Shown: one piece after another, positions 1 to 64,000 of the stretch
Numbering within the stretch: the stretch's first letter is position 1
Layout of the letters: each line of letters begins with the position of its first letter
NCBI GenBank assembly: GCA_041576165.1
Contig: JBFGLM010000003.1
Span: 64,001-128,000 of the forward strand
Length of the DNA stretch: 64,000 bases
DNA from: Acidimicrobiia bacterium
GTDB taxonomy: Bacteria > Actinomycetota > Acidimicrobiia > Spongiisociales > Spongiisociaceae
Direction of reading: 5' to 3'
Notes under the pieces: generated by a model
Told to the model about the DNA's origin: nothing
Seen by the model: the letters and a program-made list of their open reading frames with translations, nothing else
The model's database searches: none
Made by a program: the position numbers and the translations under genes

Positions 1-691
1 TCTCACCGGTGAGCGCGATCAACTCGAACCGCTCCTCGATGTGTACGAGAAGTGCGTCGCTGTCTGGTGCCCAGTCGACGTACATAGGTGCGCCAGTGCC
101 GATGATGGCCGCCGCCTGGCCGGCCTGAGCTACCGCCAGCTGCATCTCGCCCCAGAAATCGTTACCCATGAACGCGACCGACGCACCGTCCGGTGACCAG
201 GCGAGGTACTGGGCTTGGATCGGGGAATCAGCACGGCTTTGCTCGGCGCCGTCGGCCGACGCGATCACCAGCTGGTAAGAGTCCTCGCCGATCTCTTCGG
301 TCCATGCAATCCGACTGCCGTCCGGCGACCACGTCGGCTGCGCGCGCCGGACATCGTTGGCCGGAGCGATGACCACCGGCCGGCTGCCGTCGGGTTGTAC
401 GGTGAAGATGGACCAGTCCCTTCCCAAAACCAGAATCCGCCCGGCGACATCTCGCACCCGCATGTGGTCGGCTTCAGACACGACATCAAGGCTCGGGGTA
501 GTTGTCGGCGCCGGCGTTGTCGCCGGCGGATCGAAATCCGGCAGCGCCGTCTGTTCAGGAGGGCGCTGGTTCGTGCAAGCGGCCGCGGCGAGGGCAACGA
601 CGAGGATGGCGGCGCTGATCCTCGAGCGCGGTCGGGGGCGGCCACCGGACGAGGTGGGGACGCCCAACCCGGGAATGGTCTGGCGCTCCAT
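1..691 (-). CDS. TolB-like/PD40-repeat lipoprotein, partial (runs off the window start)
   Basis: Not in the ORF track. Manual translation from ATG 691 gives MERQTIPG...AILVVALAAAACTNQ (lipobox), a Pro/Thr linker, then the PD40-type repeat AQPTWSPDGSRIAW, with a second similar repeat further on. Confidence 0.75.
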   Translation of the reverse strand, partial: MERQTIPGLGVPTSSGGRPRPRSRISAAILVVALAAAACTNQRPPEQTALPDFDPPATTPAPTTTPSLDVVSEADHMRVRDVAGRILVLGRDWSIFTVQPDGSRPVVIAPANDVRRAQPTWSPDGSRIAWTEEIGEDSYQLVIASADGAEQSRADSPIQAQYLAWSPDGASVAFMGNDFWGEMQLAVAQAGQAAAIIGTGAPMYVDWAPDSDALLVHIEERFELIALTGE

Positions 692-693
692 GG

Positions 694-1758
694 TCAAGCT
701 ATCGGCACCGGAGCGCCGATCCGTACGGATTCGTCGATGGCGAGCGTCACGGCCAGCGTGCGTCGGGCCTCGGCGGCGGTCGGAATGTGACAAGGGCCGC
801 CGGCGGTCAAATGATCGAGCCATGCCCTGGTTTCGTCTGCCACGCGTCCGAACATTGTTCCCCCCGCCCATTCACCCGAGGTCCGGCTGCCCAGGTACGC
901 CAGGTTGAGCCGTTGATCGACATAGTCGTTCGAATAGCCGTGCTCGGTGTACAGCACCTGATCCCCGTGGTCCTCTGTAATGAACAACGCGCCGTCGGTA
1001 CCGATTAGTTCAATCCTCGTGGCGAGGCCCGCGATCGGATAGCCGGCCGGAAGCGAATAACTGGTGCCGAAACTGACCACAGCCCCGTCCTCGTACGTCA
1101 CGAGTGCAAATGTGGCGTCGTCGGCCGCGTAGCCCTCACTTCGCAGAATCTTTCCGTGGCCGCGGGCAACGACCTCGACCGGCGGCGCAGGGTGATACCA
1201 GCCGAGCACGTCGATCAGATACGTCAGGATGTCGGCTGCCGGGGTGGCGGACGGTGACCGGTCGAGAATCGCTCGTCCGACCGCAATCGTGTCGTAGGTT
1301 CGGGCCAGACCGCCAACGATCTGACCGACCCTGCCTGCCGACAGCTGTTCTTTCGCCACCGCGTAGCGCTGTGCGTAACGCATGGAGTACGCCACCCGAA
1401 GCTGGCCGTCGTCGGCCGCCTGCAGCAGGCGGTCGGCGTCCTCGAGGGTGAGCGCCAGCGGCTTTTCGACGAGAGTCACACATCCGGCGCTGAGCGCCGC
1501 CAGCACCGGCTCAACGTGGCGGCCTTCCGGTGTGGACACGATCGCAACCCTGATGTCGGGCAGGCTGAGGGTCTGGTGCACATCGGCACTCCAGTGATCG
1601 GCTCTGATCTCCTCGGCCAGGCGGCGGGCCGCAGCGGGATCGACGTCGACCACGGCCAGGAACCCGACCCCGGCGTGCTGGGCGGCCAATCGAGCGCGAT
1701 GACGCCCGATCTTGCCCGCTCCCACCACTGCCAGACCGACCGGGGCGGACCTCTCCAT
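694..1758 (-). CDS. Gfo/Idh/MocA family oxidoreductase
   Basis: GAGKIG Rossmann motif and the VEKP motif; 354 aa. Confidence 0.9.
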   Translation of the reverse strand: MERSAPVGLAVVGAGKIGRHRARLAAQHAGVGFLAVVDVDPAAARRLAEEIRADHWSADVHQTLSLPDIRVAIVSTPEGRHVEPVLAALSAGCVTLVEKPLALTLEDADRLLQAADDGQLRVAYSMRYAQRYAVAKEQLSAGRVGQIVGGLARTYDTIAVGRAILDRSPSATPAADILTYLIDVLGWYHPAPPVEVVARGHGKILRSEGYAADDATFALVTYEDGAVVSFGTSYSLPAGYPIAGLATRIELIGTDGALFITEDHGDQVLYTEHGYSNDYVDQRLNLAYLGSRTSGEWAGGTMFGRVADETRAWLDHLTAGGPCHIPTAAEARRTLAVTLAIDESVRIGAPVPIA

Positions 1759-1803
1759 GGTCAGAAAACCGGCGAACGGCCCGACATCGGCCGGTTGATC
1801 ATT

Positions 1804-2868
1804 TCAGTGGGCCGCCGCTCGGTGGGCCCGCAGCGGGTCACGCCCGAAATCTCGTTTCGGGTCCCGCCAGACTGCGTGTACATGATTTCCCGCGTCCTGC
1901 ACGCAGTCGTATTCAACGAGAAGGGTGGGCCCGTGCAGGCGGTAGTAGTGGGGGTCTTCCTCGACATCTGAGCCAGCCCAGGCGAAATGGATCTCGTCGA
2001 GGCCGGCGGCTTCGAGCTTGGCCATCTCACGTTCGGCGGCAGGTTCCGGCAGTCGGGTCACGTAGATCGCGATCAGATCGTCGAGCAACGCCCGCTGCCC
2101 GTCAGCGAGATCCCGGCGGGGTAGGCCGGTGGGAGCGGCGAGATCGAGCGTGAGTGCGTCCTTTTCGTGATCGGCCAAGGAGGAGATCAGCTGCTGGAAG
2201 ATCCCCAGCGGGTGGACATGGTCGCCCGGGCGCATCACCTCCGGCAACTCGGGCAGGCGCTGCGCCACGATGTCGATCGGAGCCGGCGCATCGAGCACCG
2301 CCCGGTCGCGCTGGTCGAGATCGAGCGAAGCGAGCAATGCCCGCGCCGCATCCTCCTCCGGGGCGCAGGCTCGGGTGACGGGATACCCGCCCTTCGTCAC
2401 CCGGGCCGGGTTGGCTCCCAGGAACAGCGGAGTCGACGACACCAGTTCGCCGTCGATGATCACGTTGTTGAGCGAGACGTGGTGGCCCTCGAACTGCCAT
2501 GACCAAGTCCCGGATTCCCCAGGCTCCCCGAAGACCGTGATCCAGTAGCGGAGCGGATCCCGCAGCGAGGTGCGCGTGTATTGCTCGTGGGCGTCGAGCG
2601 GAATATCGAGAGCCATGATGGCCGCGATCTGGGCCAGCGTTGCGTAGTCAACACCGGTCGCGACGAGACGCATTGCCAGTTTCCGTTGCTCGAAGCCCAG
2701 CAGATGCAGTCCGATGCCCGGATAGCTGTCTCCGCTCATTTCACGCGGCCAGTACATCCACAGCTCCCGGCGCCTGTCGTCGAACGGGAGCAGAACCAAC
2801 GCCCGCTCGGCGTCGGTCAGCTCCTCCAAGAACGCCAGCGCCGCGTGCGTCATCGCTGAGGCCGTCAT
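1804..2868 (-). CDS. DUF3500-domain protein
   Basis: Motifs WSWQFEGHHVSLN, STPLFLGANP and YYRLHGPTLLVEYD...NHVHAVWRDP...DFG are typical of DUF3500. Confidence 0.8.
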   Translation of the reverse strand: MTASAMTHAALAFLEELTDAERALVLLPFDDRRRELWMYWPREMSGDSYPGIGLHLLGFEQRKLAMRLVATGVDYATLAQIAAIMALDIPLDAHEQYTRTSLRDPLRYWITVFGEPGESGTWSWQFEGHHVSLNNVIIDGELVSSTPLFLGANPARVTKGGYPVTRACAPEEDAARALLASLDLDQRDRAVLDAPAPIDIVAQRLPELPEVMRPGDHVHPLGIFQQLISSLADHEKDALTLDLAAPTGLPRRDLADGQRALLDDLIAIYVTRLPEPAAEREMAKLEAAGLDEIHFAWAGSDVEEDPHYYRLHGPTLLVEYDCVQDAGNHVHAVWRDPKRDFGRDPLRAHRAAAH

Positions 2869-3047
2869 GCACTTCCTCCGCCTTCACGCCGGCCGGCTAC
2901 AGCTCCAAATGCCGCACCGGCGCCGGCCCCGAGGCCAATCCAGCCCGGCTGGTTGGTGACGGCAAACAGCGCCGCCCCAACTCCCGCACCGACCGCGACC
3001 GCAACGCCGATCTTTTTGGTCCGTTTTGCATCCGACATCTCAGCCAC
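2865..3047 (-). CDS. Small Gly/Ala-rich membrane protein
   Basis: 60 aa with two hydrophobic segments; ATGA overlap with the downstream gene. Confidence 0.55.
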   Translation of the reverse strand: MAEMSDAKRTKKIGVAVAVGAGVGAALFAVTNQPGWIGLGAGAGAAFGAVAGRREGGGSA

Positions 3048-3087
3048 CTTGGTTACACGCCCGCCGCCGGCACCCTACCGACCCCAC

Positions 3088-4833
3088 TCAGGTCGCGGGA
3101 GGGATCACCGGGGCGAGCACAAATGCCGGGTGGTCGGGTCCGAGGTGCAAGGTCGTCGTGCCTCCAAAGATCTCCTTGGGGCGATCGCGGGGATCGTCGT
3201 GCAGGAACGGACCGCACCCCTTCAGCTCGTTCTTGAAGTTCGACAACCGCAGTCCGCTGGTGTCACCATCCCATTCGTAGTCGCGGCCCAAAACGCTGAG
3301 TGCAATGGTGTATCCGGCCGGGACCACGATCGACGTCGGCCAGATCTCGACGTCTAGCTCGTACACGTCTCCCGGCGTCAACGGCTGGTGTTCGTCATGC
3401 GTGTGATACGGGCGCCATGGCTCGCTCAAATCGAGGTCCAATTTGCGATGCGAAGCCCGCAACCAGCCCTGCGCAACCGGCGTGTGCGGATCGATCGCGC
3501 CCTGGAACACCACTTCCTCCCCGGCGGGATCGAAAACCCGGAATACCAGGAACAGGTCGGCGTCTTCCGTCGACGAGGAAACCCACAGCTTGGCTGCCAA
3601 CGGGCCCGTGAACTCGGTGGCAGCTGCCAGCGGTTCACTTCGGAAAGTGACGCCCTCTCCGAGCGCCTCGAAGCTCACGCTGGTGCCGGACGCCGGCGGC
3701 TCGCTGCTGAGACGCATGCCATCCGGCTCGAGGTAATAGCGGGTCCACTCGGTCCTTGGGATCGGCCAATCGACCTCGGCCCGACCTTCAAACCGCCCCC
3801 CTGGATGGCGGATCTGGAGATACACGCGCGGTTGGTCGCTCCAGCCGCTGGCGTCGCCTCTCAGGAAGTGGTTGAAGAATCGCAGCTGGATTTCCCGGCC
3901 GTAATCGGTGTAGAAGTGTGTCCAGTGCTCAATCCCGTGGGCCTCTAGCCACTTCTCTTCGGACGCAGCTCGGTAGTAACCCTCGAAGTTGCCCCGCGGG
4001 TGCAGTCCCTGGCCGCCCCAGTTGGCCGCCGACAGGAATGGGACAGTGATCTTGTCCCACTGTGGCGAGCGATCCTGGTGGTACTGATCGTCCAACGGAT
4101 GCGCCAGGATTTCGTCGCCAAACGCCGCGCGGTTGGCGGCCAGTTCCTCCTCCGGCAGCATTTCGTCGCCGCATATCAACTGGCCGGTTATGGGGTTGCG
4201 CCCGCCCCCTTCGCCGCGCCCGTATTGCACCGTCTTGACCTGCATGTCATACCAGTTGGCCCAGAACGTGCAAAGGATCCCACCGTGATGCGTCATGTCG
4301 CGATACCAATCGGCTGCCCCCTCCCAAATGCACATCGCAGTCAGACTCGGCGGTTGTAGTGACGCCACGTGCCACTGGTTGATGCCGTAGTAGCTGATGC
4401 CGCTGAGGCCAACCCTGCCATTCGACCACGGCTGGACGGCCGTCCACTCGATGCAGTCGTAGAAGTCCTTCGTCTCCCGGGGCGAAAAGTGGTCGATGTG
4501 ACCGGGAGAGCGGCCCGTCCCCCGGGAGTCGACCCGGACACACGCATAGCCGTGCGGTACCCATTTTTCGGGATCGACCACTTCCCAGTTCTGATATTGG
4601 TTGGTGGAGCCGGCGGTCACATCGGGATGTTGCTCCGCCATGCGCTCCCACGCGCTGGGATAACCGACCTGGAAGGGCAAGCCTTTGGCATAGGGCCCAT
4701 ATGAAAGCAACGAGGGGTAGGCGGCGTCGTCGTCTGGTCGGAAGATGTCAGCGCGCAGCACGAGGCCGTCATCCATCTCGATCTCGACGTCCCAGTCGAT
4801 GCGCATCCCATCTCGGACTTCGGACTTGAACAT
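3088..4833 (-). CDS. CocE/NonD family (S15) alpha/beta hydrolase
   Basis: GISYYG nucleophile elbow, YGPY and DSRGTGRSPG motifs, and a PepX_C-type C-terminal domain. Start reassigned to ATG 4833 (MFKSEVRD), which has a purine-rich RBS. Confidence 0.9.
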   Translation of the reverse strand: MFKSEVRDGMRIDWDVEIEMDDGLVLRADIFRPDDDAAYPSLLSYGPYAKGLPFQVGYPSAWERMAEQHPDVTAGSTNQYQNWEVVDPEKWVPHGYACVRVDSRGTGRSPGHIDHFSPRETKDFYDCIEWTAVQPWSNGRVGLSGISYYGINQWHVASLQPPSLTAMCIWEGAADWYRDMTHHGGILCTFWANWYDMQVKTVQYGRGEGGGRNPITGQLICGDEMLPEEELAANRAAFGDEILAHPLDDQYHQDRSPQWDKITVPFLSAANWGGQGLHPRGNFEGYYRAASEEKWLEAHGIEHWTHFYTDYGREIQLRFFNHFLRGDASGWSDQPRVYLQIRHPGGRFEGRAEVDWPIPRTEWTRYYLEPDGMRLSSEPPASGTSVSFEALGEGVTFRSEPLAAATEFTGPLAAKLWVSSSTEDADLFLVFRVFDPAGEEVVFQGAIDPHTPVAQGWLRASHRKLDLDLSEPWRPYHTHDEHQPLTPGDVYELDVEIWPTSIVVPAGYTIALSVLGRDYEWDGDTSGLRLSNFKNELKGCGPFLHDDPRDRPKEIFGGTTTLHLGPDHPAFVLAPVIPPAT

Positions 4834-4915
4834 GACGCCTTCCCTCTCTCGACGGCCAGCGAACTCCCAGCCCGCCGGTAGCACGCTACCCGCCATCCGC
4901 GGCAGCGGCACGGGC

Positions 4916-4944
4916 TCGCCCTGTCAACAACGGTGACAGGGCGA
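4916..4944. promoter_or_regulatory. Perfect 11-bp inverted repeat in a divergent promoter region
   Basis: TCGCCCTGTCA-acaacgg-TGACAGGGCGA lies between the CocE gene and the XRE regulator. Confidence 0.45.
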
Positions 4945-5147
4945 CTTCGGACTAATTGAGGGAGGTCGCGTATATTTGAGTAACAGTAATGAAGGTTGCC
5001 CCTGCCATCCGGCGAACGCGGATCAATCGGACAAGTGGGAGCGATCCGTCGCGTTGGTGCGGTGTGCCCCGCGATGCACAGGCACCGCCGGAACAGCAGC
5101 CTGGGTCCAGCCGCCCTCAGGGCCCATCGAGGGAAAGGTAGGAGAGT

Positions 5148-5771
5148 ATGGCCGAAATCGAGTGGGCCGATACGGAGCGCGCGCTGGATGCGGGCGAAGC
5201 CGAGCTGGCGAGCGACGCGGACACGACGGTGCAGGCGATTGGTATGCGGATCCGCCAGCTGCGTATGCAACGCGACAAAACCCTGCAGGCCCTCGCCGAC
5301 ATGACCGGGCTCAGCGCATCCCTGTTGAGCTTGGTGGAGCGCGGTAAGACGAGTCCGTCGATCGGCACCCTCGTCTCGGTATCCAGGGCGCTCGGCGTCC
5401 ACATGAGCGACCTGATCACGACCGCCCCTCCGGCCACCAAAGAGCCCATTGTCCGTGCGGAGGACCAGTCGGTTTACCACACCGCCGAAGGCGGCCAGCG
5501 CCGGGTGGTGGCTGACGATCGGGTGCGGGGCCTGGAGATAGCGCTCAATGATTTCAAGCCGGGCGGATCGAGCGCGGACTCTTCATTGCACCACGGTGGC
5601 TACGAATACGGCATCGTGCTCGACGGGGAGCTCACCGTCACATTGGACGGGCAGGAGTACGTCCTACGACCGGGTGACATGATCTCTTACGAATCGACCC
5701 GGCCTCACCGTATCCGCAACACCGGAAAGCGAGCCGCGAAAGCCGTCTGGGTGAACCTCGACCGATCTTGA
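5148..5771 (+). CDS. XRE-family HTH plus cupin transcriptional regulator
   Basis: HTH LQALADMTGLSASLLSLVERGKTSPS followed by the cupin motif HHGGYE...PH. Confidence 0.9.
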   Translation: MAEIEWADTERALDAGEAELASDADTTVQAIGMRIRQLRMQRDKTLQALADMTGLSASLLSLVERGKTSPSIGTLVSVSRALGVHMSDLITTAPPATKEPIVRAEDQSVYHTAEGGQRRVVADDRVRGLEIALNDFKPGGSSADSSLHHGGYEYGIVLDGELTVTLDGQEYVLRPGDMISYESTRPHRIRNTGKRAAKAVWVNLDRS

Positions 5772-5828
5772 TTTCATTTAGATCAAAGGCGTTTGACCCA
5801 TACTGCGGGCAGCTGGCACACTCGCAGC

Positions 5829-6683
5829 GTGAAGCCGGCACCCTTTGCGTACTTTGCACCTGACAGCCTCGAGGGGGCAATAGAGCTCCTCGAGCAACAT
5901 GCGGATGCGAAGATCCTGGCCGGTGGCCAGAGCCTCGTGCCCACGATGAACTTTCGCCTGGCGCGTCCGCCGGTTCTCGTAGACATCAATCGGATCGCCG
6001 GACTCGACTTCGTCGAACCGCGCAATGGGAGTCTTGAGATCGGAGCCCTTGCCCGCCACGCCCGTTTTGAGACCCCAGTTGCTGCCGGTCTATTGGGTTC
6101 ATCCCTGGCACAGATCGCGCGGTATGTGGGCCACCACCCGATCCGCGTGCGGGGGACCTTCGTTGGGAGCCTTGCCCATGCCGACCCGGCGGCAGAATGG
6201 TGTGTGGTTGCGTCGACTCTCGATGCAACCATGGTGGCGCATGGACCGGCGGGCGTCCGGGAGATCCCAGCGGTCGAATTCTTCGAGACCATGTTCTCGA
6301 CGTCGCTGCAGGAGAACGAGGTCCTCGGTTCGGCGCGAATCCCACTCCTGGGCGATGAGCAGCGCGCGGGCTTCGCCGAATTCGCCCGACGGGCCGGTGA
6401 CTTTGCGCTGGTAATGGCGATGGTCGTGCTCACGGCCCAGGATGGCATAGTGTCCGAGGCGCGCATCGGGCTCGGCGGCGTTGCCGACAGGCCGGTTCGG
6501 GCCCACGCGGCCGAGGCCGCCGTCACCGGATTGCCGCTCGACAGGGAGATTGCCCACGCCGCTGCCGCGGCCGCGGCTGAGTCGATCACGCCGCTGGGCG
6601 ACATTCATGGGTCGACGGAATACCGCACCGACCTGATCCGGGCCATGGTGCGCCGGGCGACGCAGCAGGCCGTCGCGTCATGA
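5829..6683 (+). CDS. Molybdenum hydroxylase FAD-binding medium subunit (CoxM/CutM-like)
   Basis: KPAPFAY N-terminus, ILAGGQSL and IRVRGTFVGSLAHADP motifs; GTG start at 5829. Confidence 0.9.
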   Translation: MKPAPFAYFAPDSLEGAIELLEQHADAKILAGGQSLVPTMNFRLARPPVLVDINRIAGLDFVEPRNGSLEIGALARHARFETPVAAGLLGSSLAQIARYVGHHPIRVRGTFVGSLAHADPAAEWCVVASTLDATMVAHGPAGVREIPAVEFFETMFSTSLQENEVLGSARIPLLGDEQRAGFAEFARRAGDFALVMAMVVLTAQDGIVSEARIGLGGVADRPVRAHAAEAAVTGLPLDREIAHAAAAAAAESITPLGDIHGSTEYRTDLIRAMVRRATQQAVAS

Positions 6684-8992
6684 CCTGGGTGGGCTCATCG
6701 ATCAAGCGCAGAGAAGATCGGCCGCTGCTCAACGGCGAAGCCCGATTCAGCGCAGATATCGCCGGGGCCACGGACGCAGTCGCCTTTGTGCGTTCGCCGG
6801 TGCCGGCTGGGGCCATCACAGATGTGGAGGTGCCCGAAAGTGTCGTCGTTTTCACGGGTAACGACTTGGCCGAAGTCGCACCGATCACCCCAATCCTGCA
6901 CCGGCCCGACTACGTGCGCGTACCCCAGCCTGTCATAGCGCGTGATCGGGTCAGCTATGTCGGCGAACCCGTAGCGATGGTGGTGGCGCCCAGCCGGGAG
7001 ATGGCCGAGGACTGGGCAGAAATGGTGTATGTCGACATCGACGAAACCCCACCAGTGCTGGGGCTCGATGCGGCCGAACGGGCTGCGGCAGTTGCACACC
7101 CGTTCCTCGATTCGAACGTGGTCGTGGAGGGCGTTTTCGACACGGGCGATGTCGACTCGCGGGTGGCCGATGCCGCCCGCGTGGTTGACGTTGAGATTCG
7201 CTCACATCGCCAGAACGCCATGCCGCTGGAGACGCGCGGAGCGACCGCCGTATACGACCCGGCCTCTAGTCGCATCACGCTGTGGGCATCTACTCAGATG
7301 CCGCACGTGGTCCGGACCGTGATAGCGGATCTAGTGGGTATGCCCGAATCGCTGCTGCGGGTCGTCGCTCCCGCAGTCGGCGGCGGCTTCGGCCAGAAGG
7401 TCCCGCTACCACCCGAGTACGTTGCGGTGGTGTGGGCTGCCCGAAAGATGAAGCGTTCCGTGGCGTGGGTTGAGGATCGGCGCGAGAACTTCATGTCCTC
7501 GTTCCACGCTCGCGATCAGCGCTACCGGGTGCGCGCGGCCTTTGACGAGGATGCGCGACTGACGGCGCTCGACGCGGAAATTGCCTGTGACGTTGGCGCC
7601 TTCTCGTGCTACCCGATCACCTGGGGGGTCGAACCGCTGATGGCGATGGGTGAGTTGCCAGGTCCCTACGACGTGCAGAGCTACCGGGTACGGTCACGGG
7701 CACTCACCACCAACACCTGCCCGATGTCGCCGTACCGAGGCGTCTCGCGACCGGTGTTGACGCTCACGATGGAGCGCATCATGGATCTGGCCGGAGAGCA
7801 GTTTGGCCTCGGCCCGATCGAGGTGCGAAGGCGCAACCTCGTTGACCGGTTTCCGTACACCTCAGTGACGGGCGTGACGTACGACGAAGGCACCTACGTC
7901 CAAACCATGGACCTTGCGGCCGAGAAGATTGCCCTCGACCGTTTTCGCGAGCGGCAACGGGCGGCCCAGGCCGATGGGCGATACCTCGGGATCGGCTTCT
8001 CGGTCTTCTCGGAGCGAACTGGTTATGGAACCCCCACTTTCGCGGCCCGGGGGATGGACGTTACGCCGGGCTACGAGTCCGTCGACTTGGGGATGGACCC
8101 GTCCGGGCACGTCGAGGTGCGGATCGGGGCGAGCCCCCACGGACAGGGGCTGGTGACCACGCTGAGCCAGCTCGTGGCCGACCGTCTCGGCGTGACCCCC
8201 GAAGATGTGACGGTGGTCCATTCTGACACCGACCGGACACCCTACGGTTGGGGAACCTTTGCTTCCCGCTCGATGGTGATCTCGGGCGGCGCCGCCCGCA
8301 TTGCGGCCGACCGGATGTCGCAGCTGCTGGGCTCGATCGCGGCGGAGCTCCTCGAGGCGAGCGAGGCCGATATCGAGCTGGTCGACGGCCATGCCGTGGT
8401 GCGTGGCACCGACGTCCGGATGCCCATAGCGGATCTCGCTCGAGTGGCGTATCACCAGAGCCACCGGCTCCCGGCCGGAGTCGGGCCGGGCCTGGCGACG
8501 CAGGGCGCGTACGACCCGGCGGGCACATTCTCGAACGCGTGCCACGTGGCGACTGTAGAGGTGGATATCGAGACCGGTGGGGTCAGGTGTGAGCACTTCT
8601 TGGTGGTGGAGGACGCCGGACTGCTCATCAATCCGATGATCGTCGACGGACAGGTGGCCGGCGGCGTGACACAGGGCATCGCCAATGCCCTCTATGAAGA
8701 GGTCGTCTACGACGACGGCGGGAACATCCTCACCACGTCATTGCTCGATTATCTGCCGCCGACCGCGTCCGAAGTGCCGCCGATCGAAATCGTGCACCTC
8801 GAGACCATCACCGACGCGTCACTCACCGGCGCCAAGGGTCTCGGGGAGGGAGGAACCATCGGCGCTCCGGCAGCGGTCATCAACGCTGTCTCCGATGCGC
8901 TCCGGCCGCTGGGAGTGGAGGTATTCGAAATGCCGATAACCCCCGATCGGATTCTCGATCTCATCCGCAGTGCTCGCGGTGCCGAGTCATGA
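6680..8992 (+). CDS. Xanthine dehydrogenase-family molybdopterin large subunit (L1)
   Basis: VGGGFGQK, active-site loop SPYRGVSR, GTFASRS and AKGLGEGG; 770 aa. Confidence 0.92.
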   Translation: MTWVGSSIKRREDRPLLNGEARFSADIAGATDAVAFVRSPVPAGAITDVEVPESVVVFTGNDLAEVAPITPILHRPDYVRVPQPVIARDRVSYVGEPVAMVVAPSREMAEDWAEMVYVDIDETPPVLGLDAAERAAAVAHPFLDSNVVVEGVFDTGDVDSRVADAARVVDVEIRSHRQNAMPLETRGATAVYDPASSRITLWASTQMPHVVRTVIADLVGMPESLLRVVAPAVGGGFGQKVPLPPEYVAVVWAARKMKRSVAWVEDRRENFMSSFHARDQRYRVRAAFDEDARLTALDAEIACDVGAFSCYPITWGVEPLMAMGELPGPYDVQSYRVRSRALTTNTCPMSPYRGVSRPVLTLTMERIMDLAGEQFGLGPIEVRRRNLVDRFPYTSVTGVTYDEGTYVQTMDLAAEKIALDRFRERQRAAQADGRYLGIGFSVFSERTGYGTPTFAARGMDVTPGYESVDLGMDPSGHVEVRIGASPHGQGLVTTLSQLVADRLGVTPEDVTVVHSDTDRTPYGWGTFASRSMVISGGAARIAADRMSQLLGSIAAELLEASEADIELVDGHAVVRGTDVRMPIADLARVAYHQSHRLPAGVGPGLATQGAYDPAGTFSNACHVATVEVDIETGGVRCEHFLVVEDAGLLINPMIVDGQVAGGVTQGIANALYEEVVYDDGGNILTTSLLDYLPPTASEVPPIEIVHLETITDASLTGAKGLGEGGTIGAPAAVINAVSDALRPLGVEVFEMPITPDRILDLIRSARGAES

Positions 8993-9468
8993 GCGAATCG
9001 CGGTTCGACGTCGTCTTGCACGTGAACGGAACCGACTATTCGGTGCGGGTGCCGGCACGGCGCACGCTGGCCGACGCCTTGCGGGATGATTGTGGACTTA
9101 CCGGCACCCACCTCGGCTGCGAGCACGGCGTGTGCGGGGCATGCACGGTCCTGATCGATGATGCCCCCGTGCGGGCCTGTCTCATGTTTGCCGTGCAAGC
9201 GGAGGGCACGTCTATCCGCACGGTCGAGGGACTAGCCGACGGCGAGGAGCTACATCCGATCCAGCAGGCGTTCTGGGAGCATCACGGACTGCAGTGTGGC
9301 TTTTGCACACCAGGCTTTCTGATGCTGGCCGTTGGGTTCCTCGAGTCGGAACCTGATCCCAGCGATGAGCGCCTGGTGGAGATTCTGTCTTCGAATCTCT
9401 GCCGCTGCACCGGGTATCAGAACATCATCACGGCCGTACGCGCCGCCGCCGCCGTCATGCGGGAGTGA
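8989..9468 (+). CDS. Molybdenum hydroxylase [2Fe-2S] small subunit (CoxS-like)
   Basis: CEHGVCGAC, QCGFC and CRCTGY motifs. Confidence 0.93.
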   Translation: MSESRFDVVLHVNGTDYSVRVPARRTLADALRDDCGLTGTHLGCEHGVCGACTVLIDDAPVRACLMFAVQAEGTSIRTVEGLADGEELHPIQQAFWEHHGLQCGFCTPGFLMLAVGFLESEPDPSDERLVEILSSNLCRCTGYQNIITAVRAAAAVMRE

Positions 9469-9471
9469 GCG

Positions 9472-11748
9472 GTGGCCCTCATCGGGAGCTCCGTCAAACG
9501 GGTGGAGGACCGGCCGATGTTGCGCGGCGAGGCGCGATTTGCCGCCGATGTCTCGTTGCCGCATCAGCTCCACATGCGAGTCGTCCGCTCACCGCTCGCC
9601 GCGGGGCGTTTGCTGTCTGTCGAGATGGAGGACGCGCTGGCGCTCCACGGCGTGGTCGCAGTCTGGGCGTCTCCAGACGTGGCCGACCTGGGGGTCATCG
9701 ATTTCCGGATGACGAAGGTCGGCGGGCTCGAGCCGTACCGCCAGCCGGTGCTCGCCCGCGACTTCGTTCGATATGTCGGCGAACCCCTCGCGGTGGTATT
9801 TGCCGATGATGCGTACGTGGCGGAGGACGCCGCCGATCTGGTGTTTGCCGACATCGAACCACTGGAAGCGGCCACGGATGCGCGCCGGGCGGCGCCGTTC
9901 CTGCCCGACCTATCTCCTGAGGTAGCGCTCATCGAAAAGTCGTACGGCGACGTCGAGGCTGCCTTTGCCGCAGCGGACAGCGTGGTCGAGCTCGAGCTGA
10001 TCGTCGGGCGCCACACCGGCGTGCCCATGGAGACCCGGGGGAGCCTGGCCGCGTGGGACGGCACCATGCTGCGGGTGTACGGGGCCGCCAAGGTGCCGCA
10101 CTACAACCGCCAGGCCCTGAGTCGCATGCTCGGGATCCCACCCCCTCAGGTGCATCTCCACGAGGGGCATGTGGGCGGTGGATTCGGGATCAGAGGCGAG
10201 TTGTATCCCGAGGACGTCCTGGTGGCGGCGGCCGCGATACGGCTGGGCCGGCCTGTGAAATGGATCGAGGATCGACGCGAGCACCTGCTGGCCGCCAACC
10301 ACTCGCGGGATCAGGTTCACCGCGTTCGGGCGGCGGTACGCAGCGACGGATTCGTGCTGGCGATCGATGACGAGTTCTGGCTCGATCAGGGTGCCTACGT
10401 CCGTACCCACGCGGTTACGGTGCCCGATCTGACGGCCGCCATGCTGCCCGGACCGTACCTGGTCCCCGCCTACCGGGCCCGCGGTCACGTTGTGCTCACC
10501 AACAAGACGCCGGCGGGTACTTACCGGGCACCGGGCCGGTACGAAGGAACGTTCGTCCGGGAGCGACTCGTCGATGCGATCGCGGCCGAACTGGACATCG
10601 ACCCGATCGAGGTCCGCCGGCGCAACTTGATCCCAGCGGACCAGATGCCGTATCACCGCGAGCTGATGGCGCTCGGGACCGAGGTCACGCACGATTCGGG
10701 CCGGTACCACCACCTGCTGGATCAGACGCTCGCCCACCTCGACCACCCGGCGCTAGAGGCCGAACTGGCCGGGCGGCGGGCGGCGGGCGAGCTGGTGGGG
10801 TTGGGCCTCGCGTGCTTTGTGGAAAAGAGCGGCCTGGGTCCCTACGAGGGGGTGACGGTGACGGTCGACGAAAGCGGCGCAGTCGAGGTGGTGACCGGAG
10901 CGGCGTCGGTCGGACAGGGGGTGGAGACCGTCATCGGTCAGATCTGTGGCGACGAGCTGGGTGCCGGTCTCGACGCCATCCGAGTGATCCATGGGCAGAC
11001 CGACCGGATCTCGCACGGAATGGGCGCTTTCGCGTCCCGGGTCACCGTGATGACCGGGGCCGCCACCCAGATGGCGGCCCAGACGGTGCGGCGGAAGCTA
11101 CTCGACGTGGCCAGCACGCTGCTCGAGGCCGACCCGACCGATCTCACCGTCCGGGATGGAGTGGTCTCGGTAAAAGGATCGCCTGGCACCCCGTCAGTCT
11201 CTTTCGCGGAAGTGGCCCAGGCCGTAGCTCCCGGTACGCCGGGAGGCGCCGCGCACGGTCCGGGACTGTCGGCGACCGAGTGGTTCACGTCCCAACACAT
11301 GAGCTACCCGTACGGAGTACACGCCGCGATCGTACGGGTCGATCCCGACACCGTGGCCGTGACCGTCGAGCGGTATGTCATCGCCTATGACATCGGGCGG
11401 GCCGTCAATCCCCAACTCGTCGACGGCCAGTTGGTGGGAGCCGCCGCCCAGGGCATAGGCGGAGCGCTGTACGAAGAGTTCCGCTACGACGAACACGGCC
11501 AGCCGCTGGCGGCCTCATTCATGGACTATCTGATGCCGACTGCTTGCGAGATGCCGGTTGTAGAAACCCTCGTCACCGAGGACGCACCGAGCCCTCTCAA
11601 TCCGCTGGGTCTCAAGGGGGCGGGCGAGGGCGGCATCACGGCCGTTGGTGCGGCTGTCGCTGCGGCCATTGACGCTGCCGTCGGACGGCCAGGCACCGTC
11701 GTGCGCATCCCGGCGACACCCGACCGGCTCCGGGCTGCGCTGGGCTAG
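9472..11748 (+). CDS. Xanthine dehydrogenase-family molybdopterin large subunit (L2)
   Basis: VGGGFGIRGE, loop GTYRAPGR, GAFASR and KGAGEGG; 758 aa. Confidence 0.92.
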   Translation: MALIGSSVKRVEDRPMLRGEARFAADVSLPHQLHMRVVRSPLAAGRLLSVEMEDALALHGVVAVWASPDVADLGVIDFRMTKVGGLEPYRQPVLARDFVRYVGEPLAVVFADDAYVAEDAADLVFADIEPLEAATDARRAAPFLPDLSPEVALIEKSYGDVEAAFAAADSVVELELIVGRHTGVPMETRGSLAAWDGTMLRVYGAAKVPHYNRQALSRMLGIPPPQVHLHEGHVGGGFGIRGELYPEDVLVAAAAIRLGRPVKWIEDRREHLLAANHSRDQVHRVRAAVRSDGFVLAIDDEFWLDQGAYVRTHAVTVPDLTAAMLPGPYLVPAYRARGHVVLTNKTPAGTYRAPGRYEGTFVRERLVDAIAAELDIDPIEVRRRNLIPADQMPYHRELMALGTEVTHDSGRYHHLLDQTLAHLDHPALEAELAGRRAAGELVGLGLACFVEKSGLGPYEGVTVTVDESGAVEVVTGAASVGQGVETVIGQICGDELGAGLDAIRVIHGQTDRISHGMGAFASRVTVMTGAATQMAAQTVRRKLLDVASTLLEADPTDLTVRDGVVSVKGSPGTPSVSFAEVAQAVAPGTPGGAAHGPGLSATEWFTSQHMSYPYGVHAAIVRVDPDTVAVTVERYVIAYDIGRAVNPQLVDGQLVGAAAQGIGGALYEEFRYDEHGQPLAASFMDYLMPTACEMPVVETLVTEDAPSPLNPLGLKGAGEGGITAVGAAVAAAIDAAVGRPGTVVRIPATPDRLRAALG

Positions 11749-11884
11749 CCCGGACGCGAGCGCTTGCACCATTGGGCGGGGTCGACGGCGGTGTCCAGCC
11801 AATATCACTCAGATTGAAGAGACTTGAGCATGGCTCGATGGAGCTGGCTAGAGTCCTTGCGATCGGCTTCGAGGAGGATCGAAC

Positions 11885-13147
11885 GTGACGGCTGAGCTGA
11901 TCACCTCCAGCGCCCCGCGACCCCTGGCCAACTACAGCGAGGCATACCGGGTGGGCGACCTCGTTTTCGCTGCCGGCCAGCTGGCATCTGACTTCGTGAC
12001 GGGTGTGCCGCCCGAGGCCTCGACAAACAAGGCTTTTCCCTTCTACGGCTCGGAGATCAAGGCCCAAACCCGCTACATCCTCGACAACCTAGGCGCGACC
12101 TTCGAGGCCGCCGGATCTTCGCTCGAGAACATCGTGAAGGCGCAGGTGTTCATGACCGACATGCGCGACTTCAACGCGTTCGACGAGGTCTGGAAGGAGT
12201 ATTTCGGAGCCAACGTGCCGGCTCGGACCACCGTGGGCACCACCGAGCTGCTCGGGGCAGGGCCCGCCCAGCTCATCGAGATCGATCTGATCGGTCACAC
12301 GAACGACATCGAGGGTGAGGTGATCAGCTCGTCCGCTCCCAGTCCGCTTGCCAACTACACAGAGGCGATCCGGGTTGGAAATCTCGTATTTGCAGCCGGC
12401 CAGCTTGCGAACGACTTCGTCACCGGGGTCCCGGCTGAGGCGAAGGTACATCCGAACTTTCCGTACTACGGATCGGACATCAAACTGCAGACCCGCTACA
12501 TCCTCGACAATTTCATCAAGACGTTCGAAGCCGCCGACTCGTCGCTGGATAACGTGGTCAAAGCACAGGTGTTCATGATGGACATGGCGGACTTCAACGG
12601 ATTCGACGAGGTGTGGAGGGAGTACTTCGGCGACAATCCGCCGCCGCGGACCACCGTCGGGACGACCGAGCTGTTGGGCTCCGGCCCGGAGCAGCTGCTC
12701 GAGATCGACCTGATCGCGCACACCAACACCACCTCCAAACGGGTCGTTACCTCCGATGCCCCCCAACCGCTGGCCAACTATTCAGAAGCTGTCATCGTGG
12801 ACGGACTGGTGTTCGCAGCGGGTCAGCTGGCGTCGGACTTCGAGACAGGGGTCCCGCCCGGAGCTCGAGCCAATCCGGCCTTCCCGTTCTATGGCTCCAA
12901 CATCAAGGCGCAAGCCCGCTACATCCTGGACAACCTCAGGAAGACCTTCACGGCCGCCGGTGGTTCGTTGACCAGCGCTTTCAAAGCCCAGGTCTTCATG
13001 ACCGACCTGCGCGACTTCAACGCGTTCGACGAGGTCTGGAAGGAGTACTTCGGTGATCAGCTCCCGGCCCGAACCACGGTCGGTACCAGCGGTCTCCTGG
13101 TAAAGGACACGCTCGTGGAAGTAGATCTCATCGGCGCCGTCGACTGA
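11885..13147 (+). CDS. Triple-domain Rid (YjgF/YER057c/UK114) protein
   Basis: Three tandem units of about 141 aa, each with NY[ST]EA...VFAAGQ...F..FDEVW.EYF...P[AP]RTTVG...E[IV]DLI. Confidence 0.88.
   Translation: MTAELITSSAPRPLANYSEAYRVGDLVFAAGQLASDFVTGVPPEASTNKAFPFYGSEIKAQTRYILDNLGATFEAAGSSLENIVKAQVFMTDMRDFNAFDEVWKEYFGANVPARTTVGTTELLGAGPAQLIEIDLIGHTNDIEGEVISSSAPSPLANYTEAIRVGNLVFAAGQLANDFVTGVPAEAKVHPNFPYYGSDIKLQTRYILDNFIKTFEAADSSLDNVVKAQVFMMDMADFNGFDEVWREYFGDNPPPRTTVGTTELLGSGPEQLLEIDLIAHTNTTSKRVVTSDAPQPLANYSEAVIVDGLVFAAGQLASDFETGVPPGARANPAFPFYGSNIKAQARYILDNLRKTFTAAGGSLTSAFKAQVFMTDLRDFNAFDEVWKEYFGDQLPARTTVGTSGLLVKDTLVEVDLIGAVD
11885..13147 (+). repeat. Intragenic threefold tandem repeat with a 423-bp period
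   Basis: Homologous CAGGTxTTCATGA...TTCGACGAGGT blocks start at 12143, 12566 and 12989. Confidence 0.85.
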
Positions 13148-13186
13148 CGGTGCCAACGGAAATCAGCCGAGACAGAAGGGGCACGC

Positions 13187-14506
13187 ATGAGGAGGAAATG
13201 GCCGAGGTATGCGGTCGCGCTGTTGGTGTTCACCCTGGTGGCTGCCGCATGCGGCGACGGCGATGATGAAACGGCCGACACGGCCGCAGACGCAGGAACG
13301 GAAACGACCGCAGCCGGCGATACCGGAGCAGCGCCCAGCGGTGAGCCGATCAAGCTGGGCATGCTCATCGGCGTGACCGGCGACTACTCACCTTGGTACG
13401 ACCCGAGCAAAGCCGGCGCCGATGTAGCTATTGACGAGATCAACGCCGCCGGTGGCGTGCTCGGTCGTCCGGTCGAGCTCGTCGTGGTCGACAACCTGTC
13501 GACCCCAGAAGGCGCCGTTCAGGGCTTCAATCAGATCGTGGACGTCGAGGCGGTTGACGCCCTCGGCGGCGTGGAGTCAGACGGCGCGGTCGCCAACCTG
13601 CAAACGATCAAAGAGCTAGAACTGCCGACGATGTGTCCTGCATGCGGTACGTCGGAGCTCGACGAGGCCGGGGGCGATTACATCTTCCGCATCACCGGCT
13701 CCGACACGGATGGCGGCATCATCGCTGCGCAGTTCGCCCGCGACTCCGGGTTCACCAGCGTGGCGATGCTGGTACAGAACACCGAGGGCGCCTCGGCTCC
13801 GGCCGACGTCTTCAAAGAGGTGTTCCAGTCGACAGGTGGTGAGATAGTCGCGGACGTACGCTTCGATCCGGGCCAGGCGTCATACCAGGCGCAGGTGGAT
13901 CAAGCCTTCGCGGACGAACCCGATGCGGTATACCTGGGAGCAGGATTCGAAGCCGGTGGGATCATCCTGCAGGAGTGGCAACGGCGCGGTTACGGCGGGA
14001 ACTGGTTGTTTTCGCCCGACCTCATCGTCCCCGAGATCGCCAGCCTGGTGGATCAAGGCGTGGAGATCGGCGATGGCGTGGCCCGTGCTGCCATCCCGTC
14101 CTATGACACCAGCAGCAACGCGTACACCTCGTATGCGCCGCGTTATGAGGCGATAACAGGTGAGCCTCCCTCACCCGGCTTGTATGACGCCAACCAATAC
14201 GACCAGTACATCGTGCTGGCGCTGGCAATGGCCGCTGCCGGCTCCACTGACGGAGCTGCAGTCTCCGAACAGATACCGGCGATCCTGAATCCGCCCGGAA
14301 CGGTGGTTTACACCTACGCCGACGGTCTGGCGGCGCTGGAAGCCGGTGACGACATCGACTTCCACGGCGCGTCCTCGTCGCTGGACGTGAATCAGTTCGG
14401 CAATCTGTCCAGCCCGACCTTCGGCGAACAACAGATCATGGACGGCGAGTGGACCCAGGTCGGCGAGGTGACCCTGGATCCCGCTTTGAAGGAGGCGCTC
14501 AGCTAG
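13187..14506 (+). CDS. Liv-type ABC substrate-binding lipoprotein
   Basis: Lipobox AAAC, Thr/Ala linker and the motif AIDEINAAGGVLGRPVELV. Confidence 0.9.
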   Translation: MRRKWPRYAVALLVFTLVAAACGDGDDETADTAADAGTETTAAGDTGAAPSGEPIKLGMLIGVTGDYSPWYDPSKAGADVAIDEINAAGGVLGRPVELVVVDNLSTPEGAVQGFNQIVDVEAVDALGGVESDGAVANLQTIKELELPTMCPACGTSELDEAGGDYIFRITGSDTDGGIIAAQFARDSGFTSVAMLVQNTEGASAPADVFKEVFQSTGGEIVADVRFDPGQASYQAQVDQAFADEPDAVYLGAGFEAGGIILQEWQRRGYGGNWLFSPDLIVPEIASLVDQGVEIGDGVARAAIPSYDTSSNAYTSYAPRYEAITGEPPSPGLYDANQYDQYIVLALAMAAAGSTDGAAVSEQIPAILNPPGTVVYTYADGLAALEAGDDIDFHGASSSLDVNQFGNLSSPTFGEQQIMDGEWTQVGEVTLDPALKEALS

Positions 14507-14517
14507 TAGACGGCGGA

Positions 14518-14547
14518 CCCGGGGGGCGGTACCGCCCGCTTCCCGGG
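14518..14547 (+). terminator. GC-rich stem-loop after the SBP gene (mRNA-stabilising or attenuating)
   Basis: CCCGGG-GGGCGGTACCGCCC-GCTT-CCCGGG directly follows the SBP stop; no U-tract. Confidence 0.4.
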
Positions 14548-14567
14548 GCCCTCGACGCAGCTGTCAC

Positions 14568-15431
14568 ATGCAGAACATCATCTTCGGCCTCATCACGGGC
14601 AGCATCCTCGCGATTGCCACCGTCGGCTTCTCGATGATTCGCCAGACTGAGGGATTCATCAACATTGCCCACGGCCAGTTCCTGACACTTGGTGCGTTCA
14701 TGGGGTTCTTTTTCGTGTCCACCGTGGGGGTCAATGTGTTCTTGGCCGGGCTACTGGCGGCAATCGTCGTGGGGGTCTCAGGGGTGGTGATTTCGCGCAT
14801 TGTTTTCCGGCCGATCGCCCACTCGGGGCCGCTGGCGCAGCTGTTCACATCGATCGGCCTGGCGTTTCTCATGTTCGGCCTCATCCGAGTCGTGTTCGGT
14901 GCCAGCGTGAAGTTCTTCCCGACCAGCTTTGGGACCCGGTTCGATCTCGGTCCGGTCAACGTCACGGTGGGCGAGATACTCATCGTGGCGGTCGCCGGGG
15001 TGAGCGTGGCGGCGCTTGCCCTGTTCCTCACCCGCACCCGGTTGGGAACCTCGATACGAGCCACTGCCTCCAACCCGTCACTCGCAGAGGTGCGTGGCAT
15101 CCCGGTCGAACGGGTTTCGGCGGCGGTGTGGTTCATCGCGTCGGGCCTCGCCGGCCTGGCGGGCGTGATGGTCGGGTTGATCAGCAACGTCAATTCTGAG
15201 ATGGGTTTCCAGCAGATCCTCATAATCCTGGCCGCCGCGGTGTTGGGAGGGCTGGGCTCGATCTATGGAGTGCTCGCGGCGGGCCTGCTCCTGGGCCTGG
15301 CGATGGACCTGTCCGCCCTCGTCATCCCGACCGCCTATCGCTCCGTTGTCGCCTTCGGGCTCTTGATCGTGGTACTGGTGGTGCGCCCCCAGGGTCTGTT
15401 CGCGATCGCAGCCCGCAAGGAGGCCGCATGA
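14568..15431 (+). CDS. Branched-chain amino acid-type ABC permease (LivH-like)
   Basis: GFINIAHG, TRLGTSIRA and VLGGLGS motifs; hydrophobic. Confidence 0.9.
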   Translation: MQNIIFGLITGSILAIATVGFSMIRQTEGFINIAHGQFLTLGAFMGFFFVSTVGVNVFLAGLLAAIVVGVSGVVISRIVFRPIAHSGPLAQLFTSIGLAFLMFGLIRVVFGASVKFFPTSFGTRFDLGPVNVTVGEILIVAVAGVSVAALALFLTRTRLGTSIRATASNPSLAEVRGIPVERVSAAVWFIASGLAGLAGVMVGLISNVNSEMGFQQILIILAAAVLGGLGSIYGVLAAGLLLGLAMDLSALVIPTAYRSVVAFGLLIVVLVVRPQGLFAIAARKEAA

Positions 15432-16381
15432 CGGGGGTGTTCTTCTTCTTCGTTGGTGTGCTGACGCTGGCCGGCATATTCGCGGTATTCGCCATGATCC
15501 TGAACCTCGAGGCCGGATGGGCCGGCATGTGGGATCTGGGCATCGCCGGGTTGCTGGCCGTCGGCGGTTACACGTTCATCATCTTCACGCAAACCCAATC
15601 CGACGACGTGGCGTTCGCTCCCGGCCTGCCGATGTGGGTGGGAGTGATTCTGGGGAGCCTCGCCGGCGGCGTTGCGGCGCTGATCATCGGCGTCCCTTCG
15701 TTGCGTGTGCGCGGCGAGTACTTCTTGATAACCACGCTGGCGTTCGCCGAGGTGATCCGCCAGCTGGCGGTGAATCTCAGCTCCATCACCCGTGGCACCG
15801 TCGGGTTCAACCAGTTCGACCGGCCGTTTGAGTTTGTTGCTACCGGTCGCGGATACCGGGTGCTTCTCCTCGTTCTCGTATGGGTCGCAGCCGGACTCAT
15901 ATACCTGTTCATGCGCCGGTTGGTTCATGCTCCATACGGTCGTGTTCTGCGTGCGTTTCGCGACAACGATCCCGTGGCTCTCTCGCTCGGTAAGCACACC
16001 AACCGGCATCGGATTCAAACCTTCGTCCTGGCCGGTCTGCTGTACGGGGCGGCAGCACCGTTGTATCTATGGTTCTTGCGTATAGCGACGCCGTCGGTCT
16101 TCAGCGCGGAGGTGACCTTCGTGGCCTGGACGGCGCTCGTGATCGGCGGCATCGGGTCGAAAGCTGGACCGATCCTGGGAGCTGTCGTGCTCCTCGTTGT
16201 CACAGAAGTCGTTTCGCTGACACAGGGATCGGCCGAGCTGGCCGTACTACTCGCCTCGGCACGCTTCGTGGTGCTCGGCCTCGTTCTCATCCTGGTGATG
16301 CGCTACCGGCCCGCCGGGATCATCAGCGAGCAGAGGTCCCTTGCGGGGGCGTCACAACGCGTTGCGGAAACGGTGCCATGA
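15428..16381 (+). CDS. Branched-chain amino acid-type ABC permease (LivM-like)
   Basis: LRVRGEYFLITTLAF, PYGRVLRAFRD and IGGIGS motifs. Confidence 0.9.
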   Translation: MTGVFFFFVGVLTLAGIFAVFAMILNLEAGWAGMWDLGIAGLLAVGGYTFIIFTQTQSDDVAFAPGLPMWVGVILGSLAGGVAALIIGVPSLRVRGEYFLITTLAFAEVIRQLAVNLSSITRGTVGFNQFDRPFEFVATGRGYRVLLLVLVWVAAGLIYLFMRRLVHAPYGRVLRAFRDNDPVALSLGKHTNRHRIQTFVLAGLLYGAAAPLYLWFLRIATPSVFSAEVTFVAWTALVIGGIGSKAGPILGAVVLLVVTEVVSLTQGSAELAVLLASARFVVLGLVLILVMRYRPAGIISEQRSLAGASQRVAETVP

Positions 16382-17133
16382 GCATCCTCGACGTCCAGCA
16401 GGTAACCAAGCGGTTCGGGGGCGTTGTCGCAGTCAATCACGTGGATCTTGCGGTTGCAGAAGGCCAGATAGTGGCCGTCATCGGGCCCAATGGTGCCGGC
16501 AAGACGTCATTGTTCAACGTCGTGTCCGGGTTCGAGACCCCGGACGAAGGCACCGTCACTCTGGACGGCCGGCGCATCGACCGCCAACAACCCTGGCAGA
16601 TCGCCCGGCTTGGCTTGGTCCGGAGTTTTCAGACCCCCGTGGGGTTTCCGGAGCTGAGCGTGTGGGAGAACCTGATGGTGGCGGGGACGGTGCGTGACAC
16701 CGAGCCGGTGCTTTCGGCGCTGAGTGGACGGTGGCGGCGGTCCGAGACCGACGCCAACCGCCGGGCGCTGGATCTGCTCGAACGGCTTGCGTTGGAGAAT
16801 CACTTGGATACTCGTCTGGCTGATCTCACGCCGGGCGACATCAAGCTGGTCGATTTCGCCCGCCAGCTCATGATGCGACCGAGGATGATGTTGCTCGATG
16901 AACCGGCCAGCGGCGTCGATCCCGCCAGCATTGGCCGGTTGAGCGAGCTGATTGCAGACGTCCGGCGAGATGGAATCACGGTGCTGGTGATCGACCACAA
17001 CATCGGGTTCGTGTTGGGCGTCGCCGACCATGTTCACGTCATGGCGCTCGGCGAAGTGATCGCATCCGGTACGCCGGGCGAGATCGTGGCGGACCAGGCC
17101 GTGATCGAGATCTACCTCGGGAAGCGCGCCTGA
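16378..17133 (+). CDS. ABC ATP-binding protein (LivG-like)
   Basis: Walker A GPNGAGKT and Walker B LLDEP; ATG 16378 overlaps the upstream stop. Confidence 0.9.
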   Translation: MSILDVQQVTKRFGGVVAVNHVDLAVAEGQIVAVIGPNGAGKTSLFNVVSGFETPDEGTVTLDGRRIDRQQPWQIARLGLVRSFQTPVGFPELSVWENLMVAGTVRDTEPVLSALSGRWRRSETDANRRALDLLERLALENHLDTRLADLTPGDIKLVDFARQLMMRPRMMLLDEPASGVDPASIGRLSELIADVRRDGITVLVIDHNIGFVLGVADHVHVMALGEVIASGTPGEIVADQAVIEIYLGKRA

Positions 17134-17849
17134 TGCTGCTCGACGTCAAAGACCTGCGAACCGGGTACGGAACCCTGCCCGTCGTGCACGGGGTGTCCCT
17201 GTCGGTCGATCCGAATGAGGTCGTCGCGATCGTGGGGCCGAACGGGGCGGGCAAAACCTCGATAGTGAAGGCAATCATGGGCCAGCTGCCGCTGATGGGC
17301 GGCTCGGTCACGTTTGATGGCCGGGATCTCAGGCAGATTCGCCCGGCGGCGAGGCACCGGCTGGGTATGTCGACTGTTCCCCAGATCGGAAGCACATTTC
17401 CGGATCTCACCGTGGAGGACAATTTGCGGGTTTCGTTCTCGTCTCTGCCGCGTGACGAGATTGGCGGGGCCATCGAAGCGATCTATGAGATGTTCCCCGT
17501 CCTCAGCGAGCGACGCCGCCAGCTGGCGCGGACCCTGTCCGGCGGCGAACGGCAGATGCTGGCGTTTGGCTCCGGGGTCGGGACCCGCCCACGCTTCCTG
17601 GCGCTCGACGAGCCCACCACCGGGCTAGCCCCGACGATCATCGACAGTCTGGTTGAGAAGATCCTGGAGTACCGGCAGAGCGGCGCCTCCATACTGTGGG
17701 TCATCGAGGAAGAGCCGCTGTTGATTCTGCCCCACGTAGACCGGGTGTACGTCCTGAACTCGGGGGCCGTACAGGCGGAGATGCCGGCCCAAGAGCTCCT
17801 GGCAGACCGCTCGCTTCAATCGCTGTTCTTCGGCACGGAGACGATGTGA
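17133..17849 (+). CDS. ABC ATP-binding protein (LivF-like)
   Basis: GPNGAGKT, LSGGERQML and LDEP motifs. Confidence 0.9.
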   Translation: MLLDVKDLRTGYGTLPVVHGVSLSVDPNEVVAIVGPNGAGKTSIVKAIMGQLPLMGGSVTFDGRDLRQIRPAARHRLGMSTVPQIGSTFPDLTVEDNLRVSFSSLPRDEIGGAIEAIYEMFPVLSERRRQLARTLSGGERQMLAFGSGVGTRPRFLALDEPTTGLAPTIIDSLVEKILEYRQSGASILWVIEEEPLLILPHVDRVYVLNSGAVQAEMPAQELLADRSLQSLFFGTETM

Positions 17850-19054
17850 GTGCTTCCCTCCAGCCGCCGGTCTACCTCACGCCCTCCCGGATCGGCCCGC
17901 TGGAGGTAAAGAACCGCCTCGTCCGGGCCTCGACATCGGAGACCATGGCCACCGCTGCGGGCGACGCCACGGACATGCTCGCCGACCTCTATGGCGACCT
18001 GGCTGCCGGTGGTGCCGGGCTGCTGCTCACCGGCCACATCTATGTCGAGCCGCGAGGTCAGGCCAGCGCCGACCAGCCCGGCCTGTACGACGACCGCCAA
18101 ATCGCGCCGATGCAGAAGGTGACGGAGGCGGTTCATTCCAGCGGAGGTCTCATCTTTGCCGAGCTCGGCCACGCGGGGAGCCAGACGATGCTGCCGGAGG
18201 TCGGACCGATCGCTCCGTCGCCGACGGCCAACGAGATGTACGGTCTCCAACCCCGAGAAGCTACCGAGGATGACATCCAGGCGGTGATCGCTGCATTCGG
18301 AGATGCCGCCCGGCGCGCTCTAGCCGCAGGTTTCGATGGGATCCATATCCACGGCGGCAACGGGTACTTGATCTCGGAGTTCTCGTCGCCTTTGACCAAT
18401 CAGCGAGCCGACGCCTGGGGAGGGGATGGGCGCCGGCGTGGCCGGTTCCTGGGGGCTGTGTACGACGCAGTGCGGGCGGCTGTAGGCCCCCGCATGCCGG
18501 TGACCGCCCGGATCGGGATCGCCGACTCGATCCCGGGTGGTCTCGAGGTCGGTGAGAGCATCGATCGGGTCCGGGACCTGGCCGGACGCGGGCTGGATGC
18601 GGTCGAAGTGTCGTACGGCATCATGCGCAGCTACCTGGAGAACATCCGCCGCTATGTAGCGGTCGGGGCCAAGCAGGCAGCGGCCAATGGACTGGTCCAG
18701 CGGCTGTTCAGACCGAAGGGTGCCGAGGCGTACTACCGGGGGTTCGCCCACGCTGTCAAAGCCGCAGTCGAAATCCCGGTTATTCTCGTTGGCGGCATCC
18801 GTACCACCGAGACGATGACGGACGTACTCGAGTCGGGAGACGCCGATTTCCTGGCTATGGCGCGGCCCTTCATTCGAGAGCCGGATCTGCCCAACAAGCT
18901 TGCCGCGGGACGGACGGGGATGGTCGAATGTGTGTCCTGCAACATGTGTCTGGTGCACGACGGTTTCGACCCGCTCAGGTGTTGGAGGACCAGTCCGGCA
19001 GCGGTCGCCGCCCACGTCTATACACATTACGTGCGGGACCGGATCAAGCGCTGA
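17846..19054 (+). CDS. NADH:flavin oxidoreductase (Old Yellow Enzyme family) with a C-terminal Cys cluster
   Basis: KNRLVRA, GFDGIHIHGGNGYLISEFSSP, ARPFIREPD and CVSCNMC...C; GTG start at 17846. Confidence 0.88.
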   Translation: MSASLQPPVYLTPSRIGPLEVKNRLVRASTSETMATAAGDATDMLADLYGDLAAGGAGLLLTGHIYVEPRGQASADQPGLYDDRQIAPMQKVTEAVHSSGGLIFAELGHAGSQTMLPEVGPIAPSPTANEMYGLQPREATEDDIQAVIAAFGDAARRALAAGFDGIHIHGGNGYLISEFSSPLTNQRADAWGGDGRRRGRFLGAVYDAVRAAVGPRMPVTARIGIADSIPGGLEVGESIDRVRDLAGRGLDAVEVSYGIMRSYLENIRRYVAVGAKQAAANGLVQRLFRPKGAEAYYRGFAHAVKAAVEIPVILVGGIRTTETMTDVLESGDADFLAMARPFIREPDLPNKLAAGRTGMVECVSCNMCLVHDGFDPLRCWRTSPAAVAAHVYTHYVRDRIKR

Positions 19055-19130
19055 TCACCGAATGGCGCGACCCTGCCGATGGTCCGGTACGAGAGAGCGT
19101 GGGTGCGGTGGTATGAGCCGGCGGCCCCGC

Positions 19131-20657
19131 CTACGAGTCGATTTCGCGGCCCGCCATCGCCATTGCCAGTGAGTCCTCGCTGATGGACTCGGCCGGCCCG
19201 CTCAGCATGGCCCGTCCGCGATACATGACCACGATCCGATCGGCGAGTTTGAACAACTCCTCCAGGTCGAGCGACAGCAGGAGAATCGATCCGCCGCGAT
19301 CGCGCAGCCCCAACAGCCGGCGATGCACATAGTCGATCGCACCGACATCGAGGCCCCATGTTGGGTTGTCCGCCACGAGGATCGTGGGGTCGCGCGACAT
19401 CTCTCGAGCCAGCACCACCTTCTGCTGATTCCCTCCGGACAGGCTGCCCGCGGTGACGGTGGGGTCGGGTGGGCGCACGTCATACTGCTCGAGCAGGTCC
19501 GTCGCAGTCCGCCGCACCTCCGACCAGTTGATCATGCCGCGGCGCCGGAACCGGCCGGCCGCGAGGTCGCTGATCGTCACGTTCTCTGCCAGCGTCATGT
19601 CGAGTATCAAACCGAGGCCCTGGCGGTCCTCAGGGATGGCTCGCAGACCTGCCAGCCGGCGGTCAACCGGGCTCATCGCCGACACCTCCCGGCCGGAGAT
19701 CACGATTGTGCCGGCGTCCACTTCGCGAATTCCGAGTAAGGCGTCGACCAGTTCTCGCTGGCCGTTGCCTTCGACGCCGGCGATCCCCAGAATTTCACCG
19801 GCGCGTACTTCGAGGGCGAGACCATCGACGGCCACGCCATGCCCGTGGGCGGCGGCCACCACGAGACCGTCGATCTGCAAGACCGGTGGTGAGGAGTCGG
19901 CCTCGGTTTCGGCCCGGGGAGGTAGCGCCTCCCGCTCTCGCCCCGTCATCGCCCGCGCCAGGCTTCGCTCATCGAATTCACCCCGGCTCAGCGACGCCAC
20001 CCGCTCGCCGCGGCGCAGTACCGTCACCCGATCGGCCACCTCCATCACCTCGGCCAGCTTGTGAGTGACGAGGATGATCGAGTTACCCCGATCACGCAGC
20101 TGGGCCAGGATCGACAACAGGTTCTCGATCTGAGTCGGACCAAGCAGCGACGTTGGTTCGTCCATGATCAGAGTCTGCGCGCCCCGGAACATGGCTTTGA
20201 TGATCTCGACCCGCTGCTGGAGGTCGACGGGCAAATCCTCGACCGGTGTGGCCGGCTCGATCGGCATGCCCAGCTCCGTTGCCCGAGCCGCCACTTGCTC
20301 CTCGATGTCGGAGGCACGCAACCGGAAATCGGTGACACGACCGACACCCAACATCACGTTCTCGGCGACCGTGAAGGACGGCACGAGACTGAAGTGCTGA
20401 TGGACCATCCCGATTCCGCGATCAATTGCATCGTGAGGGGTGTTGATCGTGACCGTCTCGCCACCGATGGCGATGGTGCCGGCATCCTGGCGAATGTGTC
20501 CGAACAGGATGTTCATGAGCGTCGTTTTGCCTGCGCCGTTCTCACCCAGGAGGACGTGGATTTCGCCCGGCATGAGGTCGAAATCCACGTTGTGGTTCGC
20601 CACTGTGTCGCCAAAGCGCTTGTTGATACCCCTCATCCCGACGATGGCAGCGGTCAT
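19131..20657 (-). CDS. Nucleoside/sugar ABC ATP-binding protein (two ABC domains)
   Basis: GENGAGKT, GVEGNGQ and LSGGNQQK; start ATG 20657 overlaps the upstream TGA. Confidence 0.9.
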   Translation of the reverse strand: MTAAIVGMRGINKRFGDTVANHNVDFDLMPGEIHVLLGENGAGKTTLMNILFGHIRQDAGTIAIGGETVTINTPHDAIDRGIGMVHQHFSLVPSFTVAENVMLGVGRVTDFRLRASDIEEQVAARATELGMPIEPATPVEDLPVDLQQRVEIIKAMFRGAQTLIMDEPTSLLGPTQIENLLSILAQLRDRGNSIILVTHKLAEVMEVADRVTVLRRGERVASLSRGEFDERSLARAMTGREREALPPRAETEADSSPPVLQIDGLVVAAAHGHGVAVDGLALEVRAGEILGIAGVEGNGQRELVDALLGIREVDAGTIVISGREVSAMSPVDRRLAGLRAIPEDRQGLGLILDMTLAENVTISDLAAGRFRRRGMINWSEVRRTATDLLEQYDVRPPDPTVTAGSLSGGNQQKVVLAREMSRDPTILVADNPTWGLDVGAIDYVHRRLLGLRDRGGSILLLSLDLEELFKLADRIVVMYRGRAMLSGPAESISEDSLAMAMAGREIDS

Positions 20658-22939
20658 GGCCGCTCGCTCTCGTCGGGCCGGTTGTGGATGGCCCGCCAGA
20701 CTCTTTCCGGCCGCAGGGGCAGGTCGAGATGCCGTACGCCGAAGGGGCGGAGGGCATCGATGACGGCGCTGTGGATGGCCGGCGTGGAGCCGAGGGTTCC
20801 CGCCTCCCCGACGCCTTTGGCGCCCAGGGGATTGTGCGGTGTCGGGGTCACGTGACTGATAGTACGGAGGTTGGGCAGATCGGTGGCGGCGGGAACGAAG
20901 TAGCTGATCAGGTTGGTGGTCAATGGTTGGCCCTCGGAGCCGAAGCGGGCGTGCTCGAAGAGCGCCTGGCCGGCTCCTTGCGCCACACCGCCGTGTTGCT
21001 GGCCTTTGACGAGCATCGGATTGATAACGGTGCCGCAGTCGTCGACCGCGGTGTGTTCTACCAGCCGGACCCACCCAGTTTCGGTGTCCACTTCGACGAC
21101 TGCGACATGCGTCCCAAATGGATAGGTCGCCGCGCCTTGAGGGTGTTCGACTTCCGCTGCCAGCGGGGAAGAATCTTTTTCGGTGGCTGCCTGGGCGAGG
21201 TCCCCCCACGCAATGGCAGTATGCGGCGCTCCCGCCACCCCGAGGCCGACGCCGGGCACGACCGTGATGTCGGCGACCGCCGCCTCCAGCAGATCGGCAG
21301 CAAGCTCGCGCGCCCGATCCACGACCGCATTGCTGGCGACAAACAGCGAGCTACCCGCAAGTTGCACCGTACGAGACGCGTACGTGCCTCCACCGCGCGG
21401 GACCTGGTCGGTGTCTCCCTGCACAACAGTGACCCGATCGAGCGGTATCTCGAAGCGGTCCGCCACGATCTGCGCGAATGCGGTGGCATGGCCCTGTCCG
21501 TGGTTGGCGCCGCCGGCCCGGGCGACGATCGTTCCGTCCCGGGCGACCTCGACGGATCCCAACTCATGTAGCGGGGTCTTGCCAACGGTCACCTCCACGT
21601 AGCAGCCAACACCGACGCCGAGTTGGAGCCGGTCGCCATGGGCGCGACGGGCGTCCCGCTCCGCTATCCATGCTCGATGTGACGACCGGTCCAGCGCAAG
21701 ATCCAATGCCGAGCCGTAATCACCCGAGTCGTACTCAGTTCCGATGGCGGTGGTGACCGGATCCGTGAAAGGCGGCTGCAGGTTCAATCGTCGCAGTTCC
21801 ACCGGATCCATTCCTAGCTCCAGCGCCAGCAGGTCCATCGCTCGTTCGATGGCCTGGATCGCTTCGGGCCGGCCAGCGCCACGATACGGTCCGGTTGGTG
21901 TCGTGTTCGTGACCACGGACCGAAACGAGGCTGCGGCCCGCGGTATGTCGTAGCAGCCGCACGCCATCTCGAGGGTGTAGCGCGGCAGCCAGGTCGCAAC
22001 GCCTGGATAGGCGCCCAGGTCGGCGACGACATCGAGCTGAAAGCCCCGCAGCCGGCCCTCCTGCGTCGCCCCCAGCCGGATGCGCTGGACCTGCGCCCGG
22101 CCGTGCACCATGTTGATGAAGTTCTCCGTCCGCCGTTCGACCCATCGCACCGGCCGGCCGAGCCGGCGCGCCGACTCCGCAACCACCGCATGTTCCACGA
22201 GCAGGTCGCCCTTGGCCCCGAAACCCCCGCCGACGTCCGGCGCTATGATCCGCAGCTGGTCCGAGTCGATCCGCAACATGGCGGCGAGGCTCGTGCGGGT
22301 GTTGAACACATCTTGGGTCGAAAGCCACACGGTGAGGCGCCCATCTGCGTCGACAGTCGCCAAGCAGCCGGAGCCTTCCAGCGGCACTGGCGCCAGCCGC
22401 TGGTTGACGAGCCGGTGCTCGACCACGACCTCCGACCCGGCCAGTGCATCCCCGTCGAACCCGGACCGCTCTTCCAAAGCGATGTTGCTGCCCAAGTCCT
22501 CAAAGAGGATGGGCGCATCTGCGGCCATGGCGGCGATCGGGTCCACGGTGGCCGGCAGCTCGTCGATCTCGGCATAGATGAGACCGGCCGCGTCCGCCGC
22601 GATCCGCTCGCTCTCGGCGATGACCACTGCGTAGGGATCACCCACGTAGCGGACGGTGGCCGCGAGCGGCGGACGGGCGCATTCCGGTGGCGCTCCCCAG
22701 ATCTGCAAGGGCGCCAGATCGAGTTCGTGGGCCGTGAGAACCGCGACGACACCGTCGGCAGACCGGGCCGCCTCGACCTCGACCGAACGGACCCGGCCGT
22801 GGGGAAGGTCGGAACGGGCGAACACCGCGTGGAGCACGCCCGCTGGAGTCATGTCGCCGACATAGGCGCCGGCGCCCCGTATGAGTCGAGGGTCTTCGCG
22901 GCGAGTCACGGCTCGCCCGAGAATGCTGCCGCCCGTCAT
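20654..22939 (-). CDS. Xanthine dehydrogenase-family molybdopterin large subunit (L3, form II CoxL-like)
   Basis: VGGGFGAK, loop GPYRGAGRPE and KGVGEAG; no adjacent M or S gene. Confidence 0.9.
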   Translation of the reverse strand: MTGGSILGRAVTRREDPRLIRGAGAYVGDMTPAGVLHAVFARSDLPHGRVRSVEVEAARSADGVVAVLTAHELDLAPLQIWGAPPECARPPLAATVRYVGDPYAVVIAESERIAADAAGLIYAEIDELPATVDPIAAMAADAPILFEDLGSNIALEERSGFDGDALAGSEVVVEHRLVNQRLAPVPLEGSGCLATVDADGRLTVWLSTQDVFNTRTSLAAMLRIDSDQLRIIAPDVGGGFGAKGDLLVEHAVVAESARRLGRPVRWVERRTENFINMVHGRAQVQRIRLGATQEGRLRGFQLDVVADLGAYPGVATWLPRYTLEMACGCYDIPRAAASFRSVVTNTTPTGPYRGAGRPEAIQAIERAMDLLALELGMDPVELRRLNLQPPFTDPVTTAIGTEYDSGDYGSALDLALDRSSHRAWIAERDARRAHGDRLQLGVGVGCYVEVTVGKTPLHELGSVEVARDGTIVARAGGANHGQGHATAFAQIVADRFEIPLDRVTVVQGDTDQVPRGGGTYASRTVQLAGSSLFVASNAVVDRARELAADLLEAAVADITVVPGVGLGVAGAPHTAIAWGDLAQAATEKDSSPLAAEVEHPQGAATYPFGTHVAVVEVDTETGWVRLVEHTAVDDCGTVINPMLVKGQQHGGVAQGAGQALFEHARFGSEGQPLTTNLISYFVPAATDLPNLRTISHVTPTPHNPLGAKGVGEAGTLGSTPAIHSAVIDALRPFGVRHLDLPLRPERVWRAIHNRPDESERP

Positions 22940-22963
22940 GGTGCCGGAACCGGGCGCCGCCGC

Positions 22964-24337
22964 TCAGTCAGGGCAATAACCAATCAGATCGAGCAGCACC
23001 TTCGCGCCGGGCACCAGCAGCGGTCCGCCGATCTCCAGGGTTGTCGAGGCTGGCTTGTCACCGTCGAAATGAGCCGCCCACTCCTCGATGCTCTGCGCGA
23101 ACCACTGAAAATCGGCATGAAACGCCTGCCGCCGGCAGATCTGGTCGAGGCTGGTCCCGGCCGCCTCACAGATCTTGGCGACGTTGTCCAGCATGTAGCG
23201 CATCTGCAGCTTGGGCGGCTGTCCATACCACGGGAAGTTGGGATGGCGCTCTGTCGACTCTTCCAACGACCCTTTGTGGTTGAACGGCAGGGTGGTCGAG
23301 AAGAACAGGAACTTCCCGGCCTTGACCGCCTGCGGTTCGTGCCCCAACCCTGGGGGCGCCTTGGTTGTTTCGATGGTTTCGATCTCCAGGTCGGAGTCGC
23401 CGGCCAGCAACTTGAAGGCGATCTCGATCCGGCTGCCTTTCCCGCCGAGTCCCATGTAGGGGATCACTACCCGGGCCGGTGGGTTCTCCGGAAACCAGTG
23501 ACGCCACACCTTGTCCATGCCTTCGAAATCACGCGGGTGCCCCAGATAGACCGTGGCCTTCACGGCTCGATCGAGCGACGTGCCGGCGGCATCCGCGATC
23601 GCCGCCTGTTTCTTGAGCACGTAGTCGGTGTGCGTCTCGATGTCGGAGTGGTACCAGAACAGCGGGTTGCGGCGTGCCTCCAGGGCGATGCCGCTCGGCT
23701 CGCCGTAATACTCGGACCTACCGAAATCGCCTACCCAATCGACCGGGATCTCGCCCGCCAGGAAGACCCAGTCGCCGCGGCGGATCGCCGGGCTGTACCC
23801 CGCCAACGGTGACGGCGTCCCTTCGGGAACCTCATAGCCGATGCTCGGGCCGGGATGCACCTCCGGGTCCATCCCGATCATGTCCACCTCGAGGATCGTG
23901 TCTTTCACCAGCAGCCCGGTTTCCCGAATGCCCATCCCGGTTGACGCAGGGCGCGGCTCCTCGATGAACTCGTTGCGGGTCAAGAGGTAGGGCATGATGT
24001 CGATGCGGGGCCAGGTGTTGCCCTGATCGAACTCGTCCATCGTGGGATACGGAGACGTGAACCACTGGTAGATGCGAACGATATCGGAGCTGATGTCTAT
24101 ACCGGCGGCTTCCGCCGTCCTCTGCAAGTTCTGCAGGACGTAGCGGGACTGGATCTCCAGCTGGTTCTCCACATAGCGGTTGCGCCCATCGCCGCCTGCC
24201 TCGGGCGCCAGCCCGGTCTCGAAATCAGACGCGAGCTGGCCGGCAAAGAACACCCAACCTCCCGCCTTGATGGCTGGGCTATACGGCATCAACGGCTTCG
24301 GCTCATCTCCCCATACTGCGGTGCGGTCGCTCGCCAC
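22964..24337 (-). CDS. Triple-domain Rid-family protein (divergent domains)
   Basis: Three Rid-like units (YSPAIKAGGWVFFAGQ, YSPAIRRGDWVFLAGE, PQAVKAGKFLFFS); 457 aa. Confidence 0.8.
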   Translation of the reverse strand: MASDRTAVWGDEPKPLMPYSPAIKAGGWVFFAGQLASDFETGLAPEAGGDGRNRYVENQLEIQSRYVLQNLQRTAEAAGIDISSDIVRIYQWFTSPYPTMDEFDQGNTWPRIDIMPYLLTRNEFIEEPRPASTGMGIRETGLLVKDTILEVDMIGMDPEVHPGPSIGYEVPEGTPSPLAGYSPAIRRGDWVFLAGEIPVDWVGDFGRSEYYGEPSGIALEARRNPLFWYHSDIETHTDYVLKKQAAIADAAGTSLDRAVKATVYLGHPRDFEGMDKVWRHWFPENPPARVVIPYMGLGGKGSRIEIAFKLLAGDSDLEIETIETTKAPPGLGHEPQAVKAGKFLFFSTTLPFNHKGSLEESTERHPNFPWYGQPPKLQMRYMLDNVAKICEAAGTSLDQICRRQAFHADFQWFAQSIEEWAAHFDGDKPASTTLEIGGPLLVPGAKVLLDLIGYCPD

Positions 24338-24365
24338 AGCACGCCTCCCTTCTGTTGTCGACTGT

Positions 24366-25169
24366 TCAGACCGAAGCCGCGTCGAGCAGCCCTGTCGCCT
24401 CGGTGATCTCGGTTATGCCGCGCAGGTCGTCGGGCAGCTCCATTCCCCTACGGGCGTAGTACTCGGCGAGAAGCGCCGGGGCGTCGACTACCAGGCCGAG
24501 GTGGAGCGAGATGACTTGAAGCGCCGCGTTCTCCGCGATCTCGGAGTAGCCGGCGACAATGTCGCGCGGCACGATGACCCGGAAGTCCAGGTTGGCCGCG
24601 TCGAACGCCGTCGACAGAACGCAGGCGTCGGTGTAGGTGCCGGTCAGGATGACGTTGTGAACATCGAGGTTCCGTAGCAAGAATTCCAGGTCGGTCGGGT
24701 AGAAAGCCGATAGCCGCTTCTTGGTCCGGATGTAGTAGTCGCCCTCGATCTCCTCGGTCATCAGGTCGAGCCATTTCGTGCCCTCCCACGAGTGCTCGTC
24801 CATCAGCTCGTTGTCCTCGATATAGAGGTAATAGAGCACCCGCCAGTTGGCCATGCGGTTGTGTTTGCGGTTGTTCAGATCGTCAATACCGCCGTAGCGC
24901 TGCCAGTGCTGAACGTGAATCACGGGCATGCCGAGGTTGCGGCACTCGGCATGGAAGCGATCGTGGGCGGGGATACGGGCGCGGGCGCGTGGTGCCGGAA
25001 GCGTCAACCGCTCGTCGGGACCGACATGGCCCCGGTGCATGTCGATCTCGACCACCGCAGTCTTGTCGGGGTCGAGCCAGGTTTCGAACGCGTCGTCGTA
25101 GTCAGGGACGCCGCTCGGGAGGACCAGCTTGCGCCCGTCCTCCATGTAGCAGTACAGCTCGGTTTGCAT
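24366..25169 (-). CDS. Isochorismatase-family cysteine hydrolase
   Basis: Triad motifs VEIDMH, TKKRLSAF and GTYTDACVLST. Confidence 0.88.
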   Translation of the reverse strand: MQTELYCYMEDGRKLVLPSGVPDYDDAFETWLDPDKTAVVEIDMHRGHVGPDERLTLPAPRARARIPAHDRFHAECRNLGMPVIHVQHWQRYGGIDDLNNRKHNRMANWRVLYYLYIEDNELMDEHSWEGTKWLDLMTEEIEGDYYIRTKKRLSAFYPTDLEFLLRNLDVHNVILTGTYTDACVLSTAFDAANLDFRVIVPRDIVAGYSEIAENAALQVISLHLGLVVDAPALLAEYYARRGMELPDDLRGITEITEATGLLDAASV

Positions 25170-25184
25170 TCGTGATCTCCGTTC

Positions 25185-26372
25185 TCAGGCGGCGCAGCCG
25201 ATCGAAGCCGGGTCGATCGCCTCGCCATCGCCCTGCAGACCGATGGTCGGGCTGCCGGCCGTCTCGTCAGGGATGGTGATTGACCCGGACCGGACCGCCT
25301 CCACGATCGAGTCGTAGGTGGCACGTTCCTCGTCAGACAGCAGACCGGCGATGTTCTCGTACAGCGGCGCCGCGATTTCCGGGTTGTTGGTGGCGTCGAA
25401 CTCGATGAAGTCTTTCGCTCCGATCTCGCCGTTGGCGGCTCGTTCGATCACTTGCTGGGAAGTGAAGGTGAGCCCGTGGATCGCAGATGTCAACACCACG
25501 TCCGGGCCGAGTTCCTGGCTCTCGTAGTAGGACGGTATGACCCAGACCTGGCTGTCTGACTGTTCGGCTGCCTCCAGGATGCCGAAGACCGCCGAGTCGG
25601 TGGCAGACAAGATCACGTCTGCACCTCCGGCGATTTCGGACTGGGCCGCCGACTTGGCAATGGCTGTGTCGATCCACGTGTCGATGTATTGCTGGCTGAA
25701 CTCGATGTCCGGGTTCACGCACCGCGCACCGAGCACGAACGCCTCGGGTTGACGGGTCAGTCCGGGGAACTCGAACCCGTTGAGCGAAGCAATGTGGCCG
25801 GTGTCGGTCACCAGTGCGGCCAGCACCCCTGCGAAGAAGTTGGCGTTGTGTTGAGCCGGGTCGACCCAGCACAGATTGTCCGGCTGGTTATCGCCTCCGG
25901 TCGCGTCGCCGGGGTGGTGTGGAGCGAGGCACACCTGGACGTCCGGGAACTGCTCCGCCAGCGTGATGGCGGGATCCACCATGGCGCCGTGGGCGATGAG
26001 GATGAAGTCGAAGCCTTGCCCGGCAAAGGCTGCTCCCTGCTGCACCACGGCGTCGGGATCGTTGAGCAGATCGACGGACTCGACCACGATGTTCGGGTTG
26101 TTGGCCATGGCCTGCTTGGCCCCGTCGAACCAGGCATTCGACCAGGAGAGGTCGTCCTCGGTGCCCGGGTAGATCAATGCCACCCGGAAAGGCTCGCCGC
26201 TCGGTTCGGCTTCGGTCGCCGCCGTCGTTTCCTCCGGCGCGGTGGTGCCTTCGGGTGCGGCGGTAGTCGCGGTTTCCTCGTCGCCGTCGCCACAAGCCGC
26301 CAGCACCATCACCAGGGCCGTGGCAAGGGCAAGTAGGCGGAGGAACCCGTCGATTGACCGTAGGTCGCCCAT
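25185..26372 (-). CDS. BMP-family ABC substrate-binding lipoprotein (nucleoside/purine type)
   Basis: Lipobox LAAC, DDLSWS and GADVI motifs; lies with CUT2-type permeases. Confidence 0.85.
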   Translation of the reverse strand: MGDLRSIDGFLRLLALATALVMVLAACGDGDEETATTAAPEGTTAPEETTAATEAEPSGEPFRVALIYPGTEDDLSWSNAWFDGAKQAMANNPNIVVESVDLLNDPDAVVQQGAAFAGQGFDFILIAHGAMVDPAITLAEQFPDVQVCLAPHHPGDATGGDNQPDNLCWVDPAQHNANFFAGVLAALVTDTGHIASLNGFEFPGLTRQPEAFVLGARCVNPDIEFSQQYIDTWIDTAIAKSAAQSEIAGGADVILSATDSAVFGILEAAEQSDSQVWVIPSYYESQELGPDVVLTSAIHGLTFTSQQVIERAANGEIGAKDFIEFDATNNPEIAAPLYENIAGLLSDEERATYDSIVEAVRSGSITIPDETAGSPTIGLQGDGEAIDPASIGCAA

Positions 26373-26453
26373 GATCTCCTCCCAAGTCGATCTGATGTCT
26401 TTGAGTCAGACAAAAGGCACTTTACTGAAGATGAATGCCGCGTGCCCGGGTGG

Positions 26454-27383
26454 TCAGGCAGACTCGCTCTGGGCCCGGTACGGAATGCCGACCGCGGCCG
26501 GGTAGGTGGATCCCGGAGCGAACACCACGGCGACGGTGGTGACCAGGTAGGGCAGCGCCACCCACAGTTGGGTCGGGATCGATGCCAAGGCGTCCAGCTG
26601 GTTGGCCAGAAACTGGAGCCCCTGCGTGAGTCCGAAGCCGAGCGCATAGATGACAACCCACTTCGGTCGCCATTTGGCGAGGACGACCACGCCCAGTGCG
26701 ATGAACCCGCGGCCGGCGGTCATTCCCGGGATGAATCCACCAGAGGTGCTGAGGACGAGGGCGGCCCCGCCGAGAGCGGCGAATACGCACCCGATGACGA
26801 CGGCTGGATACCGTAGGCGACGGACGTCGAGGCCGCCGGATTCGGCGGCCAGCGGGCGCTCACCGGCCGAGCGGGCGTAGAGCCCCCACCAGGTGCGGTT
26901 GAGGAGCCAGTGCACCCCGACTGCTAGTCCGAGCGCCAGGTAGAGCATGATGTTCTGGTCGCCGAGGACGTCGCCGATCCAGCGGATGTCCGTGATCAAA
27001 GGCAGTTCGATCGATCCCAGCGTCTCGCCGTTCTGGCCGGCGAGGTACCGCGAGTGGAGGGTGGCCGTGAAACCGAGCGCGAATATGTTGAACATGAGGC
27101 CGGTCACGATCTGATCGGTGCCTCGTCGGACGTAGAGGTAGGCCAGGATGGCACCGCTGAACAACCCCGACCCGGCTCCGGTGACGATGGCCAGGGGCAC
27201 GTTGCCGATCTGAATCCCGATGAAGGCGGTGAAGAGAGCTCCGATCAGCATGGCGCCTTCGATCCCGACGTTGAGGACCCCGGCCTTTTCTGCCACGGCC
27301 TCGCCCAGCGCAGCCAGCAGAATCGGCACCGCGAGCTGGATCCCGATGACGAAGAACGCGATCACGAGCGCTTCAGTGAGCAT
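26454..27383 (-). CDS. Nucleoside-type ABC permease
   Basis: EKAGVLNVGIEG and GRGFIAL motifs. Confidence 0.9.
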   Translation of the reverse strand: MLTEALVIAFFVIGIQLAVPILLAALGEAVAEKAGVLNVGIEGAMLIGALFTAFIGIQIGNVPLAIVTGAGSGLFSGAILAYLYVRRGTDQIVTGLMFNIFALGFTATLHSRYLAGQNGETLGSIELPLITDIRWIGDVLGDQNIMLYLALGLAVGVHWLLNRTWWGLYARSAGERPLAAESGGLDVRRLRYPAVVIGCVFAALGGAALVLSTSGGFIPGMTAGRGFIALGVVVLAKWRPKWVVIYALGFGLTQGLQFLANQLDALASIPTQLWVALPYLVTTVAVVFAPGSTYPAAVGIPYRAQSESA

Positions 27384-28443
27384 CGGGGTTCTCTGGGTAC
27401 TGGAACTTTATGAGCCCGCCGACCATCAACAGGATGACGAACACTGCGACGATGATCTCGCCGACACTCGGTGATAACCCGGCTCCCGCCTGCAGGCTGT
27501 TGCTCCCCACCCGCAGGATGGCGAAGAATCCGGCCGACGCGATGATCCACAACGGGTGAAGCCGGGCGACCAAGGCCACGCCGATCCCCACAAAACCGAA
27601 ATTCGCCGAGAAGTTCTGGAGCAGGGAGTGATCTCGACCTTGGACGATCAACGCCCCGGCCAGACCGGCGAATGCACCGGCGATGAGGAACGCTTGCACG
27701 GTGACCCGCTCGGTGCGAATACCGGCGAGTCGGGCCGTCCGCTCATTTGCTCCGATCGCTCGGATCGAAAACCCGAGCCGGGTCCGGCTGATGGCGATGA
27801 ACGCGATCACGGCCGAGGCGAGCGCGAGAAAGATCCCGATGTCAACCAGGGAACCCGACCAGGGTCGAGCGTACTCGGCGTTGACGGCGATGCTCTCTGT
27901 TCGCTGGACAAAGCCCTCCGGAAAGACGTCGAAGATCACCCACGCGGCCGTGAAGGTTGCCACGAAGTTCAGCATCAGCGTGGTCACGATCTCGCTGGCG
28001 TCGAACCGCGCCTTCAGCCAGCCGGGAATCGCGGCCCAGACGGCACCGGCCGCGATCGCCCCTGCCGTCACGGCTGCGATCAAGAGGACCCGGGGCCAGG
28101 TGTCGGGTAGGGCGATGCCCAGGACGGCTGCGGCCATGGCACCCGCGGTCATCTGGCCCTCGCCGCCGATGTTCCACAGCCGGGCTGAGAACGGGATGGC
28201 GGCCGCGAGCGCTACCAGGATCAGAATCCCCGACACCACGATCGTCTGACTCAGGTTGAATGTATTGCCGATCGAGCCGCTGATGAGTGTCCGGCCGACG
28301 TCGATGGGGCTGGCCCCGAGAATGGCGACCAGCACGGCCATTACGGCGAGCGTGCCGGCCAGCGCCAGCAGGGATCGCACCCAGCCGGGAAGCGTCCGGC
28401 CGGCGCCGGCCCGAACGAGGTTGGCGGGAACCGGCGTATCCAT
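27373..28443 (-). CDS. Nucleoside-type ABC permease
   Basis: WNIGGEGQ, EIVTTLMLN and GFVGIGVALVA motifs. Confidence 0.9.
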   Translation of the reverse strand: MDTPVPANLVRAGAGRTLPGWVRSLLALAGTLAVMAVLVAILGASPIDVGRTLISGSIGNTFNLSQTIVVSGILILVALAAAIPFSARLWNIGGEGQMTAGAMAAAVLGIALPDTWPRVLLIAAVTAGAIAAGAVWAAIPGWLKARFDASEIVTTLMLNFVATFTAAWVIFDVFPEGFVQRTESIAVNAEYARPWSGSLVDIGIFLALASAVIAFIAISRTRLGFSIRAIGANERTARLAGIRTERVTVQAFLIAGAFAGLAGALIVQGRDHSLLQNFSANFGFVGIGVALVARLHPLWIIASAGFFAILRVGSNSLQAGAGLSPSVGEIIVAVFVILLMVGGLIKFQYPENPDAH

Positions 28444-29424
28444 CTATGGCAGGAAGGCGCCGACGCCTTGAATCTCAGCAAGGCGCTTGCGATAGGCAAT
28501 TCCGGATGCGTCCGGCACTTTGAGGTGCAATTCGTCCCGAAGATCGGTCGGGATCTGCTCTGGACGCTGGCTCTCGACGACCGCCCGGTCCTGTTCCATG
28601 ATCGTGTGGGTGAAATCGATGAAACCTTGATCGTGGATTGGGTCCAGGTCGTAGTTGCGGGCGATCCAGAGGAACATGTGGGTCGTGGTGTCGTTGGTGG
28701 GGGAGGACGCCATTGAGATAAGTGTGCGGTCGCCGCTGGGGATGGTCTTGCGCAGATGGATCGTGAACGGGCCGGTCAGCCAGTACTCCCATTTGACTAT
28801 GTCATCTTCTCCTGAATGCAGGGTCGACGGCTCGGGCGCCTCGTACCAGTAATAGAGCATGCGACCCAGATTCTCGACGGTGTGCTCCGCGACCACCGTT
28901 CTCTCCCGGGAGCCGAGGATCCCTTCGTGAACGTATGGGAAGTGGGACAAATCCATGAAGTTCTCCACCGAACGGCCCGCGGACGTATTCCAGACGTAGT
29001 GATGAGACACGAACGTCCTGTATCCGGGGTCATCCCATTCATCGTTCGGGAAGGGCGGGATGTCTTCGACCGGTTCATCGAGCGCCAACCACACCAAGCC
29101 GAAACGCTCGGCCGTCCGGTAGACGATCGCCCTCGCCTTGGAGGGGATGGGCGAACCGGGTGGGAGCGACGGAATGTGAACGCAGGCACCGGTCTCGTCA
29201 TACGCCCAGCCGTGATAGCCGCTACGCAGGATGCCGTCTTCGATGAAACCACGCGACAGGGCAACGCCGCGGTGAATGCACAGGTCCTTGAATACCCGCA
29301 CCTCCCCTGACGGGGCGCGAAAGGCAACTAGGTCGTCGCCGAGCAGAGTGAACCGCTGGGGCTGGTCTCCGACGGCGGACGACTCGGCGATCGGGTGCCA
29401 GTAGTTCGCCAGGGTTGCTGCCAT
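28444..29424 (-). CDS. Rieske non-heme iron oxygenase (VanA/NdmA-like demethylase type) with a variant Rieske motif
   Basis: DLCIHRG...RSGYHGW, ENFMDLSHFPYVH and IMEQD; start ATG 29424 has a GAGGAGG RBS. Confidence 0.85.
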   Translation of the reverse strand: MAATLANYWHPIAESSAVGDQPQRFTLLGDDLVAFRAPSGEVRVFKDLCIHRGVALSRGFIEDGILRSGYHGWAYDETGACVHIPSLPPGSPIPSKARAIVYRTAERFGLVWLALDEPVEDIPPFPNDEWDDPGYRTFVSHHYVWNTSAGRSVENFMDLSHFPYVHEGILGSRERTVVAEHTVENLGRMLYYWYEAPEPSTLHSGEDDIVKWEYWLTGPFTIHLRKTIPSGDRTLISMASSPTNDTTTHMFLWIARNYDLDPIHDQGFIDFTHTIMEQDRAVVESQRPEQIPTDLRDELHLKVPDASGIAYRKRLAEIQGVGAFLP

Positions 29425-29441
29425 TGGACGACCCTCCTCGC

Positions 29442-29527
29442 CGGGCGATTGCCCCCGGACGCTACCAGTTATCATTGACCAGAGTGAAGAAGCATGCAGT
29501 GTCATTGAAGTCCGCGGGCGATTGCCC
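29442..29527. promoter_or_regulatory. Duplicated 13-bp quasi-palindrome in a divergent promoter
   Basis: CGGGCGATTGCCC occurs at 29442-29454 and 29515-29527. Confidence 0.45.
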
Positions 29528-29557
29528 AGCGGCGTGTCGGTCCATGGAGCTCGCTCG

Positions 29558-29971
29558 ATGAGCGGAGGACCCGGCTACGAGCCGGTCATTCCGTCCCGGG
29601 CGCGGATCCTCCCCGACGACGACACGTGTCCAGAACTCCCGATCGTGGTCGAAAGCGGTAGAGCATGGGCCGTGGCCTGGCCAGGCTCGGGCGCTCACCT
29701 CCGTTCCATGCATCGCATCTCGCTGCCGGCCTCGGCTTCGACCGTCCCGCTCCGGCACCCGATGGAATCGGTCTACTACGTCATGGCGGGCGCGGCGGTG
29801 GCGCATGACCTCGATCTGCAGCAAGAACATCCGCTCACTCTCGGTTCGATGATCTTGATCGATCCGGGAACGCGTTACGAACTGGTGGCAGGTGATGAAG
29901 GGGCCGAGCTCGTCGGCGGACCTTGTCCACCCGACCCGGGCATGTACACACATTTGGGAGAGGGTCACTGA
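29558..29971 (+). CDS. Cupin-domain protein
   Basis: Cupin-like strands LRHPMESVYYVMAG and ELVGGPCPPD. Confidence 0.7.
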   Translation: MSGGPGYEPVIPSRARILPDDDTCPELPIVVESGRAWAVAWPGSGAHLRSMHRISLPASASTVPLRHPMESVYYVMAGAAVAHDLDLQQEHPLTLGSMILIDPGTRYELVAGDEGAELVGGPCPPDPGMYTHLGEGH

Positions 29972-30372
29972 TGGCCATACACGTGCTGCACAAGGATGAA
30001 CCGGATCTCATGATGCCCATGAGTGCGGCGGACGCCCGCCTCATCGTGTGGGCGGGCCGCGGGTCGCAGACCGCCAACATGAACTACGTGGACATGCAGC
30101 CCGGTGAGCGGAACATCCCGCATACCCATAAGGGCTCGGAGGACACGCTGTATGTGATCGAGGGCCGCGGCACCATGGAGGATCTCAGTAACGGCCTCGA
30201 ACTTGCATTCGAGGCGCCGTGCGCAGTGCACGTGCCGGTCGGCCTGTGGCACGCCGTCAAGGCGGACCGGGGCAGCAACATCGAGAGTGTTGGCGGACCT
30301 TCGCCGGCCGACTGGAACATGCTGGTGCGGGTCGGCGGCTACCAACGGCTCACGATCGGGGACTCGCCGTGA
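29971..30372 (+). CDS. Cupin-domain protein (metal-binding)
   Basis: PHTHKGSEDTLYVIEG...VPVGLWH motif; TGATG coupling with the upstream gene. Confidence 0.8.
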   Translation: MAIHVLHKDEPDLMMPMSAADARLIVWAGRGSQTANMNYVDMQPGERNIPHTHKGSEDTLYVIEGRGTMEDLSNGLELAFEAPCAVHVPVGLWHAVKADRGSNIESVGGPSPADWNMLVRVGGYQRLTIGDSP

Positions 30373-31223
30373 GACATGAGATCACCATCGGACTCGCTCA
30401 GATCAGCGCTGAGCCTTACGAAGTCGAGGCAAACCGCAAGCTATGCGCGGACACCATCAGGGACGCCTTCGGACAAGGGGCCGACCTCGTGGTCCTGCCC
30501 GAGCTGATCATTCCCGGCTATGTAGCCGACGCCGCCCGGCTGTTTCCCATCGCCGAGCCGGTCGGTGGTGAAACGGTCCGCGAATGGACCGACCTGGCAG
30601 CCGAGGCCGGCGGCTACGTTGTCGGGGGCCTGGCCGAACGCGCCGGCGAGTCTCTGTACAACACCGCAGTTGCGGTCGGCCCGCAAGGACTGATCGGGCA
30701 TTACCGCAAAACCCACCTGTTCGCCGATGAGAAGGTGGCCTTCGCACCCGGCGATATGGGGTTCCCGGTGGTGCGGACCCGATTTGGGACCATCGGAATC
30801 TGCGTCTGCTACGACCTGAGGTTCGTGGAAGTCGTGCGGTTGATGGCTCTGCAGGGAGCCGACCTGATTTGTGTCCCGACCGCCTGGCTCCCCGGCTATG
30901 ACCAGCAGCGGTGGGACGCCGACGGCATGTCGCCCCAGGGTCGAGGCGCTGAACTCCAAGCCAATCTCAACCAGGTATTCATAGCCTGCGCCTCCCAGGC
31001 CGGCATCCACGGGCAATGCGACTTCCTTGGTTCGTCGATCCTCATCGACCCGTTCGGAAAGCGGCTGGTGGGCCCGCTGTCCGGCTCGGACGACGAAGTG
31101 GTGCTGGCCACGGTGGACATTGCCGATGCCAAGCGCTCCCAGGTACGGGGGGAGATGATCTCTCCGAGAGCGGACCGCCGCACGGACATCTACCAGATCG
31201 CAGTCGACGAGCAGCTGCTCTAA
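30369..31223 (+). CDS. Carbon-nitrogen hydrolase (nitrilase/amidase family)
   Basis: Catalytic E-K-C in LPE, YRKTHL and VCYD; GTG start at 30369. Confidence 0.9.
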   Translation: MRHEITIGLAQISAEPYEVEANRKLCADTIRDAFGQGADLVVLPELIIPGYVADAARLFPIAEPVGGETVREWTDLAAEAGGYVVGGLAERAGESLYNTAVAVGPQGLIGHYRKTHLFADEKVAFAPGDMGFPVVRTRFGTIGICVCYDLRFVEVVRLMALQGADLICVPTAWLPGYDQQRWDADGMSPQGRGAELQANLNQVFIACASQAGIHGQCDFLGSSILIDPFGKRLVGPLSGSDDEVVLATVDIADAKRSQVRGEMISPRADRRTDIYQIAVDEQLL

Positions 31224-31318
31224 TTCGTACGTCCACTCTGCCGTAGGCGAGGTGTCGCCGCGCTCGCTGGGCCGACCACCTAGCTTTGGCGGAGAGGTGG
31301 GACAGGAGGAGGCCGAGC

Positions 31319-31924
31319 ATGACCACCCCGGAGCAGCCCTTCTACCGGCGACGAGGATTCGTCATCGGCGCGATCGTCGTAGCGATTCCCGTGATCGCGG
31401 TCGGCTGGTACCTGTTGTCGCCCCTTTTCATCAACCGCACGGTCGAAGAAGAGTTTCCACGGGCGGCAATGGCGGCCGTACCGGCCGACATGACGGCAGA
31501 ACAGGTGGAACAGGAGATGATCGACGCCGAGGGGGACAATGTCGAGTCCACCGAGGATATGCCCGAGGCCGATCCCGTAGCGATCGTGACCGGAACCATC
31601 ATGGGAGCCGACTCGTTCCACCGTGGCTCCGGCACGGCCACCATCTACGAACTGGCTGATGGCTCGCGCATCCTCCGGCTCGAGGATCTCGATGTGACCA
31701 ACGGCCCGGATCTGCACGTCTTGCTCTCGCCGGTTGCAGCTCCCGAGAGCCGAGAGCAGGTAACGGCTGAGGGTTATGTCGACCTGGGAGGTTTGAAGGG
31801 CAATCGCGGGTCACAGAACTACGACATACCGGTGGATTTCGAGATCGGCGGAGAGCTAAGCGTGGTCATCTACTGCCAGCCTTTCCACGTCATATTCTCG
31901 ACCGCGACGCTCGACCCTGCCTGA
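31319..31924 (+). CDS. Membrane-anchored DM13-domain protein
   Basis: N-terminal TM segment; HRGSGTA, NGPDLHVLL, LGGLKGNRGSQNY and VIYC motifs. Confidence 0.85.
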   Translation: MTTPEQPFYRRRGFVIGAIVVAIPVIAVGWYLLSPLFINRTVEEEFPRAAMAAVPADMTAEQVEQEMIDAEGDNVESTEDMPEADPVAIVTGTIMGADSFHRGSGTATIYELADGSRILRLEDLDVTNGPDLHVLLSPVAAPESREQVTAEGYVDLGGLKGNRGSQNYDIPVDFEIGGELSVVIYCQPFHVIFSTATLDPA

Positions 31925-31957
31925 CGGCGGCAATTCTTCGTCGCTAGGGTCTCCCGA

Positions 31958-32134
31958 ATGCCGCGCCGATTGCGCTTCGCCGTCGTGGTCTTCGTCGTGA
32001 CCCTGATCGTCAACGTCGCGGTGCAAGCTGTGTGGCCGGACGGCGAAGTCGACTGGAGTGCGGCGATCGTGATCAGCCTCGTCACCGCCCTCGCCATATC
32101 GGTCATCGAGCAGCGACCTCGCCGCCGTGATTGA
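31958..32134 (+). CDS. Small two-TM membrane protein (58 aa)
   Basis: Manual translation MPRRLRFAVVVFVVTLIVNVAVQAVWPDGEVDWSAAIVISLVTALAISVIEQRPRRRD; below the ORF-track length cutoff. Confidence 0.5.
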   Translation: MPRRLRFAVVVFVVTLIVNVAVQAVWPDGEVDWSAAIVISLVTALAISVIEQRPRRRD

Positions 32135-32244
32135 AACCAGCCTCGATAACGGCGAGCTCGACCGCCGTGATGGCGCGGTCCACTGGTAGCGCATCGAGCG
32201 CGGCACTCCTAGAGTCTCACTCAATCGAGTTTTGGGAGGACTCA

Positions 32245-33081
32245 ATGCAGATGGTTGACCTGTCGCACACCATGAACATCCACACTCCGGGATGGGTCGG
32301 CTATGCGGGCAACAAGATGTATTACGCCCAGACCCTGCAGACCAACCGCATCGTCGCCCAGCGGATCGAAAGCTCCCTCCATGCTGGCACCCACCTGGAC
32401 GGGCCGATGCATTCGGTCGATGGTGGAGGTGACATGGCCTCTCTTGCGTTGGAATTCCTGATCAACAAGGGCGCCATTGTCGACATCAGCGACCAGGTTG
32501 ACGACTGGGACATCATCACTCCCCAGATGCTCGAAGACGCCCCGGTCGAAATCGAGCAGGGCGACATCCTCATCATCCATACGGGCTATCACAAGTACTG
32601 GGAGGGCGAAGAGCAGCAGGACCTGGTGCGCTACTTCACGATGCACCCGGGCGGGACTCGCGAGCTGGCCGACTGGATGATCGAACGAGAGATCAAGTGG
32701 TTCGGGATCGACGCAGGTTCGGGCGACCACCCGATGAACACAACCATCCGGAACATGCGTCCCGATCTCCGGGAACAGTTCGAGGAACAGGTCGGCATGA
32801 CGTGCGAGGAGTTCTTCCCACCGTACGAATACACCCATCACCTGAGCGGACGCGTTGTGAAGAATGACATGTTCCCGTTCCACAACTATGCGATGCAGTT
32901 CGGACTGATTCACTCCGAAAACGTGGGCGGCGATATCGACAAGGTTCTCAATCGCCGAGCCCTGATCGGGGCATTCCCTTGGAAGTACGAAGGTCTCGAG
33001 TCGTGCCCGTGCCGCGTGATCGCGTTCCTGGACACGGATACGAACGTGGAGGAGTTCACCGGCGAGGCGATGGGCCACTGA
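32245..33081 (+). CDS. Cyclase-family (kynurenine formamidase-like) metal hydrolase
   Basis: HAGTHLDGPMH motif, GDILIIHTG and HSENV; GGAGGA RBS before ATG 32245. Confidence 0.88.
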   Translation: MQMVDLSHTMNIHTPGWVGYAGNKMYYAQTLQTNRIVAQRIESSLHAGTHLDGPMHSVDGGGDMASLALEFLINKGAIVDISDQVDDWDIITPQMLEDAPVEIEQGDILIIHTGYHKYWEGEEQQDLVRYFTMHPGGTRELADWMIEREIKWFGIDAGSGDHPMNTTIRNMRPDLREQFEEQVGMTCEEFFPPYEYTHHLSGRVVKNDMFPFHNYAMQFGLIHSENVGGDIDKVLNRRALIGAFPWKYEGLESCPCRVIAFLDTDTNVEEFTGEAMGH

Positions 33082-33128
33082 ACCCGAGATTCAACGCCGG
33101 CGATCGGCGCGAACACCGCCGCGGCATC

Positions 33129-33962
33129 ATGCTGGCGCTCGCAGGCATAGCTTCGCTCAGTCCGGAATCGCTCCTCATCCGGCTCGTGGAGGCCGACCGA
33201 TGGACAATCGTCTTCTGGAGAGGTCTGTTGATGGCGGTGGGCCTCGGTGCGGCGTCGTCCGTGCTCGCCGGGTCTTCGCGGGTCATCCGTGAGATCGGGC
33301 CATGGGGGCTGGTGGTCGGCGCCTTGTTCGGTATCCAGACGACCTTGTTCGTCGCGTCGATCACGAACACCACCGTGGCGAACACGCTCGTGGTGATGAG
33401 CGCGGCACCACTGTTCGCCGCGGTGTGGGCTCGCGTCTTCTATTCGCAGCCGGTTGGAACTCGGATGTGGGTGGTCATTGCCATTGCGATGGCTGGCGTC
33501 GCCTTCATGTTCTCCGGGAATGTGGGCGGCGGCGCCCTAGCCGGCGATCTCGCCGCGGTGGGTGCAGCTGCCGCCTTCGGGGGTGTGTTTGTACTCATCA
33601 GGCGGCACAAGACCGTCAACATGGTCCCTGCCATGGGCGTTGGTGGCCTGGTCGGAGCCATTCTCGTGTCACCGCTGGCCGCCCCGGCTTCGATCTCGGT
33701 CGCCGATTTTGGCTATCTGGCGACAAGTGGATTCGTGGTGTTGCCGCTGGGGTTCGGTCTGCTGGCAGTTGCCCCCCGCTATCTACCAGCGGCCGAGGTG
33801 GGACTGATAACGCTGCTCGAGACGATTCTGGGTCCGCTATGGGTGTGGCTCGCGATCGGCGAGGAGCCAGGGATCAGAACGCTCGTGGGTGGTGCAGTCG
33901 TTGTCGGCACCCTGGCAGTGAACACCGCGTTGCTGCTCGCAGTCGCTCCGCAACCCGACTAG
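33129..33962 (+). CDS. DMT/EamA-family transporter
   Basis: About 10 TM segments and the motif LLETILGPLWVWLAIGEEP. The start may lie upstream at about 33078. Confidence 0.85.
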   Translation: MLALAGIASLSPESLLIRLVEADRWTIVFWRGLLMAVGLGAASSVLAGSSRVIREIGPWGLVVGALFGIQTTLFVASITNTTVANTLVVMSAAPLFAAVWARVFYSQPVGTRMWVVIAIAMAGVAFMFSGNVGGGALAGDLAAVGAAAAFGGVFVLIRRHKTVNMVPAMGVGGLVGAILVSPLAAPASISVADFGYLATSGFVVLPLGFGLLAVAPRYLPAAEVGLITLLETILGPLWVWLAIGEEPGIRTLVGGAVVVGTLAVNTALLLAVAPQPD

Positions 33963-34051
33963 GCGAATTGATGCTCGACAGGACCGACGCAGGCGGATGG
34001 TGCGAGCGAATGCGGTCGTTGCGGGCGCAGCGGTGCCGGCCGCGAGTGGGT

Positions 34052-34972
34052 TCATCGGAGCCGTGCGGCGAGCGCATCGACCTCGGTACGGGTTGGAAGA
34101 TAGAGGCCTTCGTGGCTGACGGAGATCGCGCCGGCGGCATTGGCGAACGTAACGGCCTCTCCCCAGCCGGCCCCGGAAATGCGCGATGTGACCAGGCCGG
34201 CCATGAAGACATCTCCGCCCCCGGTCTCGTCGATCACATCGACTCGTGACGTGGGAACGGTCGTGAATCCCTCTGGCCCGGCGATGACGGTACCGCCCGC
34301 CCCCAGCTTCACGCAAAGCCGCTGGGCGCCGGCGTCGAGCAGATCCCGGGCGGCCAATCTCGCCTCGATTTCGCCGGCGACGACGCGCCCGGTCAGCCCG
34401 GCGACCTCGGCGAGGTTCGGGGTCAGGACCTCGGCCGCCGCCAGCGTCGCCACCGACACGGATTCGGGCGGCGTTGGATCTAGGTACAGCGGAACACGCG
34501 CAGCCTGCGACCAGGCGGCAAGCTGCTCGAGCGCTGCACCGGGAATCTCGGCCTGCGCAACGAGCGCATCACACCGCTCGAGGGCCGGCAACGCCGGCTG
34601 CAGGTGCGCCCACTCGAGCCGGTGATTGGCGCCGGGGACGAACACCCGGGTCACGTGGTGGCCCGCAACGAGGTCGATAACAACGAATCCGGTGCGATCG
34701 CCTTCGATCTCGACAACATGGTTGGCATCGACGCCATCTTTGGTGATCGCGGCAAGGCATTCCCTGCCGTACTCGTCGGAACCCACGGCGGCGACCAAGG
34801 TGACCTCTGCCCCCAACCGGGCGGCCGCTCGGGCTTGGTTGGCTCCTTTGCCGCCCGGCTCTGCGATGTAGTACTCGGCCATGAGCGGTCCGTGGGGCGC
34901 GGGGGCGGATTTGAACAGGTGTATGTCCATGTTGACTCCGCCGACGACACCGATTCGCGGCTTCATAGGCAT
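34052..34972 (-). CDS. Ribokinase/PfkB-family carbohydrate kinase
   Basis: GGVNMD, GGKGANQA and DETGGGDVF motifs. Confidence 0.88.
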   Translation of the reverse strand: MPMKPRIGVVGGVNMDIHLFKSAPAPHGPLMAEYYIAEPGGKGANQARAAARLGAEVTLVAAVGSDEYGRECLAAITKDGVDANHVVEIEGDRTGFVVIDLVAGHHVTRVFVPGANHRLEWAHLQPALPALERCDALVAQAEIPGAALEQLAAWSQAARVPLYLDPTPPESVSVATLAAAEVLTPNLAEVAGLTGRVVAGEIEARLAARDLLDAGAQRLCVKLGAGGTVIAGPEGFTTVPTSRVDVIDETGGGDVFMAGLVTSRISGAGWGEAVTFANAAGAISVSHEGLYLPTRTEVDALAARLR

Positions 34973-35334
34973 TCCCGGTCAACGTTGCGTCCGGGCGGGG
35001 CTGGTTGCGCCTGCATTGTGGACCCTCCATGGCTCGACAACCGATTGTTCCATCCTCTTGGGCGACATGTACCCTGAGCCCGCGCCCTTCTGGGACTCGG
35101 GCCTATCGGCGACTGCAATGAAACGCCCGTTCGAGCAGCCCCCCAAGCGGCAACACCCGCACCGCGGGCCCATCGCTCGAGATTCGTGACCGCCGTCGGG
35201 CCAAGAGCGAGGGTCGAAATACTCTGGTCTCATGGCGTGGCTCGCCGGAGACTGCGATCAGGGCCTGTCCGCAAGCCGGGGAACGGCATGGAGGCGGCTT
35301 GTGCTTGGGCCCATCGACACCAGCGGAGTAGGGA

Positions 35335-36171
35335 GTGATTGCGGTGAACCAACCCCTCGAAGTGCCCCAGACGCGAGGTTTGAGCTCCGAAGCGAGCATC
35401 GACGTTGCGTTCGTCACTCGCGGGCCGATCCCAGTATCGGCGCGGCGACACGCCGAGCGCATTCTCGCCTCGCTCGGAGCCAAGGCACCGCGCCCGATCA
35501 TCTATGCCCGGTTCAAGCTCCGGGTCGAGCCCAGCCGACCCCCGGACGAACAAGCGCTCGTACAGGCGACGATCGACGTGAGCGGGAGCCGAATCCGGGC
35601 ACACGTGGCCAGCCGAAACGTCGAGGAGGCCCTCGATCTACTGGACGAGCGATTGCGCCGGAGGCTCCGACGCCTCACTGAGCGCCGCCAGGACAACGCC
35701 ACCCGTCCGTTCCAGACACCGCCGGGAGTGTGGCGTCACGGCGACCTGCCGACGAGGCGTCCCGCATACTTTCATCGCGATCCCCAGGACCGCGAGATCA
35801 TACGCCGCAAGGCATACGCGCCCCGAGCAGTTTCGCTGGAAGAGGCTCTGTTCGACCTCGACGTGCTCGACCACCGGTTCTTCCTGTTCACAGACCAGGA
35901 CAGCGGGGAAGACTCGATCGTCTACGAGACCGACGACACGGTGGTGGTCCAGCACGTGTCGGGCGGCGTGCCCGAACCGGACCGGGTGCACGCATTGTCG
36001 GTTGCGGTGAATACGGCCCAGGCCCCGTCGATGTCGGAGGCCGACGCCATTGAGCGGCTCGATACTTCCGATGAACCGTTTCTATTCTTCCGCGACCGGG
36101 GGACGGACCGGGGAAAGGTCCTTTACCGCAGGTACGACGGCCACTATGGGCTGATCGAACCGGCAGACTGA
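35335..36171 (+). CDS. Ribosome hibernation-related protein (HPF/S30AE with C-terminal domains, Rv0079-like)
   Basis: IRAHVAS..EEALDLLDERLRRRL, WRHGD and the terminal VLYRRYDGHYGLI motif. Confidence 0.8.
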   Translation: MIAVNQPLEVPQTRGLSSEASIDVAFVTRGPIPVSARRHAERILASLGAKAPRPIIYARFKLRVEPSRPPDEQALVQATIDVSGSRIRAHVASRNVEEALDLLDERLRRRLRRLTERRQDNATRPFQTPPGVWRHGDLPTRRPAYFHRDPQDREIIRRKAYAPRAVSLEEALFDLDVLDHRFFLFTDQDSGEDSIVYETDDTVVVQHVSGGVPEPDRVHALSVAVNTAQAPSMSEADAIERLDTSDEPFLFFRDRGTDRGKVLYRRYDGHYGLIEPAD

Positions 36172-36211
36172 TCCCCCCGGGGGGCGGACGCCCGATATCC
36201 GGCTCCAGGTC

Positions 36212-37537
36212 TCAGGCTGAATGGTCCCGGTGGGCGATCAGGTCGATTTCGATCAGTAGCTCCGGCATCATGATGCCGCCGTCGCCCGACGCCTGATTGG
36301 AAGGAATCAGGTTGAGGGTGGGCCAATGACCCACCGGTTCCCATACCTGCCGCCAGGCACGTTCGAAGCCGCGGTAGTCGCGCTGAGCCCAACACAGAAA
36401 CACCCGCGCGTCAACGACATTGCGTAGGTCGAGATCGTTGGCCTCCAGTTGGTGCTTGAGGAGATCCATCGTTCCGCGGACCTGGATCTCGATATCCGAC
36501 CAATAGTGCGGCAAACCCTTCGGCGCTTGGGTGAACCCGAAGTTCTCGTAGTCAGGGCACGACACTTGACCGGCCATGAAGAACCACCGCCCGACCTCGA
36601 TACCCGGAGTGAAATGGACCTTGCGGATGTCTTCGGGATGCCACGCGATGCCCTTGCGGGATTCGACCTTTTGATGCTGGTCGTCAGGTGCAATGAACTG
36701 TGCGTTCGCAATGAAGATCGCGCCGGGCACCAGCAGGTCCGGCATCGCCATCGAGGCACGAGTGGGCGGCGACGTTCCGGCCTGGTGGCCCATGTATTGG
36801 TCCCAGACTCCGTCGAGATCATGGAAGTTGGCGAGGTCGATCTCGAAGGCATGGGTCTTCACGCACTGGGTGAGGTCACTCCCGGCAGCCTCCAGCACCT
36901 TCCCCCAATTGTCGAACATGTATCGAGCCTGGAGCTCGGTGTCGGACGCGTAGTAGGGCGCCACCGGGTTGGTAGTGACCGGGATGCCCGTCTCGAAATC
37001 GGTCGCTGGGTAACCGGACATGAAGACGAACGGTGCTGCCTTGACGGCCTGTGGACACCACTCGGCGTCCATCGGGTCGGGCACCGCGTCAATGTTGATC
37101 ACCGCCCGCCTGTCAGCCGCGTCCCGGTGCAGCGCCACGGCGACGAGGCTCAAACGAACGCCGGGAATGATGTGATCGTCACCGCAGACCGCAGTCAGCC
37201 GGGCAGGAGGCGCGTCGGGGAAGGCCTCTTTCCACGCCAGCTTGAACTCGTAGAAGTCTGATGCATCTACGAGATACACCTCAGCCTTGAGCGTGAGCGC
37301 GAGTGAGCTACCGGCCTCTTCGAGGATTTCCGCCAGGGCCACACAGACGGCCTTCGTTTGCGCCGCCACCTCCGACTGGCCGATGTGTGGTGAGATCGAG
37401 TCGCTATGCACGACGGCACCGTCGGCGTCGATCGGGTAGAGCGTGGACACGTAGACGAGATCGTCCTGACGGGACCAGCGGGGTGCGGGTAGTACGTTCA
37501 TGGGCAGCGGCACCGGCAACCTCCCTTTCACCTGCAA
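36212..37537 (-). CDS. Triple-domain Rid-family protein (third paralog)
   Basis: Three Rid-like units (APPARLTAV; AVKAAPFVFMSG...PPTRASM; GRWFFMAGQ...LIEIDLIA). The start is uncertain (TTG 37537 or ATG 37501). Confidence 0.78.
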   Translation of the reverse strand: MQVKGRLPVPLPMNVLPAPRWSRQDDLVYVSTLYPIDADGAVVHSDSISPHIGQSEVAAQTKAVCVALAEILEEAGSSLALTLKAEVYLVDASDFYEFKLAWKEAFPDAPPARLTAVCGDDHIIPGVRLSLVAVALHRDAADRRAVINIDAVPDPMDAEWCPQAVKAAPFVFMSGYPATDFETGIPVTTNPVAPYYASDTELQARYMFDNWGKVLEAAGSDLTQCVKTHAFEIDLANFHDLDGVWDQYMGHQAGTSPPTRASMAMPDLLVPGAIFIANAQFIAPDDQHQKVESRKGIAWHPEDIRKVHFTPGIEVGRWFFMAGQVSCPDYENFGFTQAPKGLPHYWSDIEIQVRGTMDLLKHQLEANDLDLRNVVDARVFLCWAQRDYRGFERAWRQVWEPVGHWPTLNLIPSNQASGDGGIMMPELLIEIDLIAHRDHSA

Positions 37538-37630
37538 TGAATGCCGTTGAGCCAGACTCTATTCGGTCAACTCGGGCGGTGACGGCCGCTGCGTAGTCGA
37601 CGGACCAGATCGACAGCGCAGGAGCCGGCC

Positions 37631-39298
37631 TCACCACGGGAGGCCGTAGACCACTCCGTTTGCGCCGTCAACGGCGAGGCCCCAGTCGGTCGTTATGTGT
37701 TCGAGCGACGAGCCCACCAGGTCCTCGATTCGGGTAGCTGCCAGAGCAGGGATTGCCAGGGCACGAGCCGATTCGAACAAATGCGCGGCCGGACCCCCAC
37801 CGGTCGTGATCAAGGCCGACGCGTCGAACAACAGCGCCCCCAAGCCGGGTTCGGGATATATGCCGACGACTACGTCGCGGGGCCGAAAGCCTTCCGCCCT
37901 GGCCGGTTCCGGCACGATGCACATTCGTCCGAAGGCGATCCCGTGCGAGGCAGACGTCCCGGAGACCATCGCCCCATGGGCTGCGACAACCGCAGCGTTG
38001 AAGGGATCCCACCGGTCAAACCCGATGCGGCCGCGGAGCCTCGGCTCCCGCTTCCCGCTCAAGAGCTGTCGTGCCGTTCCGGCATCGACATGGCCCGCCA
38101 GTCCCGGGTGAGTAACCGCTCCAATCTCAACGAGACTGGTGCGCACGGTGGCGAGGGCGGCGAGTGCGTCTTCCGCCCGCGCCCGGTCGGGTGGGGTCAG
38201 GCGGGCGATCACAGCCAGAGCCGGGCCGGGATCGGGTCCACGGAGGTCGCGCAAACACTTGGCAGCCGTGGCCGCAGCATCCGGCTTGGGCAATCCCCAC
38301 ACTTCGGCTGCCAGAGCTTGTCCTTGGGCGGTCGCGTGGTGCAGGCTCTCTGCCGGGTCGAGCCGAGCCGGTTGAGCATCGACGGCGGCCAGCTCGGGAT
38401 CTCCGATCGCCCACGGCAGCACCAGTTGCTCGCCGAGCGGCCCCGGGTATCGCCGGATGAGGCGGCCCAGTCGCGCCGCCAAATCGGTGGTGAGCGGATC
38501 GGGGATGGCGAGCCGGCCGGACGGTGCGGTCTCGACCAACTTGTGCAGTTGCAGCAACCACACTTCGTCAGCTGCCATCGCCCACTCGCAGCTGTTGGCC
38601 CCCACCATGTCGCGAGCGTCGGTCAGCGCGCCCGCGACAGCCCGGAGACGGCGCTCGCCCATCAGTTGAAGCGCTTCTTCGCCGCGCACCGCCTCGCCCG
38701 CGACCCGGGCCTGTACCCCCGGCTCCCAGCCCTGCACGAGCGGCGCGGGCGATCCTTTGACGGCCGTCACCACTACCCCGTCACCGGTGACGCGGGCGGT
38801 TCCACCGAAGTCCGGGTCGAGCGCGGGCTGGACGAGCACCGCCATGCCGGCGCGCTGCGGCGAGATTCCGGCCGCGTTGAATCGCTCGAGTGCGTGCTGG
38901 GTGAACATGGATGCGTAGCAACCGAGCACGGCCTTTGGCGCTTCGCCCCGGTGCACATCCAGGTAGGAGGTGAACGCACCCGACCACTCGCCCGATCCCT
39001 CCAACAGACTCGACGAGCGGACCACCATGGGCACACTGAACCCGGCCGTTGCGCGTTCCAACTCGATGGCGAGGGCGCCGTCCAGCTCGGAAGAAGTGAT
39101 CGTCATCCTGGCCCGCCCGGAGTTGTGACGTTCGAGCTGCTCGCACCCGGCGGCGATGAATGATCTCGATACCGCAGTCGGAACCACGACGCCGGGCAGC
39201 ACCGCGAGCCCCGCTTGCCGGCCCTTGGCGAGCCACGCCGCCTTCGCCCCGCCGATGGCCGGGTCGAGGGTCTGACGGTCATCGAGGGTCAGCAGCAC
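37631..39298 (-). CDS. PEP/pyruvate-binding (ATP-grasp) plus PEP-utiliser His-domain protein (dikinase-like)
   Basis: GGAKAAWL, VVRSSSLLE...GAFTSYL, MAVLVQ and the C-terminal TTGGGPAAHLFESARAL. Confidence 0.75.
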   Translation of the reverse strand: MLLTLDDRQTLDPAIGGAKAAWLAKGRQAGLAVLPGVVVPTAVSRSFIAAGCEQLERHNSGRARMTITSSELDGALAIELERATAGFSVPMVVRSSSLLEGSGEWSGAFTSYLDVHRGEAPKAVLGCYASMFTQHALERFNAAGISPQRAGMAVLVQPALDPDFGGTARVTGDGVVVTAVKGSPAPLVQGWEPGVQARVAGEAVRGEEALQLMGERRLRAVAGALTDARDMVGANSCEWAMAADEVWLLQLHKLVETAPSGRLAIPDPLTTDLAARLGRLIRRYPGPLGEQLVLPWAIGDPELAAVDAQPARLDPAESLHHATAQGQALAAEVWGLPKPDAAATAAKCLRDLRGPDPGPALAVIARLTPPDRARAEDALAALATVRTSLVEIGAVTHPGLAGHVDAGTARQLLSGKREPRLRGRIGFDRWDPFNAAVVAAHGAMVSGTSASHGIAFGRMCIVPEPARAEGFRPRDVVVGIYPEPGLGALLFDASALITTGGGPAAHLFESARALAIPALAATRIEDLVGSSLEHITTDWGLAVDGANGVVYGLPW

Positions 39299-39317
39299 CG
39301 CGACGATCCTTCCGACA

Positions 39318-39354
39318 AACGTGCGCCGCCACCCGTTGGGCGGCGGCGCACGTT
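39318..39354 (-). terminator. Strong hairpin downstream of the M24 gene
   Basis: AACGTGCGCCGCC...GGCGGCGCACGTT forms a 13-bp stem, with only a short T-run on the minus strand. Confidence 0.55.
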
Positions 39355-39370
39355 CTCCCTCCCCAGGGTC

Positions 39371-40609
39371 TCAGTCCGTGGCGATGATCTCGTGTTGTTT
39401 GTACGTCGAGACCATCTCGTAGCCGGTCTTGGTGACGTAGAGCATCTCCTCCAGACGCACGCCATGGTCGTGCAGCTTGCCGTTCTGGGTCTCCAGGGCG
39501 AAGGTCATACCTTCTTGGATCTCGACCGGGTGGTCGAGGGACCAAATGCGGGAGATCACCGGCGGGTCATACTGGGCCAGACCGAGGCCATGTCCCCAGT
39601 TGTTGGCGGCCGCCTGGTCCTCTTCCTCGTAACCCCATTGTTCCTGGGCGGACGGCCATTTTGCCGCTACATCGGCTGTGGTGACTCCCGGTTTCACCAT
39701 CTCGATCGAGTCCCACAACCACTGGTGGGCGGCGTCATAGGTGGCCTGGTGCTCGTCGGTCGGCTTGCCGCCAACGCAGTAGGTGCGGTAGACGCACGAC
39801 TTGAAGCCGTTCCAGGTCAGTGCGGCCAGGTCGATGATGACGAGCTCGCCGGGGCGGATCATCCGGTCGGAGAAGTTGCGCCAGTTCGGCCAGGCGTTGG
39901 GGCCGGATGAGACGATGACGTCTTCGACGTCCTCCATACCGGGTATGGAGTAGAGCTTTTCGAATCCGAACGCAGCGACCTCGTTCTCGGTCAGGCCCGG
40001 TTTGATGAAGTTCGTGATTTCGTAATGAACGTAATCACAGATCGCGCCGACGATCGAGAAGGCTTTGATCTCGTCCGGGCTCTTGATGGCGCGGGCGTTC
40101 ATCATCGGACTCATGCCATCGGTCCATTCGACCCCACGACGTTCGAATTCGCGAATCAGATTGATGTCGATGAAGTCGACGCCCAGCGGCTTGTCGGACA
40201 CGCCGGCATCCTCGAGGTCGTTGGCCAGCGCGTCGACAAACTTGTTGACCTGCTGGTCGGCGGCCGGCCCGACCGCGCCTTTGATCCAAGCGTAGGAGTA
40301 ACGGATGTTCTCCTTCGGGATCCACGGATTGTGGACTTCTAGGTGAAACCCAATGTCACCCTGTTCGTACACGATCGGAGGCTTGCCGGCAGGAAGAACC
40401 ACGTAGCGGAGGCCCGGCTTGAGGCGGTTCCAGCCGGGGGTGAGGGTGGAGGAGACGTAGCGCATGTTCTCGTCGTAGAACAACAACAGGGCTCCCAAAC
40501 CCGCTTTCTCCATCTCGGCGTGAGCCCGTTTCAGCCGCCAGTCACGGACGTCGGCCCAGTTGATGCCTTCTTTCCAGTCGGTGCTCAGCCCGAAAAACGC
40601 TTCCCTCAT
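39371..40609 (-). CDS. M24-family (Xaa-Pro peptidase/creatinase fold) metallohydrolase
   Basis: ENMRY, IIDL...FKSC, GHGLG, ALET and RLEEM motifs. Confidence 0.85.
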   Translation of the reverse strand: MREAFFGLSTDWKEGINWADVRDWRLKRAHAEMEKAGLGALLLFYDENMRYVSSTLTPGWNRLKPGLRYVVLPAGKPPIVYEQGDIGFHLEVHNPWIPKENIRYSYAWIKGAVGPAADQQVNKFVDALANDLEDAGVSDKPLGVDFIDINLIREFERRGVEWTDGMSPMMNARAIKSPDEIKAFSIVGAICDYVHYEITNFIKPGLTENEVAAFGFEKLYSIPGMEDVEDVIVSSGPNAWPNWRNFSDRMIRPGELVIIDLAALTWNGFKSCVYRTYCVGGKPTDEHQATYDAAHQWLWDSIEMVKPGVTTADVAAKWPSAQEQWGYEEEDQAAANNWGHGLGLAQYDPPVISRIWSLDHPVEIQEGMTFALETQNGKLHDHGVRLEEMLYVTKTGYEMVSTYKQHEIIATD

Positions 40610-40642
40610 GTAGTTCCCTTCCTCCTCTGTTGGCGAACCTTG

Positions 40643-40675
40643 GGCTGGTGGGTGCCCTCGGAGGCACCCACAGCC
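40643..40675 (-). terminator. Intergenic stem-loop
   Basis: GTGGGTGCC-ctcgga-GGCACCCAC, extended by GGCT/AGCC pairing. Confidence 0.45.
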
Positions 40676-40693
40676 GGAAGTCGAGGCGTGCCG

Positions 40694-41920
40694 TCAGCCA
40701 ATGATCGACTGGGCAACCGTCACGAACTCGTCGTTGTCCAGCAGACCTTTCTTCTCCAGCGACTTCGCCTTGACGGCCATGAGGACTTCCATCAACTGAT
40801 CCTCGTCTGCGGCGGACATACCGTTGCGGTCCAGCCAGATCGCCACTGAATCGAGGCCGGATCCCTTCCCGAGCACGATCTCGGGGGCCGATTGGCCGAC
40901 CAGCTCGGGCCGGAACGGGAATGCCTCAGTCATGTCGGCGTCTCCGACATTGTGTACCCAGGTGGCGATGATGCCCGACTCGACGTTGAAGAGGCGGTCA
41001 CCCACGATCGCCCGGTTGGACGGCATCGTGACTCCGGCCATCTTCAAGACTTCGTCCGAGATCTTCTTGAAATGCTCGGTCTTGATCCCGGTGTCGATCC
41101 CGTACATGGTCAGCAACGCCAGGATGGTTTCTTCAGTCGGGGTGTTGCCCGAGCGTTCGCCCAGCCCGGTCACGGTCGTCTGCACGACTTCGACACCTTC
41201 GGTGACCGCCAGGATCGTGTTGGCCACGCCCATGCCGAAGTCCATGTGAAAGTGAGTTTCGAGCGGGACGTCTAACGCTTCTTTCGTCTTGCGAGCGAAG
41301 AAGGAAACTGCATGGGGGGAGAGCACGCCGAATGTGTCGACCAAAGCCACCGCGTCCACATGCCCTTCGCTCGCCACAGTCGTGATCATGTTCAGGTACT
41401 CGGTGATCGAGGCCCGGGTGGCGTCGATCGGGAAGAACGTCACCTTCAGGTCGTGTTCTTTGGCGTACTGGGTAGCCGCAATCGACGACTCGAGGGCCCG
41501 TTCCACCGGCCACTTGTAGGCCTTCTCGATCAGATGATGGCTGGAGGGGATCTCCATCACGACGCCTTTGGCGCCGCAGTCGATGGCCAGCTGAACGTCG
41601 CTGATCATGCACCGGGCGAATGCATACACCTCGGTGTCCCCGAGGTCCTCCGAAGCGATCGCCCGCACCGCCGCCTCATCGGCCGGCGAGACGGCGGGCA
41701 ACCCGGCCTCGATCCGGTGGATCCCCGCCTCTGCCAGCATCGACGCGATCCGGACCTTCTCGTCGGCCGTGAACTCGACTCCGGCCTGCTGCTCGCCGTC
41801 GCGAAGGGTCACGTCGTGGACTTTCACCGTCTCGGGAAGATTGAAGGCATCGGCGATCTCGGGCAGATAGTTCCACGGGCTGGAGAACCACTTGTCGGTC
41901 TTCCACGGTTCATTGGCCAA
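40694..41920 (-). CDS. DRE-TIM metallolyase (homocitrate/isopropylmalate synthase-like, HMGL-like)
   Basis: HDVTLRDGEQ, HFHMDFG and GLGERSGN; no LeuA regulatory domain; TTG start with a GGAGG RBS. Confidence 0.85.
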   Translation of the reverse strand: MANEPWKTDKWFSSPWNYLPEIADAFNLPETVKVHDVTLRDGEQQAGVEFTADEKVRIASMLAEAGIHRIEAGLPAVSPADEAAVRAIASEDLGDTEVYAFARCMISDVQLAIDCGAKGVVMEIPSSHHLIEKAYKWPVERALESSIAATQYAKEHDLKVTFFPIDATRASITEYLNMITTVASEGHVDAVALVDTFGVLSPHAVSFFARKTKEALDVPLETHFHMDFGMGVANTILAVTEGVEVVQTTVTGLGERSGNTPTEETILALLTMYGIDTGIKTEHFKKISDEVLKMAGVTMPSNRAIVGDRLFNVESGIIATWVHNVGDADMTEAFPFRPELVGQSAPEIVLGKGSGLDSVAIWLDRNGMSAADEDQLMEVLMAVKAKSLEKKGLLDNDEFVTVAQSIIG

Positions 41921-41946
41921 AACGAGCCTCCCTCCGTCAGCGACTT

Positions 41947-41962
41947 TGCATCATATACGATC
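41947..41962. promoter_or_regulatory. Putative GntR operator
   Basis: TGCATCATATACGATC upstream of the DRE-TIM gene. Confidence 0.65.
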
Positions 41963-42061
41963 AGTCCAGAGAGTCCCCGGTCGGGGGCGGATTTCTCCTT
42001 GCGTTGGCCGCAGGGTGCAGCCTCTCACCAGTGCACCGGGCGAGATGGCTGTTCCGTGCCC

Positions 42062-42859
42062 TCACCTGCGTCGCAAGCCGAGGAACGGCCCGATTGCGTG
42101 CAGAAACCCTTCCGGATCTTGTAGCTGCGGTCCATGGGCGATCCCGTCGAGCTCCACATAGGTGCTGGACGGGATCAGCTCGTGCAGCTGGCGGCCCATC
42201 GCCGGAGGCGTGGCGGCGTCTTCGGAACCGACCACTACCAGCGCCGGATTGGCGATCTGGGCGACCGCGTCGAAGTAGTTGACCTTCGACAACGCTTCGC
42301 AGGCGCGTTGCAGCGCCACTACGTCGGTCCGGAGCAGCACCTCCCGCCGCTCCTCGTACTCCTCGGGATGGGCCGCCAAATAGTCCTCTGGGAAGACTCG
42401 GCGGATGGCCACGTCCACGACTCCGGCCATGCCGTGCTCGGCTGCGGCCGCCGCCATGCCGTGAAAGGCCGGCTTGGCCTCATCAGGAAATCCCGGTCCC
42501 GCGCCGACGATGACCATCTTCCCAAATCTCTCGCCGTGTCTGATCGCCGTGGCAAGTGCCACGAAACCACCGAGACCGTTGCCGAGCACGATCGTGTCTC
42601 GGTCGAAGCCGGCTGCCTCGATCAGACCGCCGATCACGTCCCCATAGGCGTCCATGGAGGGAGGCTGGAGGTCGGTCTCGCCGAAGCCCGGGAGGTCGAC
42701 CGCGTGCACCCGGAACTGTCGGGCCAGAGCCGGGACCACGCGATAGAAAACGTCGCGGTCCGACAGGAGCGAATGCAGGAGGAGGAGGTTTGGGCCTATA
42801 TCGCCTGTTGATGCCAGCGACACCCGACCGGCCGGCGTTTCCAGTGTTCGCTCGTTCAT
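42062..42859 (-). CDS. Alpha/beta-fold hydrolase lacking the nucleophilic Ser
   Basis: LLHSL, DLPGFG, elbow GNGLGG, GSEDAAT and IAHGP. Confidence 0.85.
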   Translation of the reverse strand: MNERTLETPAGRVSLASTGDIGPNLLLLHSLLSDRDVFYRVVPALARQFRVHAVDLPGFGETDLQPPSMDAYGDVIGGLIEAAGFDRDTIVLGNGLGGFVALATAIRHGERFGKMVIVGAGPGFPDEAKPAFHGMAAAAAEHGMAGVVDVAIRRVFPEDYLAAHPEEYEERREVLLRTDVVALQRACEALSKVNYFDAVAQIANPALVVVGSEDAATPPAMGRQLHELIPSSTYVELDGIAHGPQLQDPEGFLHAIGPFLGLRRR

Positions 42860-43064
42860 GGTCGCTCACGCTACTGATTCCGTCCGACGCCCGGCCGGGT
42901 GGGCGGGGAGCAATCCTCCAGGGCCGGCGGCCGAGTTTCGTGTTGTCGACATTTCGAAGTCTGCGAGTCGGCGCCTGGCGCATATCAACCGAGCCGTCAT
43001 CCGGGGTGGAGCCTCCGAACTGATCAAAGTGAGCCCGCCTCTACAGCCACGGCGAACCGCGACT

Positions 43065-44414
43065 TCAGCCCTCGGTCAGCCCGGGCCCGGGGATGAACGT
43101 ACCCGCCCGCGAGTTGTGGGCGCGGCCATCGTGGGCGATCTCCACGCCGCCCAGGTAGGTGGATACCGACCGCCCTCGGAACGTGCGCCCGCGGTAGGGA
43201 CTCCACCCGGCCTTTGACCACAAGTCCGTCTGGTCGACGGTCCAGGATCCGGACGGATCGATCAGCACGAAATCGGCGTCGGCCCCTTCGCCCAGGTGAC
43301 CCTTGCGGGGAAACAGGCCATATTGGCGGGCAGGTGCCTCGCTGTAGAGACGCGCCACATCGGATATGGCGAGGGTGCCCGCCAGGGCTGCGTCGATCAG
43401 GAACGGGAACGTTGTGTCCAGCCCGGGCAAACCGAACGGGGCCTCCCAGATGTCGCTCGCCAGCTTCTGTTCCATCGTCGAAGGAGCGTGATCGGTCGAG
43501 AAGTGGGAGTAGACGCCGGCCCGCACGAGGTCCCACATCGTCGCCTCCTCCTCGTCAGACCGGATGCGGGCGGGAGGCGTGAATTTCCGTAGCGCCCCAT
43601 GCTCCAACACCTCGTCTTCCCGCAGAGTCAGGTACTGCGGACACGCTTCGGCCGCCACCTGGGTGCCGCGCGCCCGCACGTCCGCCAGCACAGCAGCCAC
43701 GGGTGGGCTGCTCACATGTGCGATCGTGGCGCGGACCCCGGTGGCTGAGATCAGTGCGGCCGCGGCGGCAGTTGCTACCAGCTCGGCCTCGCGGTTGCGC
43801 CACTCCAACAAGATGCCATTGTCGGATCGCCCGGATTCCTTCAGCGCGCGCTCTGCCACTGCCGTGATCGATTCGTCCTCGCAGTGGATCAGCGTGACGG
43901 CGCCCGCGGCGGCCACCGCTCGCAGCGCGGCCAGCAGGTGGGCCGGGTCCAACCCGGGCACTCCGTGGGTCGTACACGTGAAGATCTTGAAAAAGGCTAC
44001 GCCGGCTCGCCACAGATCTCCGATGTGTTCGATGCGGTCGGGCCAGGTATGCGCTGCGAGGGCATAGTCGACATTGGATCGTCCCACTAGGTGCGACTTC
44101 TTCTCGGCCAGATCGGCAACCTCGCGAACGGGGTGTCCATGGGTGTGCTCGATGATGGTCGTGACACCTCGTGCTGCGGCGGCGGCGGTGCCGGACGGGA
44201 AGTCTTCCCGGGACGTCTCGCCGGGATCCATCAAATGGACATGGGTGTCGACGCCGCCGGGCAGGATGTAGAGGTCGGTGGCGTCGATGGTGCGATCGCC
44301 GCGAGGCAGATCTACCCCGAAACCGGCCACCTTGCCGTCCTGGACGAGCAGGTCGGCCCGACGGGTGCCGGTGCCGGAGACAATCGTTCCGCCGGATACA
44401 ACGATGTCAGTCAT
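43065..44414 (-). CDS. Cyclic amidohydrolase (dihydroorotase/allantoinase/hydantoinase family)
   Basis: DTHVH, FFKIF, IHCE, AHVS and TDHAP; start ATG 44414. Confidence 0.88.
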   Translation of the reverse strand: MTDIVVSGGTIVSGTGTRRADLLVQDGKVAGFGVDLPRGDRTIDATDLYILPGGVDTHVHLMDPGETSREDFPSGTAAAAARGVTTIIEHTHGHPVREVADLAEKKSHLVGRSNVDYALAAHTWPDRIEHIGDLWRAGVAFFKIFTCTTHGVPGLDPAHLLAALRAVAAAGAVTLIHCEDESITAVAERALKESGRSDNGILLEWRNREAELVATAAAAALISATGVRATIAHVSSPPVAAVLADVRARGTQVAAEACPQYLTLREDEVLEHGALRKFTPPARIRSDEEEATMWDLVRAGVYSHFSTDHAPSTMEQKLASDIWEAPFGLPGLDTTFPFLIDAALAGTLAISDVARLYSEAPARQYGLFPRKGHLGEGADADFVLIDPSGSWTVDQTDLWSKAGWSPYRGRTFRGRSVSTYLGGVEIAHDGRAHNSRAGTFIPGPGLTEG

Positions 44415-44430
44415 GGGCGACCTCCCGGTC

Positions 44431-44446
44431 TGCACAATATATGATC
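44431..44446. promoter_or_regulatory. Putative GntR operator in a divergent promoter
   Basis: TGCACAATATATGATC. Confidence 0.55.
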
Positions 44447-44469
44447 CGGTCCGGACAGGAGGTTTCGAG

Positions 44470-45456
44470 ATGACAGTCGGGCTCGGATTGGTCGGGACCG
44501 GATGGTGGGGCAAAGCACTGACAGAGGCTGCTGCTACGTCGGGAGAGGCCAGAGTCGCGGCGTGTTTCGCCCGCACCAAGGAAAGCCGGGACGCGTTCGC
44601 CGCCGAGTACGACTGCGTGGCCGCCGATAGCTTGGAGCAGCTGTTGGCCGATCCGGCTGTCGAGGGGGTGATGATCGCCACCGCCCACGCCAGCCACCTC
44701 GAGCTGATCGAAGCCGCGGCAGCCGCCGGCAAGCCCATCTTTGTCGAGAAGCCGCTCACCCTCACCGTGGAGGAAGGCCGCAAAGCTGTCGCCGCCGCCG
44801 AAGCCGCCGGCGTTCCGTTGCAGGTCGGGCACCAACGCCGCCGTACGGCGGCCAACCGGGCGATCAAGAAGATGATCGATGCCGGCGAGTTGGGAGAGAT
44901 CCAGGCGATAGAGACCAACCAGTCCGTTCCCAACGCGCAGAAGCATCCGGAAACCGCGTGGCGCCGCGTCCGGGCCGAGAGCCCGCTGGGCGGCATGACC
45001 TCATTGGGCGTTCACAAGATCGACACGATGCACTACTTCGTCGGGCCCATGAAGCGGGTGTTCACGTTTACCAAGAACACCATGGAGAAGCCGGAGATGG
45101 ACGAAGCGACCGTGGTCGCTGTTGAGTTCGAGAGCGGGGCGCTCGGAACCCTGATCACGTCTTTCGTGGTGCCGGTCATCTCACGGATCAGCGTGTACGG
45201 GTACAAGGGCACAGCTCACAACGAAGCCGACGGGACCAGGCTCCTGACCCAGACGATCGAGGGCGGTCCGGTCCGTACGGAAGTCGAGCTGGAACCGGTC
45301 GATCCCATTGCCGAACAGCTCGCCGAATTCGCTCGGGTGGTTCGGGGCGAGGGCTCGCCTGAGACCGGTGGGCGGGAAGGTCTGGCCGTGGTCTCGGCCA
45401 TGGAGGCCATGATCCGCAGCGCCGAAGAGGACCGGCCGGTAACGGTGGAGTACTGA
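44470..45456 (+). CDS. Gfo/Idh/MocA family oxidoreductase
   Basis: GTGWWG and FVEKP motifs; ATG 44470 has an AGGAGG RBS. Confidence 0.9.
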   Translation: MTVGLGLVGTGWWGKALTEAAATSGEARVAACFARTKESRDAFAAEYDCVAADSLEQLLADPAVEGVMIATAHASHLELIEAAAAAGKPIFVEKPLTLTVEEGRKAVAAAEAAGVPLQVGHQRRRTAANRAIKKMIDAGELGEIQAIETNQSVPNAQKHPETAWRRVRAESPLGGMTSLGVHKIDTMHYFVGPMKRVFTFTKNTMEKPEMDEATVVAVEFESGALGTLITSFVVPVISRISVYGYKGTAHNEADGTRLLTQTIEGGPVRTEVELEPVDPIAEQLAEFARVVRGEGSPETGGREGLAVVSAMEAMIRSAEEDRPVTVEY

Positions 45457-45489
45457 CGGACGGGCCGCAGCCATGTTGGGGATGGTCGG

Positions 45490-46497
45490 TCAGGACTCGT
45501 CCACCGTCATCAGCACCTTGAGAGAGCTGGTGTCTTGGACGGCCTCGAAGGCGCCGGCGGCTTCCTCCAGACTGAAGCGATGTGTCACGATTGGCTCGAC
45601 GTCAAGCGCCCCGTCCGCGACCAGCTTGACCCCCCGTTCGTAGTCGGCGGGCATGGCCGCCCGCGGATTGTGGATCGTCAATTCCTTGAAATAGAACTGG
45701 TAGTAGGGGAGACCTTCGCTGCCGCCGGTCAGCGTCCCGAAAACGAGAACCTCGCCGCCGACTTTCGTGAGGTCGATGGTTTGGGCCAATGTGGCCTCGG
45801 TGCCGGCCGCTTCCAGGCCGAGATCGGCACCGAGTCCACCGGTCACCTCATCGACCAGCCGCCGGGCATCGTCGGGGGCCCCCACCACATCGGCGCCCAT
45901 GTCGGCGGCAATGTCGCGTTTCCACTCCGAGCGGTTGATACCGATCACCGTCACGCCTCGTTGCTTGAGCAGTTGAACCATCAGCAAGCCGGCGACTCCC
46001 AGGCCAACGACCACCACGACGTCGCCGGGAAACACGTTGACGGCACGCTGGGCGTGGACAACCGTTCCTAACACCTGGAGTATGCCGCTGGCAGTCGCTC
46101 CAACCGAGTCGGGCACCGGGATGAGCCGCTCCTCCGGCACTCGCACGTATTTGGCGAACACACCGTCGACTTCGCGGCCCATCAGCCCGCCATTCAGGCA
46201 GATGTGGGGCCGCCCGGCCCGGCACATCGGACAGTGCCCGCACGCCATCGCCGGGTCGACCAGGACGCGCTGGCCGGCTGTGGTGATGGCCAGCTCCCCG
46301 GGCTCCACCACAGTGGCGATCGCCTCGTGTCCCATGGTGAGCGGACGTGGGGTCGCGATCGACCCTTTGAAGACCTTGACGTCGGTGCCGCAGATTCCGA
46401 CCGTTTTGACTTCCAGCAGGGCCCCTGATCCGGGCCCCGGTTCGGGAGCGTCAACGACCGCCAGTTCGCTGTCTCCGATGACCTGTACCGCTCGCAT
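45490..46497 (-). CDS. Zn-dependent alcohol/threonine dehydrogenase-family (MDR) enzyme
   Basis: GICGTD, GHE, CGHCPMC...C and GLGVAG motifs. Confidence 0.9.
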   Translation of the reverse strand: MRAVQVIGDSELAVVDAPEPGPGSGALLEVKTVGICGTDVKVFKGSIATPRPLTMGHEAIATVVEPGELAITTAGQRVLVDPAMACGHCPMCRAGRPHICLNGGLMGREVDGVFAKYVRVPEERLIPVPDSVGATASGILQVLGTVVHAQRAVNVFPGDVVVVVGLGVAGLLMVQLLKQRGVTVIGINRSEWKRDIAADMGADVVGAPDDARRLVDEVTGGLGADLGLEAAGTEATLAQTIDLTKVGGEVLVFGTLTGGSEGLPYYQFYFKELTIHNPRAAMPADYERGVKLVADGALDVEPIVTHRFSLEEAAGAFEAVQDTSSLKVLMTVDES

Positions 46498-46571
46498 GCC
46501 ACTCCTTGGTCTACGGCGAGCATGATATGCAAATGGTGCGGCCGCCGGCCCGTCGGTAATGTCGCCCCGCC

Positions 46572-47378
46572 ATGTCCGATGACGCAGGAACCGAAACGGT
46601 GGTCGAGGTGGTGGGAGCCACCGTGATGAAGGCCGGACGGCAGCTCATCACCGATGTCGACTGGACGATCCGCCGCGGCGAGCGCTGGGTGCTCTTCGGC
46701 GCGAACGGATCGGGCAAGACCACTCTGCTCAACGTCGTGTCCACCTATCAATTCCCGGCCCGCGGCACCGTTCGAGTGTTCGGGAAGCAGCTGGGCCGCA
46801 CCGATGTTCGGGAGCTCCGCCCGCGGATCGGATACGTCGGGCCGGCCCCAGCTGCGCTCGTCCGCTCATATCTGAAGAGTCGCGACATCGTCGTGACGGG
46901 AAAGCACGCGGCCTTTGTCGACACCCGTTGGCACACGTATACCGACGCCGATTGGATCGCTGCGGATCGTCATCTCGAAACGCTCCAGGCCACCCAGCTG
47001 GCAGCCCGGGAATTCGCCAATCTGTCGGAGGGCGAGAAAAAGCGTGTGCTGATCGCCCGGGCACTCATGGCCAACCCCGAGCTCCTCCTGCTGGACGAGC
47101 CCGGCGCCGGCCTCGACCTGGGAGCTCGAGAACGGCTCGTGGCGTCGCTGGCCGCGCTCGCCCACGATCCCGACGCGCCCACCGTGATCCTGGTGACCCA
47201 CCACGTGGAGGAGATTCCGCCCGGGTTCAGCCAGGTGCTGACGCTGGCCGGTGGTCGGGTCGTTGCGTCGGGGCCGATCGAAGAGGTGCTCAACAGCGCC
47301 ACGTTGTCGGAGGCGTACGCCATGCCGCTCAAGCTGGAACGTTCGGGCGATCGGTACCGGGCGTGGGGGGATATCTGA
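46572..47378 (+). CDS. ABC ATP-binding protein (ModF/YlmA-like)
   Basis: GANGSGKT, LSEGEKKR, LLDEP and VTHHVEEIP motifs. Confidence 0.85.
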   Translation: MSDDAGTETVVEVVGATVMKAGRQLITDVDWTIRRGERWVLFGANGSGKTTLLNVVSTYQFPARGTVRVFGKQLGRTDVRELRPRIGYVGPAPAALVRSYLKSRDIVVTGKHAAFVDTRWHTYTDADWIAADRHLETLQATQLAAREFANLSEGEKKRVLIARALMANPELLLLDEPGAGLDLGARERLVASLAALAHDPDAPTVILVTHHVEEIPPGFSQVLTLAGGRVVASGPIEEVLNSATLSEAYAMPLKLERSGDRYRAWGDI

Positions 47379-47427
47379 TCGGCGCCCCGGCTTGCGATAC
47401 GCTGGACGGGCCGACGGAGAGCAGCTG

Positions 47428-48108
47428 ATGGCCGAACAGATCGATATTGCCGAGTTGTTGACGATCGGTGACCGCCCGGGTCACCGGCAAACGGCCCACG
47501 AGTTCGTGCGCGAGACATTGCGCGCCGCGATCCTGAGCGGCCGCTTGCCCGGCGGGACTCGCCTCGTCCAGGCCGACATCGCAGACATGCTGGAGGTGAG
47601 CACGACGCCCGTGCGGGAAGCCCTGCGCGACCTCGCCTCGGAAGGCATGATCCGGCTGGACGCTCATCGCGGTGGCGTGGTGCATGAGCTCAGCAGTGAG
47701 GAACTCATCGAGATCTACAACATCAGAGCGATCCTCGAACCGGCGGCAATGCGCCAGGCGGTGGAGGGTATGACCGACGACGTGATTGAGCGGGTGGCCC
47801 GCATCCACGAGAAAATGGCCGCAGATCCCCAGTCGTCCGATTTCGTCGACGACAACCGCGACTTTCACCTGGCCATCTACGACGCGGCCGGTTCGCCCCG
47901 GCTGGCAGCCATCCTCAAGGGTCTGCTCGACGCGTCGGTGATGTACGTCAGCGCGGGCCATCGTCTGCGCCCAGAGTTACGAGACCAGGCGGTTGCCGGC
48001 CACGCCCACATCCTCGATGCTCTGCGCCGTCGTGACGCCGACGCAGCTGCCGCCGCCATCCTCACGCACATCAACATCCCGCGCTCTGTGCTGCTCAAGG
48101 AAGAGTGA
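47428..48108 (+). CDS. GntR-family (FCD) transcriptional regulator
   Basis: VSTTPVREAL HTH; FCD domain with NRDFH...H...H. Confidence 0.9.
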   Translation: MAEQIDIAELLTIGDRPGHRQTAHEFVRETLRAAILSGRLPGGTRLVQADIADMLEVSTTPVREALRDLASEGMIRLDAHRGGVVHELSSEELIEIYNIRAILEPAAMRQAVEGMTDDVIERVARIHEKMAADPQSSDFVDDNRDFHLAIYDAAGSPRLAAILKGLLDASVMYVSAGHRLRPELRDQAVAGHAHILDALRRRDADAAAAAILTHINIPRSVLLKEE

Positions 48109-48172
48109 TTCGACCGGCCGCGAGTCCGCGAGGGCGCGAAGTCCGCGCAGTCTTGACCCGACCTGGTGGGCC

Positions 48173-48188
48173 ACCATCACATAAGATC
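48173..48188. promoter_or_regulatory. Putative GntR operator
   Basis: ACCATCACATAAGATC upstream of the amidohydrolase gene. Confidence 0.5.
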
Positions 48189-48214
48189 TACGAACCCTGG
48201 GAGGAGAGAGAGCG

Positions 48215-49216
48215 GTGAGCGTGCCGACGATCGATATCCACTGCCATCTGGCCACACCGGCCGCAGCCGAGCTGCAAGCGCCCCACAAGCGGCCTGAGTA
48301 TGAGCCGTACGACTACTTCATGGGCCAGGACTCGAAGGAACAGAACAAGAAGATGTATCCGACGATCGTCGAGGCGCTGCGAAACCCGGAAGCTCGGATC
48401 GAATATATGGACTCGATGGGCATCCAGATCCAGGGACTGGCGACGTTCGTGTCCGAATACGCGTACTGGGCGCCGACCAGGGTCGGAATCGAGTCGTCCC
48501 GGATCCAGAACGACAACATCGCCCGGGCGGTGGCCGATCATCCCGACCGCTACATCGGTTTCGGGGCCACCGTCCCCCTGCAGGATGTCGACGCCGCCAT
48601 CGCGGAGATGGAGCGAGCGGTGGACGACCTGGGCTTCAAGGGCCTGCAGATCGGCGGCACAGTCGACGGCCACAACCTCGACGAGCCCCGCTTCCGTCCG
48701 TTCTGGCAGGCGGTGGCCGCCCGCGGGATTCCGGTGATCATTCATCCCAACGGTTACGAGGAGAGCCACCGGTTCGGCGACTACTTCATGACGAATTGCA
48801 TCGGCAACCCGCTAGAAACGATGGTGGCCGCCAACCGGATGATCTTTTCCGGGTTGTTCGAAGAGCTACCCGACCTCAAGGTGGTACTGCTCCACGGAGG
48901 CGGCTACCTGCCTTTCTACACGGCCCGGGCCGACCACACCTGGAAGGTGCGGCCCGAGACGCGGGCCCACATTCCTGATCACCCGCCGAGCCACTACATG
49001 CGCAAGCTCTACTACGACACGATGGTGTTCGACCCGCTGTACCTGCGCCATCTCATCGAGATAGTGGGTGCCGACCGGGTGATGGCGGGAACTGATTTCC
49101 CGTTCGACATGGGCGAGACGGACCCGTTGGGTCTCATCGACCGAGTCGAGGGGTTGTCCGGCGAGGAGCGGGATGGCATCAAGGGCGGCAATGCCGCCCG
49201 GCTCTTCGGGGTGTGA
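48215..49216 (+). CDS. Amidohydrolase_2 family protein (ACMS decarboxylase-like)
   Basis: DIHCH, IHP, HGGGYLPF and GTDFPFDMG motifs. Confidence 0.88.
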   Translation: MSVPTIDIHCHLATPAAAELQAPHKRPEYEPYDYFMGQDSKEQNKKMYPTIVEALRNPEARIEYMDSMGIQIQGLATFVSEYAYWAPTRVGIESSRIQNDNIARAVADHPDRYIGFGATVPLQDVDAAIAEMERAVDDLGFKGLQIGGTVDGHNLDEPRFRPFWQAVAARGIPVIIHPNGYEESHRFGDYFMTNCIGNPLETMVAANRMIFSGLFEELPDLKVVLLHGGGYLPFYTARADHTWKVRPETRAHIPDHPPSHYMRKLYYDTMVFDPLYLRHLIEIVGADRVMAGTDFPFDMGETDPLGLIDRVEGLSGEERDGIKGGNAARLFGV

Positions 49217-49224
49217 ACCCGCAG

Positions 49225-50004
49225 TCAGTTGGTGGACTCGGCTGCGATACTTCGCAATCTGGACGCCAGGCCGGCCTCACCCTTGATCTCGAGGGCCCCG
49301 GTGGTCGCCCGGCCCCATATCCAGAGGTCGAGATCTGCCGCCCGGCCGCTCAGCCGCATTTTCGGGTCGAGCTCGTCCGCGCCGACCACCTGCACAGAAT
49401 CAAGGTCGTATTGTGCCCGCGTGTTTGGTGAGGTTCCCGTCAACCGGCCGAACATCAGGCCCCAGGTGCCGCCGTGGTCGGTCTCGGTGATGATCGCGCT
49501 GTTTCCGTCCGGAGTGAAGGTGCTCCACGACGGGAACCCGTCGATTTGGACGTTCAGGATCTCATCGATGCCGTCGGCCGCCAGCGCCGGATCCACCGGG
49601 GTGAGGCGCCCAACACACAGCTCGGCGTCAATGCGGTGAATGAGGGCCTCGTGTGCCTGCCGACGTCGAACCCAGCCGATTGTCTGATCCGGTTCGAACC
49701 AGGTCCAGCAACTGGCCTCCGCCGGCTGGCCGTTCAACGCCCGGTGTAGCCGGGCTGACTGCTCGTTGGCCAAGCCCCGAAGAAGCGACGGTTCCGGCCG
49801 GGTCAGATCGGGCACGAGCTCGGGTTGCATCAATGGACCTTCGACGATCGATGCCCAGAAGTGCTGCACTTCCGCCAGGTGCCAGACGAGATCGGCCATC
49901 GTCCACCCAGGACAGGAGGGAATGGCTTTGCTCAGGTCGGCGACTGTGGCGGCGTCGGCAAAGCGTTGCGATTCATTGGCGAGCGCCGCCAGGTGGTCAA
50001 CCAT
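49225..50004 (-). CDS. Mycothiol-dependent maleylpyruvate isomerase (MDMPI)-family protein
   Basis: PSCPGWTMADLVWHL, RRQAHEALIHRID and AADGIDE motifs. Confidence 0.82.
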   Translation of the reverse strand: MVDHLAALANESQRFADAATVADLSKAIPSCPGWTMADLVWHLAEVQHFWASIVEGPLMQPELVPDLTRPEPSLLRGLANEQSARLHRALNGQPAEASCWTWFEPDQTIGWVRRRQAHEALIHRIDAELCVGRLTPVDPALAADGIDEILNVQIDGFPSWSTFTPDGNSAIITETDHGGTWGLMFGRLTGTSPNTRAQYDLDSVQVVGADELDPKMRLSGRAADLDLWIWGRATTGALEIKGEAGLASRLRSIAAESTN

Positions 50005-50139
50005 GATGGCGGGCACGTTAATGGTGTCGCCGGCCCCGCGCCCGGCCCAGGACCCACGTTCACCAACGGTGGCTGCAGGTGCGCACGGCGCGCACAGATC
50101 GCCGCCAGCCATCCGCATGCCGGGGGGCCCACGAAGGGT

Positions 50140-51114
50140 TCAGCCGGCGTCCTGCATTTCCCGGCCGCGTGGAATGATCTCTCGTCCGGGTCCTTCCGCT
50201 TCGTCGTCGACCATCTGGGCCGGGAATCCCGGAGCGAGAATCCGAGCGCCGACGGCCTCTTCGAGGCGTCGGATGATGTTCGGCGACCACTCTCGGGGCC
50301 CGTAACGCTCGATGGCGTCGTCGAATATGTCCACCAGCAGCGGAGACACGTCGAGTGGAACCTGGTGTCGGTCGGCGATGGCCTGAAACAACCCGATGTC
50401 CTTGGCAACGAGGTCCATCGTGAAGTTGATGTCCCGGGAGCCGTTGAGGATCACCTGGCTCTCGGTCTCATGAACAAACGAGTTCCCCGACGAAATGCGA
50501 ATGGCCTCGTACGTGGTGGTGAGGTCCATTCCGGCTTGCTGAGCCGTGACCAGGGCTTCGGCCAGAGACACCAGATTGGCCGTAGCAAGGTAGTTGGTGA
50601 GCACTTTCAGAATGGAGGCGGAGCCCAGCGGACCGGTGTGCAATATGCGGCGGCCCATCACTGTCAGCAGCGGGAGCATCGCCTCGAATGTGGCCCGGTC
50701 GGCGCCGCCGAAGATCGAGATGTTGCCGGTTGCCGCCCGGTGGCACCCGCCCGAGACCGGACAGTCGATGGCAGAGGCCCCGGTTGCGATGACCTTGGCG
50801 CCGAGGCGCTGCACTTCGTCTGGATCAGTCGTGCTCATCTCGGCCCATGTCTTGCCCGCCGACAATCCGGCCAGGACACCGTCGCTCGCTTCGAGCACCG
50901 CAGCCGAGATCTCCGGGCTCGGGAGGCACGTGATGACCACGTCGCACCGCTCGGCCATGGCCTTGCCCGAGCCGACGGTGGCTGCCCCGGCGTCCACCAA
51001 CGGTGCCAGCGCGGCCGGATCCAGGTCCCGGACCGTGAGGTCGATGCCATTTCGCAGGAGGCTGGTCGCCAGCTTGCTACCGACGTTGCCCAATCCGATG
51101 AAGCCCACCTTCAT
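50140..51114 (-). CDS. 3-hydroxyisobutyrate dehydrogenase-family NAD(P) oxidoreductase
   Basis: MKVGFIGLGNVG, DCPVSGG and LKVLTN motifs. Confidence 0.88.
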   Translation of the reverse strand: MKVGFIGLGNVGSKLATSLLRNGIDLTVRDLDPAALAPLVDAGAATVGSGKAMAERCDVVITCLPSPEISAAVLEASDGVLAGLSAGKTWAEMSTTDPDEVQRLGAKVIATGASAIDCPVSGGCHRAATGNISIFGGADRATFEAMLPLLTVMGRRILHTGPLGSASILKVLTNYLATANLVSLAEALVTAQQAGMDLTTTYEAIRISSGNSFVHETESQVILNGSRDINFTMDLVAKDIGLFQAIADRHQVPLDVSPLLVDIFDDAIERYGPREWSPNIIRRLEEAVGARILAPGFPAQMVDDEAEGPGREIIPRGREMQDAG

Positions 51115-51267
51115 GTCTATTCCTTTCGTGCGCCGGGCAGGGGGAACCGGCGGGGAGCGCCGCGGCCGGGCCGGCCCGGACGATACATCGTCGCCGCACG
51201 ATCCCATCCGAGAAACCAGGGCTCAGAGGGGTTGATCCGGGGAACGGACCGGCTCATACTGCGGCCG

Positions 51268-52269
51268 ATGTTGACCGAGTCCCAGCTCCACCAATTCGCC
51301 GAGCAGGGTTACCTGGTTGTGCCCGACGTACTGTCCGAGGAGGAGCTGGATCCGGTCGTCGACGAGTATGAGGCGGCGCTGGGACGGGCCGCCCGCCGCC
51401 AGCGCGAGCTCGGCAACCTGACCTCCACTCGTGCCGAGCTGGCATTCGCCGACCGCTACACAGCGCTGATCACCGAGAACCCCGACGTTTTCTACTACCT
51501 CGGCATCTCGCTGCCGCTCGACTACGAGGAACTCGACCCCGAACTCGTCCGGGTCCACACCGGGCCGGCCCTGTTCGATCTGCTCCGCCATCCGGCACTG
51601 CTCGACATAGTGGAACCAATTGTCGGTCCCGAGATCGCCCTGAACCCCGTGCTGCAAGCGCGCCTCAAACCGCCTCAGCGGCTTCTGACCGGGGCGATGG
51701 CCTCATACTCGAACGTCGGCGCCACCACATGGCACCAGGACTTCGGGGCGGTCATGGACGACGCCATCGACACCAACATGCTGACGGTGTGGGTCGCGAT
51801 GACCGACGCCACCGAGGACATGGGTTGCCTGGTGGTCCAGCCGGGGTCGCACCGGGAGGGAACGCTCACGCTGCACTGCCCGGGTGTGGCCAACCCCGCT
51901 GAGAACTACATTCCTCGAGCCATGCTGGATCGTCACAGCATCGCACCGGTGCCACTGCCGTGTACCCGCGGAACCCTCGTGCTGCTATCCAAGTACACCG
52001 AGCATGGAGCGCTGCCGAATGTGTCCGATCAGCTGCGGTGGAGCTTCGATCTGCGCTATCAGCCGGCCGGCCAGCCCACCGGCCGACCAGCGTTTCCCTC
52101 CTTCCTGCTCCGCAGCCGGTCAGATCCGGACCGCGAGGTCACTGATCCCGCCGAATATGCGGCTGCTTGGGAGGCAACTCGGGGCCGGATCCTGGCGGGC
52201 GAGATGGACGGCCCGCTCTACGAACAGGGGCGCTGGCTCAAGAACCGCGATAACCCCGTGTGCGCCTGA
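51268..52269 (+). CDS. Phytanoyl-CoA dioxygenase (PhyH)-family Fe(II)/2-oxoglutarate enzyme
   Basis: F.EQGYLVV, WHQD, QPGSH, EHGA and RWSFDLRY motifs. Confidence 0.88.
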   Translation: MLTESQLHQFAEQGYLVVPDVLSEEELDPVVDEYEAALGRAARRQRELGNLTSTRAELAFADRYTALITENPDVFYYLGISLPLDYEELDPELVRVHTGPALFDLLRHPALLDIVEPIVGPEIALNPVLQARLKPPQRLLTGAMASYSNVGATTWHQDFGAVMDDAIDTNMLTVWVAMTDATEDMGCLVVQPGSHREGTLTLHCPGVANPAENYIPRAMLDRHSIAPVPLPCTRGTLVLLSKYTEHGALPNVSDQLRWSFDLRYQPAGQPTGRPAFPSFLLRSRSDPDREVTDPAEYAAAWEATRGRILAGEMDGPLYEQGRWLKNRDNPVCA

Positions 52270-53490
52270 TCACAGCAGGAGCCGCTCTTCATATTCGACC
52301 CTGCTGAGGATGCGCGGCTCGTCCTCGGTGATCAGCACCATGTCCTCTATTCGCACCCCGCCACCGCCTGGGGTGTCGGGTACCCAGACCAGCGGTTCCA
52401 CCGCAAACACCATGTTCGGCTGGAAGTCATATGTGGGCGCGCCCGGCAATGTTTCGCCGATGTAGGGGGGCTCGTTGGCGCCCATGCCGATGCCGTGTCC
52501 GATGAACAAGCTGAACAGGTGCTCGGCCAGCCCGTAGTCACCGATCTTGTTGATGATGGCGTCGGCCACGTCCTTGTTGGTGAACCCGGGACGCATCTTC
52601 TCGAAGCCGGCGTGCAAGCCCTCGTACACTGCGGTGTAGATCTTCTTCTGCGCCGCCGACGGCTTGCCCACGATGGTGGTGCGGCCGATATCTGAGAAAT
52701 ACCCGTTCCACATCGCACCGATGTCGATGAAACAGAGGTCCTGGTTCCGCATGATCTTGTCGGTGGCCAGCCGGTGGGGTGGTGACATGTGCTCGCCCGA
52801 CGCCACGAATGGCGTGATCACATGGGCCATCTCTCCGCCCAGGTAGAACAGGGTCTGCATGGCGTCTCCCGCCACCTCCAGCTCGCGGCGGCCCGCCCGG
52901 GTCTCATCGAGCGCCCGCTGGGTGACGGAATCTCCGATGGCGCAGGCCTCTTCGATCACGGGGATCTCCAGATCGGATTTCACCCACCGGGCGTGGTGGA
53001 GCACCGTGTCGCCATCGACCAGCTCCAGGTCGGGCAAGTGCCGGCGCATCGCCTCCACAAAGCTGATGTTGGCCTGGTCTACCCCCAGCCGGCCCTGTCC
53101 GTAGCCGCGATCCCGCAGGATCGGCCCGAGTATGTCTTTGACGAACCCGTCTACCAGCTCCGCCTGTTCCATGATCGGGATGGCGTGCGCCTCGCCGATC
53201 CACGACATCCCGAAGTTGGCCTTGTCGATCTCCCCGCCGGAACACAGCAAAACCGGGTCCGCGTCGGGTCCCAGCAAAGCGCCGTTGAGCGACGTGGTCT
53301 TGCCCGCGATCAGCTGGGCGCGCAAGGCCGTGAGGTAACGCACGTTCTCGTCTTTCCACACCAGCAACGCGTCGATATCCGAGTCCCGCAGCGAGGCCTG
53401 GGCGGCGGCAACGCGCTCCCGGCGTAGCGCGGCAAAGTCGTACCGGTCCTCCCAGTCGACCGCGAACGGGCCCTTGGCGTATCCGGACAT
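52270..53490 (-). CDS. M24-family metallohydrolase (second paralog)
   Basis: ENVRY, FIDIG...YFSD, GHGIG, AVEP and RIEDM; start ATG 53490. Confidence 0.85.
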   Translation of the reverse strand: MSGYAKGPFAVDWEDRYDFAALRRERVAAAQASLRDSDIDALLVWKDENVRYLTALRAQLIAGKTTSLNGALLGPDADPVLLCSGGEIDKANFGMSWIGEAHAIPIMEQAELVDGFVKDILGPILRDRGYGQGRLGVDQANISFVEAMRRHLPDLELVDGDTVLHHARWVKSDLEIPVIEEACAIGDSVTQRALDETRAGRRELEVAGDAMQTLFYLGGEMAHVITPFVASGEHMSPPHRLATDKIMRNQDLCFIDIGAMWNGYFSDIGRTTIVGKPSAAQKKIYTAVYEGLHAGFEKMRPGFTNKDVADAIINKIGDYGLAEHLFSLFIGHGIGMGANEPPYIGETLPGAPTYDFQPNMVFAVEPLVWVPDTPGGGGVRIEDMVLITEDEPRILSRVEYEERLLL

Positions 53491-53515
53491 CGGGTGCCCT
53501 CCTCTCGGCAGATCA

Positions 53516-53531
53516 TGCATCGTATAAGATC
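53516..53531. promoter_or_regulatory. Putative GntR operator in a divergent promoter
   Basis: TGCATCGTATAAGATC. Confidence 0.65.
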
Positions 53532-53564
53532 GGCGTTCAGTTTGGCCGTTCCGAGAGGTGATGG

Positions 53565-54560
53565 GTGACAGACATCCCGGTCCAGGATCCGGCAAGTGGG
53601 CTCGACCCTGTCGATTTCGAACCGGTGGGACCCAAAGTAAAAGAACCCTTCCCGGATCTGGTGCTTCCCGATCAGACGGGCGCCCTCGTCGATCTGCATG
53701 CGCATCGGGCGGGTCGACGGGCGATTGTTGTATTCCACCGCAGCGCCGACTGGTGACCGTGGTGCAAGATGCAGCTGGTCGAGCTGCAGGAATCGACTGC
53801 CGCGTCCGGCATTGCCGTGTTTGCAATCAGCTACGACCCGGTAGATGTCCTGGCCGGCTTTGCCCGGGAGCACAACATCACCTATCCGTTGCTGGCCGAC
53901 GTTGGCTCAAAAGCGATCGAAGAGCTCGGCTTGCTTCACCAGGACATGGACCGGGAACGCGCCTACTGGGGTCGTGAGACGGAGGACCGGCACCGCCGGC
54001 TGCCGTACCCGGCCACTTTCGTGCTCGACGAAGACGGGCTCGTAGTCGACAAAGTGATCGAGCGGTCACACCGCAACCGGCCGACGGGCCAGATGTTGCT
54101 CGAGGATCTCGGCGTCGGACCGACGGCGGGGGAGGTGCAGGCCTCCGCGGCCGGTGACGGGCTCGCCGTCACCGCCTGGGTCCCGGCGGCCGACTACTTC
54201 CCGAACCAGATCTTCCGGGTGGGAGTTCGGGTGGCAGTGGCGGATGGGTTACATCTGTACGTACCGCCGACGCCTAGCTGGTACCAGCATCTCGACGTCT
54301 CCATCGACGCGCCACCGGGCGTCTACTGGGACCCGCCCCACCTCCCGGAGGGAGCATCCTTCCGGGTCGACGGGCTCGATGAAGAGTTCTGGGTTGTGGA
54401 CGGCAGCGTGACCCTGTCGTGTCCGGTGCATATCCACGAGGACGTGGGAGACGTCGTTCTCGGTGTGAGGGTGCGGTACCAGGCGTGCAGCTCGGACGCG
54501 TGCCTGATTCCCGACAACCTGGCGTTGGAGCTGCCGCTGCGGAGCCGGGGGAAGCTGTGA
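53565..54560 (+). CDS. Selenocysteine-containing AhpC/TSA-like redoxin (UxxC) fused to a DsbD N-terminal domain
   Basis: ORFs 53565-53756 and 53769-54560 are in frame and join as FHRSADW-TGA-PWCKMQL. Thioredoxin-fold motifs AISYD, YPLLAD and PATFVLD are present, and the C-terminus has LHLY...YQACSSDACLIP. Confidence 0.88.
53770..53788 (+). promoter_or_regulatory. Putative bacterial SECIS element
   Basis: TGCAGCT-GGTCG-AGCTGCA: a perfect 7-bp stem with a G-containing apical loop, 13 nt after the in-frame TGA (53754-53756). Confidence 0.75.
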
Positions 54561-55468
54561 CGTACGAGGTGCGCGTCGGCGGCTATGCCCCCCGTGACTC
54601 GACCCACAGCCAGGCCGTTGCGCATTTCGCTGAGCGCTTCAACCGGCGCTTGGGCCGTGATGACGCAGTGGACATCTTGTGGAACATCCTCGACGAGAGT
54701 CGGCCCGCTTCGGACCTGCTGTCGATGGTCGAGGCCGGCGAATTGACCTGGTGCTACTTCTCGTCGAGCTACCTGGGCTCCCGGGTGCCGGAACTCAACG
54801 CACTGGAGCTGCCGTTTCTCTTCTCCAGCCTCGACGAGGCGCATGCCGCCCTCGATGGCGAGTTCGGTGCGTGGCTCACGGCCGCCACCGAGCGGCGCAC
54901 GCCTTACGAGGTGCTCGGCTACTGGGACAACGGGTTTCGTCATTTCACCAACCGGCTTCGGCCCGTCCGGCAGCCATCCGACGTCACTGGGATGACGGTG
55001 CGACTGCAGCCGAACGCCATCCATGAGGCGATGGTGGAAGCTTGGGGCGGCGTTCCGCGGCCGGTGGAATTGAGCGAAGGTATCCGGCTCATCTCCGCAG
55101 GCGAAGTCGACGCCCAGGAGAATCCACTCGCCAACACCGTGGCCTACGAGGTCGATCAGGTACATCACCACGTCACCATGTCCGGCCACCTGTACGGGGC
55201 GAGAGGCCTGTACGCCAACCGCGCCGCGCTCGCGGCCATGCCACCGGTGGTTGCCGCAGCAGTCCGGGCCGCCGCCTGCGACGCGATCATGTTCCAGCGC
55301 GGTGCCGCCGCCGCGTATGAGGCCGAACTACGGCGCCGGCTCGAAGGACGTGGCGTCGAGTTCGTGGACCTCACCGGACCAGAGCGGGAGCAGTTCGTCG
55401 CTGCCACCGCTGGTGTCATCGAACGAGCACGTGCGGATCAACCAGCGGACACCCCGTGGCCAGCGTGA
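54557..55468 (+). CDS. TRAP transporter DctP-family solute-binding protein (no signal peptide)
   Basis: LELPFLF, GYWDNGFRHF and VDAQENP motifs; GTGA overlap with the upstream stop. Confidence 0.8.
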   Translation: MTYEVRVGGYAPRDSTHSQAVAHFAERFNRRLGRDDAVDILWNILDESRPASDLLSMVEAGELTWCYFSSSYLGSRVPELNALELPFLFSSLDEAHAALDGEFGAWLTAATERRTPYEVLGYWDNGFRHFTNRLRPVRQPSDVTGMTVRLQPNAIHEAMVEAWGGVPRPVELSEGIRLISAGEVDAQENPLANTVAYEVDQVHHHVTMSGHLYGARGLYANRAALAAMPPVVAAAVRAAACDAIMFQRGAAAAYEAELRRRLEGRGVEFVDLTGPEREQFVAATAGVIERARADQPADTPWPA

Positions 55469-56220
55469 CTTGGGCGTTCGCAGGGCGAACGGTAGCGATC
55501 ACCGGGTCGGCTGTCGGAATGGGCCAGGCTGCGGTGCACGCATTCGCCGGAGCCGGAGCTCGCGTGTTCGGGCTCGATGTCGATGAGGATCGGGGCCGCG
55601 CTGTGTGCGACGCCGCCCGGAATGCCGGCGGCGACGCGACGTTTCTGCCGGCCGATGTCACGTCCAAGCCGCAAGTCGTGAGGGCGTTCGAAGAGATCGC
55701 CCGGTCCGGCGGGCTCGACGTGCTCATCAACAACGCGGGCGGGTTCTGGGAGCAGCTGACCACCGAGGAAACGTCAGAGGAGGAGTGGGACAAGGTCATC
55801 GACCTGAATCTCAAGAGTGTGTTCCTGTGCTCGCAGGCGGCCGCTCCCATGCTGAAGGTGTCGGGAGCCGGGCGGATCATCACGGTCAGCTCCCTCGCCG
55901 GCCAGACGACTATGTACCGGTCGTCTCCGCCGTATTCCGCTGCCAAGGCGGGGGTGCTGGCCCTGAGCCGGGTCCTGGCCTACGAACTGGCCGAGTTCGG
56001 GGTCACGTCCAATGCGATCGCGCCCAGCGCCGTGCTCACCGAGCGAGTCAAGGAGGTTCGGGGTCCAGAAGAGCGGGCCAGGACGCAGGAGACCATTCCT
56101 CTCGGTCGGTACGGCGAGGTAGAGGACATCGTCAATTGGATGCTCTTCCTGGCGTCTGATGAGGCGGCCTACATGACCGGTCAAACCGTGTCAGTCAACG
56201 GCGGGAGGTTCATGGCATGA
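55456..56220 (+). CDS. Short-chain dehydrogenase/reductase
   Basis: TGSAVGMG, NNAG and YSAAK motifs. Confidence 0.9.
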   Translation: MASVTWAFAGRTVAITGSAVGMGQAAVHAFAGAGARVFGLDVDEDRGRAVCDAARNAGGDATFLPADVTSKPQVVRAFEEIARSGGLDVLINNAGGFWEQLTTEETSEEEWDKVIDLNLKSVFLCSQAAAPMLKVSGAGRIITVSSLAGQTTMYRSSPPYSAAKAGVLALSRVLAYELAEFGVTSNAIAPSAVLTERVKEVRGPEERARTQETIPLGRYGEVEDIVNWMLFLASDEAAYMTGQTVSVNGGRFMA

Positions 56221-57062
56221 TCGGCTTTGTTGGATTGGGACGGATGGGTTTCCCCATGGCCCGCAACCTGGCGGAGGCGGGCCATCAGGTGGTTGCCGTC
56301 GATTCATCGCCTCAGGCGGTTTCCCGAGCTCGTGACGCCGGTATCGACGCGTCCTCGGACCTCGCCGCCTTGGCGAATGTCGACACGGTGTGCTCATCGT
56401 TGCCGGACACCGCCGAAGTCGAGCAGGTGTATGCCGGCGTTCTGCTGGACGAACTGGCTGAAGGCGCTATCTGCGTGGATCTGTCCACCATCTCCATCCA
56501 GGGTTCGCGGCGAATCGCGGCGGTGGCGGCCGAACGCGGGATCTCGTTTCTGGATGCGCCTGTCAGCGGGACGGTCCCGCATGCCGCGGCAGCCACCCTG
56601 GCGATCATGGTTGGGGGCGACCCCGAGGCGCTCGCCTCCGTCCGTCCGATTCTCGATGTGCTCAGCTCGACGGTTCACCATATGGGACCGAATGGCGCCG
56701 GGTTGATCATGAAACTGATCACGAACCGGCTGCTCAGCGCGTGTACTGCGGCTATCGCCGAGTCGGTTCTCAGCATGGAGAGGAACCACATCGACCTCGA
56801 AGAAGGTTTGGCGTTCCTGGCGGGCAGCGCAGTGCCCAAGCTGATCGATTACAAAGGGCCGGCGTTGCGAACCCGGGACTATTCGCCGAACTTCACCGTG
56901 GACCTGATGCGTAAAGACCTCCGCCATGCGGCGGCGCGGGCCGGTCCCGACCGCATGGCGCGGCTGGTGCACGAGATCTTCGACGAAGCCGCCGCCCTGG
57001 GTCACGGCGACGAGGACATTGCGGCCATCATCGAAACGTTCGGCGCTGAGGTGTCGAGTTGA
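56217..57062 (+). CDS. 3-hydroxyisobutyrate/tartronate-semialdehyde reductase-family oxidoreductase
   Basis: GFVGLGRMG, DAPVSG and MKLITN motifs. Confidence 0.88.
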   Translation: MIGFVGLGRMGFPMARNLAEAGHQVVAVDSSPQAVSRARDAGIDASSDLAALANVDTVCSSLPDTAEVEQVYAGVLLDELAEGAICVDLSTISIQGSRRIAAVAAERGISFLDAPVSGTVPHAAAATLAIMVGGDPEALASVRPILDVLSSTVHHMGPNGAGLIMKLITNRLLSACTAAIAESVLSMERNHIDLEEGLAFLAGSAVPKLIDYKGPALRTRDYSPNFTVDLMRKDLRHAAARAGPDRMARLVHEIFDEAAALGHGDEDIAAIIETFGAEVSS

Positions 57063-57274
57063 CTGACGACGGCCGGCATGATCGGAAGCGGGCGGCGATG
57101 GCTGCCAATCTGGCCGAGCAAAGCGGGCGTTCGCTGGAGGATTGGGTAGAGCTGGTCGACCGGGCGGAAGTAGCGGGCTTCATGGAGGTCGTGGGATGGC
57201 TGAAACAGACACACGGCCTCGGTCATTTCCAGGCCCGGCTGGTGGCGGAAGCGCACCGGGACCGGCCTGGTTGA
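57059..57274 (+). CDS. DUF4287-like small protein
   Basis: NLAEQSGRSLEDW...WLKQTHGLGHFQA motif. Confidence 0.7.
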   Translation: MTDDGRHDRKRAAMAANLAEQSGRSLEDWVELVDRAEVAGFMEVVGWLKQTHGLGHFQARLVAEAHRDRPG

Positions 57275-57328
57275 GCGGGCAGTACCCGCCCCCGCCCGGT
57301 AGCGTGACCTGGTTTGAAGGAGGAGCCC

Positions 57329-57715
57329 ATGGCTGAGCTGATCATGTTCGACGAGCAGGAGCAGGTGGAGCGTGGCGACGGGATCACCAGCGTCCGCCTG
57401 ACGCCTCATCCGCTGGAGGAGCAAGGTTTCACAGTGGGTGTGACCACCTTTCCGCCGGGCACCAGCATCCGGCTCCACAGCCACAACTGCATCGAGCAAG
57501 TAACGATGCTGGAAGGTGAGGGCATCGTCGTGCTCAATGGTGTGGAGCGAGAAGTCAAGCCGTACGACACCACGCAGGTACCGGCCGGCGACTTCCACCG
57601 CTTCATCAATCGGGGCGCCGGTCAGATGCGCATCCTCTGGGTTTACGGTGCGATAGATGTGACCCGCACCTTCGCCGACACGGGCGAGACCGTTCCGCAG
57701 TTCCACCGACCATGA
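57329..57715 (+). CDS. Cupin-domain protein
   Basis: LHSHNCIEQ...PAGDFHRF motif; AGGAGG RBS. Confidence 0.85.
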   Translation: MAELIMFDEQEQVERGDGITSVRLTPHPLEEQGFTVGVTTFPPGTSIRLHSHNCIEQVTMLEGEGIVVLNGVEREVKPYDTTQVPAGDFHRFINRGAGQMRILWVYGAIDVTRTFADTGETVPQFHRP

Positions 57716-58758
57716 GCCGCTATCCCGTTTCCCGCCTGCACACCTTCATCCAGGACGTGCTCGTGGCCCAGGACGTCCTGCCGGAACACGCCGAGATAAC
57801 TGCCACTCGAATGCTCGACGCCGATCTACGCGGCCGAAGCGGCCACGGCATCATCCGGCTACCTCTCTACACCTCGCGCATTCGGGGCGGAGGTACCAAC
57901 TTGCGGCCGGACATACGACTGGTGAGAGAAACCCCGGTCAGCGGCCTGGTCGATGGAGATGACGGGCTGGGGCACCCGATTCTCGAGTTCGCCTCGGATA
58001 CGGCGATTGCCAAAGCGTCCGAGGCCGGCATGGCGTGGGTGGGAACCCGCAACTCGAATCACGCCGGCGCCGCCGGGGTCTGGGTGAACAAGGTTGTGAA
58101 AGAAGGCTTGATCGGTATCTACATGGCCGTCGCCAACGCCAACGGGATGCCGCCGTGGGGCGGACGGGAGCGGCTGCTCGGTACGAATCCGATCGCGATC
58201 GGTATCCCGACCAAGAACCGTCCCGCGTTTCAGCTCGACATCGCGACCACCGTCGTGTCGCACGGCACTATCAAAGTCGCGGCTCAGGCGGGCGAGCAGA
58301 TGCCGGAGGGGTGGGTGGTTGACTTCGAGGGGAACCCGATCACCGACCCCGACAAGGCCCACGAAGGCTTTCTCTTGCCGATTGGCGGGTACAAGGGCTC
58401 GGGGCTCAACATCGTGATCGGCCTGCTCGCCGGCGCCATGAACGGAGCCGCCTTCGGCCGCGATGTGATCGATTTCCGGGCCGAAGTCGGCCGTAACACG
58501 AATACCGGCCAGGCCCTGTTCGTCATGCGGCCCGACCTGTTTGGCGACGAGGACGACGTGCTCGGGCGCTTTGACCTTTCGCTCGACGAGTTGCAGGACT
58601 CCGAGTCAGTGACCGGGGAGCCGATTCGCCTTCCCGGCGCCCAAGCCGAAGTGACCGAAAGCGAGGTGCGGGCCACCGGAGTAGAGGTTCCCGTGGCGCT
58701 CCTGGCCCAGCTCCGGGAGCTGGCCGACGAGTTCGGGGTGGAGGATCGGTTGGAGTGA
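57712..58758 (+). CDS. Ldh_2-family dehydrogenase (malate/L-lactate/ureidoglycolate dehydrogenase-like)
   Basis: ADLRGRSGHG, NSNHAG, GTNPIA and GGYKGSGL motifs. Confidence 0.88.
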   Translation: MSRYPVSRLHTFIQDVLVAQDVLPEHAEITATRMLDADLRGRSGHGIIRLPLYTSRIRGGGTNLRPDIRLVRETPVSGLVDGDDGLGHPILEFASDTAIAKASEAGMAWVGTRNSNHAGAAGVWVNKVVKEGLIGIYMAVANANGMPPWGGRERLLGTNPIAIGIPTKNRPAFQLDIATTVVSHGTIKVAAQAGEQMPEGWVVDFEGNPITDPDKAHEGFLLPIGGYKGSGLNIVIGLLAGAMNGAAFGRDVIDFRAEVGRNTNTGQALFVMRPDLFGDEDDVLGRFDLSLDELQDSESVTGEPIRLPGAQAEVTESEVRATGVEVPVALLAQLRELADEFGVEDRLE

Positions 58759-59792
58759 AGTTTCGGACCGCCGAGGAGCTGCTGGCGGCGGGGCGCAATG
58801 CCTTGCCGGCCGTTCTCGCGGATCACATCGCGGCGGGCGCGGGTGACGAGAGCACCGTGGCGGCCAATCGGGCAGCGCTCGGGCGGGTTGGTCTGGTCCC
58901 GTCCGTGGCGACGGGGGTGGGACAGGCGTCATCGGCTACCGACCTATTGGGCGTTCCGCTGGCGGTGCCCGTGCTGACCGCGCCGATGGGCCCGGTAGAG
59001 CTGATCGACCCCGGCGGGGCGGTGTCGGTCGCGCGAGGCGCAGCGGCGGCCGGCATCGCGACGATCGCGGCGCTCACGTCGGCTCCGGTCCTCGAGGAGG
59101 TAGCCAAGGTCGAGTGCCCCCTGCTGTTCCAGCTCTATTGGTGGGGGAACCGGGACTGGATCTCCCGCATGATCGAGCGGATCGAAGCCGCCGGCGCCGC
59201 GGCCGTGGTCATCACCGTGGACGCACCCGCCTACGGCACCCGGCGGCGCGACATGGAGAACAGTTTCGACCACCACGGCCAGATGGTCATGCCGAATCTG
59301 GCCGGCGCGCCCGCCGAGCGGGCGGAACGGCTGGCCCACCAGGCCGCATTCCATTGGGACGATCTCGAGTGGCTGTGCTCGAGAACCCGTTTGCCGACCG
59401 TGGTCAAAGGGATTCTGTCGGCCCGCGATGCCCGCAGCGCAGTCGAAGTTGGTGCGGCTGCGATATACGTTTCGAATCACGGTGGACGCGCCCTGGCCGG
59501 TCAGGTCGGCACGGCCGACGCACTGGAGGACGTAGCGGAAGCCATCGGCGCGATGGTGCCGATCATCGTCGACGGAGGCTTCAGGACGGCGGAAGACGTC
59601 GCCAAGGGGCTTGCGCTGGGGGCGACCGCCGTGGCGCTCGGGCGGCCGGTGGCGTGGGCGCTCGCCGCCGGCGGCGCTGACGGCGTCGGCGAGTTCGTGA
59701 ACCTGATCGGGGAGGACCTCCGCACGGCTCTCACCATTCTGGGCGCTCGCACGCCCGTCGCACTGAGTCATCGACACGTTCGCGCAATCTGA
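58755..59792 (+). CDS. FMN-dependent alpha-hydroxy acid oxidase/dehydrogenase
   Basis: FQLY, TVDAP, VKGI, SNHGGR, DGGFR and GRP motifs. Confidence 0.88.
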   Translation: MKFRTAEELLAAGRNALPAVLADHIAAGAGDESTVAANRAALGRVGLVPSVATGVGQASSATDLLGVPLAVPVLTAPMGPVELIDPGGAVSVARGAAAAGIATIAALTSAPVLEEVAKVECPLLFQLYWWGNRDWISRMIERIEAAGAAAVVITVDAPAYGTRRRDMENSFDHHGQMVMPNLAGAPAERAERLAHQAAFHWDDLEWLCSRTRLPTVVKGILSARDARSAVEVGAAAIYVSNHGGRALAGQVGTADALEDVAEAIGAMVPIIVDGGFRTAEDVAKGLALGATAVALGRPVAWALAAGGADGVGEFVNLIGEDLRTALTILGARTPVALSHRHVRAI

Positions 59793-59799
59793 GGAGGCA

Positions 59800-60462
59800 A
59801 TGATGCCCATAATCGATTTGACGGCAGAGCTGAGCGAGAACACCTACAGCCCGCCATCGGTCAACGTGCCGCTGGGCGTCACGGTATACACCAAGGAACC
59901 GGACTGGATTGCGACCAAAGTCGACATGATGTTGCACGCCGGTTCGCACGTGGACTTCTCCAGGCACTACCGGGCCGACGGCGAATGCGCCGAGGACGTG
60001 GAACTCGATCGGGTGTGCGGACCGGCCATCGTGGTGGACGTGAGCGACATCGAGCCGGATTCGCCCATCACACCGGAACTCCTGCGCGAGCGGTCACCCG
60101 AGTTCGAGCGCGGCGATATCATCCTGGTCCGCACCGGCTGGTCCGATGTGGCCTGGGGTGATTTTCCCCGCTACTACGTCGAGTCGCCGTGGTGCGAACC
60201 GGCCGCTGCCGAGTGGTTGGTGTCACACCGACCTAAGGCGGTCGGATTCGATTGCTTCAGTGAACAGGCGGCGCGCTGGTCGGACTACAACGCAGAGGAT
60301 TTCCACATCCATCGCATCATCGGAGACTCCGGCGCCATCCTCATGCAGCAACTGACGCGTCTCGATCAGCTGCCCATCGGCGAACGCGTCCAGTTCTACG
60401 CCCCGTTCCTGGCGGTCCGTGGGGCGGAAGGGGCCCCGGCCCGCTTCTTCGCGGTCATCTGA
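59800..60462 (+). CDS. Cyclase-family protein (second paralog)
   Basis: HAGSHVD, GDIILVRTGW and EGAPARF motifs. Confidence 0.85.
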   Translation: MMPIIDLTAELSENTYSPPSVNVPLGVTVYTKEPDWIATKVDMMLHAGSHVDFSRHYRADGECAEDVELDRVCGPAIVVDVSDIEPDSPITPELLRERSPEFERGDIILVRTGWSDVAWGDFPRYYVESPWCEPAAAEWLVSHRPKAVGFDCFSEQAARWSDYNAEDFHIHRIIGDSGAILMQQLTRLDQLPIGERVQFYAPFLAVRGAEGAPARFFAVI

Positions 60463-60485
60463 GCCGAGCAGCACCAGCTGCGGGT

Positions 60486-60773
60486 TCAGGCACCAAACTC
60501 CTCGATCAGGATCGCCCAGCCCTCGGAGTTCTCCGTCCGCAAGGGCAAGATCTCCTGGTACTCAGGCGAGTAGTACCACGCGTCGAAATCGTCGCGTGAC
60601 TCGAACTCCAAGACGACCGTCCGGTTGCGAGGTTCACCCTCGATCACCTCTCCCGGACCTGCCAGCACGCGACGGCACAGGCCCTCCTGAGTTGCGCCAA
60701 CCAGCTTTGGGTATTCTGCGTATCCGTCCGGGTTGGTGACCGAGTAGTTCGTCACGAAGTACCACTTGCCCAT
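60486..60773 (-). CDS. DUF1330-domain protein
   Basis: VVLEFES...AWYYSPEYQEILPLR motif. Confidence 0.85.
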   Translation of the reverse strand: MGKWYFVTNYSVTNPDGYAEYPKLVGATQEGLCRRVLAGPGEVIEGEPRNRTVVLEFESRDDFDAWYYSPEYQEILPLRTENSEGWAILIEEFGA

Positions 60774-60776
60774 CGC

Positions 60777-61865
60777 TCACGCCTCCAGACTCGACTCATC
60801 GACCATCACTCCGAGGCCCGGTGCAGTCGGGACCATCCACCCGCCTTGCTCCGGCCAGCGCGGTTCGGTGACGACATCATCCGCCAGGCCCTGGTTGGCC
60901 GGGCTGGCGCCGTAGTGAATGCGGTGCATGGCGGCCGCGCAATGCACGTTTGCCATCGCCGCCACGCTCGACTCGGCGATCTTGCCCGCCAAGTTGATGT
61001 GTAGCCCGAGCAGATCGCACAGGGTCGCACCCCGCATCACTCCGGTGATCCCTCCCAGCTTCACGAGTTTGAGACTGACTCCGGCCACCCCGGTGCCGCC
61101 GAAGGCCATCACGTCGCCGAACGTGTGGACGCTCTGGTCGGCGCAGATCGGGATCGGCGAGCGCTGCGCCACTCGCACCATCGCAGCGTGATCACCCTGC
61201 GGGATGGGCTGTTCGATGAAGCGAATCGGCAGTCCGGCGAGGCGATCCAAAAACGCCACGGCCTGGGGCTCGGACCATCCCTGGTTGGCGTCGCCACAGA
61301 TCACGGTGTCGTCGGGCAAGGCGTCCGTGATCGCCCGCACCTCTTCGAACTCTGTGTCAGTGTCGGCGATGCCGAGCTTGATCTTGAACCAGCGAAACCC
61401 GGCGTCGTACTTGGCACGGGCGGCCTCGGCATCCGCGCTGGGATTGCCGCTGCCCACCATCGTCAGCGCCGGAACGAACTCGCGGTTCGCTCCTCCGATC
61501 AGTTCGGACACCGGCACCCCGTAGTGGTGTCCGGCGAGGTCGTGCAGCGCGATGTCGATTGCGCCGATCGCGGTGTGGTTGCCGTAGATCATCTTCTGCA
61601 TTGCGAACCACAGTTCGGTTCGTCGGAGCGGGTCCTCGCCGACGATTCGCGGGCCGAGAAAATCGAGCGCGTCGCGAATGCGGTTCTGCGTTTCACCGGT
61701 GAGGTCGGTGGCTTCCACGCCTTCGCCCCAGCCGACCGTGCCGTCGTCCGCTGTGACCTTGACCAGCACATTGTTCGATTGCTCGATCGTGATGTGCGCC
61801 ATCTTTATCGGCTTGGCCAGGGGCACGGCGATGGGAAATGTGTCGACGGTTGCGATCTTCATCAT
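60777..61865 (-). CDS. Mandelate racemase/muconate lactonizing enzyme family protein
   Basis: GWGE, FKIKLG, DANQ, EQP, ADQS and PGLGV motifs. Confidence 0.88.
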   Translation of the reverse strand: MMKIATVDTFPIAVPLAKPIKMAHITIEQSNNVLVKVTADDGTVGWGEGVEATDLTGETQNRIRDALDFLGPRIVGEDPLRRTELWFAMQKMIYGNHTAIGAIDIALHDLAGHHYGVPVSELIGGANREFVPALTMVGSGNPSADAEAARAKYDAGFRWFKIKLGIADTDTEFEEVRAITDALPDDTVICGDANQGWSEPQAVAFLDRLAGLPIRFIEQPIPQGDHAAMVRVAQRSPIPICADQSVHTFGDVMAFGGTGVAGVSLKLVKLGGITGVMRGATLCDLLGLHINLAGKIAESSVAAMANVHCAAAMHRIHYGASPANQGLADDVVTEPRWPEQGGWMVPTAPGLGVMVDESSLEA

Positions 61866-61891
61866 TGTCCTCCGGATTGGGCGGGCCAACC

Positions 61892-61907
61892 GATCCTATA
61901 GGATGCA
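61892..61907. promoter_or_regulatory. Putative GntR operator in a divergent promoter
   Basis: GATCCTATAGGATGCA, whose reverse complement is TGCATCCTATAGGATC. Confidence 0.65.
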
Positions 61908-61936
61908 GGACTTGGGCTCCGAGAGGAAGAGGCGAC

Positions 61937-62827
61937 GTGAAACTGGTCACGTTCATCACCGACGATGCTGCCTCGGCGGCCATCGGCATCCTTCATGACG
62001 ATGGTTCGATCACCGATCTAGCCACAGATCCGACGCTGCCGACAACGATGGTTGACTTCGTTGCGCTGGGTCAAAAAGGCCTTGATGCCACCGGCGCGGT
62101 AGTGGCCTCCGGTTCCGTCATCCCGGCCCGCCGGGTGAAGCTGCTCGCCCCGATCCGGCCCCGCAACAACATCATGGCGGTCGGCCGCAACTACCGCGAC
62201 CACGCGCAGGAGTTCACCGAGAGCGGCTTCGACGCGTCAGAAGTGAAGATGATTCCCGACTTCCCGATCATCTTCACCAAGGCCACGACCAGCATCGTCG
62301 GCCCCGGCGAACCGATCGATATCTCCAACGACCCGCTCAACAGGAGCGACTACGAGGGGGAACTCGGAGTGATCATCGGTCCGGGAGGTAAGCGTATTTC
62401 ACGCGATGAAGCGTGGAACTACGTCTACGGTTACACCGTCATCAACGACGTGACCGCCCGTGAACTGCAAAAGCGGCACGTGCAGTTCTTCATCGGCAAG
62501 AGCCCAGAGACCTATTGCCCGATGGGGCCGTGCATTGTGACCCGCGACGAGATTCCCGACATCACCGCCGCGCGTCTGCGCACTCTGGTCAACGGAGAGT
62601 TGCGCCAGGACGCGCAGATATCGCAATTGATCTTCGACATCCCGCGGCTGATCGAGACGCTCTCGGATGGGATACGGCTCGAGCCGGGTGACATCATCGC
62701 CACCGGCACGCCGGTCGGTACCGGCATGGGACTCGACCCTCCCGTGTATCTCGAGGACGGCGATGTGATCGAGGTCAGCGTGGACGGCATCGGTACGCTG
62801 CGTAACCCTGTCGTGGTCGGAACCTGA
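61937..62827 (+). CDS. Fumarylacetoacetate hydrolase-family protein
   Basis: GRNYRDH, DYEGEL, NDVTAR and GDIIATGTP; GTG start at 61937. Confidence 0.9.
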   Translation: MKLVTFITDDAASAAIGILHDDGSITDLATDPTLPTTMVDFVALGQKGLDATGAVVASGSVIPARRVKLLAPIRPRNNIMAVGRNYRDHAQEFTESGFDASEVKMIPDFPIIFTKATTSIVGPGEPIDISNDPLNRSDYEGELGVIIGPGGKRISRDEAWNYVYGYTVINDVTARELQKRHVQFFIGKSPETYCPMGPCIVTRDEIPDITAARLRTLVNGELRQDAQISQLIFDIPRLIETLSDGIRLEPGDIIATGTPVGTGMGLDPPVYLEDGDVIEVSVDGIGTLRNPVVVGT

Positions 62828-62838
62828 CCCCGGTTGCA

Positions 62839-63423
62839 TCATGCGGTGGCGATTGCGGTCTCCCGGCCCGCCACCTTCCATTGAGCGGTGACCGATGTGC
62901 CGGCATCCCGGAAGAGGTTCATGACCGGGCAGCGGGTCTCGACGTTGCGGGCCAGCTGGCGGACCCGATCATCCGATTCGTCGGTGTGGATGACGATCTC
63001 GACATCGATGTGCTCGAAGTACGGGCGCACGCCGGCAACCCCCCGCGGGCCGCGCAAGTCGAAGATTCCGCCGGCGTTGAAGTCGACCCCCTCGTACTCG
63101 AAGCCCATAGCCGCGGCCACGCCATGCAGAATTGCGCCTTCACAACCCACCAACGACGCCAGGAGATTCTCGAAGGGAGTAGGAGCAGTGTTGGTGCCTC
63201 CCGATGTGGCCGGCTCGTCCGTCGCCACGACGTCGAAGTCCCGAATCTTGACTTCGGTCCGGGTGCCGCCGAAGTTCACTCCGACCACGTCCCGAAACGT
63301 CTGCTTACGGGTCGTCGGGTCGATGGTGGGTTCGATGATATCGGCGGCATCAAAGGTGCGTTTCCAGGACGGGTGAAAATCGCTGGTCGTGTCGACTTTT
63401 GGGGCATTGACTGAATCCTGCAT
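62839..63423 (-). CDS. OsmC-family protein
   Basis: DEP...GG...PTP...LVGC and ETRCPV two-Cys motifs; the start is uncertain. Confidence 0.8.
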   Translation of the reverse strand: MQDSVNAPKVDTTSDFHPSWKRTFDAADIIEPTIDPTTRKQTFRDVVGVNFGGTRTEVKIRDFDVVATDEPATSGGTNTAPTPFENLLASLVGCEGAILHGVAAAMGFEYEGVDFNAGGIFDLRGPRGVAGVRPYFEHIDVEIVIHTDESDDRVRQLARNVETRCPVMNLFRDAGTSVTAQWKVAGRETAIATA

Positions 63424-63480
63424 GATGCAAAGTGTACGGCAATCAGGCGGCGCCCAGCCGGACGCCCTACGATTCGGCCG

Positions 63481-64000
63481 GTGATCGTGGAAGTCGTTGC
63501 AGTCGGTACCGAACTCCTCATCGGCCAGATCGTCAACTCGAACGTGGCGACCATCGGCCGCCGGCTGGCCGATGCCGGTTTCGACGCCCATTTCCAGACG
63601 ACGGTCGGCGACAACCTCGAGCGGCTGACGGACGCTATTCGCCTCGCAGCCCGCCGGGCCGACGCCGTGATCCTCACCGGCGGGATCGGCCCCACGCAGG
63701 ACGACCTCACCCGGGAGGCGATCTGTGCGTTTGCCGGCAGGAAGATGGCCCGTGACTCCGAGCATGCGGACGCCATCCGCCGCCGCATCATGGCTACCCG
63801 CGGGTCCGTCAGCGAGAACGTCCTCCGCATGGCCGACTACCCGGAGGGCTCGACACCCCTGCTGAATGCAAAGGGTGTTGCCCTCGGGGTTGCGCTCGAG
63901 CACGACGGGAGTTGGGTGTTCGCGCTGCCGGGCGTGCCCCGGGAGATGGAGACCATGCTCGACGAACAAGTGATGCCGCGGCTGCGGGCCGCCTCCGGCG
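63481..64000 (+). CDS. cinA: Competence/damage-inducible protein CinA, partial
   Basis: Manual translation VIVEVVAVGTELLIGQIVNSN...VGDN...TGGIGPTQDDLTRE...LPGVPREM; runs off the window end. Confidence 0.88.
   Translation, partial: MIVEVVAVGTELLIGQIVNSNVATIGRRLADAGFDAHFQTTVGDNLERLTDAIRLAARRADAVILTGGIGPTQDDLTREAICAFAGRKMARDSEHADAIRRRIMATRGSVSENVLRMADYPEGSTPLLNAKGVALGVALEHDGSWVFALPGVPREMETMLDEQVMPRLRAASG

Follow-up and report, generated by a model that had tools for sequence, protein, structure and literature searches.

Three single-chain triple-Rid proteins in an actinobacterial contig: one RidA-like family and two families with conserved asymmetric sites

The window, meaning the whole 64,000-nucleotide (64 kb) stretch of DNA analysed here, holds three genes that each encode three fused Rid domains in one polypeptide. 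The fused architecture is not new, having already been described and being common in databases; the products represent three families, here called types A, B and C, of which B and C are uncharacterised and have three sites that have become permanently different. Taken as a whole, we lean slightly towards a reading in which all three are single-chain Rid pseudo-trimers, A acting as a RidA-type deaminase and B in a RutC-like manner after an amidohydrolase.

Results

Three genes with nine Rid domains

The sequence-only reading had placed three ORFs with three fused Rid domains apiece in this region, and all three are present, each with three PF01042 stretches, as follows:

11885..13147, plus strand: type A triple-Rid gene, 420 aa, GTG start
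11885-12307, 12308-12730 and 12731-13144, plus strand: type A domains 1, 2 and 3
22964..24337, minus strand: type B triple-Rid gene, 457 aa, GTG start
23858-24337, 23402-23857 and 22967-23401, minus strand: type B domains 1, 2 and 3
36212..37537, minus strand: type C triple-Rid gene, 441 aa as ORF, TTG start
37112-37537, 36677-37111 and 36215-36676, minus strand: type C domains 1, 2 and 3

Values of GC3 (0.81 for A, 0.83 for B and 0.78 for C) are typical for genes of the window. The true start of type C is probably 8-12 codons downstream of the ORF start, near 37513 or 37501, given that its homologues are about 433 aa long with 96-98% query coverage and that residues 1-7 have a pLDDT below 50.

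In the Pfam scan that had been proposed as a check, all nine domains match PF01042 (cut-off 27.3 bits), in three separate stretches per protein, with E 6.6e-76 and 252.5 bits for A, E 7.4e-38 and 129.7 bits for B and E 8.8e-31 and 106.9 bits for C. A search of the six-frame translation of the window with an HMM derived from these domains recovered, at E<=1, exactly the same nine and no further Rid domain. Against the RidA model TIGR00004 (cut-off 106.25 bits), A scores 250.4 bits and has Tyr/Arg/Glu in 3/3 domains; B scores 126.2 bits, which exceeds the cut-off only when its three stretches are added together, and has all three residues in domain 2 alone; C, at 83.4 bits, is under the cut-off and has the set complete in 0/3 domains. 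The second-best NCBIfam model for each of the three is RutC, the equivalog cut-off of which (TIGR03610, 169.1 bits) is reached by none of them (A 153.6, B 78.4, C 54.8).

Relatives at E<=1e-10 number 1651 for A, 892 for B and 196 for C, the best 120 of each being mostly full length, and at least 126 clusters at 50% identity match B at E<=1e-30. In domain trees B1, B2, B3, C1, C2 and C3 form one clade each (SH-aLRT 99-100) and the A domains all fall in a clade of their own. Judged from their sequences, A, B and C are three distinct, widely distributed families and not recent copies of one another. The term paralogous, applied to them earlier, is not upheld in the sense of descent from one fused ancestor: the A domains are a separate clade and the trees leave the deep B/C branching unsettled.

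Conserved asymmetry of the active-site positions

The number of domains that keep the conserved Arg had been given as 3/3 in A, 1/3 in B and 2/3 in C, and these counts are exact, since the alignment and the per-domain HMM alignment agree on PARt/PPRt/PARt for A, PASt/PARv/PASt for B and PARl/PTRa/PTLn for C. The Tyr/Arg/Glu retained throughout type A, the domains of which are 61-74% identical to one another, includes Arg114/255/396 and Glu132/273/412, all invariant among 43 family members. The three domains of type B have Ser/Arg/Ser at the Arg position and Glu/Glu/Leu at the Glu position; those of type C have Arg/Arg/Leu and Ser/Ile/Glu respectively. Across 42 B-family sequences from several phyla, with a mean column identity of 70%, Ser132/Arg289/Ser431 are invariant, as are the motifs PAST, PAR and P-STT. 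Of 48 C-family members, at least 90% keep Arg113, all have Arg260 and none has the Arg in domain 3. With patterns fixed in 42 B and 48 C sequences, the divergence of sites that had been read from the window is a conserved family property and not decay.

A wider B-like sample consisted of 88 distant three-domain relatives, of which 86 lack at least one Arg and 24 lack Arg altogether. The commonest pattern is Arg and Glu in domain 2 only, which would place the two residues in different clefts given that they act from different subunits. It is on these Arg/Glu patterns that the B-like superfamily may be argued to have departed from RidA chemistry.

Compared with solved single-domain RidA, an insert of 11 residues lies between strand beta3 and helix alpha1 in most of the nine domains. 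The inserted loop noticed earlier is therefore real, and a P-x-[FYWH]-[YW] core occurs in 7/9 domains and the DFxTG motif in 5/9; the sequence of the insert is matched by no solved chain.

Predicted fold

A (pseudo)trimer of chorismate-mutase-like domains is predicted for both B and C. The AF2 models, made with family alignments, are compact single chains (pLDDT 93.4 and pTM 0.93 for B, pLDDT 92.5 and pTM 0.91 for C) on which single Rid chains superpose in Foldseek with TMt 0.80-0.90. The chorismatases 4bps, 5a3k and 5ag3, which are single-chain pseudo-trimers of the Rid fold, align over 387-418 columns (411-418 for the B model) with TMt 0.54-0.63; they are the top Foldseek matches of the C model and the sole solved chains that align whole-length with both models. 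As predictions, then, the B and C models are in keeping with the intramolecular trimer expected of them.

Gene neighbourhood in the window

The genes around A, B and C include the following:

3088..4911, minus strand: CocE/NonD-family (S15) hydrolase, not adjoining B in the window
5793..11748, plus strand: Mo-hydroxylase operon of the xanthine dehydrogenase / CO dehydrogenase family (FAD, large, 2Fe-2S and second large subunits), ending 136 bp before A
13187..17849, plus strand: Liv-type ABC transporter (SBP, two permeases, two ATPases), beginning 39 bp past A
19131 to about 20651, minus strand: double ABC ATPase, downstream of B (Pfam PF00005 x2)
20654-22939, minus strand: Mo-hydroxylase large subunit, directly downstream of B (Pfam PF02738/PF20256/PF01315)
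24366..25169, minus strand: isochorismatase-family cysteine amidohydrolase, directly upstream of B in the same operon (PF00857)
25185-26372, minus strand: BMP/PnrA-type substrate-binding protein, upstream in the B operon (PF02608)
26454-27383 and 27373-28443, minus strand: two ABC importer permeases, upstream in the B operon (PF02653)
37631-39298, minus strand: PPDK_N-domain (PEP-synthase-like) protein, upstream of C
39371-40609, minus strand: M24 creatinase/DddP-like hydrolase, upstream of C

All three genes had been assigned to one catabolic island. A and B do stand in one block, which is syntenic in the nearest relatives, but C belongs to a different operon, and genes for a PfkB kinase and a ribosome hibernation factor lie between it and the A/B block. 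The Mo-hydroxylase operon 5793..11748 reaches none of the NCBIfam equivalog cut-offs, and the Mo-hydroxylase subunit and ABC ATPase at 19131..22939 score under every NCBIfam cut-off. Biuret hydrolase, RutB and N-carbamoylsarcosine amidase are distant full-length matches of the product of 24366..25169; RutA-, RutD- and RutF-like genes are absent among the 54 window ORFs in the Pfam scan.

Gene neighbourhood at other loci

Collinear matches to B were found in 80 genomic loci, 56 of Actinomycetota type and 24 others (21 titled as Proteobacteria). Of the 56, 48 have a homologue of the isochorismatase-like gene (at least 55% identity) no more than 10 kb from B, 30 of them no more than 300 bp away, and the same 10 kb distance takes in a BMP-type SBP homologue in 51, any Mo-hydroxylase large subunit in 38 and a CN-hydrolase in 35; a homologue of the 20654-22939 large subunit is within 300 bp in 32. 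The other 24 loci have an isochorismatase homologue within 10 kb in only 2 cases, a Mo-hydroxylase within 10 kb in none and the 20654-22939 homologue within 300 bp in none. On these Mo-hydroxylase counts, the proposed link to ring cleavage is lineage-specific.

Homologues of the CocE/NonD gene 3088..4911, at 63-79% identity, are recurrent B neighbours across phyla (16/80 loci). Sugar-type ABC transporters, SDRs and CocE/NonD hydrolases neighbour B in 10 annotated non-actinobacterial loci (9 titled as Proteobacteria), and MFS_2 transporters are further neighbours outside the Actinomycetota-type loci. At one locus (L007) an A-type gene (75% identity) adjoins a homologue of the window's Liv-type SBP, and at another (L055) an M24 and PPDK_N/PEP-utilizers pair adjoins a B-type gene.

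Discussion

Proposed roles of the three proteins

Each polypeptide is predicted, for B and C with high confidence, to reproduce the packing of a Rid homotrimer within a single chain, an arrangement that gives three inter-domain clefts instead of three identical inter-subunit sites. From its retained residues, A is most likely an enamine/imine deaminase of RidA type in which three equivalent sites are covalently linked, probably expressed together with the adjoining Liv-type importer and Mo-hydroxylase genes. B and C are probably fusions of long standing, with a conserved sequence peculiar to each domain position. Given that Arg is kept only in domain 2 of B, or in domains 1 and 2 of C, at most one or two clefts respectively could bind substrate as RidA does, the remaining clefts being remodelled with Ser or hydrophobic residues and conserved extra loops. 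In Actinomycetota, B may act after the isochorismatase-like cysteine amidohydrolase, within a transporter-linked operon for a nitrogenous compound: by analogy with RutB followed by RutC, the amidohydrolase would produce, through amide hydrolysis or ring opening, an enamine/imine acid that is unstable and that B would convert in its Arg-bearing cleft to an oxo acid and ammonia. An imine/enamine deaminase role that follows RutB/RutC-like logic is plausible; for C, no partner enzyme is established.

Alternatives to a deaminase role

It is possible, though on the unlikely side, that B and C are Rid-fold enzymes in which one cleft was rebuilt for some other reaction of a carboxylate substrate, with the other clefts structural; hydrolysis, elimination, decarboxylation or isomerisation would be candidates in such a chorismatase-like role. 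The predicted structures point this way in that chorismatases are the best whole-length matches of B and C, yet their identity to B and C in these structural alignments is just 11-13% and chorismatase models are absent among the Pfam/NCBIfam matches of A, B and C at E<=0.01. The Tyr/Arg/Glu set is complete in only 1/3 B and 0/3 C domains, and the 24 of 88 distant relatives devoid of Arg tend in the same direction, as do neighbours that differ widely across phyla; against this, domain 2 of B retains the full RidA triad with an invariant Arg289. Invariance of the Ser at the Arg position and of the family-specific inserts implies selection for something besides a RidA site, but about 10% of RidA proteins have Ser at this position (Niehaus et al. 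2015), so that Ser need not signal new chemistry.

That the asymmetric proteins are non-catalytic, and bind small molecules, buffer or chaperone so as to keep a reactive or toxic pathway intermediate out of solution or to help a partner enzyme, is considered very improbable. Chaperone and other non-enzymatic roles have been assigned to Rid-family members (Niehaus et al. 2015) and most clefts of these proteins have lost the catalytic Arg; however, the 70% mean column identity over 42 B sequences, with invariant polar residues at cleft positions, and the fixed place of the genes between enzymes inside catabolic operons fit an enzyme better. The chance that assembly or frame errors merely fused three neighbouring single-domain Rid genes into each triple gene is negligible: such an artefact was ruled out by uninterrupted frames, by hundreds of independent full-length homologues of A, B and C from many sources (414-463 aa, RidA-annotated in the databases), by the 80 collinear loci and by confident whole-chain structure predictions.

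Wider meaning

A stronger claim, that B and C typify a large, uncharacterised superfamily of permanently asymmetric single-chain Rid enzymes in which one cleft has non-imine chemistry and B serves an undescribed pathway, is rather unlikely. Were it true, fusion would have let a cleft be rebuilt, a second and much broader case than the chorismatases, and B with its isochorismatase-like amidohydrolase would form, in Actinomycetota, a dedicated step for an imported N-heterocyclic or ureido compound. To our knowledge, Rid proteins are ubiquitous and most subfamilies have no known substrate, and the fused form, noted in 2015, was afterwards left aside. Nothing established is overturned here, the proteins being already RidA-annotated in databases; what the two fused families B and C offer is strictly conserved, position-specific cleft differences, and with them an entry to asking what covalent linkage of an oligomer permits in evolution. 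The reproducible partner set of B (amidohydrolase, BMP-type importer, often Mo-hydroxylase) is a testable route to a physiological Rid substrate.

Comparison with known systems

The adjoining of a Rid-family gene and an isochorismatase-family amidohydrolase gene is shared with RutC/RutB, and the amidohydrolase neighbour of B gives a full-length remote alignment to RutB (8bkd, E 1.2e-8). RutC is a single-domain homotrimer, whereas the window proteins have three domains. Chorismatases are reportedly monomeric, with a Rid-like symmetry that is pseudo-threefold and an active site that is differentiated. With these enzymes (FkbO/Hyg5/XanB2) the window proteins have only the overall architecture in common: the solved FkbO / Hyg5 chains (4bps, 5a3k, 5ag3) are 331-335 aa long, about 100 residues shorter; PF01042 is still matched by all three domains of the window proteins, unlike chorismatases; and the window genes have a catabolic context, in contrast to secondary-metabolite or ubiquinone biosynthesis.

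With RidA and TdcF the domain fold is shared, to judge by the TMt of the B and C models, and A has equivalents of Tyr17/Arg105/Glu120 in every domain. In the TdcF paper the carboxylate is bound by Arg105 and Glu120 acts across the subunit interface. The window proteins differ as covalent fusions with the 11-residue insert, and most B and C clefts are without Arg and/or Glu. AmnE, a Rid-family deaminase of a ring-cleavage pathway, is described as single-domain, a hexamer of two trimers held together by its long beta3-alpha1 loop Lp2 (residues 38-60, 6izh). This loop of AmnE/AmnD (2-aminomuconate deaminase) is at the same place as the window insert, and 6izh matches A domain 1 with E 4.7e-12.

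The fused form corresponds to the 3x-RidA of Niehaus et al. (2015, BMC Genomics 16:382), three tandem Rid domains presumed to be a covalently linked trimer, with EF_0115 of Enterococcus faecalis as an example; structures with this architecture have been solved for the chorismatases. In that paper counts of 3x-RidA per genome appear in a supplementary table only, with zero in the 45 archaeal rows covered here, and site divergence is left unanalysed. By the definition of three tandem PF01042 domains, A, B and C are all 3x-RidA proteins; in the strict sense of three RidA-type domains A alone is, the domains that are RidA-like at all three motif positions being 1/3 in B and 0/3 in C. Imine hydrolysis requires the Arg (Niehaus et al. 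2015). Type A, with three complete RidA-type domains, agrees with 3x-RidA, and B and C differ from it by conserved, position-specific loss of Arg/Glu.

The fused genes and their active-site residues

The three open reading frames (ORFs) that a sequence-only reading had assigned to single-chain triple-Rid proteins were found at exactly the coordinates claimed:

11885-13147, + strand, gene A, ORF of 420 aa
22964-24337, - strand, gene B, ORF of 457 aa
36212-37537, - strand, gene C, ORF of 441 aa

GC at the third position is 0.78-0.83 in all three, which is typical for genes of the window. The PF01042 scan proposed in that reading returned three separate stretches per protein (E 6.6e-76 for A, 7.4e-38 for B and 8.8e-31 for C), and a nine-domain HMM run against the six-frame translation of the window recovered the nine domains of A, B and C and no further Rid domain. 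The catalytic-Arg column was read from a nine-domain alignment and a per-domain HMM alignment, which agree, and the counts of retained Arg put forward earlier (3/3 in A, 1/3 in B and 2/3 in C) are exact in both. For distant representatives, motif columns were taken from the per-domain HMM alignment; the global alignment misplaces the A and C columns.

Active-site residues of the first, second and third Rid domains (D1, D2, D3). The TdcF equivalents are from the per-domain HMM alignment.
Protein; catalytic-Arg column D1, D2, D3; equivalents of TdcF Tyr17/Arg105/Glu120
A; PARt, PPRt, PARt; Y-R-E in D1, D2 and D3
B; PASt, PARv, PASt; Y-S-E, Y-R-E, H-S-L
C; PARl, PTRa, PTLn; P-R-S, W-R-I, F-L-E

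The longest ORF of C begins at TTG; its homologues are mostly 433-439 aa long, covering 96-98% of the query, and the model has pLDDT <50 at residues 1-7. Translation probably begins at the GTG at 37513 or the ATG at 37501.

Conservation and history of the three families

Length-limited searches at E≤1e-10 gave at least 1651 relatives of A, at least 892 of B and at least 196 of C, with many full-length relatives for each, and where a relative carries a name this is nearly always RidA, enamine deaminase or reactive-intermediate deaminase. Arg114, Arg255 and Arg396 and Glu132, Glu273 and Glu412 are invariant in family A (n=43 sequences). Family B is invariant at Pro130-Ala-Ser132-Thr, Pro287-Ala-Arg289 and Pro429-x-Ser431-Thr-Thr (n=42; 61-86% identity to the query), and family C keeps Arg113 in at least 90% of sequences and Arg260 in all of them, with a third domain that lacks Arg (n=48; 44-88% identity to the query).

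A domain tree was built from 13 A, 13 B and 17 C proteins (129 domains). In it, B1, B2, B3, C1, C2 and C3 form one clade each (SH-aLRT 99-100), and the B and C fusions are therefore older than the spread of their families. The A domains fall into a single clade (SH-aLRT 98) within which position does not define lineages (3-4 changes for each of the three), and the three domains of the window protein share 61-74% identity among themselves, the figure for the B and C domains being 14-30%. The pattern in A suggests gene conversion or homogenisation between repeats, or repeated triplication. Among homologues P0245-P0349, A domains group by sub-lineage and not by position, and some, such as domain 1 of P0304 and of P0337, nest among domain-2 sequences. 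Given that the A clade stands apart and the deep branching among the B and C domain groups is ambiguous, a single fused ancestor of the three genes is neither shown nor excluded; the description of the proteins as paralogous stands for their domains only. A pairing of B3 with C2 seen in a quick tree (SH-aLRT 93) was withdrawn, as B3+C3 was not rejected by an AU test (p 0.578) and the tree constrained to B3+C3 was 3.8 lnL units better.

C-type proteins have many paralogues per genome (for example P0131, P0138, P0147, P0151 and P0160, and P0163-P0177). Five separate 90% clusters share one value for the longest contig (3,408,909). For ten C-type homologues the locus tags belong to a single Dehalococcoidia MAG, three of the tags being consecutive (10505, 10510, 10515), and one homologue is named from Candidatus Methylomirabilis.

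Predicted fold of the fused chain, and the inserted loop

A PDB sequence search returned solved matches that are all ≤165 residues, and therefore no triple-Rid chain is among them by sequence. AlphaFold2 models built from the family alignments are confident and compact for both B (mean pLDDT 93.4, pTM 0.93) and C (mean pLDDT 92.5, pTM 0.91). Searched against the PDB with Foldseek, these models match single-domain Rid proteins over one third of their length (TMt 0.80-0.90) and the chorismatases 4bps, 5a3k and 5ag3 over 387-418 columns (TMt 0.54-0.63, identity 11-13%). These chorismatases are monomers whose symmetry is pseudo-threefold and Rid-like. The compactness of the models and the whole-length chorismatase alignment are good support for a predicted intramolecular pseudo-trimer in B and C, in line with the structure foreseen in the sequence-only reading.

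The inserted loop described for these domains is real: solved RidA proteins align with a gap of 11 residues at this place, between beta3 (a strand) and alpha1 (a helix). Within each of families A, B and C the Pro/aromatic core of the loop is invariant or almost so, and a loop-only query found no PDB chain sharing the sequence of the loop. The insert occupies the same place as the long Lp2 loop of AmnE (2-aminomuconate deaminase), which, as reported for that enzyme, extends into a cleft of the other trimer and is required for hexamer formation. In the window proteins the insert may cap the clefts or mediate dimerisation. Two A-type copies were predicted as a complex to ask whether pseudo-trimers pair through the insert in the manner of AmnE Lp2, and the result (score 0.00, mark 0.42) speaks neither for nor against such a dimer.

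Divergence of the sites among B-like proteins

A full HMMER search with B against 1.84 billion representatives gave 2286 matches at E≤0.001, of which 436 reach E≤1e-10 and 126 reach E≤1e-30. Of the 2286 matches, 150 were listed; 148 of these were new ids and 91 of the 148 were 395-500 aa long. Exactly three Rid domains are present in 88 of the 91, two in 2 and four in 1.

Arg patterns in the 88 sampled B-like proteins (D1 D2 D3; R or E, residue kept in that domain; x, not kept).
xRx: 55
xxx: 24
RRx: 3
RRR: 2
RxR: 2
Rxx: 1
xRR: 1

The Arg position of domain 1 is Ser in 62/88 and the Glu of domain 2 is retained in 78/88. Asymmetry is the rule within the sample of 88, which, having been drawn with B as query, is itself skewed to B-like proteins.

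In TdcF, Arg105 binds the carboxylate and Glu120 reaches across the subunit interface to contact the ligand and residue 107, so that one cleft draws its Arg and its Glu from different domains. An Arg and a Glu both kept in domain 2 only would therefore sit in different clefts. Glu is kept in D1 and D2 of the window's B and in D3 only of the window's C. If the Glu partner of each Arg comes from the preceding domain, B and C would each possess one complete Arg+Glu cleft, and C would do so with either handedness.

Gene neighbourhoods

Within the window, a four-gene Mo-hydroxylase operon (FAD, large, 2Fe-2S and second large subunit) ends 136 bp ahead of A, and a Liv-type ABC transporter begins 39 bp beyond A. 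The B operon, on the minus strand, encodes in order of transcription a Rieske/VanA-type oxygenase, two permeases, a BMP/PnrA-type binding protein, an isochorismatase-family hydrolase, B itself, a third Mo-hydroxylase large subunit and a double ABC ATPase. C lies past genes for a PfkB kinase and a ribosome hibernation factor, downstream of genes for a PPDK_N-domain protein, an M24 hydrolase and an HMGL-like protein. Among the matches listed, none of 19 neighbours reaches a curated NCBIfam cut-off, so no known pathway can be named. The ABC ATPase and the substrate-binding protein (SBP) show weak likeness to NCBIfam 'putative B6 ABC transporter' models, and the isochorismatase-like neighbour of B to biuret hydrolase.

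Several further features of the window were noted:

5793-11748 and 20654-22939, three Mo-hydroxylase large subunits against one FAD and one 2Fe-2S subunit, which the large subunits may share for electron transfer; their best partial NCBIfam matches listed are to glyceraldehyde dehydrogenase and CO dehydrogenase models, none at cut-off
3088-4911, - strand, CocE/NonD hydrolase, 18 kb from B; homologues (63-79% identity) lie near a B-type gene in 16/80 loci of Actinomycetota and Proteobacteria (L004, L011, L012, L015, L018, L025, L037-L040, L044, L047, L048, L055, L056, L059)
28444-33081, Rieske/VanA-type oxygenase, nitrilase-related CN-hydrolase and cyclase-family protein (63.5% identity), a combination also found on a Rhodococcus ruber plasmid (L081 8130-12828, no Rid gene); this looks like a separate, uncharacterised catabolic module
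35335-36171, + strand, between the B and C regions, 278 aa with PF16321 (ribosome hibernation factor C-terminal domain) in two stretches and, among the matches listed, no N-terminal S30AE domain at E≤1e-5, an unusual layout for 278 aa
37631-40609, - strand, PPDK_N/PEP-utilizer-type protein and M24 (creatinase/DddP-like) hydrolase adjoining C; a like pair adjoins a B-type gene in a gammaproteobacterial MAG (L055 6265-9844)
43065-44996, - strand, allantoinase/hydantoinase-like amidohydrolase with an N-terminal extension of ~195 residues without family match; four Thermoleophilia-type loci have a homologue (49-51% identity) close to their B-type gene

GTDB species genomes were scanned with the B alignment, 80 loci were retained and the window proteins were compared with them by tblastn. 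The loci nearest to B (83-86% identity) are nearly all from Acidimicrobiia MAGs, which makes this class the probable origin of the window. The Actinomycetota-type group (56 loci) comprises 52 titled as Actinomycetota lineages, with Ca. Poriferisocius counted as Acidimicrobiia, and L001, L002, L069 and L070, titled 'bacterium'; the other 24 comprise 21 Proteobacteria-titled loci, one Halieaceae MAG, one Verrucomicrobiales-titled locus and one Acidobacteriota-titled locus whose synteny is Acidimicrobiia-like.

Genes within 10 kb of B. Just 53/80 loci extend ≥9 kb on both sides of B, and the counts are not independent, given many closely related MAGs and about five distinct gene orders.
Gene; Actinomycetota-type loci; other loci
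Isochorismatase homologue (≥55% identity); 48/56 (30 within 300 bp); 2/24
BMP-type SBP; 51/56; 1/24
Any Mo-hydroxylase large subunit; 38/56; 0/24
CN-hydrolase; 35/56; 1/24
CocE/NonD hydrolase; 6/56; 10/24

An A-type gene lies within 10 kb of B in 1/80 loci and a C-type gene in 0/80. Pfam annotation of 67 neighbour ORFs from 10 loci outside the Actinomycetota-type group (nine Proteobacteria-titled, one Halieaceae MAG) identified TetR, a CUT2-type ABC transporter and B in four, with a CocE/NonD hydrolase after B in two of these; an SDR immediately upstream of B with a TonB-dependent receptor and/or MFS_2 transporter close by in three; M24, Zn-ADH and PPDK_N/PEP-utilizers upstream and CocE/NonD and amidohydrolase downstream in one; and mixed contexts in two. 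B thus sits consistently in transporter-linked, catabolic-looking operons, and the proposed catabolic linkage of triple-Rid homologues survives in this weak sense, without being specific to ring hydroxylation or cleavage.

In a plasmid collection searched by tblastn, A gave one weak match, to two adjacent single RidA genes of Sinorhizobium meliloti (29.8% identity), and there was no match to B or C. Homologues of the isochorismatase-like and cyclase neighbours occur on plasmids of Pantoea, Klebsiella, Rhizobium and Rhodococcus ruber, and the two plasmid regions inspected carry CN-hydrolase, cyclase, Rieske and isochorismatase modules with neither a Rid gene nor a characterised pathway.

Relation to published work and proposed function

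The sole description of triple Rid proteins found in the literature is Niehaus et al. 2015, who name the fused form 3x-RidA, regard it as presumably a covalently linked trimer and count it per genome in a supplementary table. They also state that the Arg is essential for imine hydrolysis, that subfamilies without it presumably have another function and that Ser occupies its position in ~10% of RidA proteins. The triple-Rid architecture and its interpretation were therefore already published, and the fused architecture as such is not novel. The literature search found no published analysis of asymmetric fused Rid families and no paper on clusters of RidA, isochorismatase and xanthine-dehydrogenase-family genes. 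Modestly new are the findings that B and C are strictly asymmetric across their families, that the repeats of A are homogenised and that B has a conserved set of partners, together with the size found for the B-like superfamily.

The sequence of A supports an ordinary RidA-type activity, because the Tyr/Arg/Glu triad is complete in all three domains. For C, the model would extend to one or two carboxylate-binding clefts and to nothing more. In the chief alternative reading, B and C abandoned deaminase chemistry entirely, as chorismatases did: both models align with chorismatases over nearly their whole length, and 24 of the 88 sampled B-like proteins keep no Arg in any domain. Set beside this, domain 2 of B keeps the full Tyr/Arg/Glu triad, and its Arg289 is invariant in the family. 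The functional claim of the sequence-only reading, deamination or hydrolysis of reactive imine or aminoacrylate intermediates of ring cleavage, appears plausible for one lineage.

The isochorismatase-like neighbour of B shows a remote full-length alignment (E ~1e-8) with biuret hydrolase, RutB and N-carbamoylsarcosine amidase, each a cysteine amidohydrolase whose substrates are ureido or carbamoyl amides. In Actinomycetota, this amidohydrolase would open or deacylate an imported nitrogenous compound, and the unstable enamine/imine so formed would then be removed by B in the one cleft that carries Arg. An isochorismatase-like enzyme beside a Rid protein recalls the RutB/RutC pairing, and it is this likeness that makes the scheme the best-supported working model for B.

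Follow-up and report, generated by a model that had tools for sequence, protein, structure and literature searches.

Predicted Prx-like selenoproteins with a UxxC motif have been known as a family since 2004–2005. Table 1 of a 2026 review describes them as Prx-like thiol:disulfide oxidoreductases, 'predicted with high confidence', with the Pfam domain PF00578 and the motifs UxxC/UxxU (PMC13188914); the name 'Prx-like protein family' is the one used in the Sargasso Sea paper (PMC1088965). In the canonical peroxiredoxin active site, the signature PXXXTXXC is described as absolutely conserved (PMC3322552). According to the same source, electrons in DsbD are passed on by the gamma domain, which is thioredoxin-like, to the alpha domain, which is Ig-like, and from there reach DsbC, DsbG and CcmG. 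It also describes ScsB of Caulobacter crescentus, which works with TlpA, PprX and PrxL, and through whose DsbD-family alpha domain proteins of the Prx family and Prx-like proteins are maintained in the reduced state; of these, PrxL is Prx-like, is devoid of the Prx residues and showed no peroxidase activity (PMC3322552).

The gene analysed here is located in a window of 64,000 nucleotides from an Acidimicrobiia bacterium (assembly GCA_041576165.1, contig JBFGLM010000003.1, positions 64,001 to 128,000), and joins features of both systems in one reading frame (Table 1). Exactly one internal stop is present in this frame, and no further stop or frameshift was found inside the gene when the frame was translated. 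The preliminary description had placed a lone in-frame TGA at the first Cys of a thioredoxin-type CxxC, followed by a continuation of 267 codons and by a hairpin starting 13 nt past the TGA; all of this is confirmed in the sequence, where codon 64 lies in the context HRSADW-U-PWC. The reading of this codon as selenocysteine (Sec) is a prediction, strongly supported by the sequence comparisons given below. A Shine-Dalgarno-like GAGAGG is the putative ribosome-binding site of the redoxin gene, and its stop codon shares bases with the GTG codon at which the following gene starts (GTGA). The 331-codon frame is homologous over its full length to loci of other genomes, and the AlphaFold2 model of the complete chain has a mean pLDDT of 92.9 and a pTM of 0.89 and spans the TGA junction. 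The frame is thus very probably a single gene for a 331-residue selenoprotein. A division into two separate genes was rejected in view of the in-frame loci, the conserved residues on both sides of the TGA and the model across the junction.

Table 1. Features of the predicted selenoprotein gene (positions in the window)
Feature	Position	Strand	Basis or remark
Shine-Dalgarno-like GAGAGG (putative)	53553..53558	+	6 nt 5' of the GTG start; read from the sequence
Selenoprotein CDS (predicted)	53565..54560	+	GTG start, 331 codons, then TGA stop (54558-54560)
AhpC/TSA domain (thioredoxin-fold, Prx-like), residues 25-161	53637..54047	+	Pfam PF00578, E 9.6e-22
UGA codon 64 (U64), predicted Sec, first residue of U-P-W-C	53754..53756	+	conserved TGA
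Cys67 codon, partner of U64 in UxxC	53763..53765	+	invariant in 30/30 rows of alignment A2
SECIS hairpin (stem of 7 bp, loop GGUCG; UGA-to-loop distance 20 nt)	53770..53788	+	comparative pairing, compensatory changes
DsbD_N domain (DsbD-alpha-like, Ig-like beta-sandwich), residues 207-318	54183..54518	+	Pfam PF11412
C308-S-S-D-A-C313, second redox pair	54486..54503	+	within conserved Y-Q-A-C-x4-C-x-x-P

The amino-terminal domain scores 77.7 bits with PF00578 (cut-off 26). Its U64-x-x-C67 motif, W-U-P-W-C, is of the thioredoxin/TlpA type (W-C-x-x-C) and lies where the first helix of the Prx-like thioredoxin fold has its N-terminus. The U64 column is invariant in the 30 rows of alignment A2, and each of the 82 loci whose frame can be read has U/CxxC. 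Conserved residues preceding the TGA in this alignment are G22, P23, P30, R59, S60 and W63, with R59, like R172 further on, being invariant; these two are candidates for a counterpart of the conserved catalytic Arg of Prx. The Prx signature is replaced: F57 and A61 occupy the positions -7 and -3 from U64, each with a conservation of 90% or more in A2. The host genome also encodes a one-domain Prx-like member, C64, with the motif DW-U-PYC, which is 34% identical to the fusion across the shared domain; in an NCBIfam scan, no model scored above its cut-off for either protein.

Structure searches (Foldseek, VIA) with the whole model were dominated by the Prx-like domain, and the carboxy-terminal domain was hence folded alone, with a pLDDT of 95.8. 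The 13 best Foldseek rows listed for it are all DsbD/ScsB N-terminal domains (E 6.5e-6 to 3.5e-4, TM 0.45-0.64); unrelated beta-sandwiches come after. PDB entries 1l6p, 1vrs, 1z5y and 1jzd are among the fold matches. The Pfam match has an E-value of 5.1e-7 and 30.2 bits for a cut-off of 25, with 31.9 and 34.8 bits for two homologs. When the domain alone was compared with PDB sequences by phmmer, no match was obtained, while profile A3 matched E. coli DsbD-alpha (1l6p) at E 0.0022, with C308 and C313 falling on the two Cys of YQGCADAGFCYPPE of DsbD-alpha and a one-residue gap in the alignment. From sequence and fold, the domain is a DsbD-alpha homolog, the sequence support being modest. A linker of 5-8 residues connects it to the redoxin domain. 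C308 and C313 are invariant in the 30 rows; 78 of the 83 homologous loci retain the C308-x4-C313 motif, and the number with both redox motifs is likewise 78 of 83. The pair CSSDAC had been called DsbD-alpha-like from the start, and on this Pfam, profile and fold agree, the pair aligning on the catalytic Cys.

The amino-terminal 63 residues contain no hydrophobic stretch (the maximum 12-residue hydropathy is 0.70), consistent with the 331 residues without signal peptide described earlier, and a Pfam search of the whole protein revealed no transmembrane family. The protein is therefore likely to be soluble and, in this organism, cytoplasmic. Distant relatives do carry a signal peptide, the Acidobacteriota and Pseudomonadota forms being exported. 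The DsbD-alpha domains known so far are periplasmic, and no precedent was found for a cytoplasmic role, an observation that speaks against a DsbD-like function. Among the nearest ORFs (77 loci upstream, 78 downstream), no conserved neighbour pointing to a donor or client was found. The recurrences are clade-limited: OsmC 3, TetR 3, SDR 4, HhH-GPD 2 and MFS 3, with SelA once and AhpC/TSA twice; many of the neighbouring ORFs are without a Pfam match and, the DNA being GC-rich, may not be real genes.

The protein is predicted to have two redox centres, U64-x-x-C67 as a selenenylsulfide/selenol-thiol pair and C308-x4-C313 as a disulfide/dithiol pair. It would act as a thiol:disulfide oxidoreductase rather than as a canonical peroxiredoxin. 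The UxxC centre and the DsbD-alpha-type Cys pair would exchange reducing equivalents, a step equivalent to the gamma-to-alpha transfer of DsbD, here on one soluble chain without a membrane domain. Clients of the alpha-like domain may in turn be proteins that are sulfenylated or have a thioredoxin fold, and selenium may accelerate the exchange step. An oxidoreductase with such an internal electron relay would be the most likely mechanism, to which we give about an even chance.

Peroxidase activity is the less probable function, although several features are compatible with it. In that case U64 would attack hydroperoxides, as Sec does in Prx/GPx, C67 would resolve the selenenic acid and the DsbD-alpha-like pair would recycle the site. 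The closest folds to the redoxin domain are of the BCP/PrxQ/AhpE type (AhpE 5id2, Z 20.3; BcpB 5epf, Z 19.9), ahead of ResA (2f9s, Z 15.6) and CcmG (1kng, Z 12.6), and U64 stands where peroxiredoxins have the peroxidatic Cys. The gene immediately upstream is OsmC-like in 3 of 77 loci, a second AhpC/TSA gene adjoins in 2 of 78, and in Caulobacter a peroxiredoxin pathway draws on DsbD-family alpha domains, as described in PMC3322552. However, PXXXTXXC is absent, with F57 and A61 nearly invariant in its place and a motif of the thioredoxin/TlpA type, and Caulobacter PrxL, also without the Prx residues, is reported there to be inactive as a peroxidase.

For the oxidoreductase with internal relay, a broader reading may tentatively be proposed. 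The family might constitute a membrane-free DsbD gamma-to-alpha relay in which Sec is near-obligatory at the donor centre, with cytoplasmic forms in Actinomycetota, Chloroflexota and Methylomirabilota; the exported forms of Acidobacteriota and Pseudomonadota might be soluble periplasmic reductases plugging into CcdA-type transporters.

Homologous loci, drawn from the best 80 of 421 genome matches, were aligned at codon 64, where a Cys might be expected in relatives. Among the 83 fetched loci, TGA is present in 80, TGC in two and TGT in one, so that Sec use is near-universal in the fusion family (96% of these loci). The TGA loci span more than ten phyla, including Actinomycetota, Chloroflexota, Methylomirabilota, Acidobacteriota, Pseudomonadota and Myxococcota. 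Full-length database proteins P0042, P0054 and P0067 have Cys at this column. The TGA at 53754-53756 was found without differences in contigs from sequencing runs of two studies. In runs X5 and X6, parts of the examined stretch are without coverage.

The hairpin following the codon consists of TGCAGCT (53770-53776), GGTCG (53777-53781) and AGCTGCA (53782-53788), and encodes the peptide (M)QLVELQ. Published criteria for bacterial SECIS elements, as set out in PMC13188914, are a loop of 3-9 nt, a stem of 4-16 bp, a G in the first two loop positions, a distance of 16-37 nt from the UGA to the loop and a minimum free energy of -7.5 kcal/mol or lower. With a 5-nt loop opening GG, 7 bp, 20 nt and a folding energy of -10.5 kcal/mol for the 19-mer, the hairpin falls within all these limits, and the bacterial SECIS geometry first ascribed to it is further supported by compensatory changes. 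Of the stem cells in the 80 Sec forms, 94.4% are paired, compared with 8.8-42.7% when the partner is slid; the observed covariation was reached by none of 500 shuffles. The pairs 19-33, 20-32, 21-31, 22-30 and 23-29 are kept in all 76 distinct Sec rows, compensatory changes are found at four of the seven stem pairs, and the loop of the Sec forms always contains GU. Double changes in the stem are GC to AU in 12 rows, CG to UA in 3 and CG to GC in 1 and 6. There is also synonymous constraint, the second Leu codon being CTC in 0 of 79 and the first in 48 of 80.

The 19-mers reach -7.5 kcal/mol or lower in 78 of the 80 Sec forms, the exceptions being L083 (-7.2) and L094 (-7.4). In two of the three Cys forms the stem is broken (-1.5 and -4.0 kcal/mol), and in the third the Val codon of the loop has become GCG. 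The peptide QLVELQ is retained in the Cys forms too, and part of the conservation of the hairpin may therefore be at the protein level. When the 60 nt from the TGA are folded alone, a different minimum-energy structure is obtained, no stabler than shuffles (z -0.88); the single-sequence fold thus does not favour the hairpin, and the case for it rests on comparison and not on single-sequence energy. When positions 53000-55000 were compared with Rfam (E <= 10), only two rows came up, mir-246 and isrG, both at chance level.

The machinery for Sec insertion, for which the host genome was searched, is present in full: two copies each of selA and selB, the tRNA-Sec gene selC, and selD, all above curated cut-offs. 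The host selD itself carries a TGA, at GAG-U-xCK, followed by a hairpin with a GUC loop. The contigs with this machinery match the window contig in GC and tetranucleotide content. SelA was found above cut-off in all seven other TGA-form genomes tested, while no match was found in the three Cys-form genomes (3/3). SelB with Sec-tRNA(Sec) would be recruited by the stem-loop in the coding sequence, 20 nt downstream, and decode UGA 64 as Sec, a step that is regarded as very likely.

If the TGA were instead a true stop, the product would be a protein of 263 residues from the ATG at 53769, and the 63 codons upstream would be either a leader or a small ORF of their own. An ATG does lie 12 nt past the TGA in the window, and gene callers give a 263-residue-type form for most of the homologs listed (see below). 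But the upstream codons encode conserved residues and the strands with which the thioredoxin fold begins, and are in frame at every locus; many homologs lack a Met past the TGA (K-T-Q, R-A-Q and others); the truncated product would be without the first active-site residue; and the Cys forms are continuous. Termination at this codon is thus very improbable.

Equally hard to sustain is a reading of the UGA as Cys or Trp, by near-cognate suppression or a local code variant. Three database proteins have W at the column, most simply explained by a pipeline translating TGA as Trp, and Cys insertion at Sec codons is possible in some bacteria under selenium scarcity. Against this, the codon precedes a hairpin of SECIS type that is conserved and shows compensatory changes, SelA accompanies the TGA form but not the Cys form, and all nine neighbouring genes end in TGA. 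From this last point it also follows that TGA is an ordinary stop here, as had been stated in the preliminary description, and that a change of the genetic code, or global TGA recoding, is ruled out. Assembly error or a recent pseudogene can be practically dismissed: the metagenome-assembled genome is a bin of 161 contigs whose contamination is 7.5%, and 3 of the 83 loci have frames broken or truncated elsewhere in the gene, but the TGA is present in 79 other independent assemblies and in the two-study contigs, and the gene has no other lesion.

Relatives of the fusion are encoded by 421 stretches in a collection with one genome each for 185,579 species. In a phylum sample of 400 other genomes, with five first-look candidates scored per genome, no fusion was found at E <= 1e-40. 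Mis-annotation by standard pipelines had been foreseen, and 113 of the 120 best database proteins listed are indeed cut after the TGA and are without the amino-terminal active-site part. The listed proteins are named 'peroxiredoxin' or 'DsbD family protein', none with mention of selenium. The NCBI name of one truncated homolog, 'protein-disulfide reductase DsbD family protein', overstates the likeness, because the 331 residues form two soluble domains without the membrane-embedded beta domain.

A widespread family is thus hidden in public data, its internal TGA leading pipelines to cut the gene short. The conserved 45-nt segment of UGA and hairpin, together with the alignment, would be enough for a model recovering full-length genes. 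The near-constant Sec, with Cys forms in genomes where SelA was not found, provides a clean natural case for the benefit of selenium in thiol-disulfide exchange. A DsbD-alpha-type domain in a protein without export signal raises a testable question on such domains outside the periplasm; if the cytoplasmic relay is real, DsbD-alpha-type Ig domains, so far known as periplasmic reductant dispensers, would serve clients in the cytoplasm as well.

The SECIS of E. coli fdhF has a short GC-rich upper stem and a G-G-U-C-type apical loop about 20 nt past the UGA. The hairpin at 53770-53788 is similar in its short stem, type of loop and spacing of about 20 nt, and the GUC-loop hairpin of the host selD resembles both. 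With the Prx-like UxxC selenoproteins, the fusion shares the PF00578 fold and a UxxC, Sec first, replacing the TxxU of Prx; the function of both is only predicted. The passages on those proteins in the two papers cited mention no second domain; the fusion adds a carboxy-terminal DsbD_N domain with an invariant Cys pair. No description of a redoxin-DsbD_N fusion was found in a literature search of article texts. The novelty implied at first is therefore upheld in part: the DsbD_N fusion and the near-universal use of Sec appear to be new here, while the kind of selenoprotein is not, the Prx-like UxxC family being long known (PMC13188914, PMC1088965).

Like E. coli DsbD, the fusion combines in one polypeptide a thioredoxin-fold centre of CxxC type and an Ig-like domain whose Cys pair has the context Y-Q-x-C...C-x-P-P/E; this pair aligns with that of DsbD-alpha residue for residue apart from one gap. 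The membrane (beta) domain and periplasmic location by which DsbD, as an alpha-beta-gamma transporter, is recognised are both absent. The order of domains is reversed, with the thioredoxin fold first, Sec takes the place of Cys at the first centre, this copy appears to be cytoplasmic and the redoxin domain is Prx/BCP-like, not DsbD-gamma-like. The Cys spacing, C-x4-C versus C-x5-C in E. coli DsbD-alpha, counts against the proposed mechanism.

The carboxy-terminal domains of Mycobacterium tuberculosis DipZ, an actinobacterial DsbD-related protein, are attached to a membrane CcdA-like domain. As in the fusion, a thioredoxin-like domain is followed by a beta-sandwich, and the structure (PDB entry 5cyy) can be matched to residues 10-291 of our model with a Z-score of 12.5 and an r.m.s.d. 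of 3.6 for 156 aligned residues, mostly in the thioredoxin-like part; DipZ contains no Sec. A known rhodanese selenoprotein with a DsbD-related part has another partner domain, another Sec motif and two Sec residues, and in NCBIfam scans the fusion did not match its model. Caulobacter PrxL and the fusion both are without the canonical Prx residues. However, the partners of Caulobacter ScsB are separate, exported proteins that use only Cys and are fed by a membrane transporter, whereas the fusion unites both parts in one chain, with Sec and without an export signal.

The gene under study, a fusion of a redoxin and a DsbD_N domain, contains a sole internal stop codon, the TGA of codon 64 (U64), where the first cysteine of a thioredoxin-fold CxxC is expected. 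The observations in the preliminary description of this gene are all confirmed, among them the TGA and the hairpin that starts 13 bases past it. A GAGAGG sequence is present 6 nt 5' of the GTG start, and the stop codon overlaps the GTG start of the next gene in a shared GTGA. The product of this next gene (DctP family, TRAP solute-binding; window positions 54557–55465, forward strand) has an amino-terminus without an obvious signal peptide, unusual for an extracytoplasmic binding protein. All nine genes between positions 50140 and 58758, the selenoprotein gene included, are terminated by TGA, which is thus an ordinary stop codon in this organism, and the global recoding already discounted in the preliminary description does not occur. 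An assembly error is ruled out, as the same TGA is found in independent assemblies and contigs from the runs of two studies match without difference. The neighbouring genes vary between homologous loci, making the neighbourhood uninformative on function.

Coordinates of the features in the window, in the protein and in the genome bin of the window (G000; C, contig)
Feature	Location	Strand	Details
Selenoprotein gene	53565–54560	+	331 codons, GTG start, TGA stop; from sequence
Sole internal stop TGA	53754–53756	+	codon 64, in H-R-S-A-D-W-(TGA)-P-W-C; from sequence
Perfect 7-bp inverted repeat	53770–53788	+	TGCAGCT/GGTCG/AGCTGCA, 5-nt loop; from sequence
AhpC/TSA domain	residues 25–161		Pfam, E 9.6e-22
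DsbD_N domain	residues 207–318		Pfam, 30.2 bits (cut-off 25)
selA-selB pairs (two)	C24:55512–58621; C100:605–3619
tRNA-Sec (two strong matches)	C1:33376–33466; C145:1292–1382
selD	G000:C1:171385–172317	-	own in-frame TGA
Second selenoprotein gene	G000:C64, L122:330–1001	-	same broad family, 224 codons

Scanning one genome per species yielded 421 stretches encoding a relative, of which the best 80 were retained; adding the locus in the window and two further relatives gives a set of 83 loci. These come from Actinomycetota, Chloroflexota, Methylomirabilota, Armatimonadota, Verrucomicrobiota, Myxococcota, Binatota, Planctomycetota, Acidobacteriota, Gemmatimonadota, Pseudomonadota and KSB1. At the U64 column, 80 loci have TGA (Sec forms), two TGC and one TGT (Cys forms), so that cysteine does occur at this position, as would be expected of a selenoprotein. 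SelA was found in all seven other TGA-form genomes tested and had no match in the three Cys-form genomes, the completeness of which is not reported. In genome G458 (C2:163718–165071), selA matches as two adjacent pieces (model positions 1–235 and 233–454), pointing to a frameshift in this assembly. One Acidobacteria genome has selA immediately 3' of the homolog (L103:4340–5740, forward strand).

The selenocysteine machinery is complete in the window's own bin, where selA, selB and tRNA-Sec all exceed curated cut-offs and selD is also found. The doubled selA-selB pair and tRNA-Sec may stem from duplication or from another, closely related strain in the bin, the contamination of which is 7.5%. 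The TGA of selD is codon 11 of the matched stretch, in the classic G-A-G-U-x-C-K site (here G-A-G-U-A-C-K), and is followed by a GGCGCAG/GUC/CUGCGCC hairpin with a GUC loop. The contigs carrying the machinery resemble that of the window in GC content (0.65–0.66) and in tetranucleotide profile, with r 0.99, or 0.91 in the case of one 3-kb contig. The second selenoprotein gene of the bin encodes an AhpC/TSA domain alone, with the motif D-W-U-P-Y-C, and is located directly 3' of a membrane-protein open reading frame. Six independent lines of sequence evidence make the assignment of the internal TGA as a selenocysteine codon well supported, in favour of the selenoprotein interpretation of the preliminary description.

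Comparison of the 80 Sec forms (76 distinct) indicates that the hairpin is under selection at the RNA level. Stem cells are paired in 94.4% of cases, versus 8.8–42.7% with slid partners, and both sides have changed at four of the seven stem pairs (GC/AU 63/12, CG/UA 72/3, CG/GC 75/1 and 43/6); the observed covariation values were not reached in any of 500 shuffles. Compensation sometimes alters the encoded amino acid on both sides of the stem: in locus L083, Gln-Leu has become Glu-Phe, and elsewhere a Glu to Gln change accompanies CTC to CTG or TTG. The second leucine codon, the third base of which is paired in the stem, is CTC in none of 79 sequences; the first is CTC in 48 of 80. Every loop contains GU, and the hairpin agrees with the bacterial SECIS criteria in the legend to Figure 2 of PMC13188914. 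SECIS features have been lost from each of the three Cys forms: the stem is broken in two of them (-1.5 and -4.0 kcal/mol), and the loop of the third carries a Val-to-Ala change. When the 60 nt from the TGA are folded alone, a different structure is preferred, with a stability no better than that of shuffles. The peptide Q-L-V-E-L-Q is retained in Cys forms too, so protein-level constraint adds to the conservation of the segment. Run contigs of other organisms match only the approximately 55-nt segment of active site and hairpin, with a local depth spike at 53734–53792 (31.1 and 15.9 in run matches X4 and X6), which fits strong conservation at the DNA level.

The Pfam domains were found with cysteine substituted for the TGA codon. 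The AlphaFold2 model, for which 30 homologs were used, has high confidence along its whole length, the codon 64 junction included (mean pLDDT 92.9, pTM 0.89). The best structural matches of the amino-terminal domain are BCP/PrxQ/AhpE peroxiredoxins (Z 19–20), with lesser matches to ResA (Z 15.6) and CcmG (Z 12.6). The peroxiredoxin signature P-x3-T-x2-C (PMC3322552, section 9) is absent, F57 being at -7 and A61 at -3, and the protein thus has a peroxiredoxin fold with a thioredoxin/TlpA-type active site and is not a canonical peroxiredoxin. The carboxy-terminal domain, modelled alone (pLDDT 95.8), has DsbD or ScsB amino-terminal domains as all 13 of its best listed PDB matches, among them disulfide-linked complexes of nDsbD with cDsbD, CcmG and DsbC. 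Its profile matches E. coli DsbD-alpha (E 0.0022), aligning Y-Q-A-C-x4-C-x-x-P, with a one-residue gap, onto the redox-active pair in Y-Q-G-C-A-D-A-G-F-C-Y-P-P-E, which bears out the DsbD-alpha-like cysteine pair noted previously. U64, C67 and the second pair, C308 and C313, are invariant in the 30-row alignment, as are G22, P23, P30, R59, S60, W63, P149, R172, H230, Q306 and P316. Of the 83 loci, 78 retain both redox motifs, the exceptions being L057 (Cys-to-Gly), L081, L084 and L105 (broken or truncated frames) and L086 (contig end).

Within DsbD, electrons pass from the thioredoxin-like gamma domain to the Ig-like alpha domain and from there to thioredoxin-fold clients (PMC3322552, Introduction). 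By analogy with DsbD, reducing equivalents might move between the UxxC centre and the alpha-type pair, either inside a single chain or from one chain to another; such a relay has about an even chance of being correct. A peroxidase role, the main functional rival, is rather unlikely. As a soluble two-centre disulfide reductase, the protein would gain from selenium a faster attacking and leaving group, given general chemistry and a remark in PMC1088965.

The 63 residues before U64 contain no hydrophobic stretch (maximum 0.70) and no in-frame start precedes the GTG at 53565, so the window copy is predicted to be cytoplasmic, as previously proposed; closer relatives are likewise cytoplasmic by the same prediction. 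Distant members (Acidobacteriota, Pseudomonadota, Gemmatimonadota, KSB1) have 20–30 additional amino-terminal residues of clear signal-peptide or lipoprotein character and mostly form one clade (quick tree, support 95). The three Cys forms are nested within it, requiring at least two changes, consistent with Sec-to-Cys replacement in this unrooted tree. The gene tree mixes phyla: a Verrucomicrobiales row falls among Acidimicrobiales, and an Acidobacteriota clade includes rows from Pseudomonadota and Gemmatimonadota. Horizontal transfer could account for this, as could mis-binning of metagenome-assembled genomes. A U-P-P-C subgroup (L089–L098, L102, L107, L108 and L115; U-P-A-C in L091) has an amino-terminal extension (E-Y-x-D-E-F-G...), no signal peptide and, in several members, a basic carboxy-terminal tail. 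Loci L045, L048, L049 and L059 and database proteins P0069–P0110 share a conserved extra region of about 60–80 residues past DsbD_N, without a Pfam match; in L048, L049 and L059, the start of the homolog coincides with the end of an open reading frame that has an OsmC-like domain. The fusion is rare within the window's phylum: two of 60 relatives have it, and an even sample of 400 genomes gave no case at E <= 1e-40 (five candidates scored per genome).

The mis-annotation foreseen in the preliminary description is general: 113 of the best 120 database proteins listed span no more than 79% of the query and therefore begin past the TGA or later. The seven full-length ones have C (three), W (three) or a gap (one) at the U64 column. 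Homologs are named 'peroxiredoxin' or 'protein-disulfide reductase DsbD family protein', and the protein reaches no model of NCBIfam release 20, despite the many selenoprotein-specific models there. Judged by title and abstract, none of the papers retrieved that mention both DsbD and selenocysteine deals with the fusion, and a broader search agreed; supplementary tables of surveys may already list members. The finding is a widespread, well-supported and systematically mis-annotated selenoprotein subfamily, of moderate novelty and not a new kind of system. In the 2026 review PMC13188914, 'Prx-like thiol:disulfide oxidoreductase' (PF00578; UxxC, UxxU) is predicted with high confidence, and the sole mention of DsbD in the parts consulted is the rhodanese/DsbD fusion TsoB. 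The Prx-like family of the 2005 Sargasso Sea study (PMC1088965) combines distant peroxiredoxin homology with a thioredoxin-like UXXC. Our gene belongs to this kind of selenoprotein in the broad sense; its architecture, with the fused DsbD_N, is apparently new. The account in PMC1088965 mentions no second domain.
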